Shown piece after piece: positions 1 through 64,000 of a stretch of 64,000 bases of DNA. Source of the stretch: Mobula hypostoma (lineage: Eukaryota); contig NC_086110.1 in the NCBI RefSeq assembly GCF_963921235.1, positions 372,001-436,000 on the forward strand. The letters are read 5' to 3'. The notes under the pieces are model-generated. The model was not told the DNA's origin, searched no databases, and worked only from the letters and a program-made list of their open reading frames with translations. Positions within the stretch are counted from its first letter, which is position 1. Every line of letters starts with the position of its first letter. A program made the position numbers and the translations under genes.

Positions 1-359
1 CAATCAGCCCTTTCATCTTACTAACATTGAGTGAAAAGTTGCTCCTGCGACACCACTCAATTGCAGCTGCACGGGAACAAAGACTGTGAGCGGGAACATT
101 TCAGTTACTGCATTGATGCACATCCATGCAGCTCAGAGGGAACAGTGTAAAGGATTTGGTTTAATATTGCCACATACACTAATGTAGTGTGAAAAGTTTG
201 TGCTGCATACCGTTCATACAGATCAAATCACTACACAGTGAGGTGAGGTAGAATAAGGTAAAGTATTAACAGAATACAGAATAAAGTACAACAGCTCCAG
301 CAAAAGTTCAGTTCAGATAGTCAACAAGGAGCAAGATCATATCAACGTAGATTTTGAGG

Positions 360-790
360 TCGAAAGTCCACCTTCACACTGTTTGCAGTGCAAGAGAATG
401 CCTATGAGATGGCTGTTTGGAGCAGCTTGTGGTTGAGCCCACTAGAGAAAAGGCAATTCTGGATTAAGTGGTGTGTAATGAATCAGATTTCATTAGGGAA
501 CTGAATACAAAGGAAACCTTAGGTGGCAGTGATCAGAATATGTAAAAATTCACCCTGCAGTTTGAGATGAAGAAGATGATGTATCAATATTACAGTGGGA
601 TAAAGGGAACTACAGAGGCATGAGTGGGAAGTTGGCCAAAGATGATTGAACGGGAACACTGGGGTACAAAGAAGTGGTGGGTGTAGTCAGTAAGTATTTT
701 GTTTGCCTATTTCTGCTCCAATGTCTTATGGTCTTATTGGTAGAACTGGACCAATAGGGATGTGGTCTTCATATGATTTATGTGTGCAGC
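360..790 (+). mobile_element. Degenerate CR1-type LINE fragment (endonuclease/linker region)
   Basis: GGAAACCTTAGGTGGCAGTGATCAGAATATG...TTCACCCTGCAGTTTGAG resembles the GEHLG-SDHN segment of other CR1 copies in the window; no ORF. Confidence 0.55.
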
Positions 791-1149
791 CAGAAATGAC
801 ATGTGGTTTTAGTTGGATGGACTAAACACTTGGCTGAATGAGACTCTGACCAAAGGTGGCTTACAGTTTCCCTGGAAGTCTGACTTATTAGGGGAAATAG
901 AGTGAAAATATTCCCAAACTCATGCTAATGGAGGTGAGCGAAGCAATATGCTTGTCTTGTCTTAGCAGGAAGCCTCGCACAAATTATGGTCAATGACTAC
1001 TCTGCTGCCAGCCCTGTCTCACTGAGAACAGAGACATTTCCACTCCTGCTACTGTCATATGCCCAAAACAGACTCCTTCACCCTTCGGCCCTGCGACAGC
1101 AGAGTGAGAGAGGCCATGTGATGGTGATGCAGTGAGTGAAGTCGCATCA

Positions 1150-1480
1150 TGAATATCCCCGCTCTCCCGCTCTCTCATACACGCACTGCTTGCACCGTGC
1201 AATCTCACGTACAACCACATACACACACCCTCGCCTGCGCACATTTACATACCTGTATGCACGCACACATACAGTGCTTGCACTATGCTCTCTTATGTAC
1301 ACACATGTAGACACGTGTACATACATACATACACACACACAGACACACACCAGTGCTTACACACATGTACACATGTGTATGCATGCACACATATACTGCT
1401 TGCACCATACACTCTCATGTACACATACACATACAAGCATCCATGCATACACACATGTACATATGTAAACACACAAATGC
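1150..1480. repeat. Degenerate (CA)/(TACA)-rich simple repeat with recurring TGCTTGCAC unit
   Basis: AC-rich low complexity; the His/Thr and Val/Cys ORFs here are its translations. Confidence 0.9.
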
Positions 1481-1618
1481 ACCAGCCACATTGATGTCAG
1501 TCTCCCATGAGTGTTCTAGCTTATATGGCTATGCTCTTTTTCTTCTGAATGAGAACATCAAGATTACATTTCAGACTTGCCAGAAACGTTGTGTTCAATA
1601 GCTTCCCCGGCTCCTGCA

Positions 1619-1634
1619 TTCTATGTACCTTTCT
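1619..1634 (+). repeat. Target-site duplication, left copy (TTCTATGTACCTTTCT)
   Basis: Identical to 3671-3686. Confidence 0.92.
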
Positions 1635-3670
1635 TTCTTTATTAGTCTTTTTATTGATTTAAAAGAAACATAAGTACAAACAAGAGGAGAATTATCTCAA
1701 ATACATATATATATATACCGAGATTAAGATAGACATTATCAAAATCATACATATTGTTAAGCTAGTATAAAATATATAATAAAAATAAAGAAACCAGCGA
1801 TTCTTCTCTTATCAGTTCATGAAAAGGAAAGAAAACAGATTGAATTTTAAATGAAAAGAAAAACCACTACACTATATAAAAAAAAGAAACACACAAAAAA
1901 AGGGACTGGGCAGTCCATTTTGAGGATACGACCAAAAGAAAAGAAAGACTTTCTGATCAAATCTAAAACTTTGAAAAAAAATTGGAAGAGTAATAAATCA
2001 ATTTAAATGAAAATATTGGATAAAAGGTCACTAGATTTGCTCAAGTTTAAAGGATGTATCAAATGTCCGACTTCTTATTTTCTCTAAACTTAAACAGAAC
2101 ATAATGGAGGAGTGCCAATAAAAGACCATAGGTGGATTAGGATCTTTCCACTTCAATAAAATGGCTTTCCTAGCCAGTAAAGTCAAAAAGGCTATCATAC
2201 GTTGAGTGGAAACAGGACTATTTCCTGCTTCTGACGGGATAATCCCAAAAATTGCTGTAAGCAAATTAAGTTGTAGATCCAGATCCAAGACTTTTGTTAG
2301 CATTTTAAAAACATCTCTCCAAAAGTTATTTAGCTTTATACAAGTCTAAGACACATGAGTTAAAGTGGCCACCTCAATATTACATCTATCACAAATAGGA
2401 TTGATATTGGAAAAAATACAGGCTAGTTTATCCTTTGACATATGGGCCCGATGCTCTACCTTGAACTGTATCAAGGAAGAACGTGTACAAATAAATGAGT
2501 TATTAGCCAAATGAAAAATTTTACTTCATTGATTATCTGAAAATGACTCTTGAGATTCCAATTCCCAAGCATGTTTAATTTTATCATTAGGCATCATTCG
2601 TGATCTCAATAACCTTTTATAAATTACAGCTATCAACCCTCTTTGAAATGGTTTAAACTGAAAGAGAGCATCTGTCATATTAGGTGGATAAGCAGAAGGT
2701 AATTTGGCAACAAACCATGTAAAAAATTCCCAAATTGTAAATATCTAAAAAAGTGTACATTAGGTAAATCATATTTATTCACGAACTGAGAAAAGACATT
2801 AAACAGTCCCCTAAAAACAAATCTGAAAATGTTATCATTCCCTTAGTTTTCCAAGTTAAAAAGGCCTTATCCAAAATTGATGGTTTAAGAAATATTGAGA
2901 TGGATATTACTAGAAAAATAAAATTATTTAACTCAAAAAATCTACGAAACTGAAACCAAATTCTTAAAATATGTTTAATAATGGGATTAAAATTTGTTAG
3001 TTTATATTTCAGATCCTAGGAAATCGATTCTTTCTATGTTATTTATATTTTCTGAATTTAGTAGTTTTTCTGGGTATAAATTAAATTTACATAAAAGTGA
3101 GTTATTTCCTATTAATAATTACTTGGATCCAAATCATCAAGTACCTTTTAGTATTGCTAAAAATTACTTTACCTACCTTGGTATTAAAATTATTAAACAT
3201 TTTAAGGATCTCTAAAAATATAATTTTTTCCATTAATTGACTACACCGAACAAATGCTTTTTAAATGGTCGCCTATGACAATATCATTAATAGGTCGAAT
3301 TAATGCTTTTAAAATGATAGTTCTACCGAAATTCTTATATATATTTCGGGCAGTTCCTTCTTTTGTTCCTAAAAAGTTCTTTGCCAGAATAGATTCTATA
3401 TCCTTATCTTATATTTGGAACAATAAAAATCTTAAATTTTTATTATTGAGGAACCGTTATTGCGGAAATTAAAAAAAAGGATGGTGGCATGGCTTTGCCT
3501 AATTTTAGAACGATTAATATTCAGTATATTACCTTTTGGATTCACTATTCGGGTATACATGAATGTCCTTCATGTTTGGAATTGGAGGAAAACTCGGTGA
3601 AAGTATTCTCTTTGGCCTCCTTACTGGGAGCTCTCCTTCCCTTTTTGTTTTCTAAGATTAGTGGCCAAGT
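1635..3670 (-). mobile_element. 5'-truncated, 5'-inverted L1-clade LINE (minus-strand 3' segment ~1635-3000; inverted plus-strand RT segment ~2994-3670)
   Basis: ORF2 C-terminus on minus (ARKAILLKWK...LEKI); RT segment on plus (LLVYISDP...FSGYKLNLHKSE; KMIVLPKFLYIF); identical 16-bp flanking direct repeats. Confidence 0.9.
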
Positions 3671-3686
3671 TTCTATGTACCTTTCT
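3671..3686 (+). repeat. Target-site duplication, right copy (TTCTATGTACCTTTCT)
   Basis: Identical to 1619-1634. Confidence 0.92.
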
Positions 3687-4009
3687 ACACCAGAAGGAAA
3701 TGTTCGGTACAGAATATAATTATCAAGTCAGTACTTTGAGATTTACAAAGTACACATCATATAATGTATGTGAAAGGCAAAAAATGGGGACATGAAATGC
3801 TCTGGCAAACAGAATTAAAAAGCATTAAAAAACTTCAATACATATTTTAGAAGCAAAAAGATAGATAAGGGAAGAGTAGGTCCAGTCAGGGACAAAAAGG
3901 GAAGTCTTTGAGTAGAAGCAGGGCATAATGTGTCATGTCCTGAGTGAATACTTTCTATCAGTATACACCAGCAAGAAGGATGAGGAGGATAGGGAGTTAG
4001 GGAGGTGTA

Positions 4010-4900
4010 CACTGATAGTCTGCAACATGTGTGTCAGCAACAAAGAGATGTGAAAGTTATTGACGCATATTAAGCTAGACAAATCCCCATGACGTGATGA
4101 AATCTATCTCAGGGTGTTGTGGAGAGCAAGGAAGGAGTTTGCCTGGGCTCAAAGTGAGGTTTTTGTCTCACATTTAGTCATTGATTTGGTACTGGAAGGC
4201 TGGAGGATATCGAACCTAGTCAAGAGGACGTTAGGATTAGGTAAGAAAATTGCAGGCAGGTGAACGTTACATTAGCCAGAGGGAAACTAGTGAAAAAAAA
4301 ATCACTGGAATAAGATTTATGATCACTTGGAATGGCAGGGATGGATCAAGGGGTCAACATGATTTTATGCATGGGAAATCCCGCTATTTTAATTGAGCTT
4401 TTAGAGGAAGTGGTGAAGAAATTTGATGCAGGCAAGGCTGTCTACGTGTCTATGCGGGTCTTAGCAAGGCTTTAGACAGGGCCAGAAAATTTGCACACAT
4501 ACGATCCAGGGTGTTTTTGGCAAATTGGATCCAAAACTCGCTAGGTGACAGCATGCAAGTTGTAGTGAGGTTTGAGTTCCTGAAAGAACATCTGCAACCT
4601 GCAGTGTAGTGCAGGGATTGATAACAGGGCCTCTGTTGCTTGCAGTACACATAAATGACTTGAATAAGGATGACTCTAATCTTATAAGTAAATTTATTCA
4701 TGTCTAGAAGATTGCTGGAATTGTACATGGTAAAAAATGGTTACCAAGGGAGGTAGAGAGACTATCTGCTGAAAAGTTGGGCAGAGCAGTGGCAGGTGGA
4801 AAAGTGTGAAAAAACTTATTTTGGATCACATAGTACTGGATGAATGTACACACTACTGACAGTGAGATTAGAAGCTTTGATTTACAGAGGGACCAGCACT
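4010..4900 (+). mobile_element. Highly degenerate CR1 RT fragment
   Basis: Remnants of VDVVYMDFSKAFDKV and FINDLD coding sequence; many stops. Confidence 0.65.
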
Positions 4901-5310
4901 GAACATAATCATACCCTCAGTTCTAATCAATAGGCTCCAAAACCAGGGTCTCTGTACCTCTCTCTGCAAATGGATCCTTGACTTTCTCACTGGGAAATCC
5001 ACAGTCCATGTGGATCAGAACTAACATCTGTTCCTCACTGACAGTCAACACGGACACACGTCAAGGATTTCTGCCTAGCCCACTGCTCTACTCTATCTTC
5101 ATCAGCAGCCTCCCCTCCATGGGCTCTGTCAATACTTCTCACCATCGTGGTAAAGCAGTATCAAAGACCCCAACCACCCTGGACATTTTCTCCTCTCTCC
5201 TCTTCTATTGCACAGAAGATATAAAACCTTGAAACATGTACCACCAGCCTCAAGGACCGTTGCTATCCTGCATTTTAAAAACAATTGAATAGGTCCCTAT
5301 ACAATGACAT
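4900..5310 (+). mobile_element. Rex1/Babar-type LINE fragment
   Basis: ORF 4978-5232 (SLTVNTDTRQGFLPSPLLYS) matches the [15 protein letters not shown] motif of the other Rex1 copies. Confidence 0.65.
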
Positions 5311-5322
5311 GAGGATCAACGA

Positions 5323-7290
5323 TCATAGAAACCATAGAAAAACTACAGCACAGAAACAGGCCTTTTGGCCCTTCTTGGCTATGCCGAACCATTTTCTGCC
5401 TAGTCCCACTGACCTGCACACAGACCATATCCCTCCATACACCTCCCAACCATGTACCTGTCCAATTTATTCTTAAATGTTAAAAATGAACCCGCATTTA
5501 CCACCTCGTCTGGCAGCTCATTCCACACTCCCACCACTCTATGTGAAGAAGCCACTCCCCTAATGTTCCCTTTAAACTTTTCCCCCTTCACCCTTAACCC
5601 ATGTCCTCTGGTTTTTCTCTCCCCTTGCCTCAGTGGAAAAAGCCTGCTTGCATTCACTCTATCTATACACATCATAATTTTATATACCTCTATCAAATCT
5701 CCCCTCATTCTTCTACGCTCCAGGGTTTAAAGCCCTAACCTATTCAACCTTTCTCTGTAACTGAGTTTTTCATGTCCTGGCAACATCCTTGTAAACCTTC
5801 TCTGCACTCTTTCAACCTTATTTATATCCTTCCTGTAATTTGGTGACCAAAACTGAACACAATACTCCAGATTCGGCCTCAGCAATGCCTTATACAACCT
5901 CATCATAACATTCCAGCTCTTATACTCAATACTTTGATTAATAAAGGCCAATGTACCAAAAGCTCACTTTACGACCCTATCTACCCGTGACGCCACTTTT
6001 AGGGAATTTTGTATCTGTATTCCCAGATTCCTCTGTTCTACTGCACTCCTCAGTGCCTTACCATTTACCCTGTATGTTCTACCTTGGTTTGTCCTTCCAA
6101 AGTGCAATACTCACACTTGTCTGTATAAACTCCATCTGCCATTTTTCAGCCCATTTTTCCAGCTGGTTCAAATCCCTCTGCAAGCTTTGAGAACTTTCCT
6201 CACTGTCCACTACACCTCCAATCTTTGTATCATCAGCAAATTTGCTGATCCAGTTTACCACATTATCATCCAGATCATTGATATAGATGACAAATAACAA
6301 TGGACCCAGCACTGATTCCTGTGGCACACCACTAGTCACAGGCCTCCACTCTGAGAAGCAATGCTCTGCTACCACTCTTTGGCTTCTTCCATTGAGCCAA
6401 TGTCTAGTCCAATTTACCACCTCTCCATGTATACCTAGCGACTGAATTTTCCTAACTAACCTCCCATGCGGGACCTTGTCAAAGGCTTTACTGAAGTCCA
6501 TGTAGACAATATCCACTGCCTTCCCTTCATCCACTTTCCTGGTAACCTCCTCAAAAAACTCAAATAGGTTGGTCAAACATGACCTACCACGCACAAAGCC
6601 ATGTTGACTCTCCCTAATAAGTCCCTGTCTATCCAAATGCTTTTAAATTCTGTCTCTTAGTACTCCCTCCAATAACTTCCCACTACCAACGTCAAACTTA
6701 CTGGCCTATAATTTCCCAGATTACTTTTCGATCCTTTTTTAAACAATGGAACAACATGAGCCATTCACCAATCCTCAGGCACCTCACCCGTAGACACCGA
6801 CATTTTAAATATATCTGCCAGGGCCCCTGCAATTTCAACACTAGTCTCCTTCAAGGTCCGACGGAATCCCCTGTCAGGTCCTGGGGATTTATCCACTTTA
6901 ATTTGCTTCAAGATAGCAAGCACCTCCTCCTTTTCAATCTGTACAGTTTCCATGATCTCACTAGTTGTTTCCCTTAAATCCATAGACTTGATGCCAGTTT
7001 CCTTAGTAAATACAGACGCAAAAAAAAAAACATTTAAGATCTCCCCCATTTCTTTTGGTTCCGCACATAGCTGACTACTCTGATCTTCAAGAGGACCCAT
7101 TTTATCCCTTACAATCCTTTTACTCATAATATACCTGTAAAAGCTCTTTGGATTATCCTTCACTTTGACTGCCAAGGCAACCTCATGTCTTCTTTTAGCC
7201 CTCCTGATTTCCTTCTTAAGTATTTTCTTGCACTTTTTATACTCCTCATGCAGCTTATTTACTCCCTGTTTCTTATACATGTCATACAAC
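5323..7290 (-). mobile_element. CR1/HER1-type LINE, 5'-truncated ORF2 with 3' microsatellite tail
   Basis: ORFs 6765-7289, 6079-6636, 5727-5951 and 5400-5708 carry CR1 RT motifs (YMDFSKAFDKVPH, FADDTK, RPNLEYCVQFWSP); CATAGAAAC tail repeats at ~5323. Confidence 0.92.
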
Positions 7291-7839
7291 TCTCTCTTCT
7301 TCTTTATTTCTTTACTTTATTTTCTTTATTTCCTGTATTCATTTTCAAAATTGGTCCTCTGGATGATAAGGGTGGTTATTCAGTGTGTGAGCCAAAAGAG
7401 ATGGGCGAGATCTCAAATGGATTTGATGTTAAATTGTACATCACGGAGTCAGGCTGTTTAGGGGCAAGGGGTGATGCTTCAAAAAGTACATTAATACCAT
7501 TTGTCCCCATTCTATGCCTCAGCAATTCAAGTACTTATTGACATGTTTTTTTAAATGTTCTTTGCATTCCTTTATTTCATTTAATTGCCTTCAATTTCCC
7601 AACAGTTGAACAACTTTCATTAAGATGTCTATTTGAAACATCTTGTAATGTTATGATCCCAACATGACAGCCAATAGCTGCACCAACTTCCTATATTAAG
7701 TTGGTACCATCTGTTTCACTGGTACTGTTCAAAAACCCAGTCATCATGATTTTCCCATTGTTTGGAACAAAGTTCCAAAGATGGAGCCAAGGTGGTTCCC
7801 CTGAAAGGAAAGCTTAACACATGAGGAGTGTTTCATATG

Positions 7840-8480
7840 TCTGTGAGCATACTTGATGGAGGTTAGAAGGAAGTGAAGGGAGTTCAATGAAACCTGCTGG
7901 ATTTGGATAAGCCTGGATAGACTGGATGTATGGAAAATGTTTCTATAAGAGGTAACGTTCGTAAGGGAAGGATGGGACCAGAAGATAGATGTCAGGATAA
8001 GTAATGAAAGGCAAAATTGAAATAACAGGTATAATTGGAAGTGAAAGAGAGGATGGAGATGAACAAATAATCACGGACAATATTACAGCTGCACTCAGTG
8101 GAGGCATAATGGAAGGGTCAGAAACTGAGTCTATTTGTGTGGAACTCGGGAATAGGAAGGGTGCAATCACACTGATGGGACCCCCTAATAACCACCGGGA
8201 ATTTGAGGAACAGATATGTAATCAGATTAAGGAAATGGGTAAACATAATCAGGCTGTTGTCATGGGGAATTTCAATTTCTCTAATATAAATCTCTAAGAG
8301 ATTTAGATGGGCTGAGTTTGTTAAGTCTATCCAGGAAGGTTTCTTCAGTCCAACAAGAGAAAGTGCTTTACTGGAACTGATGTTGGGTAATGAACCTAGT
8401 CAGGTGACTGACCTTTCAGTGGGTGAACAGTTAGGGAATAGTGATCAGAACTCCGTAACTCTCAGGATAGCTATAGATAA
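7840..8480 (+). mobile_element. Degenerate CR1 fragments (3' end plus endonuclease)
   Basis: ORF 8004-8297 ends ESICVELGNRKGAITLMG...VVMGNFNF, the CR1 APE domain. Confidence 0.75.
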
Positions 8481-9856
8481 AGTTGCCCCTCATATTCTCA
8501 CGGCTGCGTGAACCCAGATCCAGCCCCTCTCCGCCTTTCAACATACGGAGAACAGAGGCAGTGGCCCGGAACCCGGAGCCCGGAGCACGCTGCTGACACC
8601 CGAAGTCTGCGCTCCTGATTCTTGTGGGCAGCTTTGTGTTCCCGGTTTCGGTGGGAGGGCGCGCACAAATTGTTCACCGCACGAAGGTGAATGCGGAAGT
8701 GGAGGAAACGTGTCTCTTGAAAGGTAAAGCCGAAAGTTGTTAAGGGATAGAAGCTTGACTTTAGTCGACCTATCAATAAAAATCACAGTTTTAAAGAGGG
8801 TGAAGTAGCAGCGGTTACATATTTGTACTCGTTGAAAGCAGAGTGTGGTTAAAATATACGAAGTTCAAGGCTTCATAGACAGCAATGCAGAGTGCAAGAA
8901 CAATAAAAAAGATACTGCATGGCTTTCTAACCTCCCTTATTTGTGGCATCCAGAACTGTGGCCACCTTAAATGTGGTAGAGTCACTTTGATATAAAACCA
9001 TGCAACGTCTTTTTCACTCGGCATTGCTACCTATGAGGCCTTGAACTTCTTGTATTTTAACCACACTCTATTTTCAATGAACTATGCAAATACAGCCACT
9101 GTTCTCCTCCGTGCTCCTGACCGCAATTTACATACCACCAGTGGCCGACTATAATGCAGCGCTTTCGATACGGCATGATGCAGTCTCGAAACAAGAAACA
9201 CTTCACCCCGACGCATTTCAAACCATAGTCCAACACTTCAACCAGACATTTGAAGAAAATCCTGCCCAATTACTATCAGCATATCCACTTTAGCAACCGA
9301 GGTCCCAGCATACTTAACCACTGTTATACGAAGATAGGGGATGCCTACCGTCCCATGCCAGAACGGTACTTCGAGACATCTGATCACATTGTCCTACCTG
9401 CATACCGGCAGAGGCTAAAGAGTAAAGCCTCAGAGATGGGGAAAACACATCTCTGGAGGCAGAGCCGTTCGCGGGAGGCAAAGGAGCGACTGTGGGATTG
9501 CTTCGAGCTAGTGGAGTGGGCCATATTCAAGGACTCATCTAGAGATCTGAATGAATACACCAATAGTTGTAACAGACTTTATTAGTGGCAGTCTTGAATA
9601 CTATCATCTCTTATAAAGCTGAATCACGCGACCTAGGAGAGAGTCGGGCTTCACTTCCGGATGAGCTCAATGCCTTGTATGCTCGCTTTGACCATCAGAA
9701 CCTGGAGGAAACATCACGGACTTCAACATTCCCGGATGATGCTATAATTTCAGTCTCTGAATCCGATGTGTGAGCAGCCTTCGGGAAGGCGAACCCACGG
9801 AAAATATTCGGCCCACGTGCTGTACCTGGCCAAGTACCAAAGACACCTGTTGTGAT

Positions 9857-10862
9857 AGGCAGCTGGGGGAGGGGGCAGATTGACATAAGGATAGGGGAAG
9901 GGAGGTTCAACAGGGACAGAGTTCCCCTTGTCCTCACCTACCACCCCACCAACCTCCGGATCCAGCACATTATCCTCTGCAACTTCCACCACCTTCAACA
10001 GGACCCCACAACTAAGCACATCTTTCCCTCTCCACCCCTCTCCACTTTCCGCAGGGATCGGTCCCTCCACGACTCCTGGTCCACATGTCCCTCCCCACGG
10101 ATCTCCCACCTGGCACTTATTCCTGTAAGCCTAAGTGCTGTACCGGTCCCTCCACCTCCTCTCCTGCCACTATTCAGGGCCCCAAACAGTCCTTCCAAGT
10201 GAGGCAACACTTCACTGCTGAGTCTGATGGGGTCATCTATCGCATCCGGTGCTCCCGGTGCGGCCTCCTCTACATCGGTGAAACCCGACGCAGATTGGGG
10301 GACCGCTTCGTCGAGCACCTCCGCTCTGTCTGCCACAACAGACAGGATCTCCCGGTTGCCACCCACTTCCACTCTGCTTCACATTCCCATTTCGATATGT
10401 CCATACATGGCCTCCTCTACTGCCATGATGAGGCTAAACTCAGGTTGGAGGAGTAACACCTCATATACCGTCTAGGTAGTCTCCAGCCCCTTGGTATGAA
10501 CATAGAATTCTCCAACTTCCAGTGATTCACTGCCTCTCCCTTCTCCTATCCCTATGTCACTCTGCCCCCTCCCCCAGCTGCCTATCACCTCCCTCATGGT
10601 CCTGCCTCCTTCTACTACCCATTGTGTTTTCCCCTATTCTTTCTTCACCTTTCCTGTCTATCACCTCCCTGCCTCCCTTCCCCTACCCCTTTGTCTTTCC
10701 CCTTACTGGTTCTTCAACTGGAACCTACCAGCCTTCTCCTTCCCACTCTCCCCCACCATGTTTATAGGGCCTCGGTCCCTTCTCTCTACAGTGCTGACGA
10801 AGGGTTCCCGCCCGAAACGTCGACCGATCTTTTCCACGGATGCTGCCCGACCTGCTGAGTTC
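9857..10862 (+). mobile_element. Penelope-like element 3' part (GIY-YIG endonuclease plus terminal repeat), nested in Rex1
   Basis: ORF 10085-10456 VIYRIRCSRCGLLYIGETRRRLGDRFVEH; Rex1 sequence ...TGTGAT resumes as GATCAACTGGCT at 10863. Confidence 0.9.
10789..10826 (+). ncRNA. Degenerate minimal type-I hammerhead ribozyme motif in the Penelope terminal repeat
   Basis: CAGTG-CTGACGA-AGGGTTCCCGCCC-GAAA-CGTC-GACCG: core CUGANGA/GAAA, stem II GGG/CCC, palindromic ACGT helix III, GUC site; helix I has 2 mismatches. Confidence 0.65.
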
Positions 10863-12794
10863 GATCAACTGGCTGGGGGGTTTATTGAGATCTGTAACCT
10901 CTCGCTTCAGCAGTGTGTGGTACAGCCCCACCCCCCACCCCCACGCTTCAAGCAGGCTTAAATTATACCGGCGCCGAAGAAGAGCGTGGTGACCAATCCC
11001 AATGGCTATCGCCCGGTAGCACTTACATCCACAGTGATGAAGTGTTTTGAGAGGTTGGTGATGAAATACAGCAACTCCTGCCTGAAAAGAGCCTTAGATG
11101 GGCTTCAATATGTCTACCAGAGCAATAGTTCCAAAGCAGATGCCATCTCATTGGCTTTTCACTCAACCCTGGAACATCCGGACAGCAAAGACACATAAAT
11201 CAGGATGCTCTCTATTGAGTATTGCTCAGCATTTAATGCTATAATCCCCCCAAACCAATCAATTAGATCCAAGACTTTGGCCTCAATACTTTCTTGTGCA
11301 ATTAGGTCCTGAATTTCCTCACTTGTAGACCCCAGTCAGTTCGAATTAACAACAACATTTCCTGCACAATCCCCATCAGCACAGGTGCACCACAAGGCTG
11401 TGTGCTTAGTCCCCTGCTGGACTCGCTTTACTCTGATGTCTGTGTGGCTAAGTACAGCTCCAGTGACGTATTCAAGTTTGCTGACGGCGCCACTGTTGTA
11501 GGACGAATCCAAGGTAGAAGATTGAACGTCTGGCTGAGTGGTGTCTTAACATCAACCTCCCATTCAATGTCAGCAGGATCAAGGAGCTGAGTATAGACTT
11601 CGGGAGAAGGAAACCAGAGTCCATGAGCCTGCCCTCATCGGTGGATCAGAGGCGGAGAGGGTCAGCAACTTTAAATTCCCAGATATTTTTATTTCTGAGG
11701 ACCTGTCCTGGGTCCCGCATGTAGGTGCACTTATGACAAAAGCATGATAGCGCCTCTGCTTCTTTGGAGACTGCGGAGATTCGGCCTAACATCTGGAACT
11801 CTGAGACGCTTCTATAAATGTGTAGTGATGACTATACTGACTGGCTGCATCACAGCCTGGTATGGAAGCACCAATACCCTTGAGTGAACAATCCTAGAAA
11901 AAGTAATGGATACGGCTCAGCCCTTCCAACCATTCAGCACACCTACAGGAAACAATGTCGCAGGAAGGCCCAGCCACCAATAGCGACCCCCACAACCCAG
12001 GACATGCTCTCTTCTCGCTGCTATCATTAGGAAGAAGGTACAAAAGCCTCGCATTATCAGGTTAAGAAACAATTACTGTTCCTCAACCATCGGGTGGTGA
12101 ACCAAAGGGGATAAATTCACGCCTCATCGTTAAACCGTTCCCATAAGCAATCGATTCACTTTCAAGGACTCTTTATCTCATGTTCTCGATACTTATTTGC
12201 TTATTTATGTATTATTATTGTTTCTTTTTTGCCTTTGCAGTTTGCTGTCGCCTGCATATTAGTTGAACGTCCTAGTTGGGCGATCTTTCATTGATTCTGT
12301 TAGTTATTATTCTGTAAATTTGTTGAGTATGCCCAGAAGAAAATTAATCTCCGGGTTGTATATCCTTTAATAATAAATTTACTTTGAAATTTTGTACTCT
12401 AGTGAAACATGCGCCACACGTTTAGACTATCCAAGCCTTTCCAAATCCGATAGCGTTCACTGAACTCCCCTCACTTCCTCCTAAGCTCCATCGAGTACCT
12501 TAACAGACATCTCAAACGCTCCTCATTCCTGGGATCACTGTTGTTTCAGCTTAGGAACTTGCGTATAAACAGCGGTATAATCATAACGACTAGGCTTTTT
12601 TTTTAAACGAATTTAATATAGGAAAACGATGCATTTTTAGACTGTCTTGTTGGGATCGTAAAATTACAGGATTTTTCAAATAGGCGTGTTAATGAAAGAT
12701 GCAGTCAATTTACAGTCAACTGCAAGGAAACGAAGGCAATTGAATGAATAAACAGAAAGAAAGAAATGTAATAACATTTTCACTGATTGATCTG

Positions 12795-13021
12795 CTGCAC
12801 TGAGTAGGTCGCTGGGGCCCTCTGAGCCCAGCAACAAGCTAATTAACCATAGCCTAATGACGAGGCCGTCTCTGGACTCTGTGAGGACACTGGCACACCC
12901 AGAGGAAACCCATGAGGTTACTAGGAGAACAAGGAAACTCTCCACAGGCAGCGGCAGAAATGGAATCGGGGTCACTGGTACAGTAAAACATTGTGTCAAC
13001 CATTATGCTTCCGTGCCGCCC
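12795..13021 (-). mobile_element. tRNA-derived SINE (V-SINE/HE1-like), degenerate
   Basis: Minus strand begins GGCGGCACGG...GACCCCGATTCC (A/B-box-like) and contains the GGGTTTCCTCTGGGTG core. Confidence 0.75.
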
Positions 13022-13389
13022 ATTTCGAGAGTAGTTGAATTGTCAAGGCAAAGAGTGAAGGGAAATTGCGTTGATGTACTCTTTGAAAATTGAAAGTTTG
13101 GGCGGAATCGCCCGGCCTTGTCACGTACTATCTGACAACGATGAGGCTTCATGCGAATCGATGAGATGAAATTTAAGAACGTTTGTTCTTTAACGTTGAA
13201 GCCTCGTTAAAGACCCTTTGGGCCAACAGTTACAACATCGGAGAGAGAACGGGGAGCGAATGACAAGGTACTGTATTGCCCGAGAATGATAACGTGGAGT
13301 GGGCGAGATTGTGAAGGATCCTGCAGATCAGTGAAACCAGTTGCAGGTGCTGGAAATCTGAACTAAAATCGGAATATATTGCAAATGCT

Positions 13390-14720
13390 CAGCAACTCCT
13401 AAAAAGCCTAGTTCACGCAACCTATTCCCATAAGGCATGCTCCCTAATCCGGGCAACATCCTTGTAAATCTCCTCTGCACCCCTCCTATGGTTTCCACGT
13501 CTTTTCTGTAGTGAAGCGACCAGAAATTAGTACAGCACTCCAAGTGGGGTCTGACCAGAATCCTAGATAGCTGCAACATTCCCTCTCCGCTCCTGAACTT
13601 AATCCCACGATTGATGAAGGCCAATGCACTGTATGTCTTCTTAACCATAGAGTCAACCTGTGTAGCAGCTTTTAGTGTCCTATGGACACGGACCCCAAGA
13701 TCCCTCTGATCCTTCACACTGCCAAGAGTCCTACCATTAATGATATATTCTGCTATCATGTTTGACCTACCAAGATGAACCCACTCACACTTATCTGGGC
13801 TGAACTCCATCTGCCACTTCTCAGCCCAGTTTTGCATCCTATCAATGTCCCGTTGTAACCTCTGACAGCCCTCCACACTGTCCACAACACCCCTAACGTT
13901 TGTGTCTTCAGCAAATTTACTAACCCATCCCTCGACTTCCTCGTCCAGGTCATTTATAAAAAAAAACACAAAGAGAAGGGGTCCCAGAACAGATCCCTTA
14001 AGCACACCACTAGTTACTGGCTTTCATGAAGAATATGACCCTCTACAACCACTCTTTGCCTTCTGGGGCAAGCCAGTTTTGGATCCACAAAACAATGTCC
14101 CCTTGGATCCCATGCCTCCTTACTTTCTCAATAAGCATTGCATGGTGTACCTTATCAAATGCCTTGCTAAAATCCATATAAACGGCTCTACCTTCATCAA
14201 TGTGTTTAGTCATATGCTCAAAAATTCAATCAGGCTCGTAAGGCATGACCTACCTCCGACATAACCATGCTGAATATTCCTAATCATATTATGCTTTTCC
14301 AAATGTTGATAAATCCTGTTTCTCAGAATCTTCTCAATCAACTTGCCAACCACTGAAGTAAGACTCACTGGTCTATTACAAACGCATTTTCTGGGCTATC
14401 CGTACTCCCTTTCTTGAATAAGGGAACAACATGTGCAACCCTCCGATCCTCCGGAACCTCTCCCGGCCTCATTGATGATGCAAAGATCATCGCCAGACAG
14501 TAAGCAATCTGTTCCCCCGCTTCCCACCGTAGCCTGGGGTATTTCCATCAGGACCCTGTGACTTATCCAACTTGATGCTTTCCAAAAGCTCCAGCACATC
14601 GCCTTCCTTAATATCTACATGGTCAAACTTTTCAGTTCACTGCAAGTCATCCCTACAGTCGCCAAGATCCTTTTCTGTAGTGAATACTGAAGCAACATAT
14701 TCACTAACTACCTCTTAATT
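13390..14720 (-). mobile_element. CR1-type LINE fragment (RT)
   Basis: ORF 13328-14005 GSVLGPLLF...FINDLD...WVSKFAEDT. Confidence 0.9.
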
Positions 14721-15450
14721 TCATCAGAGCTATTGAACATGGACAGAAGGAGTTTCTGCTATTGATGTGCTAAACCTGAGGCCATTCTCAGATAAGAAGC
14801 TGTTTATTGCATAAAATGGCAGGTAGGTTCATCTGGGCCAGTGTATGGGTGACCGATTTGGCAGGTTTGACCTGTCAGAGTTGGGTATAACAATGGAACT
14901 CACCTATGGATGAGGTTGAACGCAAAGGACATAAAACGATATTGCTTGGCAGCCCTGGGCTACATCCTTTGGGTACTGAGACAGCTCAGTCAGAAGACGT
15001 TGAGCAAACGAACATAAACCGTCAGAGATTGATTTCATATTGGAAGGAATAAGAATGAATAATTTTGGGAGCACAGGCAGATCAGCTCTCCAGAGACAAA
15101 CCATCGTGGTGTTAGACCTGGACCATGAGGGGCATCTAGCTAGAGTAGACCTTCTTCCCAGGGTACCGTTTCCATTCTTTGAAGGATCATGAGGGGTCAG
15201 GGAAATCTGGTGAGTGTGCACACCTTAGTTAGTTAGTGAAACGACGTGCAGCAATAAACGTTCTGGTCGGTAAATACAGATCCTCTCTATGTCCAACTGA
15301 TTATTACAAAGGGGCAGTCCTTGTAAGACCTCGACCACTACACCACCACGCTCCTTTTATAATCAGCTCTTTTATAAATCTGGATATATTTAAAGCAAGC
15401 GTAATTTCTCCGCAAGAAGAACAGAACCAAGTGAGTCCCTCTTATCCGCC

Positions 15451-15456
15451 TTTATT
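15451..15456 (-). promoter_or_regulatory. Candidate polyadenylation signal (AATAAA) for the Ig-like receptor gene
   Basis: TTTATT on plus, ~500 nt downstream of the TM-exon stop, in non-repeat sequence. Confidence 0.45.
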
Positions 15457-15959
15457 AGAGATGGTTTGCCAATGTTCTTTACGTCCAGCGTGAAATACAG
15501 AGAATTAAACAGTGTGAGTAAATGCACTTCCAGTCTTCACCAGAGCAACAACCAAATATAACCATGTCTGCTCCGCGTTATAAGCATGGCTAACGTGTAC
15601 CATAGTTCTTTGAAGAGAAGCACAATTTGACAAGCAACATGTCATCTGTGAAATTCTCATATTGTAACCCATATCTTTGTTCACCCGTCAATATACTTCA
15701 GCTGCAAGGCGGCTGAATTCATGTGGCTTTCCATCTGAATTTGAATAAGAGAAATAGATGTTTGAACACATTTCCCGACTAATCGTCATTTGAATGGTAT
15801 ATCAGGCCTCTCTGCTCCAGTAAGATGTTGTCTATAACCATTCCTTTATCACTTTAGCATCTCAGGAGTTTGCTGCGGTGTGGCCGTTACTTTCTTTCAC
15901 TTGGAATTGCTTGTTCGGATGAACTGTTAAAAAGCGATTGATCTGGAACTTAGAAGAAG

Positions 15960-16063
15960 TCAACCCTTGTAAGCAAAATAAATAATCAAAGCCCATACGT
16001 GAAATACAAGCGCAGCCAGGGAACCACGCACGATCCAATCAACGGCAATGGCAGCGAAGACAG
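15960..16063 (-). CDS. Probable terminal exon 4 of the Ig-superfamily receptor: transmembrane segment with Arg, minimal tail (AVFAAIAVDWIVRGSLAALVFHVWALIIYFAYKG*)
   Basis: Branch-like CTAAT plus TTCATTTCACAG acceptor; phase-1 entry matches the C1 exon donor; hydrophobic stretch then TGA; too short for the ORF track. Confidence 0.72.
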
Positions 16064-16507
16064 CTGTGAAATGAATATGATATCGGCATTAGGAAGTGAC
16101 ACAGAGAACGAACAAACACACGAGATCAGTTTCTATCGATAAAGTTGTTCTCTGATTATTTTAGGACCCGGCACAACCCTCCGCCCCGATCATTTTTTTT
16201 TTGTTTTATTCCTTTCTTTCACGATTTGGCGATCGTTCGAGAGACCAGCATTTAATTGCCTACCCTCCAGCTGCTCCGAGATGGAATACAGAAAGCAGGG
16301 TCACTTCGAATGTGGGAAATATTTCAATGAACGACTGAAGTATATTTTGTTAATGGTGTACACTGCAACCCAGTGGAGGACATACATGTTTTTGTTTAGG
16401 TTAGAAAATAAGTTGCCCCATCACCAAAGTCGCTTTTGGAATGTCGCAAGATTCAGGACCACTAAGAGTAAACTCACACTGTTAGTGAATGTGCAAATTG
16501 CATAAAC

Positions 16508-17207
16508 NNNNNNNNNNNNNNNNNNNNNNNNNNNNNNNNNNNNNNNNNNNNNNNNNNNNNNNNNNNNNNNNNNNNNNNNNNNNNNNNNNNNNNNNNNNNN
16601 NNNNNNNNNNNNNNNNNNNNNNNNNNNNNNNNNNNNNNNNNNNNNNNNNNNNNNNNNNNNNNNNNNNNNNNNNNNNNNNNNNNNNNNNNNNNNNNNNNNN
16701 NNNNNNNNNNNNNNNNNNNNNNNNNNNNNNNNNNNNNNNNNNNNNNNNNNNNNNNNNNNNNNNNNNNNNNNNNNNNNNNNNNNNNNNNNNNNNNNNNNNN
16801 NNNNNNNNNNNNNNNNNNNNNNNNNNNNNNNNNNNNNNNNNNNNNNNNNNNNNNNNNNNNNNNNNNNNNNNNNNNNNNNNNNNNNNNNNNNNNNNNNNNN
16901 NNNNNNNNNNNNNNNNNNNNNNNNNNNNNNNNNNNNNNNNNNNNNNNNNNNNNNNNNNNNNNNNNNNNNNNNNNNNNNNNNNNNNNNNNNNNNNNNNNNN
17001 NNNNNNNNNNNNNNNNNNNNNNNNNNNNNNNNNNNNNNNNNNNNNNNNNNNNNNNNNNNNNNNNNNNNNNNNNNNNNNNNNNNNNNNNNNNNNNNNNNNN
17101 NNNNNNNNNNNNNNNNNNNNNNNNNNNNNNNNNNNNNNNNNNNNNNNNNNNNNNNNNNNNNNNNNNNNNNNNNNNNNNNNNNNNNNNNNNNNNNNNNNNN
17201 NNNNNNN
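16508..17207. other. Assembly gap (700 N)
   Basis: Run of N; the poly-X ORFs are artefacts. Confidence 1.
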
Positions 17208-17549
17208 TAGAACATTGAATGTTAAGCTTGAACCACGAGTGGCTCCATGCCTGGTATTGAAAGGTAAGGATAGCTGGATCCCCTCTTGTTATCGTATGAC
17301 ACTTTTACAGCGCAAGTCCCTTATCACACCAGGGGATGTTGTTCAGTTCCAGCTGACTGCAGATGCTGAGGAAGCATAAATAGAGTTGAATATAATTTAA
17401 CTTCTTCAGTACGTCCTCTTCATACCGTGTGATGGAAGTGTGATCATTGGTGAAGCAGCTGCCAGAACACTGATGCGGCTCCTAACCTGCCCTGAGGAAC
17501 TTCTTCACTGATGTCATGGGGCTGGGATGATTGAGCTCCAAATCCCTCC

Positions 17550-18620
17550 AGGGAGGCTAACATTAAGATACATGGGGTCCACGGCAAATTGGCTGATTGG
17601 ATTCTGAACTAACTTGCGCAGTAACGATAGAGGGCAGTGGTTGAAGGGATTTTTTTTTCGAACTGGAGGTCTGTAAGAGTGGTGTTCCGCAGGGATCTGT
17701 GCTGGGGACTCTACGGTTTGTGATGTGTAGAAATGACGTGGATGGGTGGATGAATAAGTTTACAATGATACCAAGATTGGTAGAGTTGTGGATAGCGTCG
17801 GGGAGTGGCAAAGAACACAGCGTGTCATCGATCAGTTGCAGTTATAGGTAGATAAATGGTATCTTGGTAGGGCAATTGCAACGAGACAGTACATTGTAAA
17901 GGGAAAGATCCTTAACGGTGTTGCTGAGCAGAACGATCTTGGGGATCCAATTTTATAGCTCCGTGACAGTGGCCACACACGCCAGTACGGTGGTTAAGAA
18001 GGTTTATGGAATACCTCCTTTTATTAGTCGAGGTACTGAATTCAAAAGTCAAGAGATTATGTTGCAACTTCATGTAGCGAAGCCACACCTGGAGTATTTC
18101 ACGCAGTTCTGGTCACCCCAATATAGGAAGAATGTTGAGGCTTTGCAAGGGGGCAGAAGAGTTTTAGAGGGAATGTGCTATCACGAGAGGCTGGGCAACC
18201 TTGGTTGTTTTTTTTTGAGCGGCGGAGGCGGACTGGAGATCTGATAGAGGTTTGTAAGATAGAGGCATAGTAAGAGTTGACAGTAAGTATATTATTCCGA
18301 GGTAGAAACGTCTAATACCAGAGGTTATCCATTGAAGGTGAGAGGGGGTAGTTTCAAAGTGAATGTAAGTTGTAAGTTTTTTACTCAGAGAGTGGGGAAT
18401 TCTTGGAATGCGCTGCCAAGTATGATGGTTGAGTCACCTACATTAAAGGCTTTTAAGGGACGCTTAGAAAGGCATATGAACGCAATGAAGATGAACGGAT
18501 ATAGCATTGTGGAGGTAGGAGGAACCAGCTTATGGGTTTTTTTGATTTACTTTTTGGGGGTTCGGCACAACTCCGTGGGCCGAAAGGCCAGCTTCTCTGC
18601 TGTACTATGTTCTATTTACC
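17550..18620 (+). mobile_element. Degenerate CR1 3' half
   Basis: PHLEYFTQFWSPQYRK and FFTQRVGNSWNALP remnants. Confidence 0.8.
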
Positions 18621-18909
18621 TTGCGTAGTGCACCAAACGATTCTAGCCATTGGGGGACTTTCATCACTAGTCACAGATACCTCGCATGTGGAATTAGATA
18701 TTTTGACCCACGTTTATACAAATGCTACGTTAAGATCTGAATCAGAGACTTCTTGGCAAAACTAGGCACAACTGAGCAGGTCATTAGAGCGCAAGGACCA
18801 CTTGGTAACTCCATAAACGATACCTTTCATCATGTTGAGTAGTGCAATTTGGCTAAATTGTATTTGCAACATTTTATGTAAACAGGATAATCAAGATGTT
18901 CCACTTGCT

Positions 18910-20140
18910 ACATAGAACATAGAACATAGAATAGTACAGCACTGTAGAGGCCCTTCGGCCCACAATGTTGTGCCGACCCTCACCCCTGCCTCCCATATAA
19001 GCCCCCACCTTAGATTCCTCCATATACCTGTCTAGTAGTCTCTTAAACTTCACTAGTATATCTGCCTCCACCACTGACTCAGGCAGTGCATTCCACACAC
19101 CAACCACTCTCTGAGTAAAAAACCTTCCTCTAATATCCCCCTTGAACTTCCCACCCCTTACCTTAAAGCCAGGTCCTCTTGTATTGAGCAGTGGTGCCCT
19201 GGGGAAGAGGCGCTGGCTGTCCACTCTATCTATTCCTCTTATTATCTTGTACACCTCTATTATGTCTCCTCTCATCCTTCTTCTCTCCAAAGAGTAAAGC
19301 CCTAGCTCCCTTAATTTCTGATCATAATGCATACTTTCTAAACCAGGCAGCATCCTCGTAAATCTCCTCTGTACCCTTTCCAATGCTTCCACATCCTTCC
19401 TATAGTGAGGTGACCAGAACTGGACACAATACTCCAAGTGTGGCCTAACCAGAGTTTTATAGAGCTGCATCATTACATCGCGACTCTTAAACTCTATCCC
19501 TCAACTTCTGAAAGCTAACACCCCATAAGCTTTCTTAACTACCCTATCCACCTGTGAGGCAACTTTCAGGGATCTGTGGACATGTACCCCGAGATCTCTC
19601 TGCTCCTCCACACTACCAAGTATCCTGCCATTTATTTTGTACTCTGCCTTGGAGTTTGTCCTTCCAAAGTGTACCACCTCACACTTCTCCAGGTTGAACT
19701 CCATCTGCCACTTCTCAGCCCACTTTTGCATCCTATCAATGTCTCTCTGCAATCTTTGACAATCCTCTACACTATCTACAACACCACCAACCTTTGTGTC
19801 ATCTGCAAACTTGCCAACCCACCCTTCTACCCCCACATCCAGGTCATTAATAAAAATCACGAAAAGTAGAGGTGCCAGAACAGATCCTTGGAGGACACCA
19901 CTAATCACAATCCTCCAATCTGAATGTACTCCCTCCACCACCACCCTCTGCCTTCTGCAGGCAAGCCAATTCTGAATCCACCTGGCCAAACTTCCCTCGA
20001 TCCCATGCCTTCTAACTTTCTGAATAAGCCTACCGTGTGGAACCTTGTCAAATGCCTTAGTAAAATCCATATAGATCACATCCACTGCACTACCCTCATC
20101 TATATGTCTGGTCACCTCCTCAAAGAACTCTATCAGGCAA
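18910..20140 (-). mobile_element. Relatively young 5'-truncated CR1 with (CATAGAA)n tail
   Basis: ORFs 19501-20208 and 18874-19473 give near-continuous RT C-terminus; tail at ~18910-18930. Confidence 0.92.
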
Positions 20141-20519
20141 AACAAAATTCGGCCCAAATGGACAATTGTGACCAGTGGGCACTCTTCCATATTAATCACA
20201 TCGCACAAATGTTCCTAAGAGATTCAAGTGTTCACTTATATAAATATTTTCAGCAATGAGAAGTTTAAGGAGAACTTGAGGGGAAACCTTCATTCAGATG
20301 GCTGTGAGAGTGTGGAGCCACCTGCCAGCACAGGTGGTGCATGCAAGCTACATCTCAATGTTTAAGAAAAGTTTGGATAAGCACATAGATAGAAGGGGCA
20401 CAGAGGGCTATGAACCCAGTGCAGGTCAATAGGAGTAGGTGGTTTAAATGTTTCGTTACGGACTAGATAGGCCGAAGGGCCTGTTTCTGTTCTGTACTTT
20501 CTACATTTCTATGGTTCTA

Positions 20520-21050
20520 ATCCAGCTTCAAGAATCCTCTCTGGCCACAATTCTCTGGATGATGAAAGTGTCCCTCAAATTCCTTTTCTCTTGTCTGAAA
20601 CCCCTGTCTTCTGTGTCGGAAATCAATAAGTCACGTTCAATTCTATCTGCAATTTCTCAGCAAATAATTTGAATTCGCAGACACTGCTGGGTAAATGTTA
20701 TTGTTGTCACTGCATCAGAATGGTTTGACTAATGATGGATCTAGTTTTCCAGCGCAGGGCTTCAGTGTTACAGCTGGGATGTTATCTGACCTGAAGGTCT
20801 CTGTTTTATCCAGTATATTTCTTGACATTATGCAGAATGGATGGGATCAGCTAAAGACCGCAGCATCCGTCGAGGCAGGAGGGTTGGTCGATACTTTAGA
20901 TCAGGTTTCAACATTGGAATCTCTTTTGTCTCTGGCTGCTGACAAGCTTCAGTTATAATGGAAATCTTGGGGTGTAGCCTCGCCCAGCACTTATGACTGA
21001 GGTTGGGACCAAATGCCTCAGCGCTATTGTTAACACGCAGGGCTCTGCTA
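20520..21050 (-). mobile_element. Old CR1/L2-group LINE fragment of a different family
   Basis: Minus frame reads ...ILDKTETFRSDNIPAVTLKPCAGKLDPSLVKPF*, a decayed KAxGPDxIP..LKxCA RT N-terminal motif. Confidence 0.6.
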
Positions 21051-21289
21051 TTGATGTGGGTGGTATGAGATTGGAACTTCCTCTTTCTGTTGACTATTTA
21101 ATTGTCCAAACCCATTGAACCCTACATGTTACAAAAATGCAGACATGTGATCATCCCCGTGGTTGATTTAATCTCTTAAAATTACATATCCTGTCTTTCT
21201 TTGCTTTCTTGCACCTCTCCTTAAGTCTGTCTCTCTTAATTGTCCGAGTACAGCGCACAGTCCTACCAGTCCTACTTATGCATCTTGTC

Positions 21290-21535
21290 CCAGACCCGAC
21301 ACTTGGGTTTCCTCCATGTGCTCCGATTTCCTACATCCCAAAATATATGCGGTTAGTAGGCAACATGGCCAAGGTGAATTGCCCTCGTTTAGGCGAGTGG
21401 TTGAATCTGCGGGCAGTAGACGGGATGAATTATACGAGATTATTGTGGGATTAATATCAATGAGTGGATGGTGGCGAGCACCGACTTGACAGCGGAAGGG
21501 CCAGACTCTGTGCTTTACTTCTCTGTGACTCTGGC
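21290..21535 (+). mobile_element. V-SINE/HE1-like SINE, degenerate
   Basis: GGGTTTCCTCCATGTGCTCCGATTTCCT core; 3' end GAAGGGCC...TGTGCT like the CR1 tail. Confidence 0.7.
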
Positions 21536-21779
21536 GTCACGTTTGCAACATGAGTTCCAATTCTCTAAGATGGAACCATCACCGATTGAACATTCCACTC
21601 ATCACCTCAGCAGCGCACAGGTATCTGGTTATGGCTGCTGATTCTCGAGATGTTTATTGTAGACATTAGTGGGACTGGGTTGAAGGAGTTGAAGAAGCTC
21701 AGTGCTCCGGGGTTCCGTTGTTTTTTGACGTGATGGAGAAGAAGTGATTGAAAGAGGAGTGTCATTACTAGTCAGGGGA

Positions 21780-23780
21780 AATGTCCCAGTTGTGCTCAAA
21801 CTAGACAAACTGGAGAGCTCGTCTAAAGAGTCTGCATAGTGGAACTGAGGAATAAGAAAGGATTCATCATGTTAGCGTGGTTATATTATAGACAACTAAA
21901 TAGTCAGAAACATAAAATTGTGATAGAAGGTGACTTTTGTTTCACACATTTTGACTGCGACTGTCATACTGTCAGGGGACTGGATGGCATCGCGTTTGTC
22001 AAATGTGTTCAACTAGGGAGACTGCGATACTGGATATCCTATTAGGAAATGAGACAGGGTAAGTGGCAGATATGTGTGTAGCGGGACCCGCCGGATAGTG
22101 ATCATAGTTCCATTAGTTTTAAGATAATTATGGAGAAGGATATGTCTGGTCCTCGGATTCAGATTCTAAATTGGAGAAAGACCGACGTTCAAGGAATCGG
22201 AAGCGATATGGCACTGTCGATTGGGATAGGATGATTTATAGAAAAGATGTGCTTGGTAAGTGGGTGTCCTTCACATGTGAAATTTTGAGAATACAACGTT
22301 TATATGTTACTGTCAGAATATTAAGTAAGGGTACCACGTTTAGGTAACATTGGTTTTTGAGAGATATTGAAGCACTAATTCTGAAAAATAAGGAGGTGCA
22401 AAACAGGTATAGGCATCAAAGAACAGGTAAGGTACCTGGAGAATGTAAGAAATGGAAACAAACACTTACAGAATTCAAGAGGGTTAAAGGTAGACATGAA
22501 CTTGCTCTAGCAGAGAAAGTGAAGGCGAATCCCAAAGGATTCAACAGATATATTAAGAGCAAAAGGGTAGCAAGGGACAAAATTGGCCGTCTTGAAGATC
22601 AACGTTGCATTCTATGCATGGAGCCGCTTTAATGAAATTTTGCATCACTATTTACTCAGAAGATGGACTTGCAATCTATAGAACGGCATCATGGAAGGTA
22701 TAAGGGTTACAGAGGAGCAGGAGGAGGTGCTTGCTATCTTGAAGCAAATTATGGTGGATAATTCCCCAGGGCCAGACAAGGTGTTCCTTCGGATCTCCTG
22801 TGAGTCTAGTGCAGAAATTGCCGGGGACTTAGCCGAGGTATTTAAAAATCCTTAGGAGAATTGCTGGATAGCTAATACTGTTTCATTGTACAACATATCA
22901 TTTTAAAGCTGTCAGAATAAGCGGTGAAATTATGGGCCGATGAGCTTGACATCAGTAGTGGGAAGTTATTGGAAGGTATTGTAAGGTACCGGATATGTAA
23001 GTATTTCAATAGCCAGGGCCTGATTAGGGGATGTTACCATGGCTTTTGTACGTGAAAAGTCTTGTCTATCCAATTTTTTAGAGTTTTTCCGAGACTTTTA
23101 CCAGGTAGGTTGATGAAGAGAAATGTAGCGGATGTTGTCGTCATGGACTTTGACAAGATTCCTCATAGGACATTGCTCTAGTAAGTTCAATCGCTTGGCA
23201 TTCAGGATTAGGTGAAACTGGATTCACCATCGGCTTTGCGGGAGAAGCCAAAGAGTGTAGATTGTTACCTCCCTGACTGGAGGTCTGGGACTAGCGGGCT
23301 GCTGCAGGGATCGGTGCTGGGTCATTGTTTGTTTGTCATCTCTATCAACGTCCTGAATTAGAGTGTAGTAAACAGGGTCAATAAATTTGCTGATGACACC
23401 CAGATTAGGCTCGTGGTGAACAGCAAGAAGTTTATCCAAGGTTACAGCAGAATTTGGATCAGCTCAAAACATGTGCTGAAAATGGCAGCTAGAGTCTAAT
23501 GCAGACAATCATGAGGCTGGGAGGACAATCTCCTTGCTTTTACATTCTATCCACCGTGCGACTTAAACAGTGAAGACTACGGGACTGAGAAGTGAGGTAG
23601 AACAGAGGGTTCTGGGAATACAAATCCATTATTCCTTCAAAATTCTGACACAGATAGATAAGGTGGGAAAGAGAGCTTCTGGCACATTGGCCTTCATAAA
23701 TGAGAGTACAGAATACAGGAGTTGGGATGTTATGATAAAGTTATGTAAGCCGTTACTGAGGCCAAATATGGAACATTAAA
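21780..23780 (+). mobile_element. Degenerate CR1 ORF2
   Basis: VELRNKKG, KANPKGFNRYIKSKR and RT remnants in order. Confidence 0.8.
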
Positions 23781-25342
23781 ATTATAATACCATAAGATAT
23801 TGGAACAGAACTAGACCATTTGGCCCATCGAGTCTGTTCTAGTATTGCATCATGGGTGATTTATTACCCTCTCAACCCCAGTCTTCTGCTTTTTTCCCTA
23901 TTCCCATCATGCTTTGACTAATCAAGAATTTGTCAACCTGTGCCTTAAATATACCCAATGTCTCGGATACCACAGCCCCCTGTGGCAATGAATTCCAGAA
24001 ATACACCACTCCCTATCTGAATAAATTCTTTCACATCTTCGTTCTAGATAGGTGCACCTCTATACAAAGGTATTGTCCTATTGTGTTAGTATCCACCAAC
24101 ATAGAAAAGATCATCTCCACGTCCATTCTGTCAAGGCCTTTCAATTTTCGGTATGCTTCAATGAGATCCCCCCTCATACTATCTCTGTTGATCAGAGATA
24201 GTGTCATGGCTTTAGAAAAGGAGGAAGACCTGGAGGGGTTGCTGTCTACAGAGTCTCTGTGAGTGGAAGTTAGGAATAGGAAGGGTTCATAAACTCTACT
24301 GGGTGTTTTTTATAGACCACCCAATAGTAACAGGGACAGCGAGGAGCAAAGAGGGAGACAGATTCTGGAAAGCAGTAATAATAACAGGGTCGTGGCGCTG
24401 CGAGATCTGAATTTCCCAAGTATTGATTGGCTTCTCCCTAGAGTGAGAAGTTTAGATGGGGTGGAGTTTGTTAGGTGTGTTCAGGAAGGTTTCTTGGCAC
24501 AATATGTAGATAAACCTATAAAAGGAGAGGCTGTTTTTGATATGGTATTGGGAAATGAACCTGGTCAGGTGTCAGGTCCCTCAGTGGGAGAGCATTTTGG
24601 AGATAGTGATCATAATTCTATCTCCCTTACCATAGCATTGGAGGGGGATAGGAACAGACAATTCAGGGAACCGTTTAATTGGAGTAAGTGGAAATATGAG
24701 GCTATCAGGCAGGAACTTGCAAGCATAAGTTGGACACAGATGTTCTCAGGGAAACGTACGGAAGAAATGTGGAAAATGTTCGGGGGATATTTGCGTGGGG
24801 TTCTGCGCAGATTCGTTCCAATGGCACAGGGAAAGGATGGTCGAAGACAGCAACTGTGGTATACAAAGGCTGTCGTAAATCTAGTCAAGAAGAAAAGAAG
24901 AGCTTACAAAAGGTTCAAAATACTAGAAAATAATAGAGATCTAGAGGACTATATGGTGAGCAGGAAGGTGCTTAAGAAAGAAATTAGGAGAGCCAGAAGG
25001 GGTCATGAGAAGGCCTTGGCAGATAGGATTGAGAAAAACCCCAAGGCATTCTACAAGTATGTGAAGCGCAAGAGGAAGAGAGTGAGAGAATAGGACCAAT
25101 CAAATGTGACAGTGGAAAAGTGTGCATGGACCCGGAGGAGATAGCGGAGGTACTTAATAAAGACTTTGCTTCAGTATTCTCTATGGAAAAGGATCTTGGC
25201 GACTGTAGGGATGACTTGCAGCGGACTTAAAGATTGAGTATGTTGATATTAAGGAATAAGATGTGCTGGAGATTTTGGAAAAGGTCATGTTGTGTAAGTC
25301 ACCGGCTCCGGATGGAATGTACCCCAGGCTACTGTGGGAAAC

Positions 25343-25765
25343 ATAGTAACATAGAAACATAGAAAATAGGTGCAGGAGCAGGCCATTTGGCCCATCGAGA
25401 CTGCACCACCATTCAGTATGATCACGGCTGATCATCCAACTCAGAACCCTGCACCAGCCTTCCCTCCCTATCCCCTGATCCCTTTAGCCACAAGGGCCAT
25501 ATCTAACTCCCTCTTAAATATAGCCAATGAACTGGCCTCAACTGTTTCCTGTGGCAGAGAATTCCACAGATTCACCACTCTCTGTGTGAAGAAGTTTTTC
25601 TTAATCTCAGTCCTAAAAGGATTCCCCTTTATCCTCAAACTGTGACCCCTCGTTCTGGACTTCACCAACATCGGGAGTGATCTTCCTGCATCTAGCCTGT
25701 CCAATCCCTTTAGGATTTTATACGTTTCAATAAGATCCCCCCTCAATCTTCTAAATTCCAACGAA
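25343..25765 (-). mobile_element. Young CR1 3' fragment (~420 bp), nested
   Basis: ORF 25468-25761 EFRRLRGDLIETYKILKG...; CATAGAAA tail. Confidence 0.88.
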
Positions 25766-26020
25766 TATAAGCCTATATAATAAGCCTAAGTAATAGAAGC
25801 GAGGGAAGAGATCGCAGAGCCTCTGGCGATGATCTTTGCATCATCAATGAGGACGAGATAGGATCCGGAGGATTGGAGGGTTGCGGATGTTGTTCCCTTG
25901 TTCAAGAAAGGGAGTAGGGACAGCCCAGGAAATTATAGATCAGCGAGTCTTATATCAGTGGTTGTTCAGTTGATGGATAAGATCCTGAGAGATAAGAATT
26001 ATGAACATTTGGAGAAGCAT

Positions 26021-27544
26021 AGTGGATGCATTAGTGATAATTTTTCAAAACTCGTTAGATTCTGGACTAGTTCCTGAGGATTGGAGGGTGGCTAATGTAA
26101 CCCCACTTTTTAAAAAAGGAGGGAGAGAGAAACCGGGGAATTATAGGCCGGTTAGCCTAACGTCGGTGGTGGGGAAACTGCTGGAGTCAGTTATCAAGGA
26201 TGTGATAACAGCACATTTGGAAAGCGGTGAAATGATCGGACAAAGTCAGCATGGATTTGTGAAAGGAAAATCATGTCTGACGAATCTCATAGAATTTTTT
26301 GAGGATGTAACTAGTAGAGTGGATAGGGGAGAACCAGTGGATGTGGTATATTTGGATTTTCAAAAGGCTTTTGACAAGGTCCCACATAGGAGATTAGTGT
26401 GCAAACTTAAAGCACACGGTATTGGGGGTAAGGTATTGGTGTGGGTGGAGAATTGGTTAGCAGACAGGAAGCAAAGAGTGGGAATAAACGGGACCTTTTC
26501 AGAATGGCAGGCGGTGACTAGTGGGGTACCGCAAGGCTCAGTGCTGGGACCCCAGTTGTTTACAATATATATTAATGACTTGGATGAGGGAATTAAATGC
26601 AGCATCTCCAAGTTTGCGGATGACACAAAGCTGGGTGGCAGTGTTAGAAGTGAGGAGGATGCTAAGAGGATGCAGGGTGACTTGGATAGGTTGGGTGAGT
26701 GGGCAAACTCATGGCAGATGCAATTTAATGTGGATAAATGTGAAGTTATCCACTTTGGTGGCAAAAATAGGAAAACAGATTATTATCTGAATGGTGGCCG
26801 ATTAGGAAAAGGGGAGGTGCAACGAGACCTGGGTGTCATTATACACCAGTCATTGAAAGTGGGCATGCAGGTACAGCAGGCGGTGAAAAAGGCGAACGGT
26901 ATGCTGGCATTCATCGCAACAGGATTCGAGTACAGGAGCAGGGAGGTACTACTGCAGTTGTACAAGGCCTTGGTGAGACCACACCTGGAGTATTGTGTGC
27001 AGTTTTGGTCCCCTAATCTGAGGAAAGACATCTTTGCCATAGAGGGAGTACAAAGAAGGTTCACCAGATTGATTCCTGGGATGGCAGGTCTTTCATATGA
27101 AGAAAGACTGGATGAACTGGGCTTGTGCTCGTTGGAATTTAGAAGATTGAGGGGGGATCTGATTGAAACGTATAAGATCCTAAAGGGATTGGACAGGCTA
27201 GATGCGGGAAGATTGTTCCCGATGTTGGGGAGGTCTAGAACGAGGGGTCACAGTTTGAGGATAGAGGGGAAGCCTTTTAGGACCGAGGTTAGGAAAACCT
27301 TCTTCACACAGAGAGTGGTGAATCTGTGGAATTCTCTGCCACAGCAAACTGTTGAGGCCAGTTCATTAGCTATGTTTAAAAGGAAGTTAGATATGGCCCT
27401 TGTGGCTACAGGGGTCAGGGGGTATGGAGGGAAGGCTGGGTTCTGAGTTGGATGATCAGCCATGATCATAATAAATGGCAGTGCAGGCTCGAAGGGCCGA
27501 ATGGCCTACTCCTGCACCTATTTTCTATGTTTCTATGTTTCTAT
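26021..27544 (+). mobile_element. Young 5'-truncated CR1 with uninterrupted RT reading frame, nested
   Basis: ORF 26001-27446 (481 aa; first ~7 aa from host); YLDFQKAFDKVPH, FADDTK; (CTATGTTT)n tail; host ...GAAGCAT|AATATG rejoins across it. Confidence 0.95.
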
Positions 27545-28859
27545 AATATGGTTCCAATTAGTCAGCATGGCTTTGTCAAAGGCAAGTCCTGCCTTACAAG
27601 CTTGATTGAATTTTTTGAGGATGTGACTAAACACATTGATGAAGGTAGAGCAGCAGATGTAGTGTGTATGCATTTTAGCAAGGCATTTCATAAGCCGCCC
27701 CATGCAAGGCTTATTGAGAAAGTAAGAAGGCATGGGATCTAAGGGGACATTGCTTTGTGGATCCAGAACTGGCTTGCCCATAGACGGCAAAGAGTGTTTG
27801 CAGACTGGTCATATTCTGCATGGGGGCCGGTGACCAGTGATGTGCCTCTGGGATCTGTTCTGGGTCCCCTATGCTTCGTGATTTTTAAAAATGACCTGGG
27901 TGAGGAAGTGAAGGGATGGGTTAGTAAATTTGCTGATGACACAAAGGTTGGAGGTGTTCTGGATAGTGTGGAGGGCTGTCAGAGGTTACAGCGTATGTTG
28001 ATAGGATGCAAGACTGGACTGACAAGTCGCTAATGGAGTTCAACCCATTTAATTGTTAGGTGGTTCATTTTGGTAGGTTAAATATGATGGCAGAATATAG
28101 GATTAATGGCAAGACACTTGGCAGTGTGGAGGATCAGAGGGATCTTGGGGTCTGAGTCCATCAGACATTCAAAGCTGCTACGCAGGTTGTCCCTGTGGTT
28201 AAGAAGACATACGGTGCATTAGCCTTCATCAGTCAGGGGATTGAGTCTAAAAGTCGAGACGTAATGTTGCAGCTGCATATGTAGGACCCTGGTCAGACCC
28301 CCCTTGGAGTACTGTACTCAGTTCTGGTCGCTTCTCTACAGGAAGGACGTGGAAACCGTTGAAAGTGTGCAGAGGAGATTTACAATGATGTTGTCTGGAT
28401 TGGGAAGCATGCCTTATGAGAATAGGTTGAGTGAACTTGGCCCTTTCTCCTTGGAGCGGCAGTGTATGAGAAGTGACCTGATGGAGGTGTTCAAGATGAT
28501 GAGAGCCATTGATCGTGTGGATAGTCGGAGTCATTTTCGCAGGGCTGAAATGGCTAGTACTAAAGGGCATAGATTTAAGGTGCTTGGAAGTAGGGAGAGA
28601 GGAGATATCAGGGGTAAGTTTTTTTACACAGAGAGTGGTGAGTGCGTGGAATGGGCTGCCGGCAGCGGTGGTGGAGGCGGAAATGACAGGGTCTTTTAAG
28701 AGACTCCTGGATGGATACATGGAGCTTAGAAAAATAGAGGGCTAAGGGTAAGCCTACGTCTTTCTTAGGTAAGCACATGTTCGGCACAGCTTTGTGGGCC
28801 GAAGAGCCAGTATTGTGCTGTAGGATTTCTACTTTTCTGTGTTTCATACTTCCGGATTT

Positions 28860-31800
28860 TAGTGAGTACAGTCCCAGATCCATCAAACGTCTGCTTATAT
28901 GATTAGCCTTTCAGTCCTGAATTGTCCGGAAACTTGACAATAAAGCCATCAATTCCTACATCAAACTTATTGACATGTAATGTAAAAAGAAGAGGTCCCA
29001 ACTCTCACTCCTATGGAACACCTTAGTCACCGGCAGCTGACCAAAAATTCTCCCTCCATAAGACCATAAGATCGGAAGACATAGTAGCAGAATTAGGCCA
29101 CTTAGCCCATCAAGTCTGCTCTGCCATTCCATTATGGCTGATCCCGGATCCCACTCAACCCATACACCTGCTTTCTCATCATATCCTTATTTCCCGCTCG
29201 ATCATGAATCGGTTAACATCTGCCTTAAATATATGCACGGACTTGGCCTCCACCGCAGTCTGTGGCATAGAATTCCAGAAATTTACTACTCTCTGGCAAA
29301 AACATCTTACCTCTGTTCTAAAGAGTTGCCACTAAATTTTGAAGTTTTGCCCTCTAGTTCTGGCTACCCCCACCACAGGAAACATCCTCTCAACATCCAC
29401 CCTATCTTGTCACTTCAATATTCGGTAGGTTTCAATGAGATTCCGTGCCTCCAACCACACCCCCCACCCCCAACCCCGCCGCCAACGTCCTTCTAAGTTC
29501 CAACGAGTACAGGCCCAAAGCTGCCAAACTCTTTTCATTTGTTTACCTCCTCATTCCTGGTATCCTCCTCGTGAATCTCCTCTGGACTCTCCCCAGTGAT
29601 AGCACATCTTTTCTGATTTATGCGGCCCAACACTATTGATAGTATTCTAAGTGTGGCCTGACCAGTGTCTTATAACGACACAGCATTCTCTCCTTGTTTT
29701 TATATTCTCTCCCCTTGAATTAACTGCTAACATTGCACTTGCCTTCACTACAGACTCAGCCTGTAAATTTAACCTGCTGGGAGTCTTGCATGAGGACTCC
29801 TAAGTCCCTCTGCACCTCTGATGTTTGAATCTTCTCCCCAATTAGATAACAGTCTGCACTATTGTTCCTTTAACCTAAATGTATTATAATACATTTTCCA
29901 ACACTGTATTCCATCTACCACTTTTTTTACCCGTTCTTCCAACTTGTCTAAGTCCTGTTGCAATTGCATTTCTTCCGCAGCACTACCAACACCTCCACAT
30001 ACCTTCGTATCATCCGCAAATTTGCCACAAAGCCATCAATTCCATTATACAAATCACCGACAAAAAATGTGAAAAGTAGTGGTTCCAATACTGACCCCTA
30101 AGGAACACCACTAGTCACCGACAGCAAACTAGAAAAGGCCCCCTTTATTCGCACATGCTGCCTCCTGCCTGTCAGCCATTCCTCTATCCATGCCAGTATC
30201 TTTCTTGTAACACCATAGGATTGTATCTTGTTAAGCAGCCTCACATGTGGCACCTTATCAAATGCCTTCTGAAAATCGAAGTAAATGACATCCATCGCCT
30301 CCCCTCCATCCACCCTGCTTGTTACTTCCTTGAAGAACTCTAACAGATTTGTCAGGCAAGATGTCCTTTGACAGAAACCATGCTGATTCTGACTTATTTT
30401 GTCATCAGTCTCTAAGTACCTTGAAACCTCATCCTTAACAACTGACACCAATACCTTCCCAACCACTGAGGTTAGGCTAACTGGCCTCTCTTTTTAAAGA
30501 GTGGAGTAAAATTTGCAACTAAGTCCTCCGGGACCATCCCAGAATCAAATGATTCTTGAAAAATCATGACCAATATATCCGTTATCTCTGTAGCAACCTC
30601 TCTCTGGACTCTGGGATGTAGTCTATCTGGCCCAGGTGACTTATCAACCTTAAGACCTTTGAGTTTGCCTAGTATTTGTTCCTCTGTAATAACAGAGGCA
30701 CTCATGAACTTCCTGGCACACTGCTTGTGTTTTCACAGTGAAGTCAGATACAACGTACCCATTCAGTTCACCAGCCATTTCTTTGTCCCCCATTACTACT
30801 TCACCAGCATCATCCTTCAGTCTTCCAACATCAACTCCCACCTTCTTTTTACTCTTTATATAACTGAAAAAAAAACACTTTTGGTATCCTTCCTAATATT
30901 ACTGGCTAGTCTGCCTTCATATTTCATTTTTCCTATTCTTATAGCTTTTATCCTTGACTTTTGTTGGATGTTAAAAGAATACCAATCATCCACTCACTTG
31001 TACTACATTATGTGCCCTTTTCTTGACTTTTATGCAGTACTTAATTTTCTTTGTCAGCCATGATTTCCTGCCCCTATTATTTGAGAACTTTTTCCTTTGT
31101 GCAACATATCTATCCTGGGCCTTGTGAAAAACCCCCAGGAACTGCAGCCATCGCTGCTCTGCCATTATTCCCACCAGCGGTCTCTTCCAATCCACCTGCG
31201 AAAGCTCCTCTCTCATGCCTCTGTAATTCGTTTTATTCCATTGCGATACAGATACTTAGGAGTTATATTTCTCCCTCTCCAATTGCAGTACAAAATCAAA
31301 CATATTATAATCACTGCTTCCTAAGGGTTCGTTCACGTTAAGCTCCCTAATAAGATCTAGGTTATTCCACAACACTCAGTCTGAGATAGTCTTTCCCCAA
31401 GTAGGCTCAAAGAGAAGCTGCTCTAAAAATCCATCTGGTACAGATTCAAGAATTTTCCTTTCTTGCGATCCAAGACCTACCTGATATTCCCAATCCCCTT
31501 GCATATTAAAGTCCCCCATTATTATTGTGCTATTACCCTTGTTTCATGCCTTTTCAACTCCCTTTACAATCTCAGCACCATATCTTTACTACTATTCCGA
31601 GGCGGTATATGATTCCCCTAGTGATTTTTACCCTTGCAATTTCGTAACTCCACCCACAAAGATCTAATATTCTCTGACCCTATGTCACTCCTTTCTAAAG
31701 ATATAATTTCATATCTTACCAACAGAGCTACATCACCGTCTATGCCTTCCTGCCTGTCCTTTTGATACAAAACATATCTTTCATTGCTAAGCTCCCAACC

Positions 31801-33500
31801 GTGGCCTTCCTTCATCCTCGGCTCAGTAATGTCCACAATGTCATTCAGACCAATCTCAAATACGCCACAGACTCGTCCACTTTTTTCCCACTCTTTGCTT
31901 CCTGCCAATCAGCCAATGCTTTATCCATGCTAATATCTTTTCTGTAATTCTATGGGTTCCTAATTTTTGTTAATCACCCTCATGTGTAGCACCTTGACAA
32001 AGGCCTTCTGAAAAGCCAAGTATACAGCATGCAAAGATTCTCCTTTGTCTATCCTGCTGTTATTTCTTCAAGGAATCCAGATAGATGCGTCATGCAAGAT
32101 TTTCCCTTGAGGAAACCATGCTGACTGCGGCTAATGTTATCATGTGCCTCCATGTACCCTGGAAGCACACCCTCAAAAAATGGACTCCAGCATCCATTCA
32201 GCCACTGAGGTCAGACTAACTGGCGTGTAATTTCCTTTCTTCTGCTTCTTTTCCTTATTGAAGTGTGGAGCGGCATTTGTAATTTTTCAGTCCTCTGGAA
32301 TTATTCCAGAATCCATTGATTCTTGAAATATCATTAGAAAAACCTCTACAATCTTTTTGGGCATCTCCTTCTGAGAGCAGGAGTGTACATCAGCTGGCCC
32401 AGGTAACCTATCTAACTTCTGACCATTCAGTTACACAAACACCTTCTCCCCTGTATTGGCAACTTCACTCACGTCTTCCCCTAAGAAACTTCCAGCACAC
32501 TGCTGGTGTCTTCCCCAGAGAATAATGATACAAAATATGTGTCTAGTTCGTCCACTATTTTCTCGACCCCATTACTACCTCTTCAGGGATTTTTTTTCCA
32601 AGTGGTCCAATATCTACCCTCACCTCTCTTTTGCATACTTATGTCTAAGGAAACCTTTGTATCTGCTTTCATATTGTTGGCTAGCTTACACTCATATACC
32701 ATCCTTTCTTTCTTTATTACTTCTTTGGTTGCATTCTGTTGGTATTTAAAAGATTTCCAATCCTCTAATGTTCCACTAAATGTTGTTGTATTATACGCCC
32801 TCTTTTTGGCATATATATTGGCTTTGACTTCTCTTGTCAGCCTCATTTGTGTCATCCTGCCTTTAGAATACTTCTTTGATGGGATGTAGCTATCCTGCCC
32901 CTTATGATTTGCTCCTAGGTACTCTAGCCATTGCTGCTGTACTGTCACCTCTGCTTCTGTTCCCTTCCAATCAGTTTTGGTTAGCTCCTCTCTCATGTTT
33001 CTGTAATTATTTTTACTCCACTGTAATAGGAATATATTAGAATATGAGGACACTCAGTCCTCATTTATTGTTATTTAGAAATGCATGCATGCACTAAGAA
33101 ATAATATATCTGGCTTCAGCTTCTCCTTCTCACAGTTCCTTTACCTTAACCACTCTGATCAATTTGTCGTACAACACTCAATCTAGAATAGCTGATGCCG
33201 GGTGGGCTCAAACACGAGCAGCTCTAAAAAGCCATTGCATAGGCATTCTACAACACCCCTTCCCTCCCCGTGATCCACTACCAATTTCAATATGCAGGTA
33301 GATCTTTCCAATCGACCTGCATATTGAAATACCTCATGACTATTGCAATATTGTTTTTTTTATAAAATGTATTTTCTCTCTCCCTCTGTAATTTGTAGAT
33401 CAAATTCTTGCTACTGATTGGGTTTATGTATGTAATTCCCATCAGAGTGGTTTTATTTTTGTAGTTTCTTAGCTCGACCCTTCTGATTCTACACCTTCTG
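28860..33500 (-). mobile_element. Composite of several degenerate CR1 copies
   Basis: Minus-strand ORFs 30098-30466, 30472-30705, 30986-31216, 31618-31908 and 32583-33053 are CR1 ORF2 pieces. Confidence 0.85.
33037..33102 (-). mobile_element. ~66-bp LINE 3'-end insertion with AATATA TSD inside CR1
   Basis: Same sequence as 50594-50660; AATATA at 33031-33036 and 33103-33108. Confidence 0.7.
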
Positions 33501-33519
33501 ATCCAAGTTACATGAAACT

Positions 33520-35130
33520 AGAATTTCAATAGCATTGGAGTGAGATAGGAACAGACAAGTTAGAAAAGCATTTAGGTGAAGTGAAGGGTGAAGGGAATTA
33601 TGGGTCTATTAGGCAGGGACTTGCAATCATAAACTGGGAACAGATATTCTCAGGGAAAGGTACGGAAGAAATGTGCCGAATTTTCAGGGGATATTTGTGT
33701 GGAGTTCTGCATAGGCACGTTCCAATGATACAGGGAGGTTACGGTAGGGTATAGGAAATATGGTGTACAAAGGCTGCAGTAAATCTAGTCAAAAAGAAAA
33801 GAAAAGCTTTTGAAAGGTTAAGAGAGCTAGGTAATGTTAGAGATCTAGAACATTCTAATGCTAACACGAAGGAGCTTAAGAAGGAAATTAGCAGAGCCAG
33901 AAGGGACGATGAAAAGGCCTTGGTGGGCAGGAGTAAAGAAAACTCCAAGGAATTCTACAAGTATGTGAAGAGCAAGAGGATAAGACATGAAAGAATACGA
34001 ACTATCAAATGTGACGGTGAGAAAGTGCGTATGGAACCGGAGGAAATAGCAGAGGTACTTAATGAATACTTTACTACAGTATTCACTATGGAAAGGGTTC
34101 TTGGTGATTGTAGGCATGACTTGCAGTGGACTGAAATGCCTGAGCATGTAGATATTAAGAAAGAGGATGTGCTGGAGCTTTTGGAAAGCATCAAGTCGAA
34201 TAAGTCGATGGGACCGGATGAGACGTACGCCAGGCTATGGTGGGAGGTGCAGGAGGAGATTGCTGGGACTCCAGCAATCATCTTTGCATCATCAATGGGG
34301 ACGGGAGAGGTTCCGGAGGATTGGAGGGTTGCCAATGTTGTTCCCTTATTCAAGAAAGGGACTTGGGATAGTCCAGGACATTATAGACCAGTGAATCTTA
34401 CTTCAGTGGTTGGTAAATTGATGGAGAAGATACTAAGAAGCAGGATTTATGAACATTTGGAGAGGTAGAATATGATTAGGAATAGTCAGTACGACTTTTT
34501 CAAGGGCAGGTCATGCTTTACGAGCCTGATAGAATTTTTTGAGGATGTGACTAAACGCATTGATGAAGGTAAAGCAGTAGATGTAGTATATATGGATTTC
34601 AGCAAGGCATTTGATAAGGTACCCCATGCAAGGATTATTGAGAAAGTAAGGAGGCATGGGATCCAAGGGGACATTGCTTTATGGCTCCACAACTGGCTTG
34701 CCCACAGAAGGCAAAGAGTGGTTGTGGACCAGTCGCATTCTGTATGGAGGTCAGTGACCAGTGGTGTGCCTCAGGGATCTGTTCTGGGACCCTTACTCTT
34801 CGTGATTTTTATAAATGACCTGGATGATGATGATGAGGGATGGGTTAGTAAGTTTGTTGATGACACAAAAGTTGGGGGTGTTGCGGATAGTGTGGAAGGC
34901 TGTCAGAGGTTACAGCGGGACATTGATAGGATGCAAAACTGGGCTGAGAAGTGGCAGATGGAGTTCAACCCAGATAAGTGTGAAGTGGTTCATTTTGGGA
35001 GGTCAAATATGATGGCAGAATATAGTATTAATGGTAAGACTCTTGGCGGTGTGGATGACCAGAGGGATCTTGGGGTCCGAGTCCATAGTACGCTCAAAGT
35101 AACTGTGCAGGTTGACTCTGTGGTTAACAA
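33520..35130 (+). mobile_element. CR1 ORF2 fragment
   Basis: ORFs 33920-34468 and 34472-35197. Confidence 0.9.
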
Positions 35131-35269
35131 GACAGAAGATATGGAGGATGCTGTGCTGGATACTGAGTGTTATTGGGCAATAGATTATGGGCAATGAGAA
35201 TTACCCTAGAGTACAGACAGGACGATTGGATCTGAGTCGATGTACGGTGAAGGGAGCAGATATTCCTTG

Positions 35270-35980
35270 TCCATTTATCCTTCCCCATTCATTTCTCTCG
35301 TGACATCCATTCCTGCAAGCATTACAAGTGCTACGCCTGCCACTACACGTCCAAATCAGACCTTCCAGGTGAGATGACGCTTAATCTGTGGTGAGACCCG
35401 CCACAGATTGGGGGACCAATTGTTGAGCACCTTCGATACATCCAATGCAAGAAGTAGGATCTCCTGCTGGCTTCTTATTTCAATTGGACTTCTGGTTTAT
35501 ATTCTGATATCTCTGAACCGCCTTGTACTGCAATGATGAGGTCATGTCAGGTTGGAGACGCAACACCTCACATTTCATCTAGATAGCCTCCAACTTGATG
35601 ACATAAATATCGATTTTTCTAACCTGCTAATTTCTCCCCCTCTCTTTCATTCTTCCTTGTCTATTCCCCATTCTGTTTTCCCTCTCATCCCTTCACCTTA
35701 CCTGCCCACTGTCTCCCTATAGCACCCCTTCCCTTCTTCCAAGGTTCACTATCCACTCCTGTTAGATTCCATCTTCTTCAACCGTTTGCTTCTTCCACCT
35801 TTCACATCTCAGGTTCTTACCCACCCACCTTCGCTCTCACCTAGTCTCAACCATCATCTGCCAGCTTACAACAGGCCCCCACCACCGGCCCATCAATTTT
35901 CCTATGCTGGCTTATGCCCTCTTCTTGTCGACTCCCAATGAAAGGTCTCTATTTATTCGAAATGTCGTCTGTTTATAACC
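35270..35980 (+). mobile_element. Degenerate Penelope-like element 3' part
   Basis: Similar to 10140-10860 (CAGACCTTCCAGGTGAG, GATTGGGGGACC...GAGCACCT, decayed hammerhead at ~35930-35970). Confidence 0.75.
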
Positions 35981-35989
35981 CTCCGCATA

Positions 35990-38900
35990 GAACATAGAAC
36001 AGCACAGCACAGGACAGGCCATTCGGCCCGCAGTGTTTTACCGAACCAGATAAAAGAGCTAATCCAAAACAACCTATCACTTATCCCTCCTACCCACATT
36101 ATGACCTTATCCCTTCATCTTCCCTATAACCACGTGCCTATCCAAACACTTCTTAAACGCCTCTAAAGTATTTGCCTCTACCAGCACACCAAGCAGTGCA
36201 TTCCAGGAATCCTACCACTCTCAGAGTAAAAATAAATTACCCTCAGATCCCTTGAATCTACCCGCTCTCACGTTCAATGCATGCCCACTGGTATTAGACA
36301 TTTGATTACTTGAAAGCAGATATACTCTGTCCACTCTATCTATGCTTCTCATAACCTTGTAAATCTCTGGCAGATTTCCCCTCAGCCTCTGACGCTCTAG
36401 AGAAGAAAAAACAAGTTTACCAGCCTCCCGTGATAGCACTTGCCCTCTAAACGAGGCTGAATTCTGCTAAAGCTTTAATACCCCGTCTCCAAAGTCTCGA
36501 CATCCTTCCGATAGTGGGACTGTACGAAATGCAGGCCTAACCATAGTTTTATAAAGTTGCAACATAACCTCCTGATTTTTGAACTCAGTGTTTCAACTAA
36601 TAAGGGCAAGCATCCCATTAGCCTTCCTAACTACCGTATCGACCTGCGTAGCTTATTTAAAGGAGCTATGAACTTGGATCCTAAGATCTCTCAGTTCAGC
36701 AGCACTTTTAAGGATCTTGCCCTTAACAGTGTGCTGTTTCCTTGCATTTGCTCCTCTGAAGTGCAGCACCTCACAATAATCTGGGTTAAACTCCATCTGC
36801 CATTTATCCGCCCATATCTGCCACTGATAAAAATCGGGCTGAATTCATTGCCGGTTTTCTACACTATCTACAACTCCAGCAACCTTGGTATCATCAGCAA
36901 ATTTATTAACCCACCCATGTACACTTTTATCCATATCTAGGTTATTTATATACATCATAAACAGCAGATGTCCCAGTACAGTTTCCTGCAGAATTTCTCT
37001 AATTGCAGACCTTCAGATCGAATATGTCCCTTCTATGCACAAGCCAGTTCGGAATCCAAACAACCATGTCGCCATGGACCCTATGTTGCTTCATAAACTT
37101 CGGGATTAGCCTTCCATCTGGGACTGTCAAATATCTCACCAAAATCCATGTAGACAACATCAACTGTCCTATCCTCACTAATCTCTCTCGTCACCTTGGC
37201 ACGAAACTCAGTCAAGTTGGTAATCATGACTTGACATGCAAATAGCAATGCTGCCTCTCCCTAATTAGGCCACGGGGTTCCAAATGCTCATATCCTAACT
37301 GTAAGAATTTTCTCCAGCAATTTCCCTACATCTGATGTGAGACTCACCAGTCTATAGCTTGCAGGATTTTTCCCTGTTTCCTTCTTCAATTGAGGTACAA
37401 CATTAGCCATTCGCCAGTCATCTGGAGCCCCTCTTGTGGCTAGAGAGGACACAACGATACTGGGCAAGGGCTCAGTAATCTTCTCTCTTGCCCCCTTCAA
37501 TAACCTTGGGACAAATCCCAGTATGCTCGGGAAACTTTAATGCTCATAAGGAGGCCCAACACTCCCTCTTCCTCAACCACCAAAACCCCTAACTTATCAG
37601 TCAGCTAACTGATCTCCTGGTCCTCTATATCCTTTTCCTTGGTAAATTCTGAAACAAAGTACTCATTAAGTACCTCACTCGCACTCCCTGCATCCAAACA
37701 AGTGTTCCCCGTTTTATCGTAGAGTGGTCCAACCCTCTCTACAATTATTCTCTTTGTCTTGATGTATGCACAGAATGACTTGGGATTTATCTTAATCCTA
37801 CTTCCCACAACCTTTTCATGGCTTATTCTGGCTTTCTTAATTCCGTTCTTCAGTTCTTTTTTAGTTTCTTTAGACAATTCATGTTCTTTGTTTAATTCTA
37901 ACTTCCGAAGATTTACATATTTTTCCATTTTCCTCATGACTAAAATCACCACCTCTTTGAACATCCAAGGTTCTCTTATCTTTCCATCCCCGTCATTCCT
38001 TCGAACAGAAACATCCCTTTCTTGTACTCTATGCAATTGATCTTTAAACTCCATCTGTGTCTGATGTGACATGCACATCAAAGAAAAGGTGGTCCCAATT
38101 AATGCTTTTTAGATCCTGCCTAATGCCCTCATAATCTTCCCTACTCCAATTTATAATTCTCCCACAAGGACCATACCTATCCTTATCTGTAGCTATCCTG
38201 AAAGTTAAGGAGTTGACGTCACTGTTTCCTGACTGTTCACCCACTGAAAGGTCAGTCACCTGACCAGACTCATTAGCCAACACCAGGTCCAGTCATTCCC
38301 CTTCTCTCGTTGGACCATCCACATACTGATTCAATAAATCTTCTCGGATACACTTAACAAATTCATCCTTATCTAAACCCCTTGCACTCAGAAGTTTCCA
38401 GCTTATATTAGGGAAGTTGAAATCCACCATGACAAGAATCCTATTATTTTTGCACATTTCCTTATCTGATTACATAATTTTCCCGGTGGCAATTATGGGG
38501 TCTGTAATACAACCCGGCCTGTGTAATTGCACCCTTCCAGTTTGTGAGTTCCACGCAAATGGACTCAGTGTCTCAGTCATCCATTACGTCTTCACGTGAT
38601 TGCAGTTGTGATATTGTCCCTGATCAGTAGTGCAACTCAGCCCTCCCTCTTTTACCTCCTCTGATGTCTTTTCTAATACTTCGAAAACTTGATACATTAG
38701 TCATCCATCCCTGCCCCTCTCTCAACTAAGTTTCAATGATCCACACTCATCACTCTTACCCATAATAGTCATAGCGTTAAAATACTTCCTATCATTCATA
38801 CCTGTTATTTCCATTTTTCCCCTCTCAGTACTTTCCCTGACAACTTTCTTCTGGTCTGATCCTTCCCTTACTGACCAGGAGCTCTGGTTCACTGCCCTCT

Positions 38901-39410
38901 ACAAAACTAGCTAAACTCATCTGAGTAGCAAGAGTGAACCACCTGGCTAGGATGTTGGTTCCCTTCCAGTTCAGGGGAAACCCGTCCATTTTGCACGTCA
39001 CCCCTTCCCCAGATAAGGTTCCAATCCATAGATTGCAACTTCAAATGTCTTTCTCTTCAGCCTACTTCCTAACTCTATATACTTACTGCCTAGGACCTCT
39101 TTCTCTTTTCTGCCTATGCCATTGGTACCAATATGTGTAATGCCATCTAGCTGTTCTTGCACCCACTCCAATACATCATGGAGCATAGCACCCAGGAGAC
39201 AGCACAGCATCCTGCTCTTTTTACTGCCAAAGAATCTCCTTTCTGTTCCCATAACTATCGAATCCCCTATAACTACCACACTGTTTTACTTTGCCCTTCC
39301 CTGTCGAGCTTCAGATCCGCCCACAGTGCCACCAGCCTGGCAGCTGCTGCCGTGATCTCATGGGTCACCCCCTCTCCCCAACTCAGCAGTATCCAAAGAG
39401 GTATACTTTT
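35990..39410 (-). mobile_element. Near full-length degenerate CR1 (ORF1 esterase-like remnant plus ORF2 plus tail)
   Basis: ORF 38998-39279 VVIGDSIV...HIGTNGIGR; ORF2 remnants; CATAGAA tail at ~35987. Confidence 0.85.
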
Positions 39411-39612
39411 TTTTTTGCTCTGGGAAATACTGCACACGATCTTCGACGCTGAGTTCCTTCAGCAGTTTGTGCGCATGACTGATGGAAAGATGCCTCCTGG
39501 CCACTGGGAGCGGGACTAACCTAAGCAACCGGCTGCTTGAAAAATGGCTTACATATGCCTGAAACATTTTAACGTATTTCCATCAATTAAAATGTCCACT
39601 GTAAGGCATTAC

Positions 39613-39918
39613 CTTCTTTAGAAACCGTGAAGTTGGCAGTTGCTGGAACTGATGTCGAAATATGGTGAACTTGACATGCATAAACCGTGCCTTTCTTGAC
39701 TGGCTGTGACTCTTCCAAAGAGCTGATAACTTCATATAAACCCCCTGCAGTTGGATATTGTTCATGTTTGATTCCATGCTGGACCTCTGTACCATTTTTA
39801 TGCCAGGTGAGGTTAAATTCTTTTGGATAAAAAGCAGCTGTTCTGCATTGGAGTATCAGGAAAGCAGATGAAGATTTTGCCGATCGCATAGATACAATCT
39901 TCAGAGGAGAGGGAACAG
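39613..39918 (-). CDS. Exon 3 of the Ig-superfamily receptor: C1-set Ig domain
   Basis: TTTTCCCCTTCTTTCAG acceptor, G|GTAATG donor; 306 nt, phase 1-1; LQCRTAAFYPKEFNLTWHKNG...YACQVHH are canonical C1 motifs. Confidence 0.95.
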
Positions 39919-40244
39919 CTGAAAGAAGGGGAAAATTAAAATAAAACAAAACCCTTTTCGTTTTGAAATTTTCTAATCAATTAGCACATGGTTGGATGCA
40001 TAACAGGTCTATAATAAACTGTAAATTGTGAACCAATTTAAAGCTGTTTTGCACTATAATTATGTAACCTTCCCTCATATTTCCCTATATATATTTAATA
40101 ACCTGGATTCCGTTTGCGGATTGTTTCTGCTGGTGCTAAAGCGTCCGAATGATACAGTTTCCAGCAATTTTTGAGCAGAGAACTGTTGTTACGTCAAGAA
40201 CAACTCTCGTCCCAACATCATCGATTTCCAGACATTGACTTGAC

Positions 40245-40420
40245 AAGGCACAACACAGACACATTGCTGGAGGAACTCAGCAGACCATGGAAGAGAGTAC
40301 AGTCGAAGTTTCATGCCGAGACCGTTCATCTCTTTTCCATAGATGCTGCCTGGCCTATTGAGTTCCTTCACCATTTTTTGTGCTGCTTTCGTTTCTAGCA
40401 TCTGCAGATTCTCTCTTGTT
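40245..40420. mobile_element. Penelope terminal-repeat fragments in inverted arrangement in the V-C1 intron
   Basis: Antisense copy 40250-40330 abuts a sense copy TCTTTTCCATAGATGCTGCCTGGCC... Confidence 0.7.
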
Positions 40421-40805
40421 TGTGTCTAACAACGGTGGTGGTTTTGTCTTTTCCGCAAATTATAGAGTTTTAATTCGGTTAGAGAATTAATCTGATGTGG
40501 ATTAGGTTTAACTATTTAAATTACAGGGATTAGCGACCCGTGTCCTAGCCTCGTTGTTCAGTTTTCAAATTGAAGGCGCGATTTAATTGGCAGCCGTACG
40601 TTCACTATCCGTAACATAGCTCACATCAAATATCGTAGATGATATTACCTTCTGTCAGCATTTGTTAGTCTCCTGCATTTACGAGCAAATTCTTCTCAAA
40701 TCAAATTGCAATGTTTTACACAACTCTACTCTGCATTCTTTGTGAAGCAAAATTCGAGTCTGGATCATAACTTAAGACCTCGGTTATAATTGTAACTCCG
40801 CTCAC

Positions 40806-41105
40806 CATGTACGACAACCTGCTGTCCTCGTCCCCTTTCGATGGTTTGTTCCGCGTGTTTCACGGCGCAATAATACGTTCCGGCGTCCGAGACCGTGACA
40901 TTCAGGAGGTGAAGGTAGGCGCCTCCTGGCTTTATGCTGATCAATTTTCTGCTATCTTCCTTTATAAAAGTCTTATTTTCACCTCTCCACCAGTAAACTC
41001 TGAGATTTGACTGATTAAGATCGAAGCGGAAGGAGCATCGGCAAGTAAAGTTTGTACCGCTGAGGATTATATTCGGAAAAGTATCCGGAGCTCTCTTGCC
41101 AGCAT
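40806..41105 (-). CDS. Exon 2 of the Ig-superfamily receptor: V-set (VJ-type) domain
   Basis: TTTATTGACAG acceptor, G|GTGAG donor; 300 nt, phase 1-1; CSF...VYWWR...LLNVTVSDAGTYYC...GRGQQVVV. Confidence 0.95.
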
Positions 41106-41336
41106 CTGTCAATAAACGATGCACACTCGGATTTAGTCATTGGTAGGATTTTTTTTTTAACAACTGACCGCGATACTCAAAATTCGAATAGCACAAATAT
41201 TATTCTGTGGCCGTTTCACCATCCTCACTGAGGTCTGGTAAATCACAGAATAAAAATAACTATCTCATCAACACTATATCGCATGTGGGGTTTGGTAAAG
41301 AACATTAACTAAGGAATAATAGAAATTACTGTATAC

Positions 41337-41391
41337 CCGCATTCACAATGGCAAGTAAATAGATGGTCCAAAATGACCGCTTCAGAAACAT
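41337..41391 (-). CDS. Exon 1 of the Ig-superfamily receptor: signal peptide MFLKRSFWTIYLLAIVNA
   Basis: ATG, basic residues then hydrophobic core; 55 nt ending in a phase-1 donor (G|GTATAC, weak), 231 nt upstream of the V exon. Confidence 0.75.
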
Positions 41392-41539
41392 ATCAGCGTC
41401 CACAACAGAGCAGAAGAAAGTGAGTATCTGGTGGGTAGGCGTCAATACATTTCGATATCTTATTACACTAATACTTAATCAGGTCAATTGCCCGCAGGAC
41501 ATTGCTGAGAAATGCATGCCCTTTAATATAGGGTTTGAC

Positions 41540-41790
41540 TGATTAGCTGTGGTCGAAAGCAAGGACAGGAAATAAAGGGCTGTATTATGTCAAGAAATAA
41601 TAAGGTCAAAAATCCACAGCTTCTCAATTTTTGTCAGCAAGACAGGAAATAACAAGTAAGAACAGAACAAGTGGTGAAGGTTTCGGTTAACAGGCACCTT
41701 GAGATTTCACAAGATCATTGGCCTCTACACTTATTTTCATTTTCCTGGAAATCTCGTTTGTTTGCTGTTCTCCACTTCTTATATATTTGT
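41540..41790 (-). promoter_or_regulatory. Putative promoter motif cluster (RUNX, 2x ETS, STAT/GAS, TATA-like)
   Basis: TGTGGT 41548-41553; ACAGGAAAT 41565 and 41642; TTCCTGGAA 41742-41750; TATATAAG on minus ~41779-41786. Confidence 0.45.
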
Positions 41791-42059
41791 TGGCTACGAC
41801 CCATTGCCTCGAAACGACGCGTCATTTTTTTTTAAATGGGCAGATTGAGAAGACAGCTTTGAGATCGAAGTTAAAGTGCGGCATTTGGTGAAGGACGGCT
41901 TTGATGAGGATGCCTAGCAAAATCAAATAAGGCAGGGGAAGGATACGTTTTCCCTTTTCTTTCTCTCGTGTCAAGTTCTTGGGAGTCAACATTTCGGGAG
42001 AAGCATCCTAGGCCCAGCAAATTGGCACAATCACCAATATGGGATGTCAGCGGCTCTGC

Positions 42060-42550
42060 TTTGATTGAAGTTGGAGCAGATTTGGTATATCAATAGAGAC
42101 TTTGCAGATTTGTACAAATGCGCTGTGGAAAACATTCTGACAGGGTGCATTACACACCGGCATCGATATTCCAAAGCACTAGATTACAGGAGACTGCAGA
42201 GGACTGTAGGCGTATCCACCACCATCACAGACACAACCTGCCGCAACTCTGAGGGTACTATCTTTAAGAGGTAGTGCCTCAAGAGAGTGACAGTTATTAC
42301 TTAAGACCCCCACCATCCAGGACATAATGCCTCCTCAGGAAATGAAGAGCCAGATTCAACGAAATAGGAACAGCTTTTTCCCACCTAGTCAGATTTTGAA
42401 TGGATTACGAACCCATAAATACTAATCTATTGTTCAATTTGGGCCATTTATTTACTATAGTAACTTTCTGTCTTTGCACGTACTGCTGGCACAAAATAAC
42501 CAATTTCACATCATAGAAGTCAGTTATAATAAACCTGATTGTAATGCCAC
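42060..42550 (+). mobile_element. Rex1-type LINE 3' fragment
   Basis: LYKCAVENILTGCIT...LQRTV. Confidence 0.75.
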
Positions 42551-42589
42551 TTGTAGTTAAAAGGGTTAATAATGGTTGTCAGTAGAGTG

Positions 42590-44230
42590 GTTTACTGCTC
42601 CTGCGAGATGTGGGAGATGAGGAAGTGTCCAGCTGTCCATGATAACTATATGTGTCGGAAGTGAGTCATGTTACTGCTGCCCTCAGACCCTTTAGATCCA
42701 TTGTAGATGGCGTCACTAAGGACCAGACAGAAAACAGATAGTATTATAGATAGCAGTTTCAACGACGTGCTTACACCAAAGGTCAAGTCAGACAAATAAA
42801 TGCCCGCCCGGAAGGGCAGGCTGTTAGTGTCTGAATCTTCTGTAGCTGGTCCACCTCAAATAGGTATACTGTTTTGGATACATTTGCAGCTAGAGCTTCT
42901 CAGGCGAAAAGATCACTGCAGCCAGACCAGTGATACCACGAGCAAGCGAGTTCTACAGCAGGGCAGATTGAGGTCTAGGTGTCCAATTCCTATGAGATTC
43001 TTTCGTTGGGGACATAAATGACTATTTCTTTGGCTGCAAGGAGATCTCAGGAAGGTGTCTTGACATGGGCGTTTCTGAATGCAGAAAGCAGAATTTATGA
43101 GGTGTATTCAGCCACGTTTCTTGACGCATCATGCAGATGACTCAATGGAAGGGGCCAAACTAGATATTAAATGGGTCTTGTTCTTGGAGATTCAATTTGA
43201 GAACATTTTTGGAACAGTGATCATAACTCTGAAGGTTTACCTACAGCTATGAATAAGAATATGACTGGACTTGGGTTTAAAGTGTGAAATTGGGGCAGGC
43301 TAATTTTTAGATTCAGGTTTAACTCGCCTACTGCGAGCAGAGGGTTATAGTTGGCAGCGAGTTATTCCGCCTGGATGTCCTTGACTACTGGTGTTGCACA
43401 GTTGTGGAGTCACTACTATTTTTGAGATACGTACATGGTTTGGATGAAAAGGTAGGTGCATAGGTTAGTACATTTGCAGACAAACCAAAAGTTGATAGAA
43501 TTTGTAGGGCCATTACACGACATAGTAGAATATAACTAATTTACAAGTACGATCAGAGAAATGACAGATGAACATTAATCTGAACAGATGTAAGGCGTTA
43601 CGCTTTACGAGGTTAAATGTTAAGGAAAAGTATACAACTATTGACAGGACAGTTAACAGTTTTGGGATCCAAGTCCATAGTTCACTGAAATTAGGTAGAC
43701 AGGTCGGTAAAGAAAGTATTAGTCAAGTTTACCTTTACTGGACGGGAATTAACTAATTAATTACGTTAAGGTACCGTTAATTTTGGTGGCCACTTTGCAA
43801 AAGAATATGAGGGCATTGGAGAGGGTAAGATGAGTATGAGCAAAATAGTGCCTGGATTAGAAGGTACGAAGTCCAAGAAAATCATGAACAGGCATTCATT
43901 GCTTTCTCTAGAGGATAGATAGAGTAGGCAGTAAGAATCACCCCACCCCCATCCAAAATACAGAATCCCTAATACAAGAGGACACATGTTTAATGTAAAA
44001 ATAGTTAAATTCGGGGAAGGATATGTGCAGGGCAAATTTTCTTTTACACGGGAGATGCTTAGAACGGGCTCCCTGTTGCAGTGATGGAATCATTTACCGT
44101 GATAATTAAGAGTTTGTTAGAAAGAAACAAGAATAATGAAGGAATGGATGAATATAGATCACTTGCAGACAAAAGAGATTCCGTTCAATTCAGCATCACC
44201 ATCAGTACACTCATCGTGTCTGCTCTGCCT
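42590..44230 (+). mobile_element. Highly degenerate, internally deleted CR1
   Basis: ORF1 zinc-finger-like start (CPAVHDNYMCRK) through RT and 3' remnants. Confidence 0.6.
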
Positions 44231-46890
44231 TTCCACCATGGCTGATTTATTCCCCTCTCTTCGCCAATCACGTTCTCGCCGTAACCTTTGATGCCTTCAA
44301 TAATCAAGAACCTATCAACATCTACTTTAAATATACCAAATAAGCCGACTATGGAAACGGATTCGACAGATTCCCCACCTTCTAGCGTAATACATTCCTC
44401 CTCATCTCTGTTCTAAAGGAACATCCTTGTATTCTGAGACTGTGCCATCTGGTCCCTGACTCCCTGACTATTGCAAGTACACTCTCCACGTCCACTCCAC
44501 CTGGGCCTTTCGATATTCAACAGGTTTCCATGCGGTTCCTCCCCCACCCCCTCCCCACCAATATTGTAAATTCCAGTAAGTAAGGCCTACAACCATCAAG
44601 TACACTTCGTGCGTTAACCCTTTCAATCCGGCAACATCTTCATGAACCTCCTATGACTCTTTCCAATACCAGCGAGGATGCAGAAGCCAAGGTTCTTCCA
44701 CAAAGAGCCCAAGTGTGCTCACAGTGTTTCGCCTAAGTTTTGCTTCAGTACCTGTGAATCTCAGTCGCTCCGTGTCAAGATAGGTTCCGCCTATCTCCTG
44801 CCTTCCTGCACTCTCTCCTGTTTGCCGTTCAACGCTCACGCCCGCGTTTGCATCCTAACGCATCCTCCGTGCCTATGTCCTGCGCTTGGGGTCGTCTCAT
44901 TTGTTGCAACACCGTCAGTAATCCCGAGATTACTACCTTTGAGGTTCTGTTTCTCAACTTCCTTCCTAACTCCTTGTAGTCTGTTTTCAGGACCTCTTCC
45001 CTTTTCCTATCTATGTTGTTGGTACCAATGTTTACCACGAGCTCTGGCTGTTCTCCTTCCCACTTGAGGATATCGTGGATGCGATCGGAAACAGCCCAGA
45101 CCCTGGCACCTGGGAGAAAAAAACTACCATCTGTGTTTCTTTTCTGCGTCCACAGAATCGCTTGTCTGACCCCTTAACTATAGAGGCCCCTATCACTGCT
45201 GTTATCCTTTTCCTTCCCCTGCCCTTTTGAACCACAGGGCCGGTCTCTGTGCCAGAGGCGCGGCCAGTGTTGCTTCCTCCAGGTAGACCGTCCCCCCAAC
45301 AGTACTCAAACAGGAGTACTTATTGTTAAGGGGTACAGCCACAGGGATACTCTCTAGCATCTGACCCTTGCTCATCCCTCTCCTGACTGTTACCTACTTA
45401 TCTGTCTTCCGGCCTATAGCTCCTCTCCATCACCTCCTCACTTTCCCTGAGCTCGACGCACCTGGCGTACATGTAGCCGTCAGAAAGGCTGGGAGTATCC
45501 CGGTCTCCCACATCTGACACCGATCACATAACACCGGCCTCACACACCTACTTCCTGTCTGTATTCTTCACTTATAACCTACCTCGCATTGACCTGTTAT
45601 TGCCAAAGCCCCGTTTCGCCAAAGCCTTCCCACTCTCTCTCCCTCTACTCCCACACCCTCTCCTGAGACGCCGGCTCTATAAAGCTGTCTCCTTTTAAAC
45701 TCTTCTCCTGTTATATCTCGAGTGTTATTTTCTAGCAATCCGACATCCACTCTCGCCTCTCTTTTACTCTTTATGTAGCTGAACAAAGTCTTTTGATATT
45801 CTCTTTTGTGTAATTGATTTGCTTTCCTTCATATTTCATTTTTCTTTCATTATTGATCTTTACTTACCCTCTCTTGGTTTTTAAAAGTTTCCCTATTCTC
45901 TAATTCCTACTAGTTTTTCCTATATTACATGCCATCCTTTTAACTTTTATACTGTCTTGACTTCTCTTATCTGCCATGGTTGCCTCATCCTCCTCTTGGA
46001 AGACAGTTTGTTTCTTCTGATGTATCTATCCAACACTTTCTGAATTTGACCTTCAGACCGTATGACATAGGAACAGAATTAGGCTATGCAGCCCATCGAG
46101 TCTGATCCGATTTGTCATGCTTGATCCCGGATCCCACTTAGCTCCATACACCTGCCTTCTTGTCATTTCCTTTGATGCCCTGACTGATCAGTAAATGATC
46201 AACTTCCACCTTAAATATATCCACAGACTTAGCCTCCACCACAGTCTATAGTAGAGTATTCCAGAGATTCATTACACTCTGGCTAAAGCAATCCCCTTTT
46301 ATCTCTGTTCTAAAAGATCAGATCTCAATTTTGAGGCAGTGTCCTGTAGTTCTGGATCCTTCCACCATAGGAAACATCCTCTTGACATCCACTTTATCTG
46401 ATCCTTCCAACATCCGGTAGGTTTTAATGAGATCACGCCTCATCCCTCGCATTCTTCTAAATTCCTGTGAGTACAGGCCCAAAGCTGCAAAAATATCCTT
46501 ATATGTTAACTGCTATGTTCCGGTATCATCTTTGTGAACCTCTTCTGGACTCTCCACAATGACAACACATCATTTCAGAGATATGGGGCCAAAGCTGTTG
46601 ACAATAGTCCAAGTGTGGCCTGACTAAAGTCTTACAAAATCTTAGCACTATCTCTTTTCTTTTATATTCCATTGTCTCCGAAGTAAATGCTAACTGTGCA
46701 TTTGCCTCCTTTGCCACAGACCTAACCTGTAAATTAATCTTCTGGGAGTTTTGGACGAGGCCTACTAGATCCCTCTACGCTTTTGATGTTTGAACCTTCT
46801 CCGCATTGTGATAATAGTCCGCAATATTTCTTTTAATAAAATGCATCATTACACATTTCCCAACATTGTATTCAATCTGCCAATTTTTTT
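44225..46890 (-). mobile_element. Composite of CR1 fragments (3' ends, ORF1, APE)
   Basis: ORFs 44829-45038 and 45032-45235 (ORF1), 45568-45786, 46526-46717. Confidence 0.8.
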
Positions 46891-46894
46891 TTGC

Positions 46895-48569
46895 CTTGGC
46901 TCAGTATTCTGTGTCCTCTGTCTAAGTCAAGTCTGAGCCTAGTCTAAGTCAAGAGTTAAGTTCCAAATTCAAGTCAAGAGTCAAGTCCCAAGTCCAAGTC
47001 GAGAGCCAAGTTCCAAGTCCAAGTCCGAGTTAAGTCCAAGCCAAATCCGGATCAAGTCCAAGCCAATTCCGAACCAAGTCCAAGCCAAGGCCGGGTCAAG
47101 TCCAAGCCAATTTCGAATCCAGTCCAAGCCAAGCCAAGTCCTAGATCAAGTCAAGTAACTAATCCCTGCCAAGTCCCGAGTCCCAAGTCATGACCTGAGT
47201 TCGCTGTCAAGTTCAAGTAGCAAGTCCAAGTCCAGGTTTTCCGATTTGTCACTCTTCGTCTACCTTCATGTTCTCAGTTTTTCCTCGCTCCATGGCTTCC
47301 CCAGCATTTTTAATAAACGTAGTCCAGTTCCTAGTACTTCAGAGTCCGTGTCTCGAATTTGGGTCCGCTTCCATTGCTCCCTTATGACAGAACAGCCCAG
47401 TCAAACATGGACCCAGTGACACAGACACTGTCGTTAAAATCTCGCCATCCAGGGTTCCCTCTTATTAAAAACCCGACACCCGACCGGGTCGTCGATAATC
47501 CGGGAAAGCCTGTTAGATCATCAGGAGGCTCCCATGGGGTGGGAGGTGGGGGATATTGTCACGGTCCGGTATGTGAAGTCCGCATTCTGGTTCACGGTCC
47601 TGTCCGTAGATTCCATATTCCTGCTATACCCTTTTCCCCTTCTACCGTTGGGCGCCTTAATTGAAGCACCTGATTCTCGTTTCGCTCTGGCAACATAAAT
47701 AGCTCCGGTGTCCAGTAATACCTTGCTCGACCGTCCTAGTCAGTAACGTCGTCAGAATCCCCATCAAGTTAACCCACTGGTCTGAGACTAGAGCCGCTGT
47801 CTGTAGCTCCTGGGCCGCGTCGAGAGCTTGCAGCTACTTCGAGACATTTCGTGTGAAGATAAAGAACAGTCTATGGTTGTGTCATTTTGTCTCTCCGTAT
47901 TCTCTCCTCTGCTGGGTAGGTCCGACCGATTGCCGCTACCCTGAGGGGGGAACGGTCTCCGTATTTTGTGCCCTGTGTCTAAGAAGAGTCCCGGCTGTAT
48001 GTCTGTGTCCAAGGAGGAGCCCCGGCTCAGTGTTCCGTGTCCTGTGTCTAAGAAGAGTCCCGGCTCTATGTCCTGTGCCTAAGGAGGAGCCCCGGCTCAA
48101 TATTCCATGTCCTGTGTCTAAGTCAAGTCTGAGCCTAGTCCAAGCCAAGAGACAAGTTCGAAGTCCAAGTGAAGAGTCAAGTAGCAAGTCCAAGTCGAGA
48201 GTCAAGTTCTAAGTCCCAGTCCGAGTTATGTCCAAGCCAAGTCCCAGTCAAGTCCAAGCCAACTCCGAGTCCAGTCCAAGTTCATTCTAAACCAAGTCCT
48301 AGTTCAAGTCAAGAGGCAAATCGAGACCCAGGTACCGAGTCCCTGCCAAGACCCGAGTCCCGAGTCATGACCTGAGTTCCCTGTCAAGTTGAAGTCCCAA
48401 GTCAAAGGCCAGGTTTTTCCGTTTGTCACTCTTCGTCTACCTTCGTGTTATCATTTTTGTCCTTTTTCCTTGGTTTCCCTTGCATTTTTTAATAAAAATA
48501 GTCCAGCTCATAGTATTTCAGTGTACTGTGCCTTGCATCTGAGTCCGCTTCCATCGCCACCTTATGACA
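46895..48569 (+). mobile_element. Miniature Gypsy-type LTR element: truncated 5' LTR (~46895-47389), 167-bp internal region, complete 3' LTR (47557-48569)
   Basis: LTR TGTCA...TGACA; both copies end CTTATGACA; purine tract GGGAGGTGGGGG before the 3' LTR; internal ATGGACCCA gag-like start; AAGTCC-type repeats in both LTRs. Confidence 0.82.
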
Positions 48570-48869
48570 CTTCCAGTCCTCCGAGACCATGCCAGAATCA
48601 AGTGCTTCGTGAAAGATCATGTCCAATACATCTAATATCTCTTCAGTAACCTCTGTTAGGTCTCTGAGATATAGTCCATCTGGTCCAGGTGACTTATCCA
48701 CCTTAAGACCTTTGAATTTGCCTAGCACCTTTTCCTTTGTCATAGCAAAGGAACACACTCCTGTTCCCTGGCACGCATGGACCTCTGGCGCACTGCTAGT
48801 GTCTTCAACAGTGAAGACAGATACAAAGAATAATATGAGTTGCCATAATGACTATCATCAGTAGTACTC

Positions 48870-50100
48870 ATATTAACAGTTATGAAATGCTTTGAGAGGT
48901 TGGTCATGACTAGACTGAACTCCTGTTTCAGCAAAGACCTGGAACACTGCAATTTGCCTATCACCATAATAGGTCAACGCAGACAGAATCTTAATGACTC
49001 TTCACACGGCCTTAGACCACCTGGACAACCCAAATACCTATGTCAGGATGCTATTGATCAACTATAGCTCTGCATTTAACACTATCGTTACCAAAATCCT
49101 TATTAATAAGTTACGAACAACAGTGGGACACTTCGGGGTGTGGGCTTAGCTTACTGCTCTACTCTCTCTATTTCCATGACTGTGTCGCTAGGCATAGCTC
49201 AAATACCATCTATGAATTTGCTGATGATACAACATTATTGGTACAGTCTTGGATGGAAATAAGAGGGTGTGCAGGAGCGAGATATACCAACTAGAGGAGT
49301 GGTGTCGCAGTAACAACCTTGCACTCAGAGTCACTAAGGCGAAATACCTGATTGCGGACGTCAGGAAGGGTAAAACGAAGGAACAAACATCAATCCTCAT
49401 AGAGGGATCGGAAGTAGAGAGAACGTGTAGAGTCAAGTTCCTGGGTGTCAAGATCTCCGAGGACCTAACCTGATCCCAACATATCGATGCAACTATAAAG
49501 AAGGCAAGACAGTGACTATATTTTATTAGAAGATTGAAGAGATTTGGAATGTCAATAAAAACATTCCAAAAAATTATAGATGTACCGTGGAGAGTATTCT
49601 GACAGTCTGCATCACTATCTGGTATGGGGCGATGGGCGATAGAGCTACTGCACAGGACAGAAAGAAACTGCAGATGGTCGTAAAAGTAGTCGTATCCAAC
49701 TTGGGTCCTAGCCTACAAAGTACCCAATACATCTTTAAAGAGCGGTGCCTCAGAAAGGCAGCGTCCATTATTAAGGACCCCCAGCACCCGAGGTACGTCT
49801 TTTCTCATTGTTACCATCAGGTAGGAGGTACAGAGGCTGAAGGCATACACTCAGCGATTCAGGAACAGCTTCTTCCCCTCTGTCATCTAATTCCTAAATG
49901 GATATTGAACAAATGAACACTACCTCACTTTTTCAAAATATATTATTTATGTTTTTGCACTATTTTTAATCTCCAATATATATACTGTAATTTATTTATT
50001 TCTTCTATAATATGTATTGCATTGAACTGCTGCTACTGAGTTTACACATTTCACGACACTTGCCGGTAATTACAAACCTGAGTCTAATTCTGATTCTGAA
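48870..50100 (+). mobile_element. Rex1-type LINE RT fragment
   Basis: MKCFERLVMTRLNSC; ESILTVCITIWYG; RKAASIIKDPQHP. Confidence 0.85.
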
Positions 50101-50593
50101 GTTCATCTGCCATTCCTTTTTCCCCTATTACCACCTCACCAGCATCATTTTCCAGTGGTCCAACATCAACTATCACTTCCCTTTTACACTTTATATAACC
50201 AAAATCCGTTGGTATCCTGCTTTATATTATTGTCCAGTCTCCCCTCCCATTTCATCCTTTCCCCTCCGATAGCCTGTTTTAGCTGTCTTTTGTAGGACTT
50301 CAAAAGCTTATCAATTATCCAAATTCTCACTCACTCTTGCTACATAATAAGTACTTTTCTTGGCATTTATGCAGTTCTTACTTTCTCTTGTCAGGTACAG
50401 TTTCCTATCTCTGCCATTTGAGGACTTCTTCGACTGGGAGAAATACTTATCCTGCACCTTGTGAGTTACTCCCAGAAACTTCAGCCATCCCTGCTCTGCC
50501 GGCATCCCTGACAGTGTCTTCCTCCAGTCGACCTGGGCATGCCCCTCTCTCATGCTCCTGTAATTCCCTGTATTCTATTGTGATACTGATACA

Positions 50594-50885
50594 TTAGATT
50601 AGATTATTAGATTATGAGGACACTCAGTCCTCGTTTATTGTCATTTAGAAATGCATGCATTAAAAATGATACAACGTTCCTCCAGAATGATATCACAAGA
50701 AAACACAGGACAAACTCTGACTAAATCTGACAAAACCACATAATTATAACACATAGTTACAACAGTACAAAGCAATACTGTAATTTGATAAAGAGCAGAT
50801 CACGGGTACAGTGAAAAAAGTCTCAAAGTCCCGATAGACTCATTATCTCACGCAGGCGGCAGAAGGGAGAAACTCTCCCCGCCAT
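50594..50885 (-). mobile_element. LINE 3' end with (TCTAA)n-like tail inserted in CR1 (family unassigned)
   Basis: TTAGATTAGATTATTAGATTATGAGGACACTCAGTCC...; follows a minus-strand CR1 fragment at ~50100-50593. Confidence 0.65.
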
Positions 50886-51004
50886 AAAACTTTAAGTGCC
50901 ACTTAGTATGTCTGTGAGGTAGAATTTTAGTAACTGAACTCACGTAAGACACACAGTTCTCACTAAGCCCCTTTGACTTTTTTTCATATTCCATCAAGGG
51001 ATTT

Positions 51005-51290
51005 GGGCCGTGGCATCATAGAGGTTGGTGTAATAGTTAGCAGCAGTTGTAGGATCGCACTGCTGTCTGTATAGAGTTTTCGACAGGCTCCCCATTTCCT
51101 CTGGGTGCTCCCTCATTCCAAAGACATATGAATGAAGGTTAGTACATTGTTGGCACCGGAAGCATGGAGACTCATGGGACGTCCACAGAACATCTTGGAC
51201 CGCGTTGATCTTTGACGCAAATAATACTTTTCATTGCATGTTTCAGTACTTTGATGTACATTGACAAATATAGCTAATCTAATCTTTATC
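51005..51290 (+). mobile_element. tRNA-derived SINE, degenerate
   Basis: TTTCCTCTGGGTGCTCC...CATTCCAAAGAC V-SINE-like core. Confidence 0.6.
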
Positions 51291-51469
51291 TTCAAACTGA
51301 GGCAGTATTCAATTGCCCAGCCCAAGCTGCCCTTGAGAAGGCAGTGGTGAGCCACCTTCTTGAACCACTGCAGCCCTAGAGGTGTTGGTAGACCCACAGT
51401 GCTGTTAGTGAGAGAGGTCCAGGGTTTTGACCCAGCAGAGGTGAGAGATGAACACCAGGGTCTCGGGAG

Positions 51470-53260
51470 ACTCTACTGGGTGTTTTTTATAGACCACCCA
51501 ATAGCAACAGGGTCATCAAGGAGCAGATAGGGAAGCAGTATCTGGAATGGTGCAGTAATAACAGGGTTGTCGTGATGGGGGATTTTAATTTCCCCAATAT
51601 TGATTGGCATCTCTCTAGAGTGAGGGGTTTAGATGGGGTGAAGTTTGTTTGGTGTGTTCTGGAAGGGCAAGAGTCAGATACTAGAGAGTACTCTTGTGGC
51701 TGTCCCCCTTAACAATAAGTACTGCTGTTTGAGTACTGTTGGGGGAAACAATCTACCTGGGGGAAGCAACAGTAGCTATGCCTCTGGCACAGAGTCTGGT
51801 CCTGGTGCTCAGAAGGGTAGGGAAAGGAAGAAGGCAGCAGTGAGAGGGGACTATATAGTTAGGGGATCAGACAAGCAATTCTGTGGACGCAGGAAAGAAA
51901 CTCGGATGGTAGTTTGCCTCCAGGTGCCAGGGTCTGGGATGTTTCTGATCACGTCCACGATATCCTGCACTGGGAAGGGGAACAGCCAGGGGTCGTGGAA
52001 CATATTGGCACCAGCGACATAGGTAGGAAAAGGGAGGAGGTCCTCAAAACAGAATACAGGGAGTTAGGAAGGAAGTTGCAAAGCAGAACCTTAAAGGTAG
52101 CAATCTCGGGATTACTGCCCGTGCCACGTGACAGTGAGTATCGGAATAGAGTGAAATGGAGGATAAATGCGTGGCTGAGAGATTACAGCAGGGGGCAGGG
52201 ATTCAGATTTCTGGATCATAGGGACCGCTTTTGGGGTAGGCGTGACCTGTACAAAAAGGAGGGATTGCACTTGAATCCGATGGAGATCAATATCCTGATG
52301 TGGAGATTTGCTAAGGCTACTGGAGAGAGTTTAAACTAGAATTGCTAGGGGGTGGGAACCCAACTGAAGAGACGGAGGAAGGGGCTGTTGGCTCACAAAT
52401 AGAGAAAGCTTGTAGACAGTGCGGGAGGGAGGATAGGCAGGTGATAGAGAAGGGATGCTGTCAGACTGATGGTTTAAGATGTGTCTATTTTAACGCAAGG
52501 AGATTCATGAACAAAGCGGATGAGCTTTGAGCGTGGATCAGTACTTAGAGTTATGATGTTGTGGCCATTCCAGGGACTTGGATGGTTCAAGGGCAGGAAT
52601 GTTTCCTTAGAGTGCCAGGCTTTAGATGTTTCAGAAAGGACACGGGGAAAGCAAAAGAGGTGGGGCATGGCACTGTTGATCAGAGATAGTGTCACGGCTG
52701 CAATAAAAGGAGTAAGTCACGGAGAGATTGTTTACTGAGTCTCTGTGGGTGGAAGTTAGAAACAGGAAGGGGTCAATAACTCTACTGGGTGTTTTTTATA
52801 GACCATCCAATAGCATCAGGGTCATCAAGGAGCAGATAGGGAAGCAGTATCTGGAATGGTGCAGTAATAACAGGGTTGTCGTAATGGGGAATTTTAATTT
52901 CCCCAATATTGATTGGCATCTCCCTAGAGTGAGGGGTTTAGATGGGGTGAAGTTTGTTTGGTGTGTTCAGGAAGGTTTCCTGACACAATTTGTAGATAAG
53001 CCTAACATATTGCCTGTTAGAGGTAAGTTTTTTTTTAACGCAGAGAGTGGTGAGTGCATTGAATGGGCTACTGGCGATTGTTGTGGAGGTGGATACAAAA
53101 GGATCTTTTAAGAGACTCCTGGATAGGTACATGGATCTTAGAAAATTAGAGGGCTCTGGGTAACCCAAGGTAATTTCTAAAGTAAGTATATGTTTGGCAC
53201 TGCATTGGAGGCCAAAGGGCCTGTGTTGGGTTGTAGGTTTTCTATGTTTCTACGATTCTA
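51470..53260 (+). mobile_element. Rearranged CR1 (duplicated APE segment, ORF1, APE, deletion to 3' end)
   Basis: ORFs 51914-52339 (ORF1) and 52728-53111 (APE fused to 3' end); 197-bp duplication. Confidence 0.85.
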
Positions 53261-54399
53261 TGAAAGAACGGTGATATATTTCCATGTCAGGATGGTGTGT
53301 GACTTGGAGAACAACTTCCAGCCGGAGGTGTTCCCTGTGCTTTGCTGCCCTTGTCCTTCCAGCTGGTAGAGGTGGTGGGTTTGGAAGGTGCTGTCTAAGG
53401 AGTCTGGGGGAGTTGCTGCAGTGTATCTGTAGATGGACAGTGGTGGAGTGAGTGAATGGAGTGCCTATCAAGCAGAAAGTATGTTTCTAGGCTAACTCTG
53501 TTTCTCTTCCCATAGAGGCTGTCTCATATATTGAGTGTTTCCAGCATTCTGTTGCTATTTTAAATTTCCATTTCCAGCATCTGCAGTTTTTTTGATTTTA
53601 AGGCAAACCTTTCCCTTACTGAGGTGAACAATTTCAGTTGAACTGAAATTTAGTGGCTGGGGGTGGGGTGGGGGTGGGGTGGGGGGGGGTGGGGAGGTTG
53701 GATGAATTTTAGTACAGAGCAAAAGAGAGAGGAAGATAAGGTGAACCACATCAGTCTTTCTCCCCACAAGGGATCTCATTATATTTGTTGGAGGAGGATG
53801 ATAAGTGACTGTGACTACCATTTGTTTTTTTTTTCTCTCTGGACTCTAATTGCACATGTAACTTTCTGGCTTTGTTGCAGCAGGCTTCCAGAAGCAAAAT
53901 CTTCCTCACCATTCCAATTGTTAAGGAGAATCAAAGGAGAAAAAAGAGCAATAAAGAAGTCAGGTCCTTATAGGCATGAAACAGCTCATAATGTGGAGGC
54001 TGTTGTAGAACACAGATTTTCAGGAGAAGCATACGCTGAACAAGTGGGTTCTCCCAAAATGGCAAGGTCCCAGCTCGCTGTAGATCATACTGGCTCAACA
54101 AAGGATGAGTTAGGTACATGACAGATTGGACAGGCTATCAACGTTTGCAGACCATGGTAAGGGATATGAAAGAGTCTATCCTGTGTTTGATACGGAACGT
54201 GGGACACATCTGAATATCCACAGTGATTCACTGATCAAAAATCCTCCGTAAAAACTTCTACAGATGGAAAAATGAAAGAGGGCTGCAGGAATTTGTTCCA
54301 GTTTTCCTCTTAGATTACTCTTTTTGAACTATTTTTGCTGCAATCTGCAGCATGTAAATCTACTCTTCACTATGGACTACGAAATTATATCAGTGATCT

Positions 54400-57110
54400 T
54401 CAGATCTCACGCTCGGCTGTTAAGTGCAGAGCAGCTAAGCACGGCACCTTTAAATGTCAACACCACGGCCGTGACCGAAAACGTGCCAGGAGAAGTGGAA
54501 TTCAACCGGGCTGAAGTGCGGGGGAAGTGAGGCCTCCTCTACCCACCATCCTGTCAGTGAATGTACAGTCACTCAAAAACATGATCGACGATCTCAGGGC
54601 AAGGCTGCTGTATCAGAGACAGATGAGGCAGATATCAATTGTCTGTTGCATTGAGACTTGGTTAACAGTGAACATGTCGTACATAGCTGTCCGACCAGAA
54701 GGTTTTATGACTTCCAGAATGGATCGAACCTCAAATTCCGGTTCGTATGCTTTTTCGTCAATTCCTTTTGTTGCACAGATGTGGGGTTATGTTGAGTTCT
54801 TGTTCTCCTGACTTAGAACGATTCACAATTAAATGTAGACCATTCTACCTGCCTCAGCGGTTCTGATTTGTGACCCTGACCGCAGGTAACATACCACCAG
54901 CGGCTGATTATAAGCAAGCACTTGCGAAACTACACAATGCTTTCTTAAACAAGAAACGGCCCATCCCGATGCATTTTAAATTATAGTCAGAAAATTTAGC
55001 CAGGCTTGTTTGAAAAAAACCCTGTTCAATTATCACTAGCACATAACCTGTTGCATCAGAGGTCCCAACAGACTAGACCACTGCTACACTATGATAAGGA
55101 ATGGCTGTTGTACCTTCCTGTGACCATATTTTGGCAAGTCAGATCATTTGGCTGTACTCCTGCTCCCTGCATACAGACAGACCCTAAAGAGAAAGCCTTC
55201 AGAGAGCAAGTCAACCAAGAGATGGTCGCAGGAGGCTGAGGACCAGGTACAGGATTCCCTCGAATTGGTGGATTGGGTTGTGTTCGAGAACTCATCTGAG
55301 TATTTGAAGGACTGCACCAGGGTTCTAACAGACTTTATTAAAACAGCTGTGGATGAGAGTGTCCCCATGAAATCATTCAGGGTTTTCCTCAATCTGAAGC
55401 CTTGGATGAACAATGAATCTGGAATCTATTGGGAGCGAGATCACAGGCATTCAAGTCAGGAGATCAAGAATGCTACAAGTTGTACAGGTATGATCTCCAG
55501 ACAGCCATCTCAAAGGCAAAGTGGAGATTGTGGACTAGACAGGAATCAATGAGGGATGTTCAACAGCTGTGGCAATGTTGGAATGCCAATAACCTCTTGC
55601 AAAGCTAAACGTTACAACATAGGGGACAGCAGAGCTTCACTTCCAGATGAGCTGAATGCCTTCTATGCTCACTTTGAAAGTCCCTGGCTGAGTACTGAAG
55701 ACCTGTGCTGACGAACTGGCTGGTGTATTCACAGATATCTTTAACCTTTTCATCAGCAGTGTGTGGTACCCACCTGCTTCAATCATACCGATGCCCACGA
55801 AGAGTGTGATAACCTCTTGCCAAGTGGCACTTACATCCACAGTGAAGTGTTTTGAGAGGCTGGTGTTGAAGCATATCAGCTCCTGTCTGAATGGTGACTT
55901 GGATCCAGTCCAATTTGCCTACCGAAGTAACAGGTCTACAGCAGATGCTAGTTCATTGTCTCTTCACATAACCTTGGATCATCTGGACAGCAAAGATGCA
56001 TACATCAGGATGCTCTCTATCAATTACAGCTCAGCATTTAATACCATCTTCCCCTCAAAACTGATCAGTACCTCCAAGAACTGTGTGTCAAAACCCCCTT
56101 GCACAATTGGATCCTGGATTTCCTCACTTGCTGACCCCATTCAGTTTGGATTGGCAAAAACATCTCCTCCACAATCTCCATCAGCACAGGAGCACCACAG
56201 GGATGGGTACGTAGCCCCCTGCTCTACTCAGTTTACACCTACGACTGTGTAGCTAAGTTCAGCTCCAACACCATATCCAAGTTTGCTGACGGGAGATTGA
56301 AAATTAGGCTGAGTGGTGTCATAATAACAACCTCTCACTCAATGTCAGCAAGACCAAGGAAACGATTGTAGACTTTAGGAGAAGGAAACCAGGAGGTCCA
56401 TGAGCCAGTGATCATCAGAGGAGCAGAGGTGAAGAGGGTCAGTAACTTTCAGTTCCTGGGTGCCACCATCGCAGAGAACCCAATCTGGGCCCGTCATATA
56501 CTGTAAATATTATTGTGAAGAAAGCATAACAACACCTTTAGGTCCTCAGGAGTCTGCGGAGGTTCAGCGTGTCATTGAAAACCTTGATGTGTGGTGGAAA
56601 GTGTGCAGACATTATGGCTTGGTATGGAACACCAATGCCTTTGAGTAGAAAATCCTCCGAAAGGTCGTGAATTCGGCCCAGTACGTCACGGGTAAAACCC
56701 TTCCAACTATTGAGCACATCTACATGAAATGTTGCGTAGAAAAGCAGCATCCATCATCAAAGACCTCACCACCCAGGCGGTGCTCTTTTCTCACTGCTGC
56801 CATTAGCTAGAAGGTACAAGTGCAGCAGGATTCACAGCAGGTTTAAAAATATTTACTACCCCTCAGCCATCAGGCTCTTGAATAAAAAGGCGATAGCTAG
56901 GCTCATTTAAGGACTGTTATATTGTTCTTTCATGCTCATTATTATTTGCTATTTATTTACATCTGTATTTGCACAGTTTATTTAAAGTTTACAGTTCCTG
57001 ATGTTTACAGTTACTGTTCTATGGATTTGCTAAGTATGCCCATAGAAAAAGAATCTCAGTGTTTTACGCGGTGACGTGTATGTACTCAGATAATAAATTT
57101 TCCTTTGAAC
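54400..57110 (+). mobile_element. Near full-length degenerate Rex1/Babar LINE
   Basis: PTILSVNVQSLKN (APE), [37 protein letters not shown]. Confidence 0.88.
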
Positions 57111-57489
57111 TTTGTAGATTGTTCTCTCGGGAGTCAGCTTACTGGAGAAAGACGGGACCTGCTTGAATAGTGCTTCAACAACAGCCTCCCACCCAGTGTC
57201 AGCAAAACCAGATAGCTGATTGCTGACTTGAGGAAGGGGAAGGATGGTGAGCATACACCGGTCTACAATAGAGGAGTGCAGTGGAGAGGGTCAGCAACTG
57301 TAAATTCATGGGCATTACCATATCAGATGACCTGCCTTGGACGCAGCTCGTTCCAAGCTCTCACTGCCCTCCATGTGAAGAAGTTCCCCCTCATGTTCCC
57401 ATTACATACTTCACCTTTCACCCTTAACCTGTGAATTCTAGTCTCACCCGACTTCAGTGAAAAAGCCTGCTTGCATTGACTTTGTTTAC

Positions 57490-58031
57490 ATTCCATGGCC
57501 ACTCTATTAGGTACTTCCTCTACCTACGTAATAAAGTACCAGTGAGCATATGGTCATGCTCTCCTGGGGCTGCATCCCATTCACTTCAAGGTTCGACATG
57601 TTGCACATTCAAAGATGTTCTTCTGCAGACCGCTGTTGCAAAACGTAGTTATTTGAGTTACTGTCACCTTCCGGTCAGATTGAACCTGTCTGGCCATTCT
57701 CCTCTGACCTTTGTCATTAATAAGACACTTTCTCCCACAGAACTTCCACTCACTAGATGCTTTCACACCATCCTCTGTAAACTCGAGAGATGGTTGTCCG
57801 TGAAAATCCCAGGAGATCAGCAGTTTGTGGAATATTTAAACCATCCCATCTGGCACCAGCAATCATTCCAATGCCAGAGTCACTTAGATCACATTTCTTT
57901 ACCATTCTGATGTTTGGTCTGAAGAACAACTGAACCTTGTCTGCATGCTTCTAGGCATCGAAGTGTTGCCACATGATTGGCTGATTAGATATTTCCATTA
58001 ACAAGCAGGAATACAGATCTACCTAATAAAG
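57490..58031. mobile_element. Non-autonomous Tc1-like element, right TIR truncated
   Basis: Left TGGCCACTCTATTAGGTAC vs right ACCTAATAAAG inverted termini. Confidence 0.65.
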
Positions 58032-58033
58032 AA

Positions 58034-61000
58034 CAGTGCCTATAAAAAGCATTCACCCCCTTGGAAGTTATGTTCTTATGTTCTTTTCATATTTTATTGT
58101 TTTACAACATTGAATCACAGTGGATTTAATTTGGTTTTTTAACACTGATCAACAGAAAAAGACCCCTTTGCGTCAAAGTGCAAACCAATCTCTACAAAGT
58201 GATCTAAATTAATTGCAGATATAAAACACAAAATAATTGATTACGTAAGTATTCACCCCACTTTAATAAGACACACCAAATTATCACTGGTGCCGCCAAT
58301 TGGTTTTACAAGTCACAAAATTAGTTAAATGGAGATCATGTGTTTGCAGTGTTACGTACCCCGTATTTGGGTTGCCAAACCAGCAGAAATGGATCACTCA
58401 GTTGGAGTCTGGATTACTGGAACTAAGAAAGTTTTATTAAAGAAATAAGCAACACAGTACTCTGATCGAAAGAATAATAAATGCAACAGTTCAGGAATGA
58501 TAAACACACATGTCCACAGAACTAGGATAATAGGATCAATGAAGCTCTATTGTCGTCTAGGGGTAAATGACCAGTTTCAAAGTGACGCAAAGTTCAGTTC
58601 AATTGAGTTCAGTTCAGTTCACAGTAGTCCCTGCCGTGCCGGTGGACGGGGGGGGGGGGGGTGGGTGGGAGGGAAGCAGAGAGAGAGCGAAAATGAATAT
58701 TCAAAACGGCTTCCACACAGACCTTCGATATTCCTCGCAGTCAGCTGTCGGGCGAGCCCTTTCAAATGTCTTCTGAGGTCACCGACTGTGACCCCTCCGT
58801 TTCCAGATACGATCGTTTCTCTGCGGTGAACCTGGCACCCAGGCAAGGGCGGACAGACACCAGGTTCCCGCCGATCGTACCTTTCCACCCTGTGTATCTA
58901 TGGCTTGGTCCCGCGACCAGCCCATCCAAAACTCCCACCGACTTGTGGGAGGCGCACCGCTTCCAGGGTCTCGTTACCTCGTGGTGTCGTGTGTGTCGCC
59001 TTAGCGAACCTGTCCCTTTTTATCCCCCTGCTGGGGTATCGCCTGTCCATCACACTTCAAACAGTTCAGGGTTCAAAAAGGAGCCGATCTTGACAGCTCT
59101 CAGACCGTGTCTCCTTCCGTTAAACTCTCCCGTCTCTTCATTAACATTTCGAAATGCTGCTCCATTGTCTTCCTTATCTCTCTTTCTCCTGAAGACAGGT
59201 GGCAGATCAACTGTTGATCCCACTGGTGCCAGCACAGGACAGTTAACATCTTAATCTATGTGTACTCTTTGTAACCCTCTTTCATCACACCCCTCACCTT
59301 AAGGATTTTTACCGGGGTAAAAATTACAAACATGAATACATTATTAGATACAAACAAATATACATTGTCAACACCTGACCGACAGTCAGCAAACACATTT
59401 TCTGTTCCTTTTATATGTGTTATTAATAATCCCCTAATCCAGGCTCCAATTTAGCAAACTTCATAGTGGCCGAAAACACTGATGAATTGCGATCAGTGTA
59501 ACCTCTCATTGGGTTTCGTCCTGGACCACGATAACAAGGGTTGTCCCATCCCGACTTAGTTTTCTCTCGCAAGGGCTTAGTAGGAGGGGGAGGGGTAGTA
59601 ACCGCAGAGTTATTTCAAAACTTTCTACAGTACCCCACCATCTCCAAGAGCCTTCTGAGGGCCCTCTTGTCTGTTGGGGTTGGGATGTCAGAGATAGCCC
59701 GCACCTTAGCTTGCATCACTGCCAGCTGCCCCTGTGTTACCACAATTCCCAGATAAGTGACCTTCGTGTGGCCGAACTCATTTTTTTTCAAGGTTCACTA
59801 TCAAGCTGGCTTCAGACAGCCGTATTATATTGCCAATATACACTTCTGTATTCGTTAGCCCTTTCGTCACTGAATTACTCATTCTATAGCGCTGTTGCTC
59901 ACTAGGCTACCATAGTGTGACAAACACCACCCAACTTCCCAGTTCTTTGCATTGCCTCGGGACAATCAAACACACGTGTGTGAGCCGTTTAATTAATTCT
60001 CCTAAAGAGTCACTTTGTTCGGGGATTAAGGGAGAGACCTTATCAACAGAGCTGGCCAAAACAATAGCCTTCTCCCATCTGGTCGATACCATACTCATCT
60101 TTTCAAAATGTTTTTTTTTCTTATCGGGGGACCCTAGCTTCATTGATTTCCGCGCTAACACCGACTAGGTTCATTAGCATATCAAAAGCCTGTGACCGTC
60201 TCAGTTCGCATCTGCCATAGTCAATAACATCCTTCCTCCTGTGCAGCCAGTAAACCTCTTTCATGATTCCGCCGACTGTTTCCTTCAGCACCTCAAAATG
60301 TCCACTGAGGGGTACCTTGTGGGCCAGGTTAAAAATATCATCCCCAGAGATTTTTGGCACCATCCCCCATTCCTCATCTGCGGTACTTGGTCTCCCTTCC
60401 TTCCTTAGCACACCCTCCTCCACACAATAGCCTACTGGCTCTCTTTTTAATCCTGCTTCAGAGAGAGCTGTTTCCTCGTCTCGCTCCTGTACCTGTATAA
60501 AGTCCTTCTTTTCTACTGATAAATCTACCTTAATTTCCCCACTTCCTCCTGTTTCATTATGTTCCTTCTTTTCACTTTCTACCCCCTCCTCGCACAAGGC
60601 TGGCATAAACGTCTCAGCTAAATTTACTTTGGCAGTCCCGGGATGAACCTGTGAGTCCATTGGTGGGGCCTCAATGCTGGCAGGCTGACCTGTCAAGCTC
60701 ACTGTCGAGAACACAGTTCTCCCGGCGAGGTCATTACCGATCAAGACTTCCACGCCTTTCATCTGTAATGCGGGCCTCACCCCGATCGTGACTAGTCCAG
60801 AGACCAAGTTGCTTTGTAGGTGTATCTGGTGCAAAGGGACTGCACCAGATACACAGCAATCAAGGTGTTTCAACTGATTGTCGTCAAAATACACACGTAT
60901 CTGGAAAGTCCAACTGCTGGTGAGTCAATATCCTGATAAAAACAAGCCATGAAGACAAAAGAACACTCCAAGCAAGACCACGAAAAGATCATTAAAAAGC

Positions 61001-61038
61001 ACAAGTCAGGAGATGGATACAAGGTAACTTCCAAATCA
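58034..61038 (+). mobile_element. Tc1 (IR/DR type) 5' part, interrupted by an LTR element and truncated by CR1
   Basis: CAGTGCCTATAAAAAGCATTCACCCC terminus, inner repeat AAGTATTCACCCC ~58248; transposase start MKTKEHSKQ...KHKSGDGYK at 60949. Confidence 0.85.
58350..60855 (-). mobile_element. Deleted Gmr1-like Gypsy element: LTR ~58350-59276 plus internal protease-region/integrase zinc-finger remnant
   Basis: TGTTAC...GTAAC termini, purine tract on minus; ORF 60121-60894 GVRPAL...LIGNDLAG then LAHKVPLSGH...YW; GCAG/GCAA 4-bp TSD. Confidence 0.8.
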
Positions 61039-61039
61039 A

Positions 61040-64000
61040 TAGCCAGCACGCAGACGCGGGGAGCATCAGAGGCAACAGCGACTGCGGAAGGCAGGTGGAG
61101 CACCACTGAATGCGGTGAGTTTCTTCTCCTTGCATGGGGGCTTACTTTTTAAACTATAAAAGAGAGATAGAGACCAGTGAAGCGGCCATCATCAGAGCAG
61201 CCATCATTGGACTGGGGGCTAGAGTAAGAGTGAAAGATGAGAGGTTTTGACTCAAAGCTTCGATGAAAAGAGGCTGAGGCCTAAGAAACAGGGATGAGAG
61301 GGTGTTTTTTCCTTTCATTATTGCTGATTTGGTCCTGGTTGCCCATTGTACAGTGCAGGCAGGATGGCAGATATGGCAGTGGAACGCTCCTCCTGTAGGA
61401 TGTGGGAATTCATGGAACCTGATGGTCTCCCTGATGACTACACCTGCTGGAAGTGCAGCCAACTCCGCTCCTGAAAGACTGCGTTAAAGGAGATAAAGCT
61501 GGATTTGGATGAACTTGGAATTATCTGGGAGGCAGAGCAATTAAATGATAAGACTTTTGACACCCAGACTGCAGAATTCAGGGAGTAGATGGATGAACAC
61601 TGAGAGGGGTAACGGGAGAAAAAATCAGTGCAGGATCCCCCTGTGGCCATCCCCCTCAGAAACAGGTCTACCCCTTTGGGTATTGCTGTGGGGGATGACG
61701 TATCTGGACAAGGCAGCAGTGGCCAGACCAATAGTACTGTGGTCGGCAGTGAGCCTCAGAAGGGTGGGGTGAAGTCAAGTACAGCAATTGGAGACTCGAT
61801 AGTAGGGGGACAGATAGGACATTCTGCCGCAGCAAAAGAGATGCCAGGACAGTGTGTTGCTTTCCGGGTGCTAGGGTCCAGGGTGTCTCTGAGCAGTTGC
61901 AGAATATTCTTGAAGGGGAGGTGAAACAGCTGGAGGTCGTGGTACCTGTTGGTACCAATGACATAGGCAGGAGAGGGGTAGAGGTCCTGTGCAGTAACAT
62001 TAGGGAGTTATGAAGGAGGGTGAAGATCAGGACCTCCAAGGTGGTAATTTCCAGATTACTCCCAGTGCCACGAGCTAGAGTTAGGGTAGGTCAGAACAGG
62101 AGGACAGCGCAGACAAATGAGTGGCTGAGGAGATGGTGCAGGGGGAAGGGTTTCGGGTTCTTGGATCATTGGAGGCTTTTCTGGGGAAGGGTGACCGGTA
62201 CAAGTGAGATGGATTGCACCTGAACTGGAGGGGAAGCAATATTCCGGGGGTGGTGGGGGGTATTTGCTAATTCTATTCAGGAGCGTTTAAACAAGATTTT
62301 GAACTAGAGTGGGAACAGAAGTGAAGAGGCAAAGGATGGGGCAGTTGGCGTACAAGTAGAGACGGGAGTTTGTGAGGAAGGATAGGCAGATGTTAGGGCA
62401 CAGATGCATTCAGCCTGATGGCTTGAGATGTGTCTATTTAATGCGAGGAGTGTCATAAACAAGCCGGATGAACTTAGAGCATGGATCAATATGTGGAACT
62501 ATAATATTGCAGCCATTATAGAGACGGATGTCTCAGGGACAGGAATGGCTGCTGAGAGTGCCAGACTTTAGATGTTTCAAAAAGGACAGGGAGGGAGGCA
62601 AGAGAGGTGGGGGAGTGGCACTGCTAATCACTGATTGTATCACGGCTGCAGAAAAGGAGGAAGTTATGGAGAGATTGTGTACTGAGTCAGTGTGGGTGGA
62701 AGTCAGAAACAGGAAAGGGGCAATAACTCTACTGGGTGTTGTTATAGAACTCCCCCCTAAATAGTGCAGAGACATCGAGGAGCAAACAGTGAGGCAGATT
62801 CTGGAACGGTGCAATAATAATAGGGTTGTTGTGATGGGTGATTTTAACTTTCCTAATATTGACTGGCATCTCCTTAGAGCAAGGGGTTTGGATGGGGTGG
62901 AGTTTGTTAGGTGTGTTCAGGAAGGTTTCCTGACATAATATATAGATAAGCCAACTAGAGGAGAGGCTGTACTTGATCTAATATTGGGAAATGAACCTGG
63001 TCAGGTGTCAGATCTCTCAGTGGGAGAGCATTTTGGAGGTAGTGATCACAACTCTATCTCCTTTACTGTTGAGCTGGAGAGGGATAGGAGCAGACAATTT
63101 GGGAAAACGTTTCATTGGGGTAGGGTGGAATATGATGCTATTCAGCAGAAACTTGGGAGCGGATGTTCTCAGGGAAATGCACAGCAGAAATGTGGCAAAT
63201 GTTCAGGGAACATTTGAATGACATTCTGTATAGGTATGTTTCATTAAGGTAGGGAAAGGATGGTGGGGTACAAGATCCATGGTGCACAAAAGATATAGAA
63301 AATCAAGTTAGGAAGAATAGAAAAGGTCATGAAAGGTTTAAGAAACAAGGTACTGTTAGAGTTCTAGAAAATTACAAGGTTGCCAGAAAAGAGCTCGAGA
63401 ATGAAATGAGGACAGCCAGAAGGGGCCAACAGAAAGTTCTGGTGAGCAGGATTAAGGAAAACCCCAAGGCATTCTAAAATATGTGAAGAGCAAGAGGATA
63501 AGATGTGACAGAATAAGACCAATCGTGCGAGAGTGGAAACGTTTGCATGGAGTCAGAAGAAGTAGCTGAGGGACTTAATTAATACTTTGCTTCAGTATTC
63601 ACCAAGAAAAAGGACCTTGGCAATTGCGGGGATGACTTACAGCGGACTGAAATGCTTGAGCAAATAGACATTAAGAAAGAGGATGCGCTGGAGCTTTTGA
63701 AAAGTATTAAGTGAGATAATTCGTGGATCTGGATGAGATGTACCCCAGGCTACTGCAGGAATTGAGGGAGGAGATTCCTGAGTCTCTGGCGATGGGCTTT
63801 GCATCATCAATAGGGATGGGAGAAATATCAGAGTATTAGAGGATTGCAAATGTTGTTCGCTTGTTCAAGAAAGGGGGTAGACATAACCCAGGAAATTATA
63901 GACCAGTGAGTCTTAATTGAGTGGTTGGCAAGTTCTTGGAGAAGGTCCCAAGAGGCAAGACTTATTAGCATTTGGAGAGATATGATCTGATTAGGGATAT
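61040..64000 (+). mobile_element. Near full-length degenerate CR1 (5'UTR, ORF1, ORF2 start), runs off the window
   Basis: AIGDSIV, KIRTSKVVISRLLPVP, ESVWVEVRNRKG, GNEPGQVSDLSVGEHFGGSDHN. Confidence 0.88.

Follow-up and report, generated by a model that had tools for sequence, protein, structure and literature searches.

The 64-kb window analysed here, a stretch of DNA from the lesser devil ray, Mobula hypostoma, contains a gene of four minus-strand exons (55, 300, 306 and 104 nt), the introns of which are all in phase 1; a sequence check found AG before and GT after both internal exons. Exon 1 (41337..41391, minus strand, as for all features of the gene) provides the start codon, an 18-aa hydrophobic leader and one further nucleotide ahead of a phase 1 GT donor; it is also 55 nt long in Pristis, and leader identity among orthologues is 72–94%. 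Exon 2 (40806..41105) encodes a short Ig domain of V/I type that includes a J-like G strand, joined to it in the germline, exon 3 (39613..39918) a C1-set Ig domain with Cys143, Trp157, Cys200 and His204, and exon 4 (15960..16063) a short stalk, a transmembrane (TM) helix, a tail of 2–3 residues and a TGA stop. The coding sequence of 765 nt gives 254 aa plus stop, and the spliced product matches at 254/254 residues (100%) a protein of Mobula hypostoma listed in both NCBI and UniRef; the NCBI name of that protein is ‘natural cytotoxicity triggering receptor 3 ligand 1-like’, and its called gene spans 25,432 bp, the span of 15960–41391. An earlier note on this DNA had proposed the same exon model and quoted peptides from its product, all of which were reproduced exactly, and its count of seven N-x-S/T sequons also stands (N37, 49, 62, 87, 154, 160 and 214).

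Against Pfam, exon 2 matches V-set (1.2e-7) and also Ig_3, ig and I-set, and its key residues are Cys40-x-Cys42, Trp58 and Tyr-Tyr-Cys98, with a spacing of 55 residues from Cys42 to Cys98. The AF2 model of this domain (pLDDT 87.6–90) has strands A, B, C, a one-residue C' bridge, D, E, F and G, with no C'' predicted; its nearest folds, at similar scores, are titin I-set, BTLA, IgNAR V, TCR V-alpha and PD-L1 V, and I-set proteins rank top in both sequence and fold matches. Judged by this model, the domain is of a short V/I type with a J-like G strand. That strand, RGRGQQVVV (40810..40836, minus strand; residues 109–117), lies in the same exon as the V-type domain and keeps the G-x-G bulge of the family consensus NGTGxxLxV, the remainder having degenerated. 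The RSS heptamer CACAGTG is absent within and beside exon 2, and its count across the window is at chance level, which bears out the earlier description of a non-rearranging VJ-type first domain. The accompanying label of a ‘single TCR-chain-like ectodomain’ was too specific, given the 55-residue cysteine spacing, the missing C'' strand, the mixed fold neighbours and a C1 domain that, among the comparators sampled, groups with those of SIRPs. Exon 3 was correctly assigned to the C1-set, which it matches at 7.5e-12.

The Arg-bearing TM segment with almost no tail, likewise described in the note, centres on Arg233 (codon 16026..16028, minus strand), the one charged TM residue conserved among short-tailed, activating-type members of the family. 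It is the fourth residue of the TM core, within the conserved motif (L/W)I(Y/V)R(S/G), and is kept in the short-tail members of Mobula, Hemitrygon, Pristis, Heptranchias, Scyliorhinus and Chiloscyllium, whereas in ITIM-tailed members the same column holds Gly or Ala. The TM has two further polar residues, Asp229 and His242, which are not conserved and are confined either to Mobula and Hemitrygon or to Mobula only. Asp229 lies one helical turn ahead of Arg233 in Mobula and Hemitrygon and could neutralise it inside the helix, weakening adaptor pairing. A stalk cysteine for chain pairing was found in none of the aligned batoid proteins.

Exons 3 and 4 are separated by an intron of 23.5 kb (16064..39612, minus strand), full of LINE reverse-transcriptase fragments (RVT_1 matches at 3.3e-34 and 1.9e-21), and the remainder of the window is similar LINE debris. 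The sole assembly gap, 700 N at 16508..17207, falls wholly within this intron; read in the direction of the gene, it precedes the TM exon by 445 bp, and it breaks no exon or reading frame. These 700 unread bases could in principle hide a further Ig domain or another TM exon, in which case the distal TM exon would belong elsewhere. In Pristis the counterpart intron measures 3.5 kb and in Heptranchias 2.4 kb, however, and these gap-free orthologous loci have the same leader/V/C1/TM plan, with a TM exon directly after the C1 exon, so that no hidden exon is needed. The Mobula TM exon is homologous to both (50–55% identical to that of Pristis, which is 98 nt), the phases match (1/1), the protein alignment is colinear across the C1/TM junction with no residues missing in Mobula, and the NCBI model uses the same exon. 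No further Ig-like exon was found in the 64-kb window, which was searched by tblastn, or in the gap-free orthologous genes. A hidden exon is thus highly improbable, and splicing of the C1 exon to a different TM exon, which the note had raised against its own model, is made unlikely by the Pristis and Heptranchias loci.

The swollen intron also bears on whether the gene is alive. It might be an intact reading frame that is silent or decaying, a member stranded in a locus enlarged by transposable elements with its tail exons lost. LINE insertions have enlarged intron 3 from about 3 kb to 23.5 kb, the J-like motif is a degenerate form of the family consensus, and the coding sequence ends in AAG GGT TGA (15960..15968, minus strand), with GG where Pristis has a GT donor after exon 4 (AAG|GTATGA), so that the two tail exons of the Pristis gene (exons 5 and 6) could not be spliced at the homologous site. 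Expression, moreover, is a prediction, drawn, like the splicing, from the NCBI model and from conservation. Against decay, all 254 codons are free of internal stops and frameshifts, every splice site is canonical, and the gene is under purifying selection, with dN/dS against Pristis (NG86) of 0.38 overall (V 0.47, C1 0.26, TM 0.46). The canonical Ig residues and the five sequons that fit the family consensus are all retained, the Hemitrygon orthologue is 80% identical and retains the TM motif, and short tails are the norm for the Arg-TM class. Silence or decay therefore seems unlikely, and the locus is a real, intact gene, probably functional and single-copy.

The note could name no orthologue and called the gene lineage-specific; both statements fail, because clear orthologues exist in Hemitrygon (80% identity) and Pristis (65%) and sharks share the subfamily (100/100 support), with co-orthologues at about 50% identity. 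Orphan status was also considered, and is ruled out by the batoid orthologues, the shark co-orthologues and a wider family that reaches the chimaera Callorhinchus. Searched exhaustively with phmmer, the C1 exon has 554 matches, and among the best 150 of these all single-C1 proteins score at least 66 bits on the family C1 profile, the full-length ones being V-C1-TM proteins of 40–61% identity. Members occur in Mobula, Hemitrygon, Hypanus, Pristis, Heptranchias, Heterodontus, Scyliorhinus, Chiloscyllium, Stegostoma, Rhincodon, Cetorhinus, Mustelus, Hemiscyllium and Callorhinchus; those of any one species sit on one chromosome-size contig, and three Heptranchias members lie within about 300 kb. 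The window shows no neighbouring genes, nor do the orthologues have any within 10 kb.

Three tail classes are present in the family: short-tailed proteins with the TM Arg, proteins with two to four ITIMs, and one class designated ‘WWIY’. In a tree of the ectodomains the Mobula protein falls in a 100/100 batoid clade within a 100/100 clade of 13 that holds both Arg and ITIM types, and the two forms interleave, the Arg label requiring at least nine changes. Since ITIM-tailed members have near-identical ectodomains, this is a paired activating/inhibitory receptor family, although a search of limited sensitivity found no inhibitory partner of the Mobula subfamily in batoids. The most plausible account of the gene, and one we think likely to be right, is that it is the batoid representative of one conserved subfamily in a chondrichthyan-wide V(J)-C1-TM multigene family, which appears to be undescribed in the literature searched.

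Considering where this family belongs, several lines of evidence lead to the SIRPs. The first non-chondrichthyan match in a profile search is rodent SIRP-alpha (1.1e-30), lungfish, turtle and lizard SIRPs are among the non-chondrichthyan matches identified by name in the exhaustive search, and a cluster labelled ‘SIRBL protein’ (SIRP-beta-like) is one of the language-model neighbours, at 0.95. A C1 tree, confined to comparators from the query's own matches (SIRP, MHC and elasmobranch multi-C1 domains, but no Ig, TCR, B7-H6, tapasin or NKp30), recovers the family as monophyletic (100/99). It is nested in a 96/92 group whose other members include the C1 domains of rodent, turtle, lizard and lungfish SIRPs, whereas MHC-I alpha-3, a single MHC-II-like domain and most of the multi-C1 domains of Mobula fall outside. 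In per-domain profile scores SIRP C1 domains, at 46–54 bits, do no better than catfish MHC-I alpha-3 at 50 bits. Taken together, the comparisons make it reasonably probable that SIRPs are the closest named relatives of the family.

The NCBI name suggests another identity, namely the ray orthologue of B7-H6 (NCR3LG1), which is a ligand of NKp30 and not a receptor. The two share a V plus C1 ectodomain, and B7-H6 is the best rigid-body match to the whole ectodomain (6yjp_E, TM 0.71; also Q5RFR2 and Q68D85), but identity over this fold is just 24% and the search is non-discriminating, with similar E-values for many V–C modules (B7-H6, CD276, PD-L1, TAPBPL, BTN and SIRP all between 1e-13 and 1e-10). 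In sequence the B7-H6 C1 domain reaches only 36 bits (5.7e-8) against the C1 exon, below MHC-I, Ig, UrIg2 and MHC-II. The family consensus includes the J-like G strand, which B7 V domains are not known to have. In place of the uncharged TM and long cytoplasmic tail expected of a ligand such as B7-H6, the Mobula protein has Arg233 and a tail of 2–3 residues, a charged, tail-less arrangement which, with the ITIM-tailed paralogues, indicates a receptor, and the ray genes behave as a receptor family as opposed to a single ligand gene. The name adds little, since orthologues and paralogues carry many different automated names (SIRP-alpha-like, SIRP-beta-like, tapasin-related-like, Ig-lambda-like or MHC-II-like), which are arbitrary best matches; mislabelling of this kind had been anticipated, and the Mobula protein is indeed NCR3LG1-like by name and its orthologues SIRP-alpha-like. 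A specific sequence relationship to the V and C1 domains of B7-H6 is absent, and orthology is very unlikely.

A third possibility, in line with the note's comparison to proposed precursors of rearranging receptors, makes the gene a relic of the antigen-receptor lineage proper, whose non-rearranging V-J-C1 chain would stand nearer to Ig/TCR or UrIg/UrIg2 than to SIRP. Its VJ-type exon with a G-x-G bulge, followed by a C1 domain, is what such a relic would have; UrIg2 (9dmx) is the second-best PDB sequence match of the C1 exon (2e-11) and the second fold match; the first domain resembles TCR V-alpha and IgNAR V, among others, in fold; and an Atlas neighbour of the V exon carries the name ‘putative Antigen receptor (Fragment)’. 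On the other side, most C domains of the Mobula multi-C1 proteins, which are probable UrIg/UrIg2 kin, lie outside the family+SIRP group, and these proteins are encoded on a different chromosome-size contig (135.9 Mb, as opposed to 80.6 Mb). The pairing of ITIM with charged-TM forms, as in this family, is a usual mark of innate paired receptors but not of Ig, TCR or UrIg, and the batoid proteins are without the stalk cysteine for chain pairing. Such a relic is in our judgement improbable, the case for it being weakened by a tree confined to SIRP, MHC and elasmobranch multi-C1 domains.

Returning to the SIRP-related receptor favoured here, the architecture suggests how the protein may work. The product would be a type I membrane glycoprotein with a leader, a V/I-type domain, a C1-set domain, an Arg-bearing TM and essentially no tail. 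A basic TM residue in a protein with no tail is a hallmark of ITAM-adaptor coupling, established by work on receptor–adaptor TM assembly, and the features of this class (basic TM residue, no signalling tail) are present and conserved among orthologues. We infer that, once expressed, the ectodomain would bind a ligand and, because the protein is without a signalling tail of its own, that Arg233 would pair in the membrane with an acidic TM residue of an ITAM adaptor of the FcR-gamma/CD3-zeta or DAP12 type. The adaptor would then deliver an activating signal, which ITIM-bearing relatives may counterbalance, in a working mode resembling that of SIRP-beta or NKp30. From its sequence features, the protein is best explained as an activating, adaptor-coupled, SIRP-beta-like receptor with a single C1 domain, and this is probably what it is.

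A bolder proposal, to which we give only a small chance, is that the family is the chondrichthyan counterpart of the NK/myeloid paired systems (KIR/LILR/NITR/SIRP), or a sister lineage of the SIRPs that has kept an ancestral single-chain V-J-C1-TM layout, which is that of one Ig/TCR chain. Were this true, the family would be a living model of the kind of non-rearranging precursor behind both SIRPs and rearranging antigen-receptor chains, and the Mobula gene a conserved activating member more than 250 My old.

Among known systems the SIRPs offer the closest parallel. Both are non-rearranging, with an N-terminal V-type domain that has a J-like G strand ahead of the C1-set, and both form multigene clusters with paired ITIM-tailed and charged-TM, tail-less members, the Mobula gene being of the beta type. 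SIRPs carry one V-type and two C1-set domains, however, whereas the Mobula protein has a single C1. The first domain of the family is also short, of V/I type and without a C'' strand, and its profile gives SIRP d1 only 15 bits versus 41 bits for the membrane-proximal domain of teleost NITR13, with which it shares a ...GNGT... G strand. SIRP-beta pairs with DAP12 through a TM Lys, whereas the ray residue is an Arg near the outer leaflet. NKp30 (NCR3) has a germline VJ-type I-like domain, a TM Arg and a short tail, and the ray protein shares these features and the activating, adaptor-coupled logic, but NKp30 is without a C1 domain. Teleost NITRs, which are known from bony fish only, are likewise multigene and have J-like motifs, and they too include both inhibitory members with ITIMs and activating members with a charged TM; they consist of V plus I-type domains with no C1-set, in contrast to the Mobula second domain.

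The UrIg and UrIg2 genes are, like the Mobula gene, non-rearranging elasmobranch genes in which a single VJ exon precedes C1-type sequence. They differ in having three to eleven C domains (UrIg2: PMC12227049), compared with the single C1 domain here, and the parts of PMC12227049 consulted describe no paired ITIM and charged-TM forms. Ig and TCR genes stand further apart, with V and J(D) segments flanked by RSS where Mobula has the V-type domain and J-like strand joined in one exon, and with a V-set domain that has C'/C'' strands and about 65–75 residues between its cysteines, as against 55 residues and no C'' in the ray protein.

The four minus-strand exons described in the earlier note were reproduced when the minus strand was read and each piece translated. 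Exon 1 (41391-41337, 55 nt), exon 2 (41105-40806, 300 nt), exon 3 (39918-39613, 306 nt) and exon 4 (16063-15960, 104 nt including the TGA) join into a CDS of 765 nt, i.e. 254 codons and a stop, in which each internal exon is preceded by AG and followed by GT and all introns are in phase 1. Exon 2 is matched by the Pfam V-set (1.2e-7), and also by Ig_3, ig, Ig_2 and I-set, exon 3 is matched by the C1-set (7.5e-12), and the product carries seven N-x-S/T sequons. No further Ig-like exon was found by tblastn across the 64-kb window, where most of the other long ORFs are fragments of LINE-type reverse transcriptase; a 257-aa ORF (60121-60894, minus strand), upstream of the gene in TE-rich sequence, has no Pfam match.

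An exhaustive phmmer search with the C1 exon against 1.84 billion representatives returned 554 proteins at E ≤ 0.001, many of which are 210-410 aa long, have one V-type and one C1 domain and share 40-61% identity with the query. A second search, using the best of these 210-410-aa V-type plus C1 matches as query, led to P0157, a Mobula hypostoma protein of 254 aa named by NCBI as ‘natural cytotoxicity triggering receptor 3 ligand 1-like’. BLASTP gave 100% identity between P0157 and the reader's model across 254/254 residues, and the gene called for it in GCA_963921235.1 measures 25,432 bp, equal to the span 15960-41391. The gene is already present, then, as an automated gene model, and it is an ordinary member of a larger family.

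The notion of an orphan gene confined to one lineage is refuted by its orthologues in other rays, P0156 of Hemitrygon akajei (80% identity) and P0155 of Pristis pectinata (65.5%, TM segment included), by several proteins at 48-53% identity in the sharks Heptranchias, Heterodontus, Scyliorhinus and Chiloscyllium, and by a family member in the chimaera Callorhinchus milii, which makes the family chondrichthyan-wide. Nei-Gojobori dN/dS on the coding exons, calculated for Mobula versus Pristis only, is 0.38 overall (V 0.47, C1 0.26, TM 0.46), values that correspond to purifying selection of the strength commonly seen in immune receptors. The forecast that annotation would mislabel the gene was borne out: P0157 is called NCR3LG1-like and its orthologues SIRP-alpha-like, and elsewhere in the family the automated names range over SIRP-alpha-, SIRP-beta-, SIRP-gamma-, NCR3LG1-, tapasin-related-, Ig-lambda-, TCR-beta-, MHC-II- and CDON-like.

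The sole N run in the window (16508-17207) falls within intron 3 and interrupts no exon; in gene orientation the TM exon follows it after 445 bp. Two gap-free orthologous loci bear on whether it could conceal coding sequence: L001 of Pristis pectinata, where exons of 55, 312, 306 and 98 nt precede two short tail exons and an intron of 3.5 kb separates the C1 and TM exons, and L002 of Heptranchias perlo, which has the same four exons and an intron 3 of 2.4 kb. Since the family protein alignment is also colinear over the C1/TM junction, the gap need not hold any coding sequence. The 23.5-kb Mobula intron 3 is instead swollen by LINE insertions, with reverse-transcriptase ORF fragments of LINE type on both strands between 17900 and 39300 (e.g. 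26001-27446 on the plus and 19501-20208 on the minus strand) and RVT_1 matches of 3.3e-34 and 1.9e-21; as the orthologous intron is just 2.4-3.5 kb in Heptranchias and Pristis, it has grown approximately 7- to 10-fold through TE insertion.

The 3′ end of the gene differs between the rays. Where the Pristis donor after the TM exon reads AAG|GTATGA, Mobula has AAGGGTTGA (AAG GG; 15960-15968, minus strand), so that the homologous GT has been lost, the protein ends KG-stop and there is no counterpart of the two cytoplasmic-tail exons of Pristis. Some 200 bp beyond the stop codon, a block (15660-15767, minus strand) is homologous, at 58% on the protein level (E 4.6e-7), to the alternative last exon that Hemitrygon isoform X2 uses; a coding role in Mobula was rejected on account of an in-frame stop, and the block is probably conserved 3′ UTR or the remnant of an alternative exon.

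In an alignment of 32 family members the invariant Ig residues are present in both domains, and domain 1 ends in a J-like consensus, NGTGxxLxV, for which Mobula has RGRGQQVVV and keeps the G-x-G. In the batoids Mobula, Hemitrygon and Pristis an extra Cys stands two residues before the canonical B-strand Cys (TCRC; C40-R41-C42, 41033-41041, minus strand), at a position that reads F/L-R/K/Q-C in sharks. Three classes of tail can be distinguished: the first, which includes the devil-ray gene, combines a short tail with the TM motif (L/W)I(Y/V)R(S/G); the second has an uncharged, LIAGCAGG-like TM and tails of ~80-190 aa with 2-4 ITIM-like motifs; and the third has a TM whose conserved start is WWIY(I/V)C(I/V)GSG and tails of 75-108 aa without ITIM. 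This WWIY class (P0051, P0113, P0079 and P0177-P0182) forms two well-supported clades. The Arg column of the first class holds Gly or Ala in ITIM members. Asp229 and His242 were considered as further parts of a conserved charged TM signature and rejected, since only the Arg is conserved; Asp229 is common to Mobula and Hemitrygon alone and His242 is found in Mobula alone.

A maximum-likelihood tree built from 55 ectodomains unites Mobula, Hemitrygon and Pristis with 100/100 support, in a clade nested in a 100/100 clade of 13 that also takes in Arg-type and ITIM-type members from sharks. The Arg label changes at least nine times over this tree, which indicates repeated switching of signalling type, a signature of paired receptor families. 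Within one species, family members sit on one chromosome-size contig. Three loci of Heptranchias (L002, L003 and L004) lie at 5.48, 5.51 and 5.76 Mb of CM068652.1, within a span of ~300 kb, and are a compact receptor cluster. Two of these (in the interval 5.47-5.78 Mb) are Arg-type co-orthologues 25 kb apart in the same orientation, and a long-tailed member with ITIM-like motifs is found on the opposite strand, ~260-280 kb from the pair.

Receptors with a basic TM residue, such as NKp30, NKp46, Fc-alpha-RI, SIRP-beta and KIR-S, do not signal alone and pair with the TM Asp of an ITAM adaptor. In the devil-ray protein, a two-domain ectodomain predicted from its sequence to be heavily glycosylated is followed by a TM helix, whose conserved Arg lies four residues inside the hydrophobic core, and by a tail of 2-3 residues; there is no stalk Cys, which some shark members have in the family alignment. 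Arg233 would pair with an ITAM adaptor through the latter's TM aspartate, and the resulting signal would be opposed by ITIM-tailed relatives. Receptors whose Arg lies close to the outer leaflet more typically have partners of FcR-gamma/CD3-zeta type than DAP12, and Asp229 of Mobula and Hemitrygon, one turn above Arg233, might modulate the pairing.

AlphaFold models of the protein, built on the family alignment, were confident, with a pLDDT of 90.0 for V-C1 and 87.6 for V alone. In the model, domain 1 comprises strands A, B, C, D, E, F and G and a one-residue C′ bridge between C and D; a C″ strand is absent, and 55 residues separate C42 from C98. The best description of this domain is a short one of V/I type whose G strand is J-like. 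Its fold neighbours, all at E ~1e-6, include I-set domains (titin, neuregulin, myomesin), BTLA, IgNAR V, TCR V-alpha, PD-L1 V and NKp44. The top fold match to the two-domain model is B7-H6 (TM 0.71, 24% identity), followed by CD276, PD-L1, TAPBPL, BTN3A, SIRP-alpha and SIRP-beta at about 1e-13 to 1e-10, and with near-equal E-values for so many V-C modules, I-set and V-set domains the fold cannot decide the family. PDB rankings from single-sequence and profile searches were dropped for classification, since multi-domain chains (titin, contactin, antibody heavy chains) prevail in them and the ranking is unfair to single domains. No RSS heptamer occurs within or near the V exon, and the nine in the window against 8.9 expected represent chance.

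Few families of innate paired receptors are known from cartilaginous fish, the known ones being NKp30 and the skate MDIRs. No paper on a chondrichthyan SIRP-like family was found in the literature searched (SIRP in sharks, elasmobranchs and elephant shark), where the family as a whole appears undescribed, and it deserves curation. The analysis shows that a large clustered V(J)-C1-TM family with activating-type, ITIM-type and third-type tails is common to sharks, rays and chimaeras, and that the devil-ray gene is a conserved, putatively activating member of it. A curated description would correct the inconsistent annotation and would offer comparative immunologists a candidate NK/myeloid receptor system from the oldest jawed vertebrates. 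It would also add a data point to the question of which non-rearranging V-C1 genes stand nearest the antigen-receptor ancestor.

As to the family's affinity to named families, lungfish, turtle and lizard SIRP proteins are among the non-chondrichthyan matches of the exhaustive search whose names were looked up, together with unnamed Ig-like proteins of coelacanth, caecilian and frogs, a lungfish protein that is MHC-II-alpha-like and a catfish MHC-I model. In a family-profile search the first match outside chondrichthyans was rodent SIRP-alpha (1.1e-30), followed by a frog protein and teleost NITR13, and a ‘SIRBL protein’ (SIRP-beta-like) cluster at 0.95 and tapasin-related clusters at 0.94 are among the language-model neighbours of P0157. 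In a tree of 54 C1 domains, whose comparators are the query's own matches and are without Ig, TCR, B7-H6, tapasin and NKp30 sequences, the family forms one clade (100/99) within a 96/92 group that includes the SIRP C1 domains. Left out of this group are the MHC-I alpha-3 of catfish, one MHC-II-like domain of lungfish and the majority of the C domains in P0170 and P0172. These two Mobula hypostoma proteins, one ‘titin-like’ (1623 aa, 12 C1 stretches) and the other ‘immunoglobulin mu heavy chain-like’ (986 aa), are encoded on a 135.9-Mb contig, a different chromosome from that of the devil-ray gene (80.6 Mb), and are probably misnamed multi-C1 kin of UrIg/UrIg2 (compare PMC12227049). On this evidence the nearest named kin appear to be SIRPs and not TCR chains, to which the earlier note had likened the ectodomain; of that note's reading, a non-rearranging V-J-C1-TM(Arg) gene of putatively activating type, mislabelled in annotation, stands, while restriction to one lineage does not. 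The per-domain profile scores are 46-54 bits for SIRP C1, equal to MHC-I alpha-3 (50 bits), and the family's first domain scores 15 bits with SIRP d1 compared to 41 bits with the membrane-proximal domain of NITR13. The strict definition of a SIRP does not extend to the devil-ray protein, as it has one C1 domain and not two, and with this single C1 its gene is classed as a variant of the paired SIRP-like IgSF receptors.
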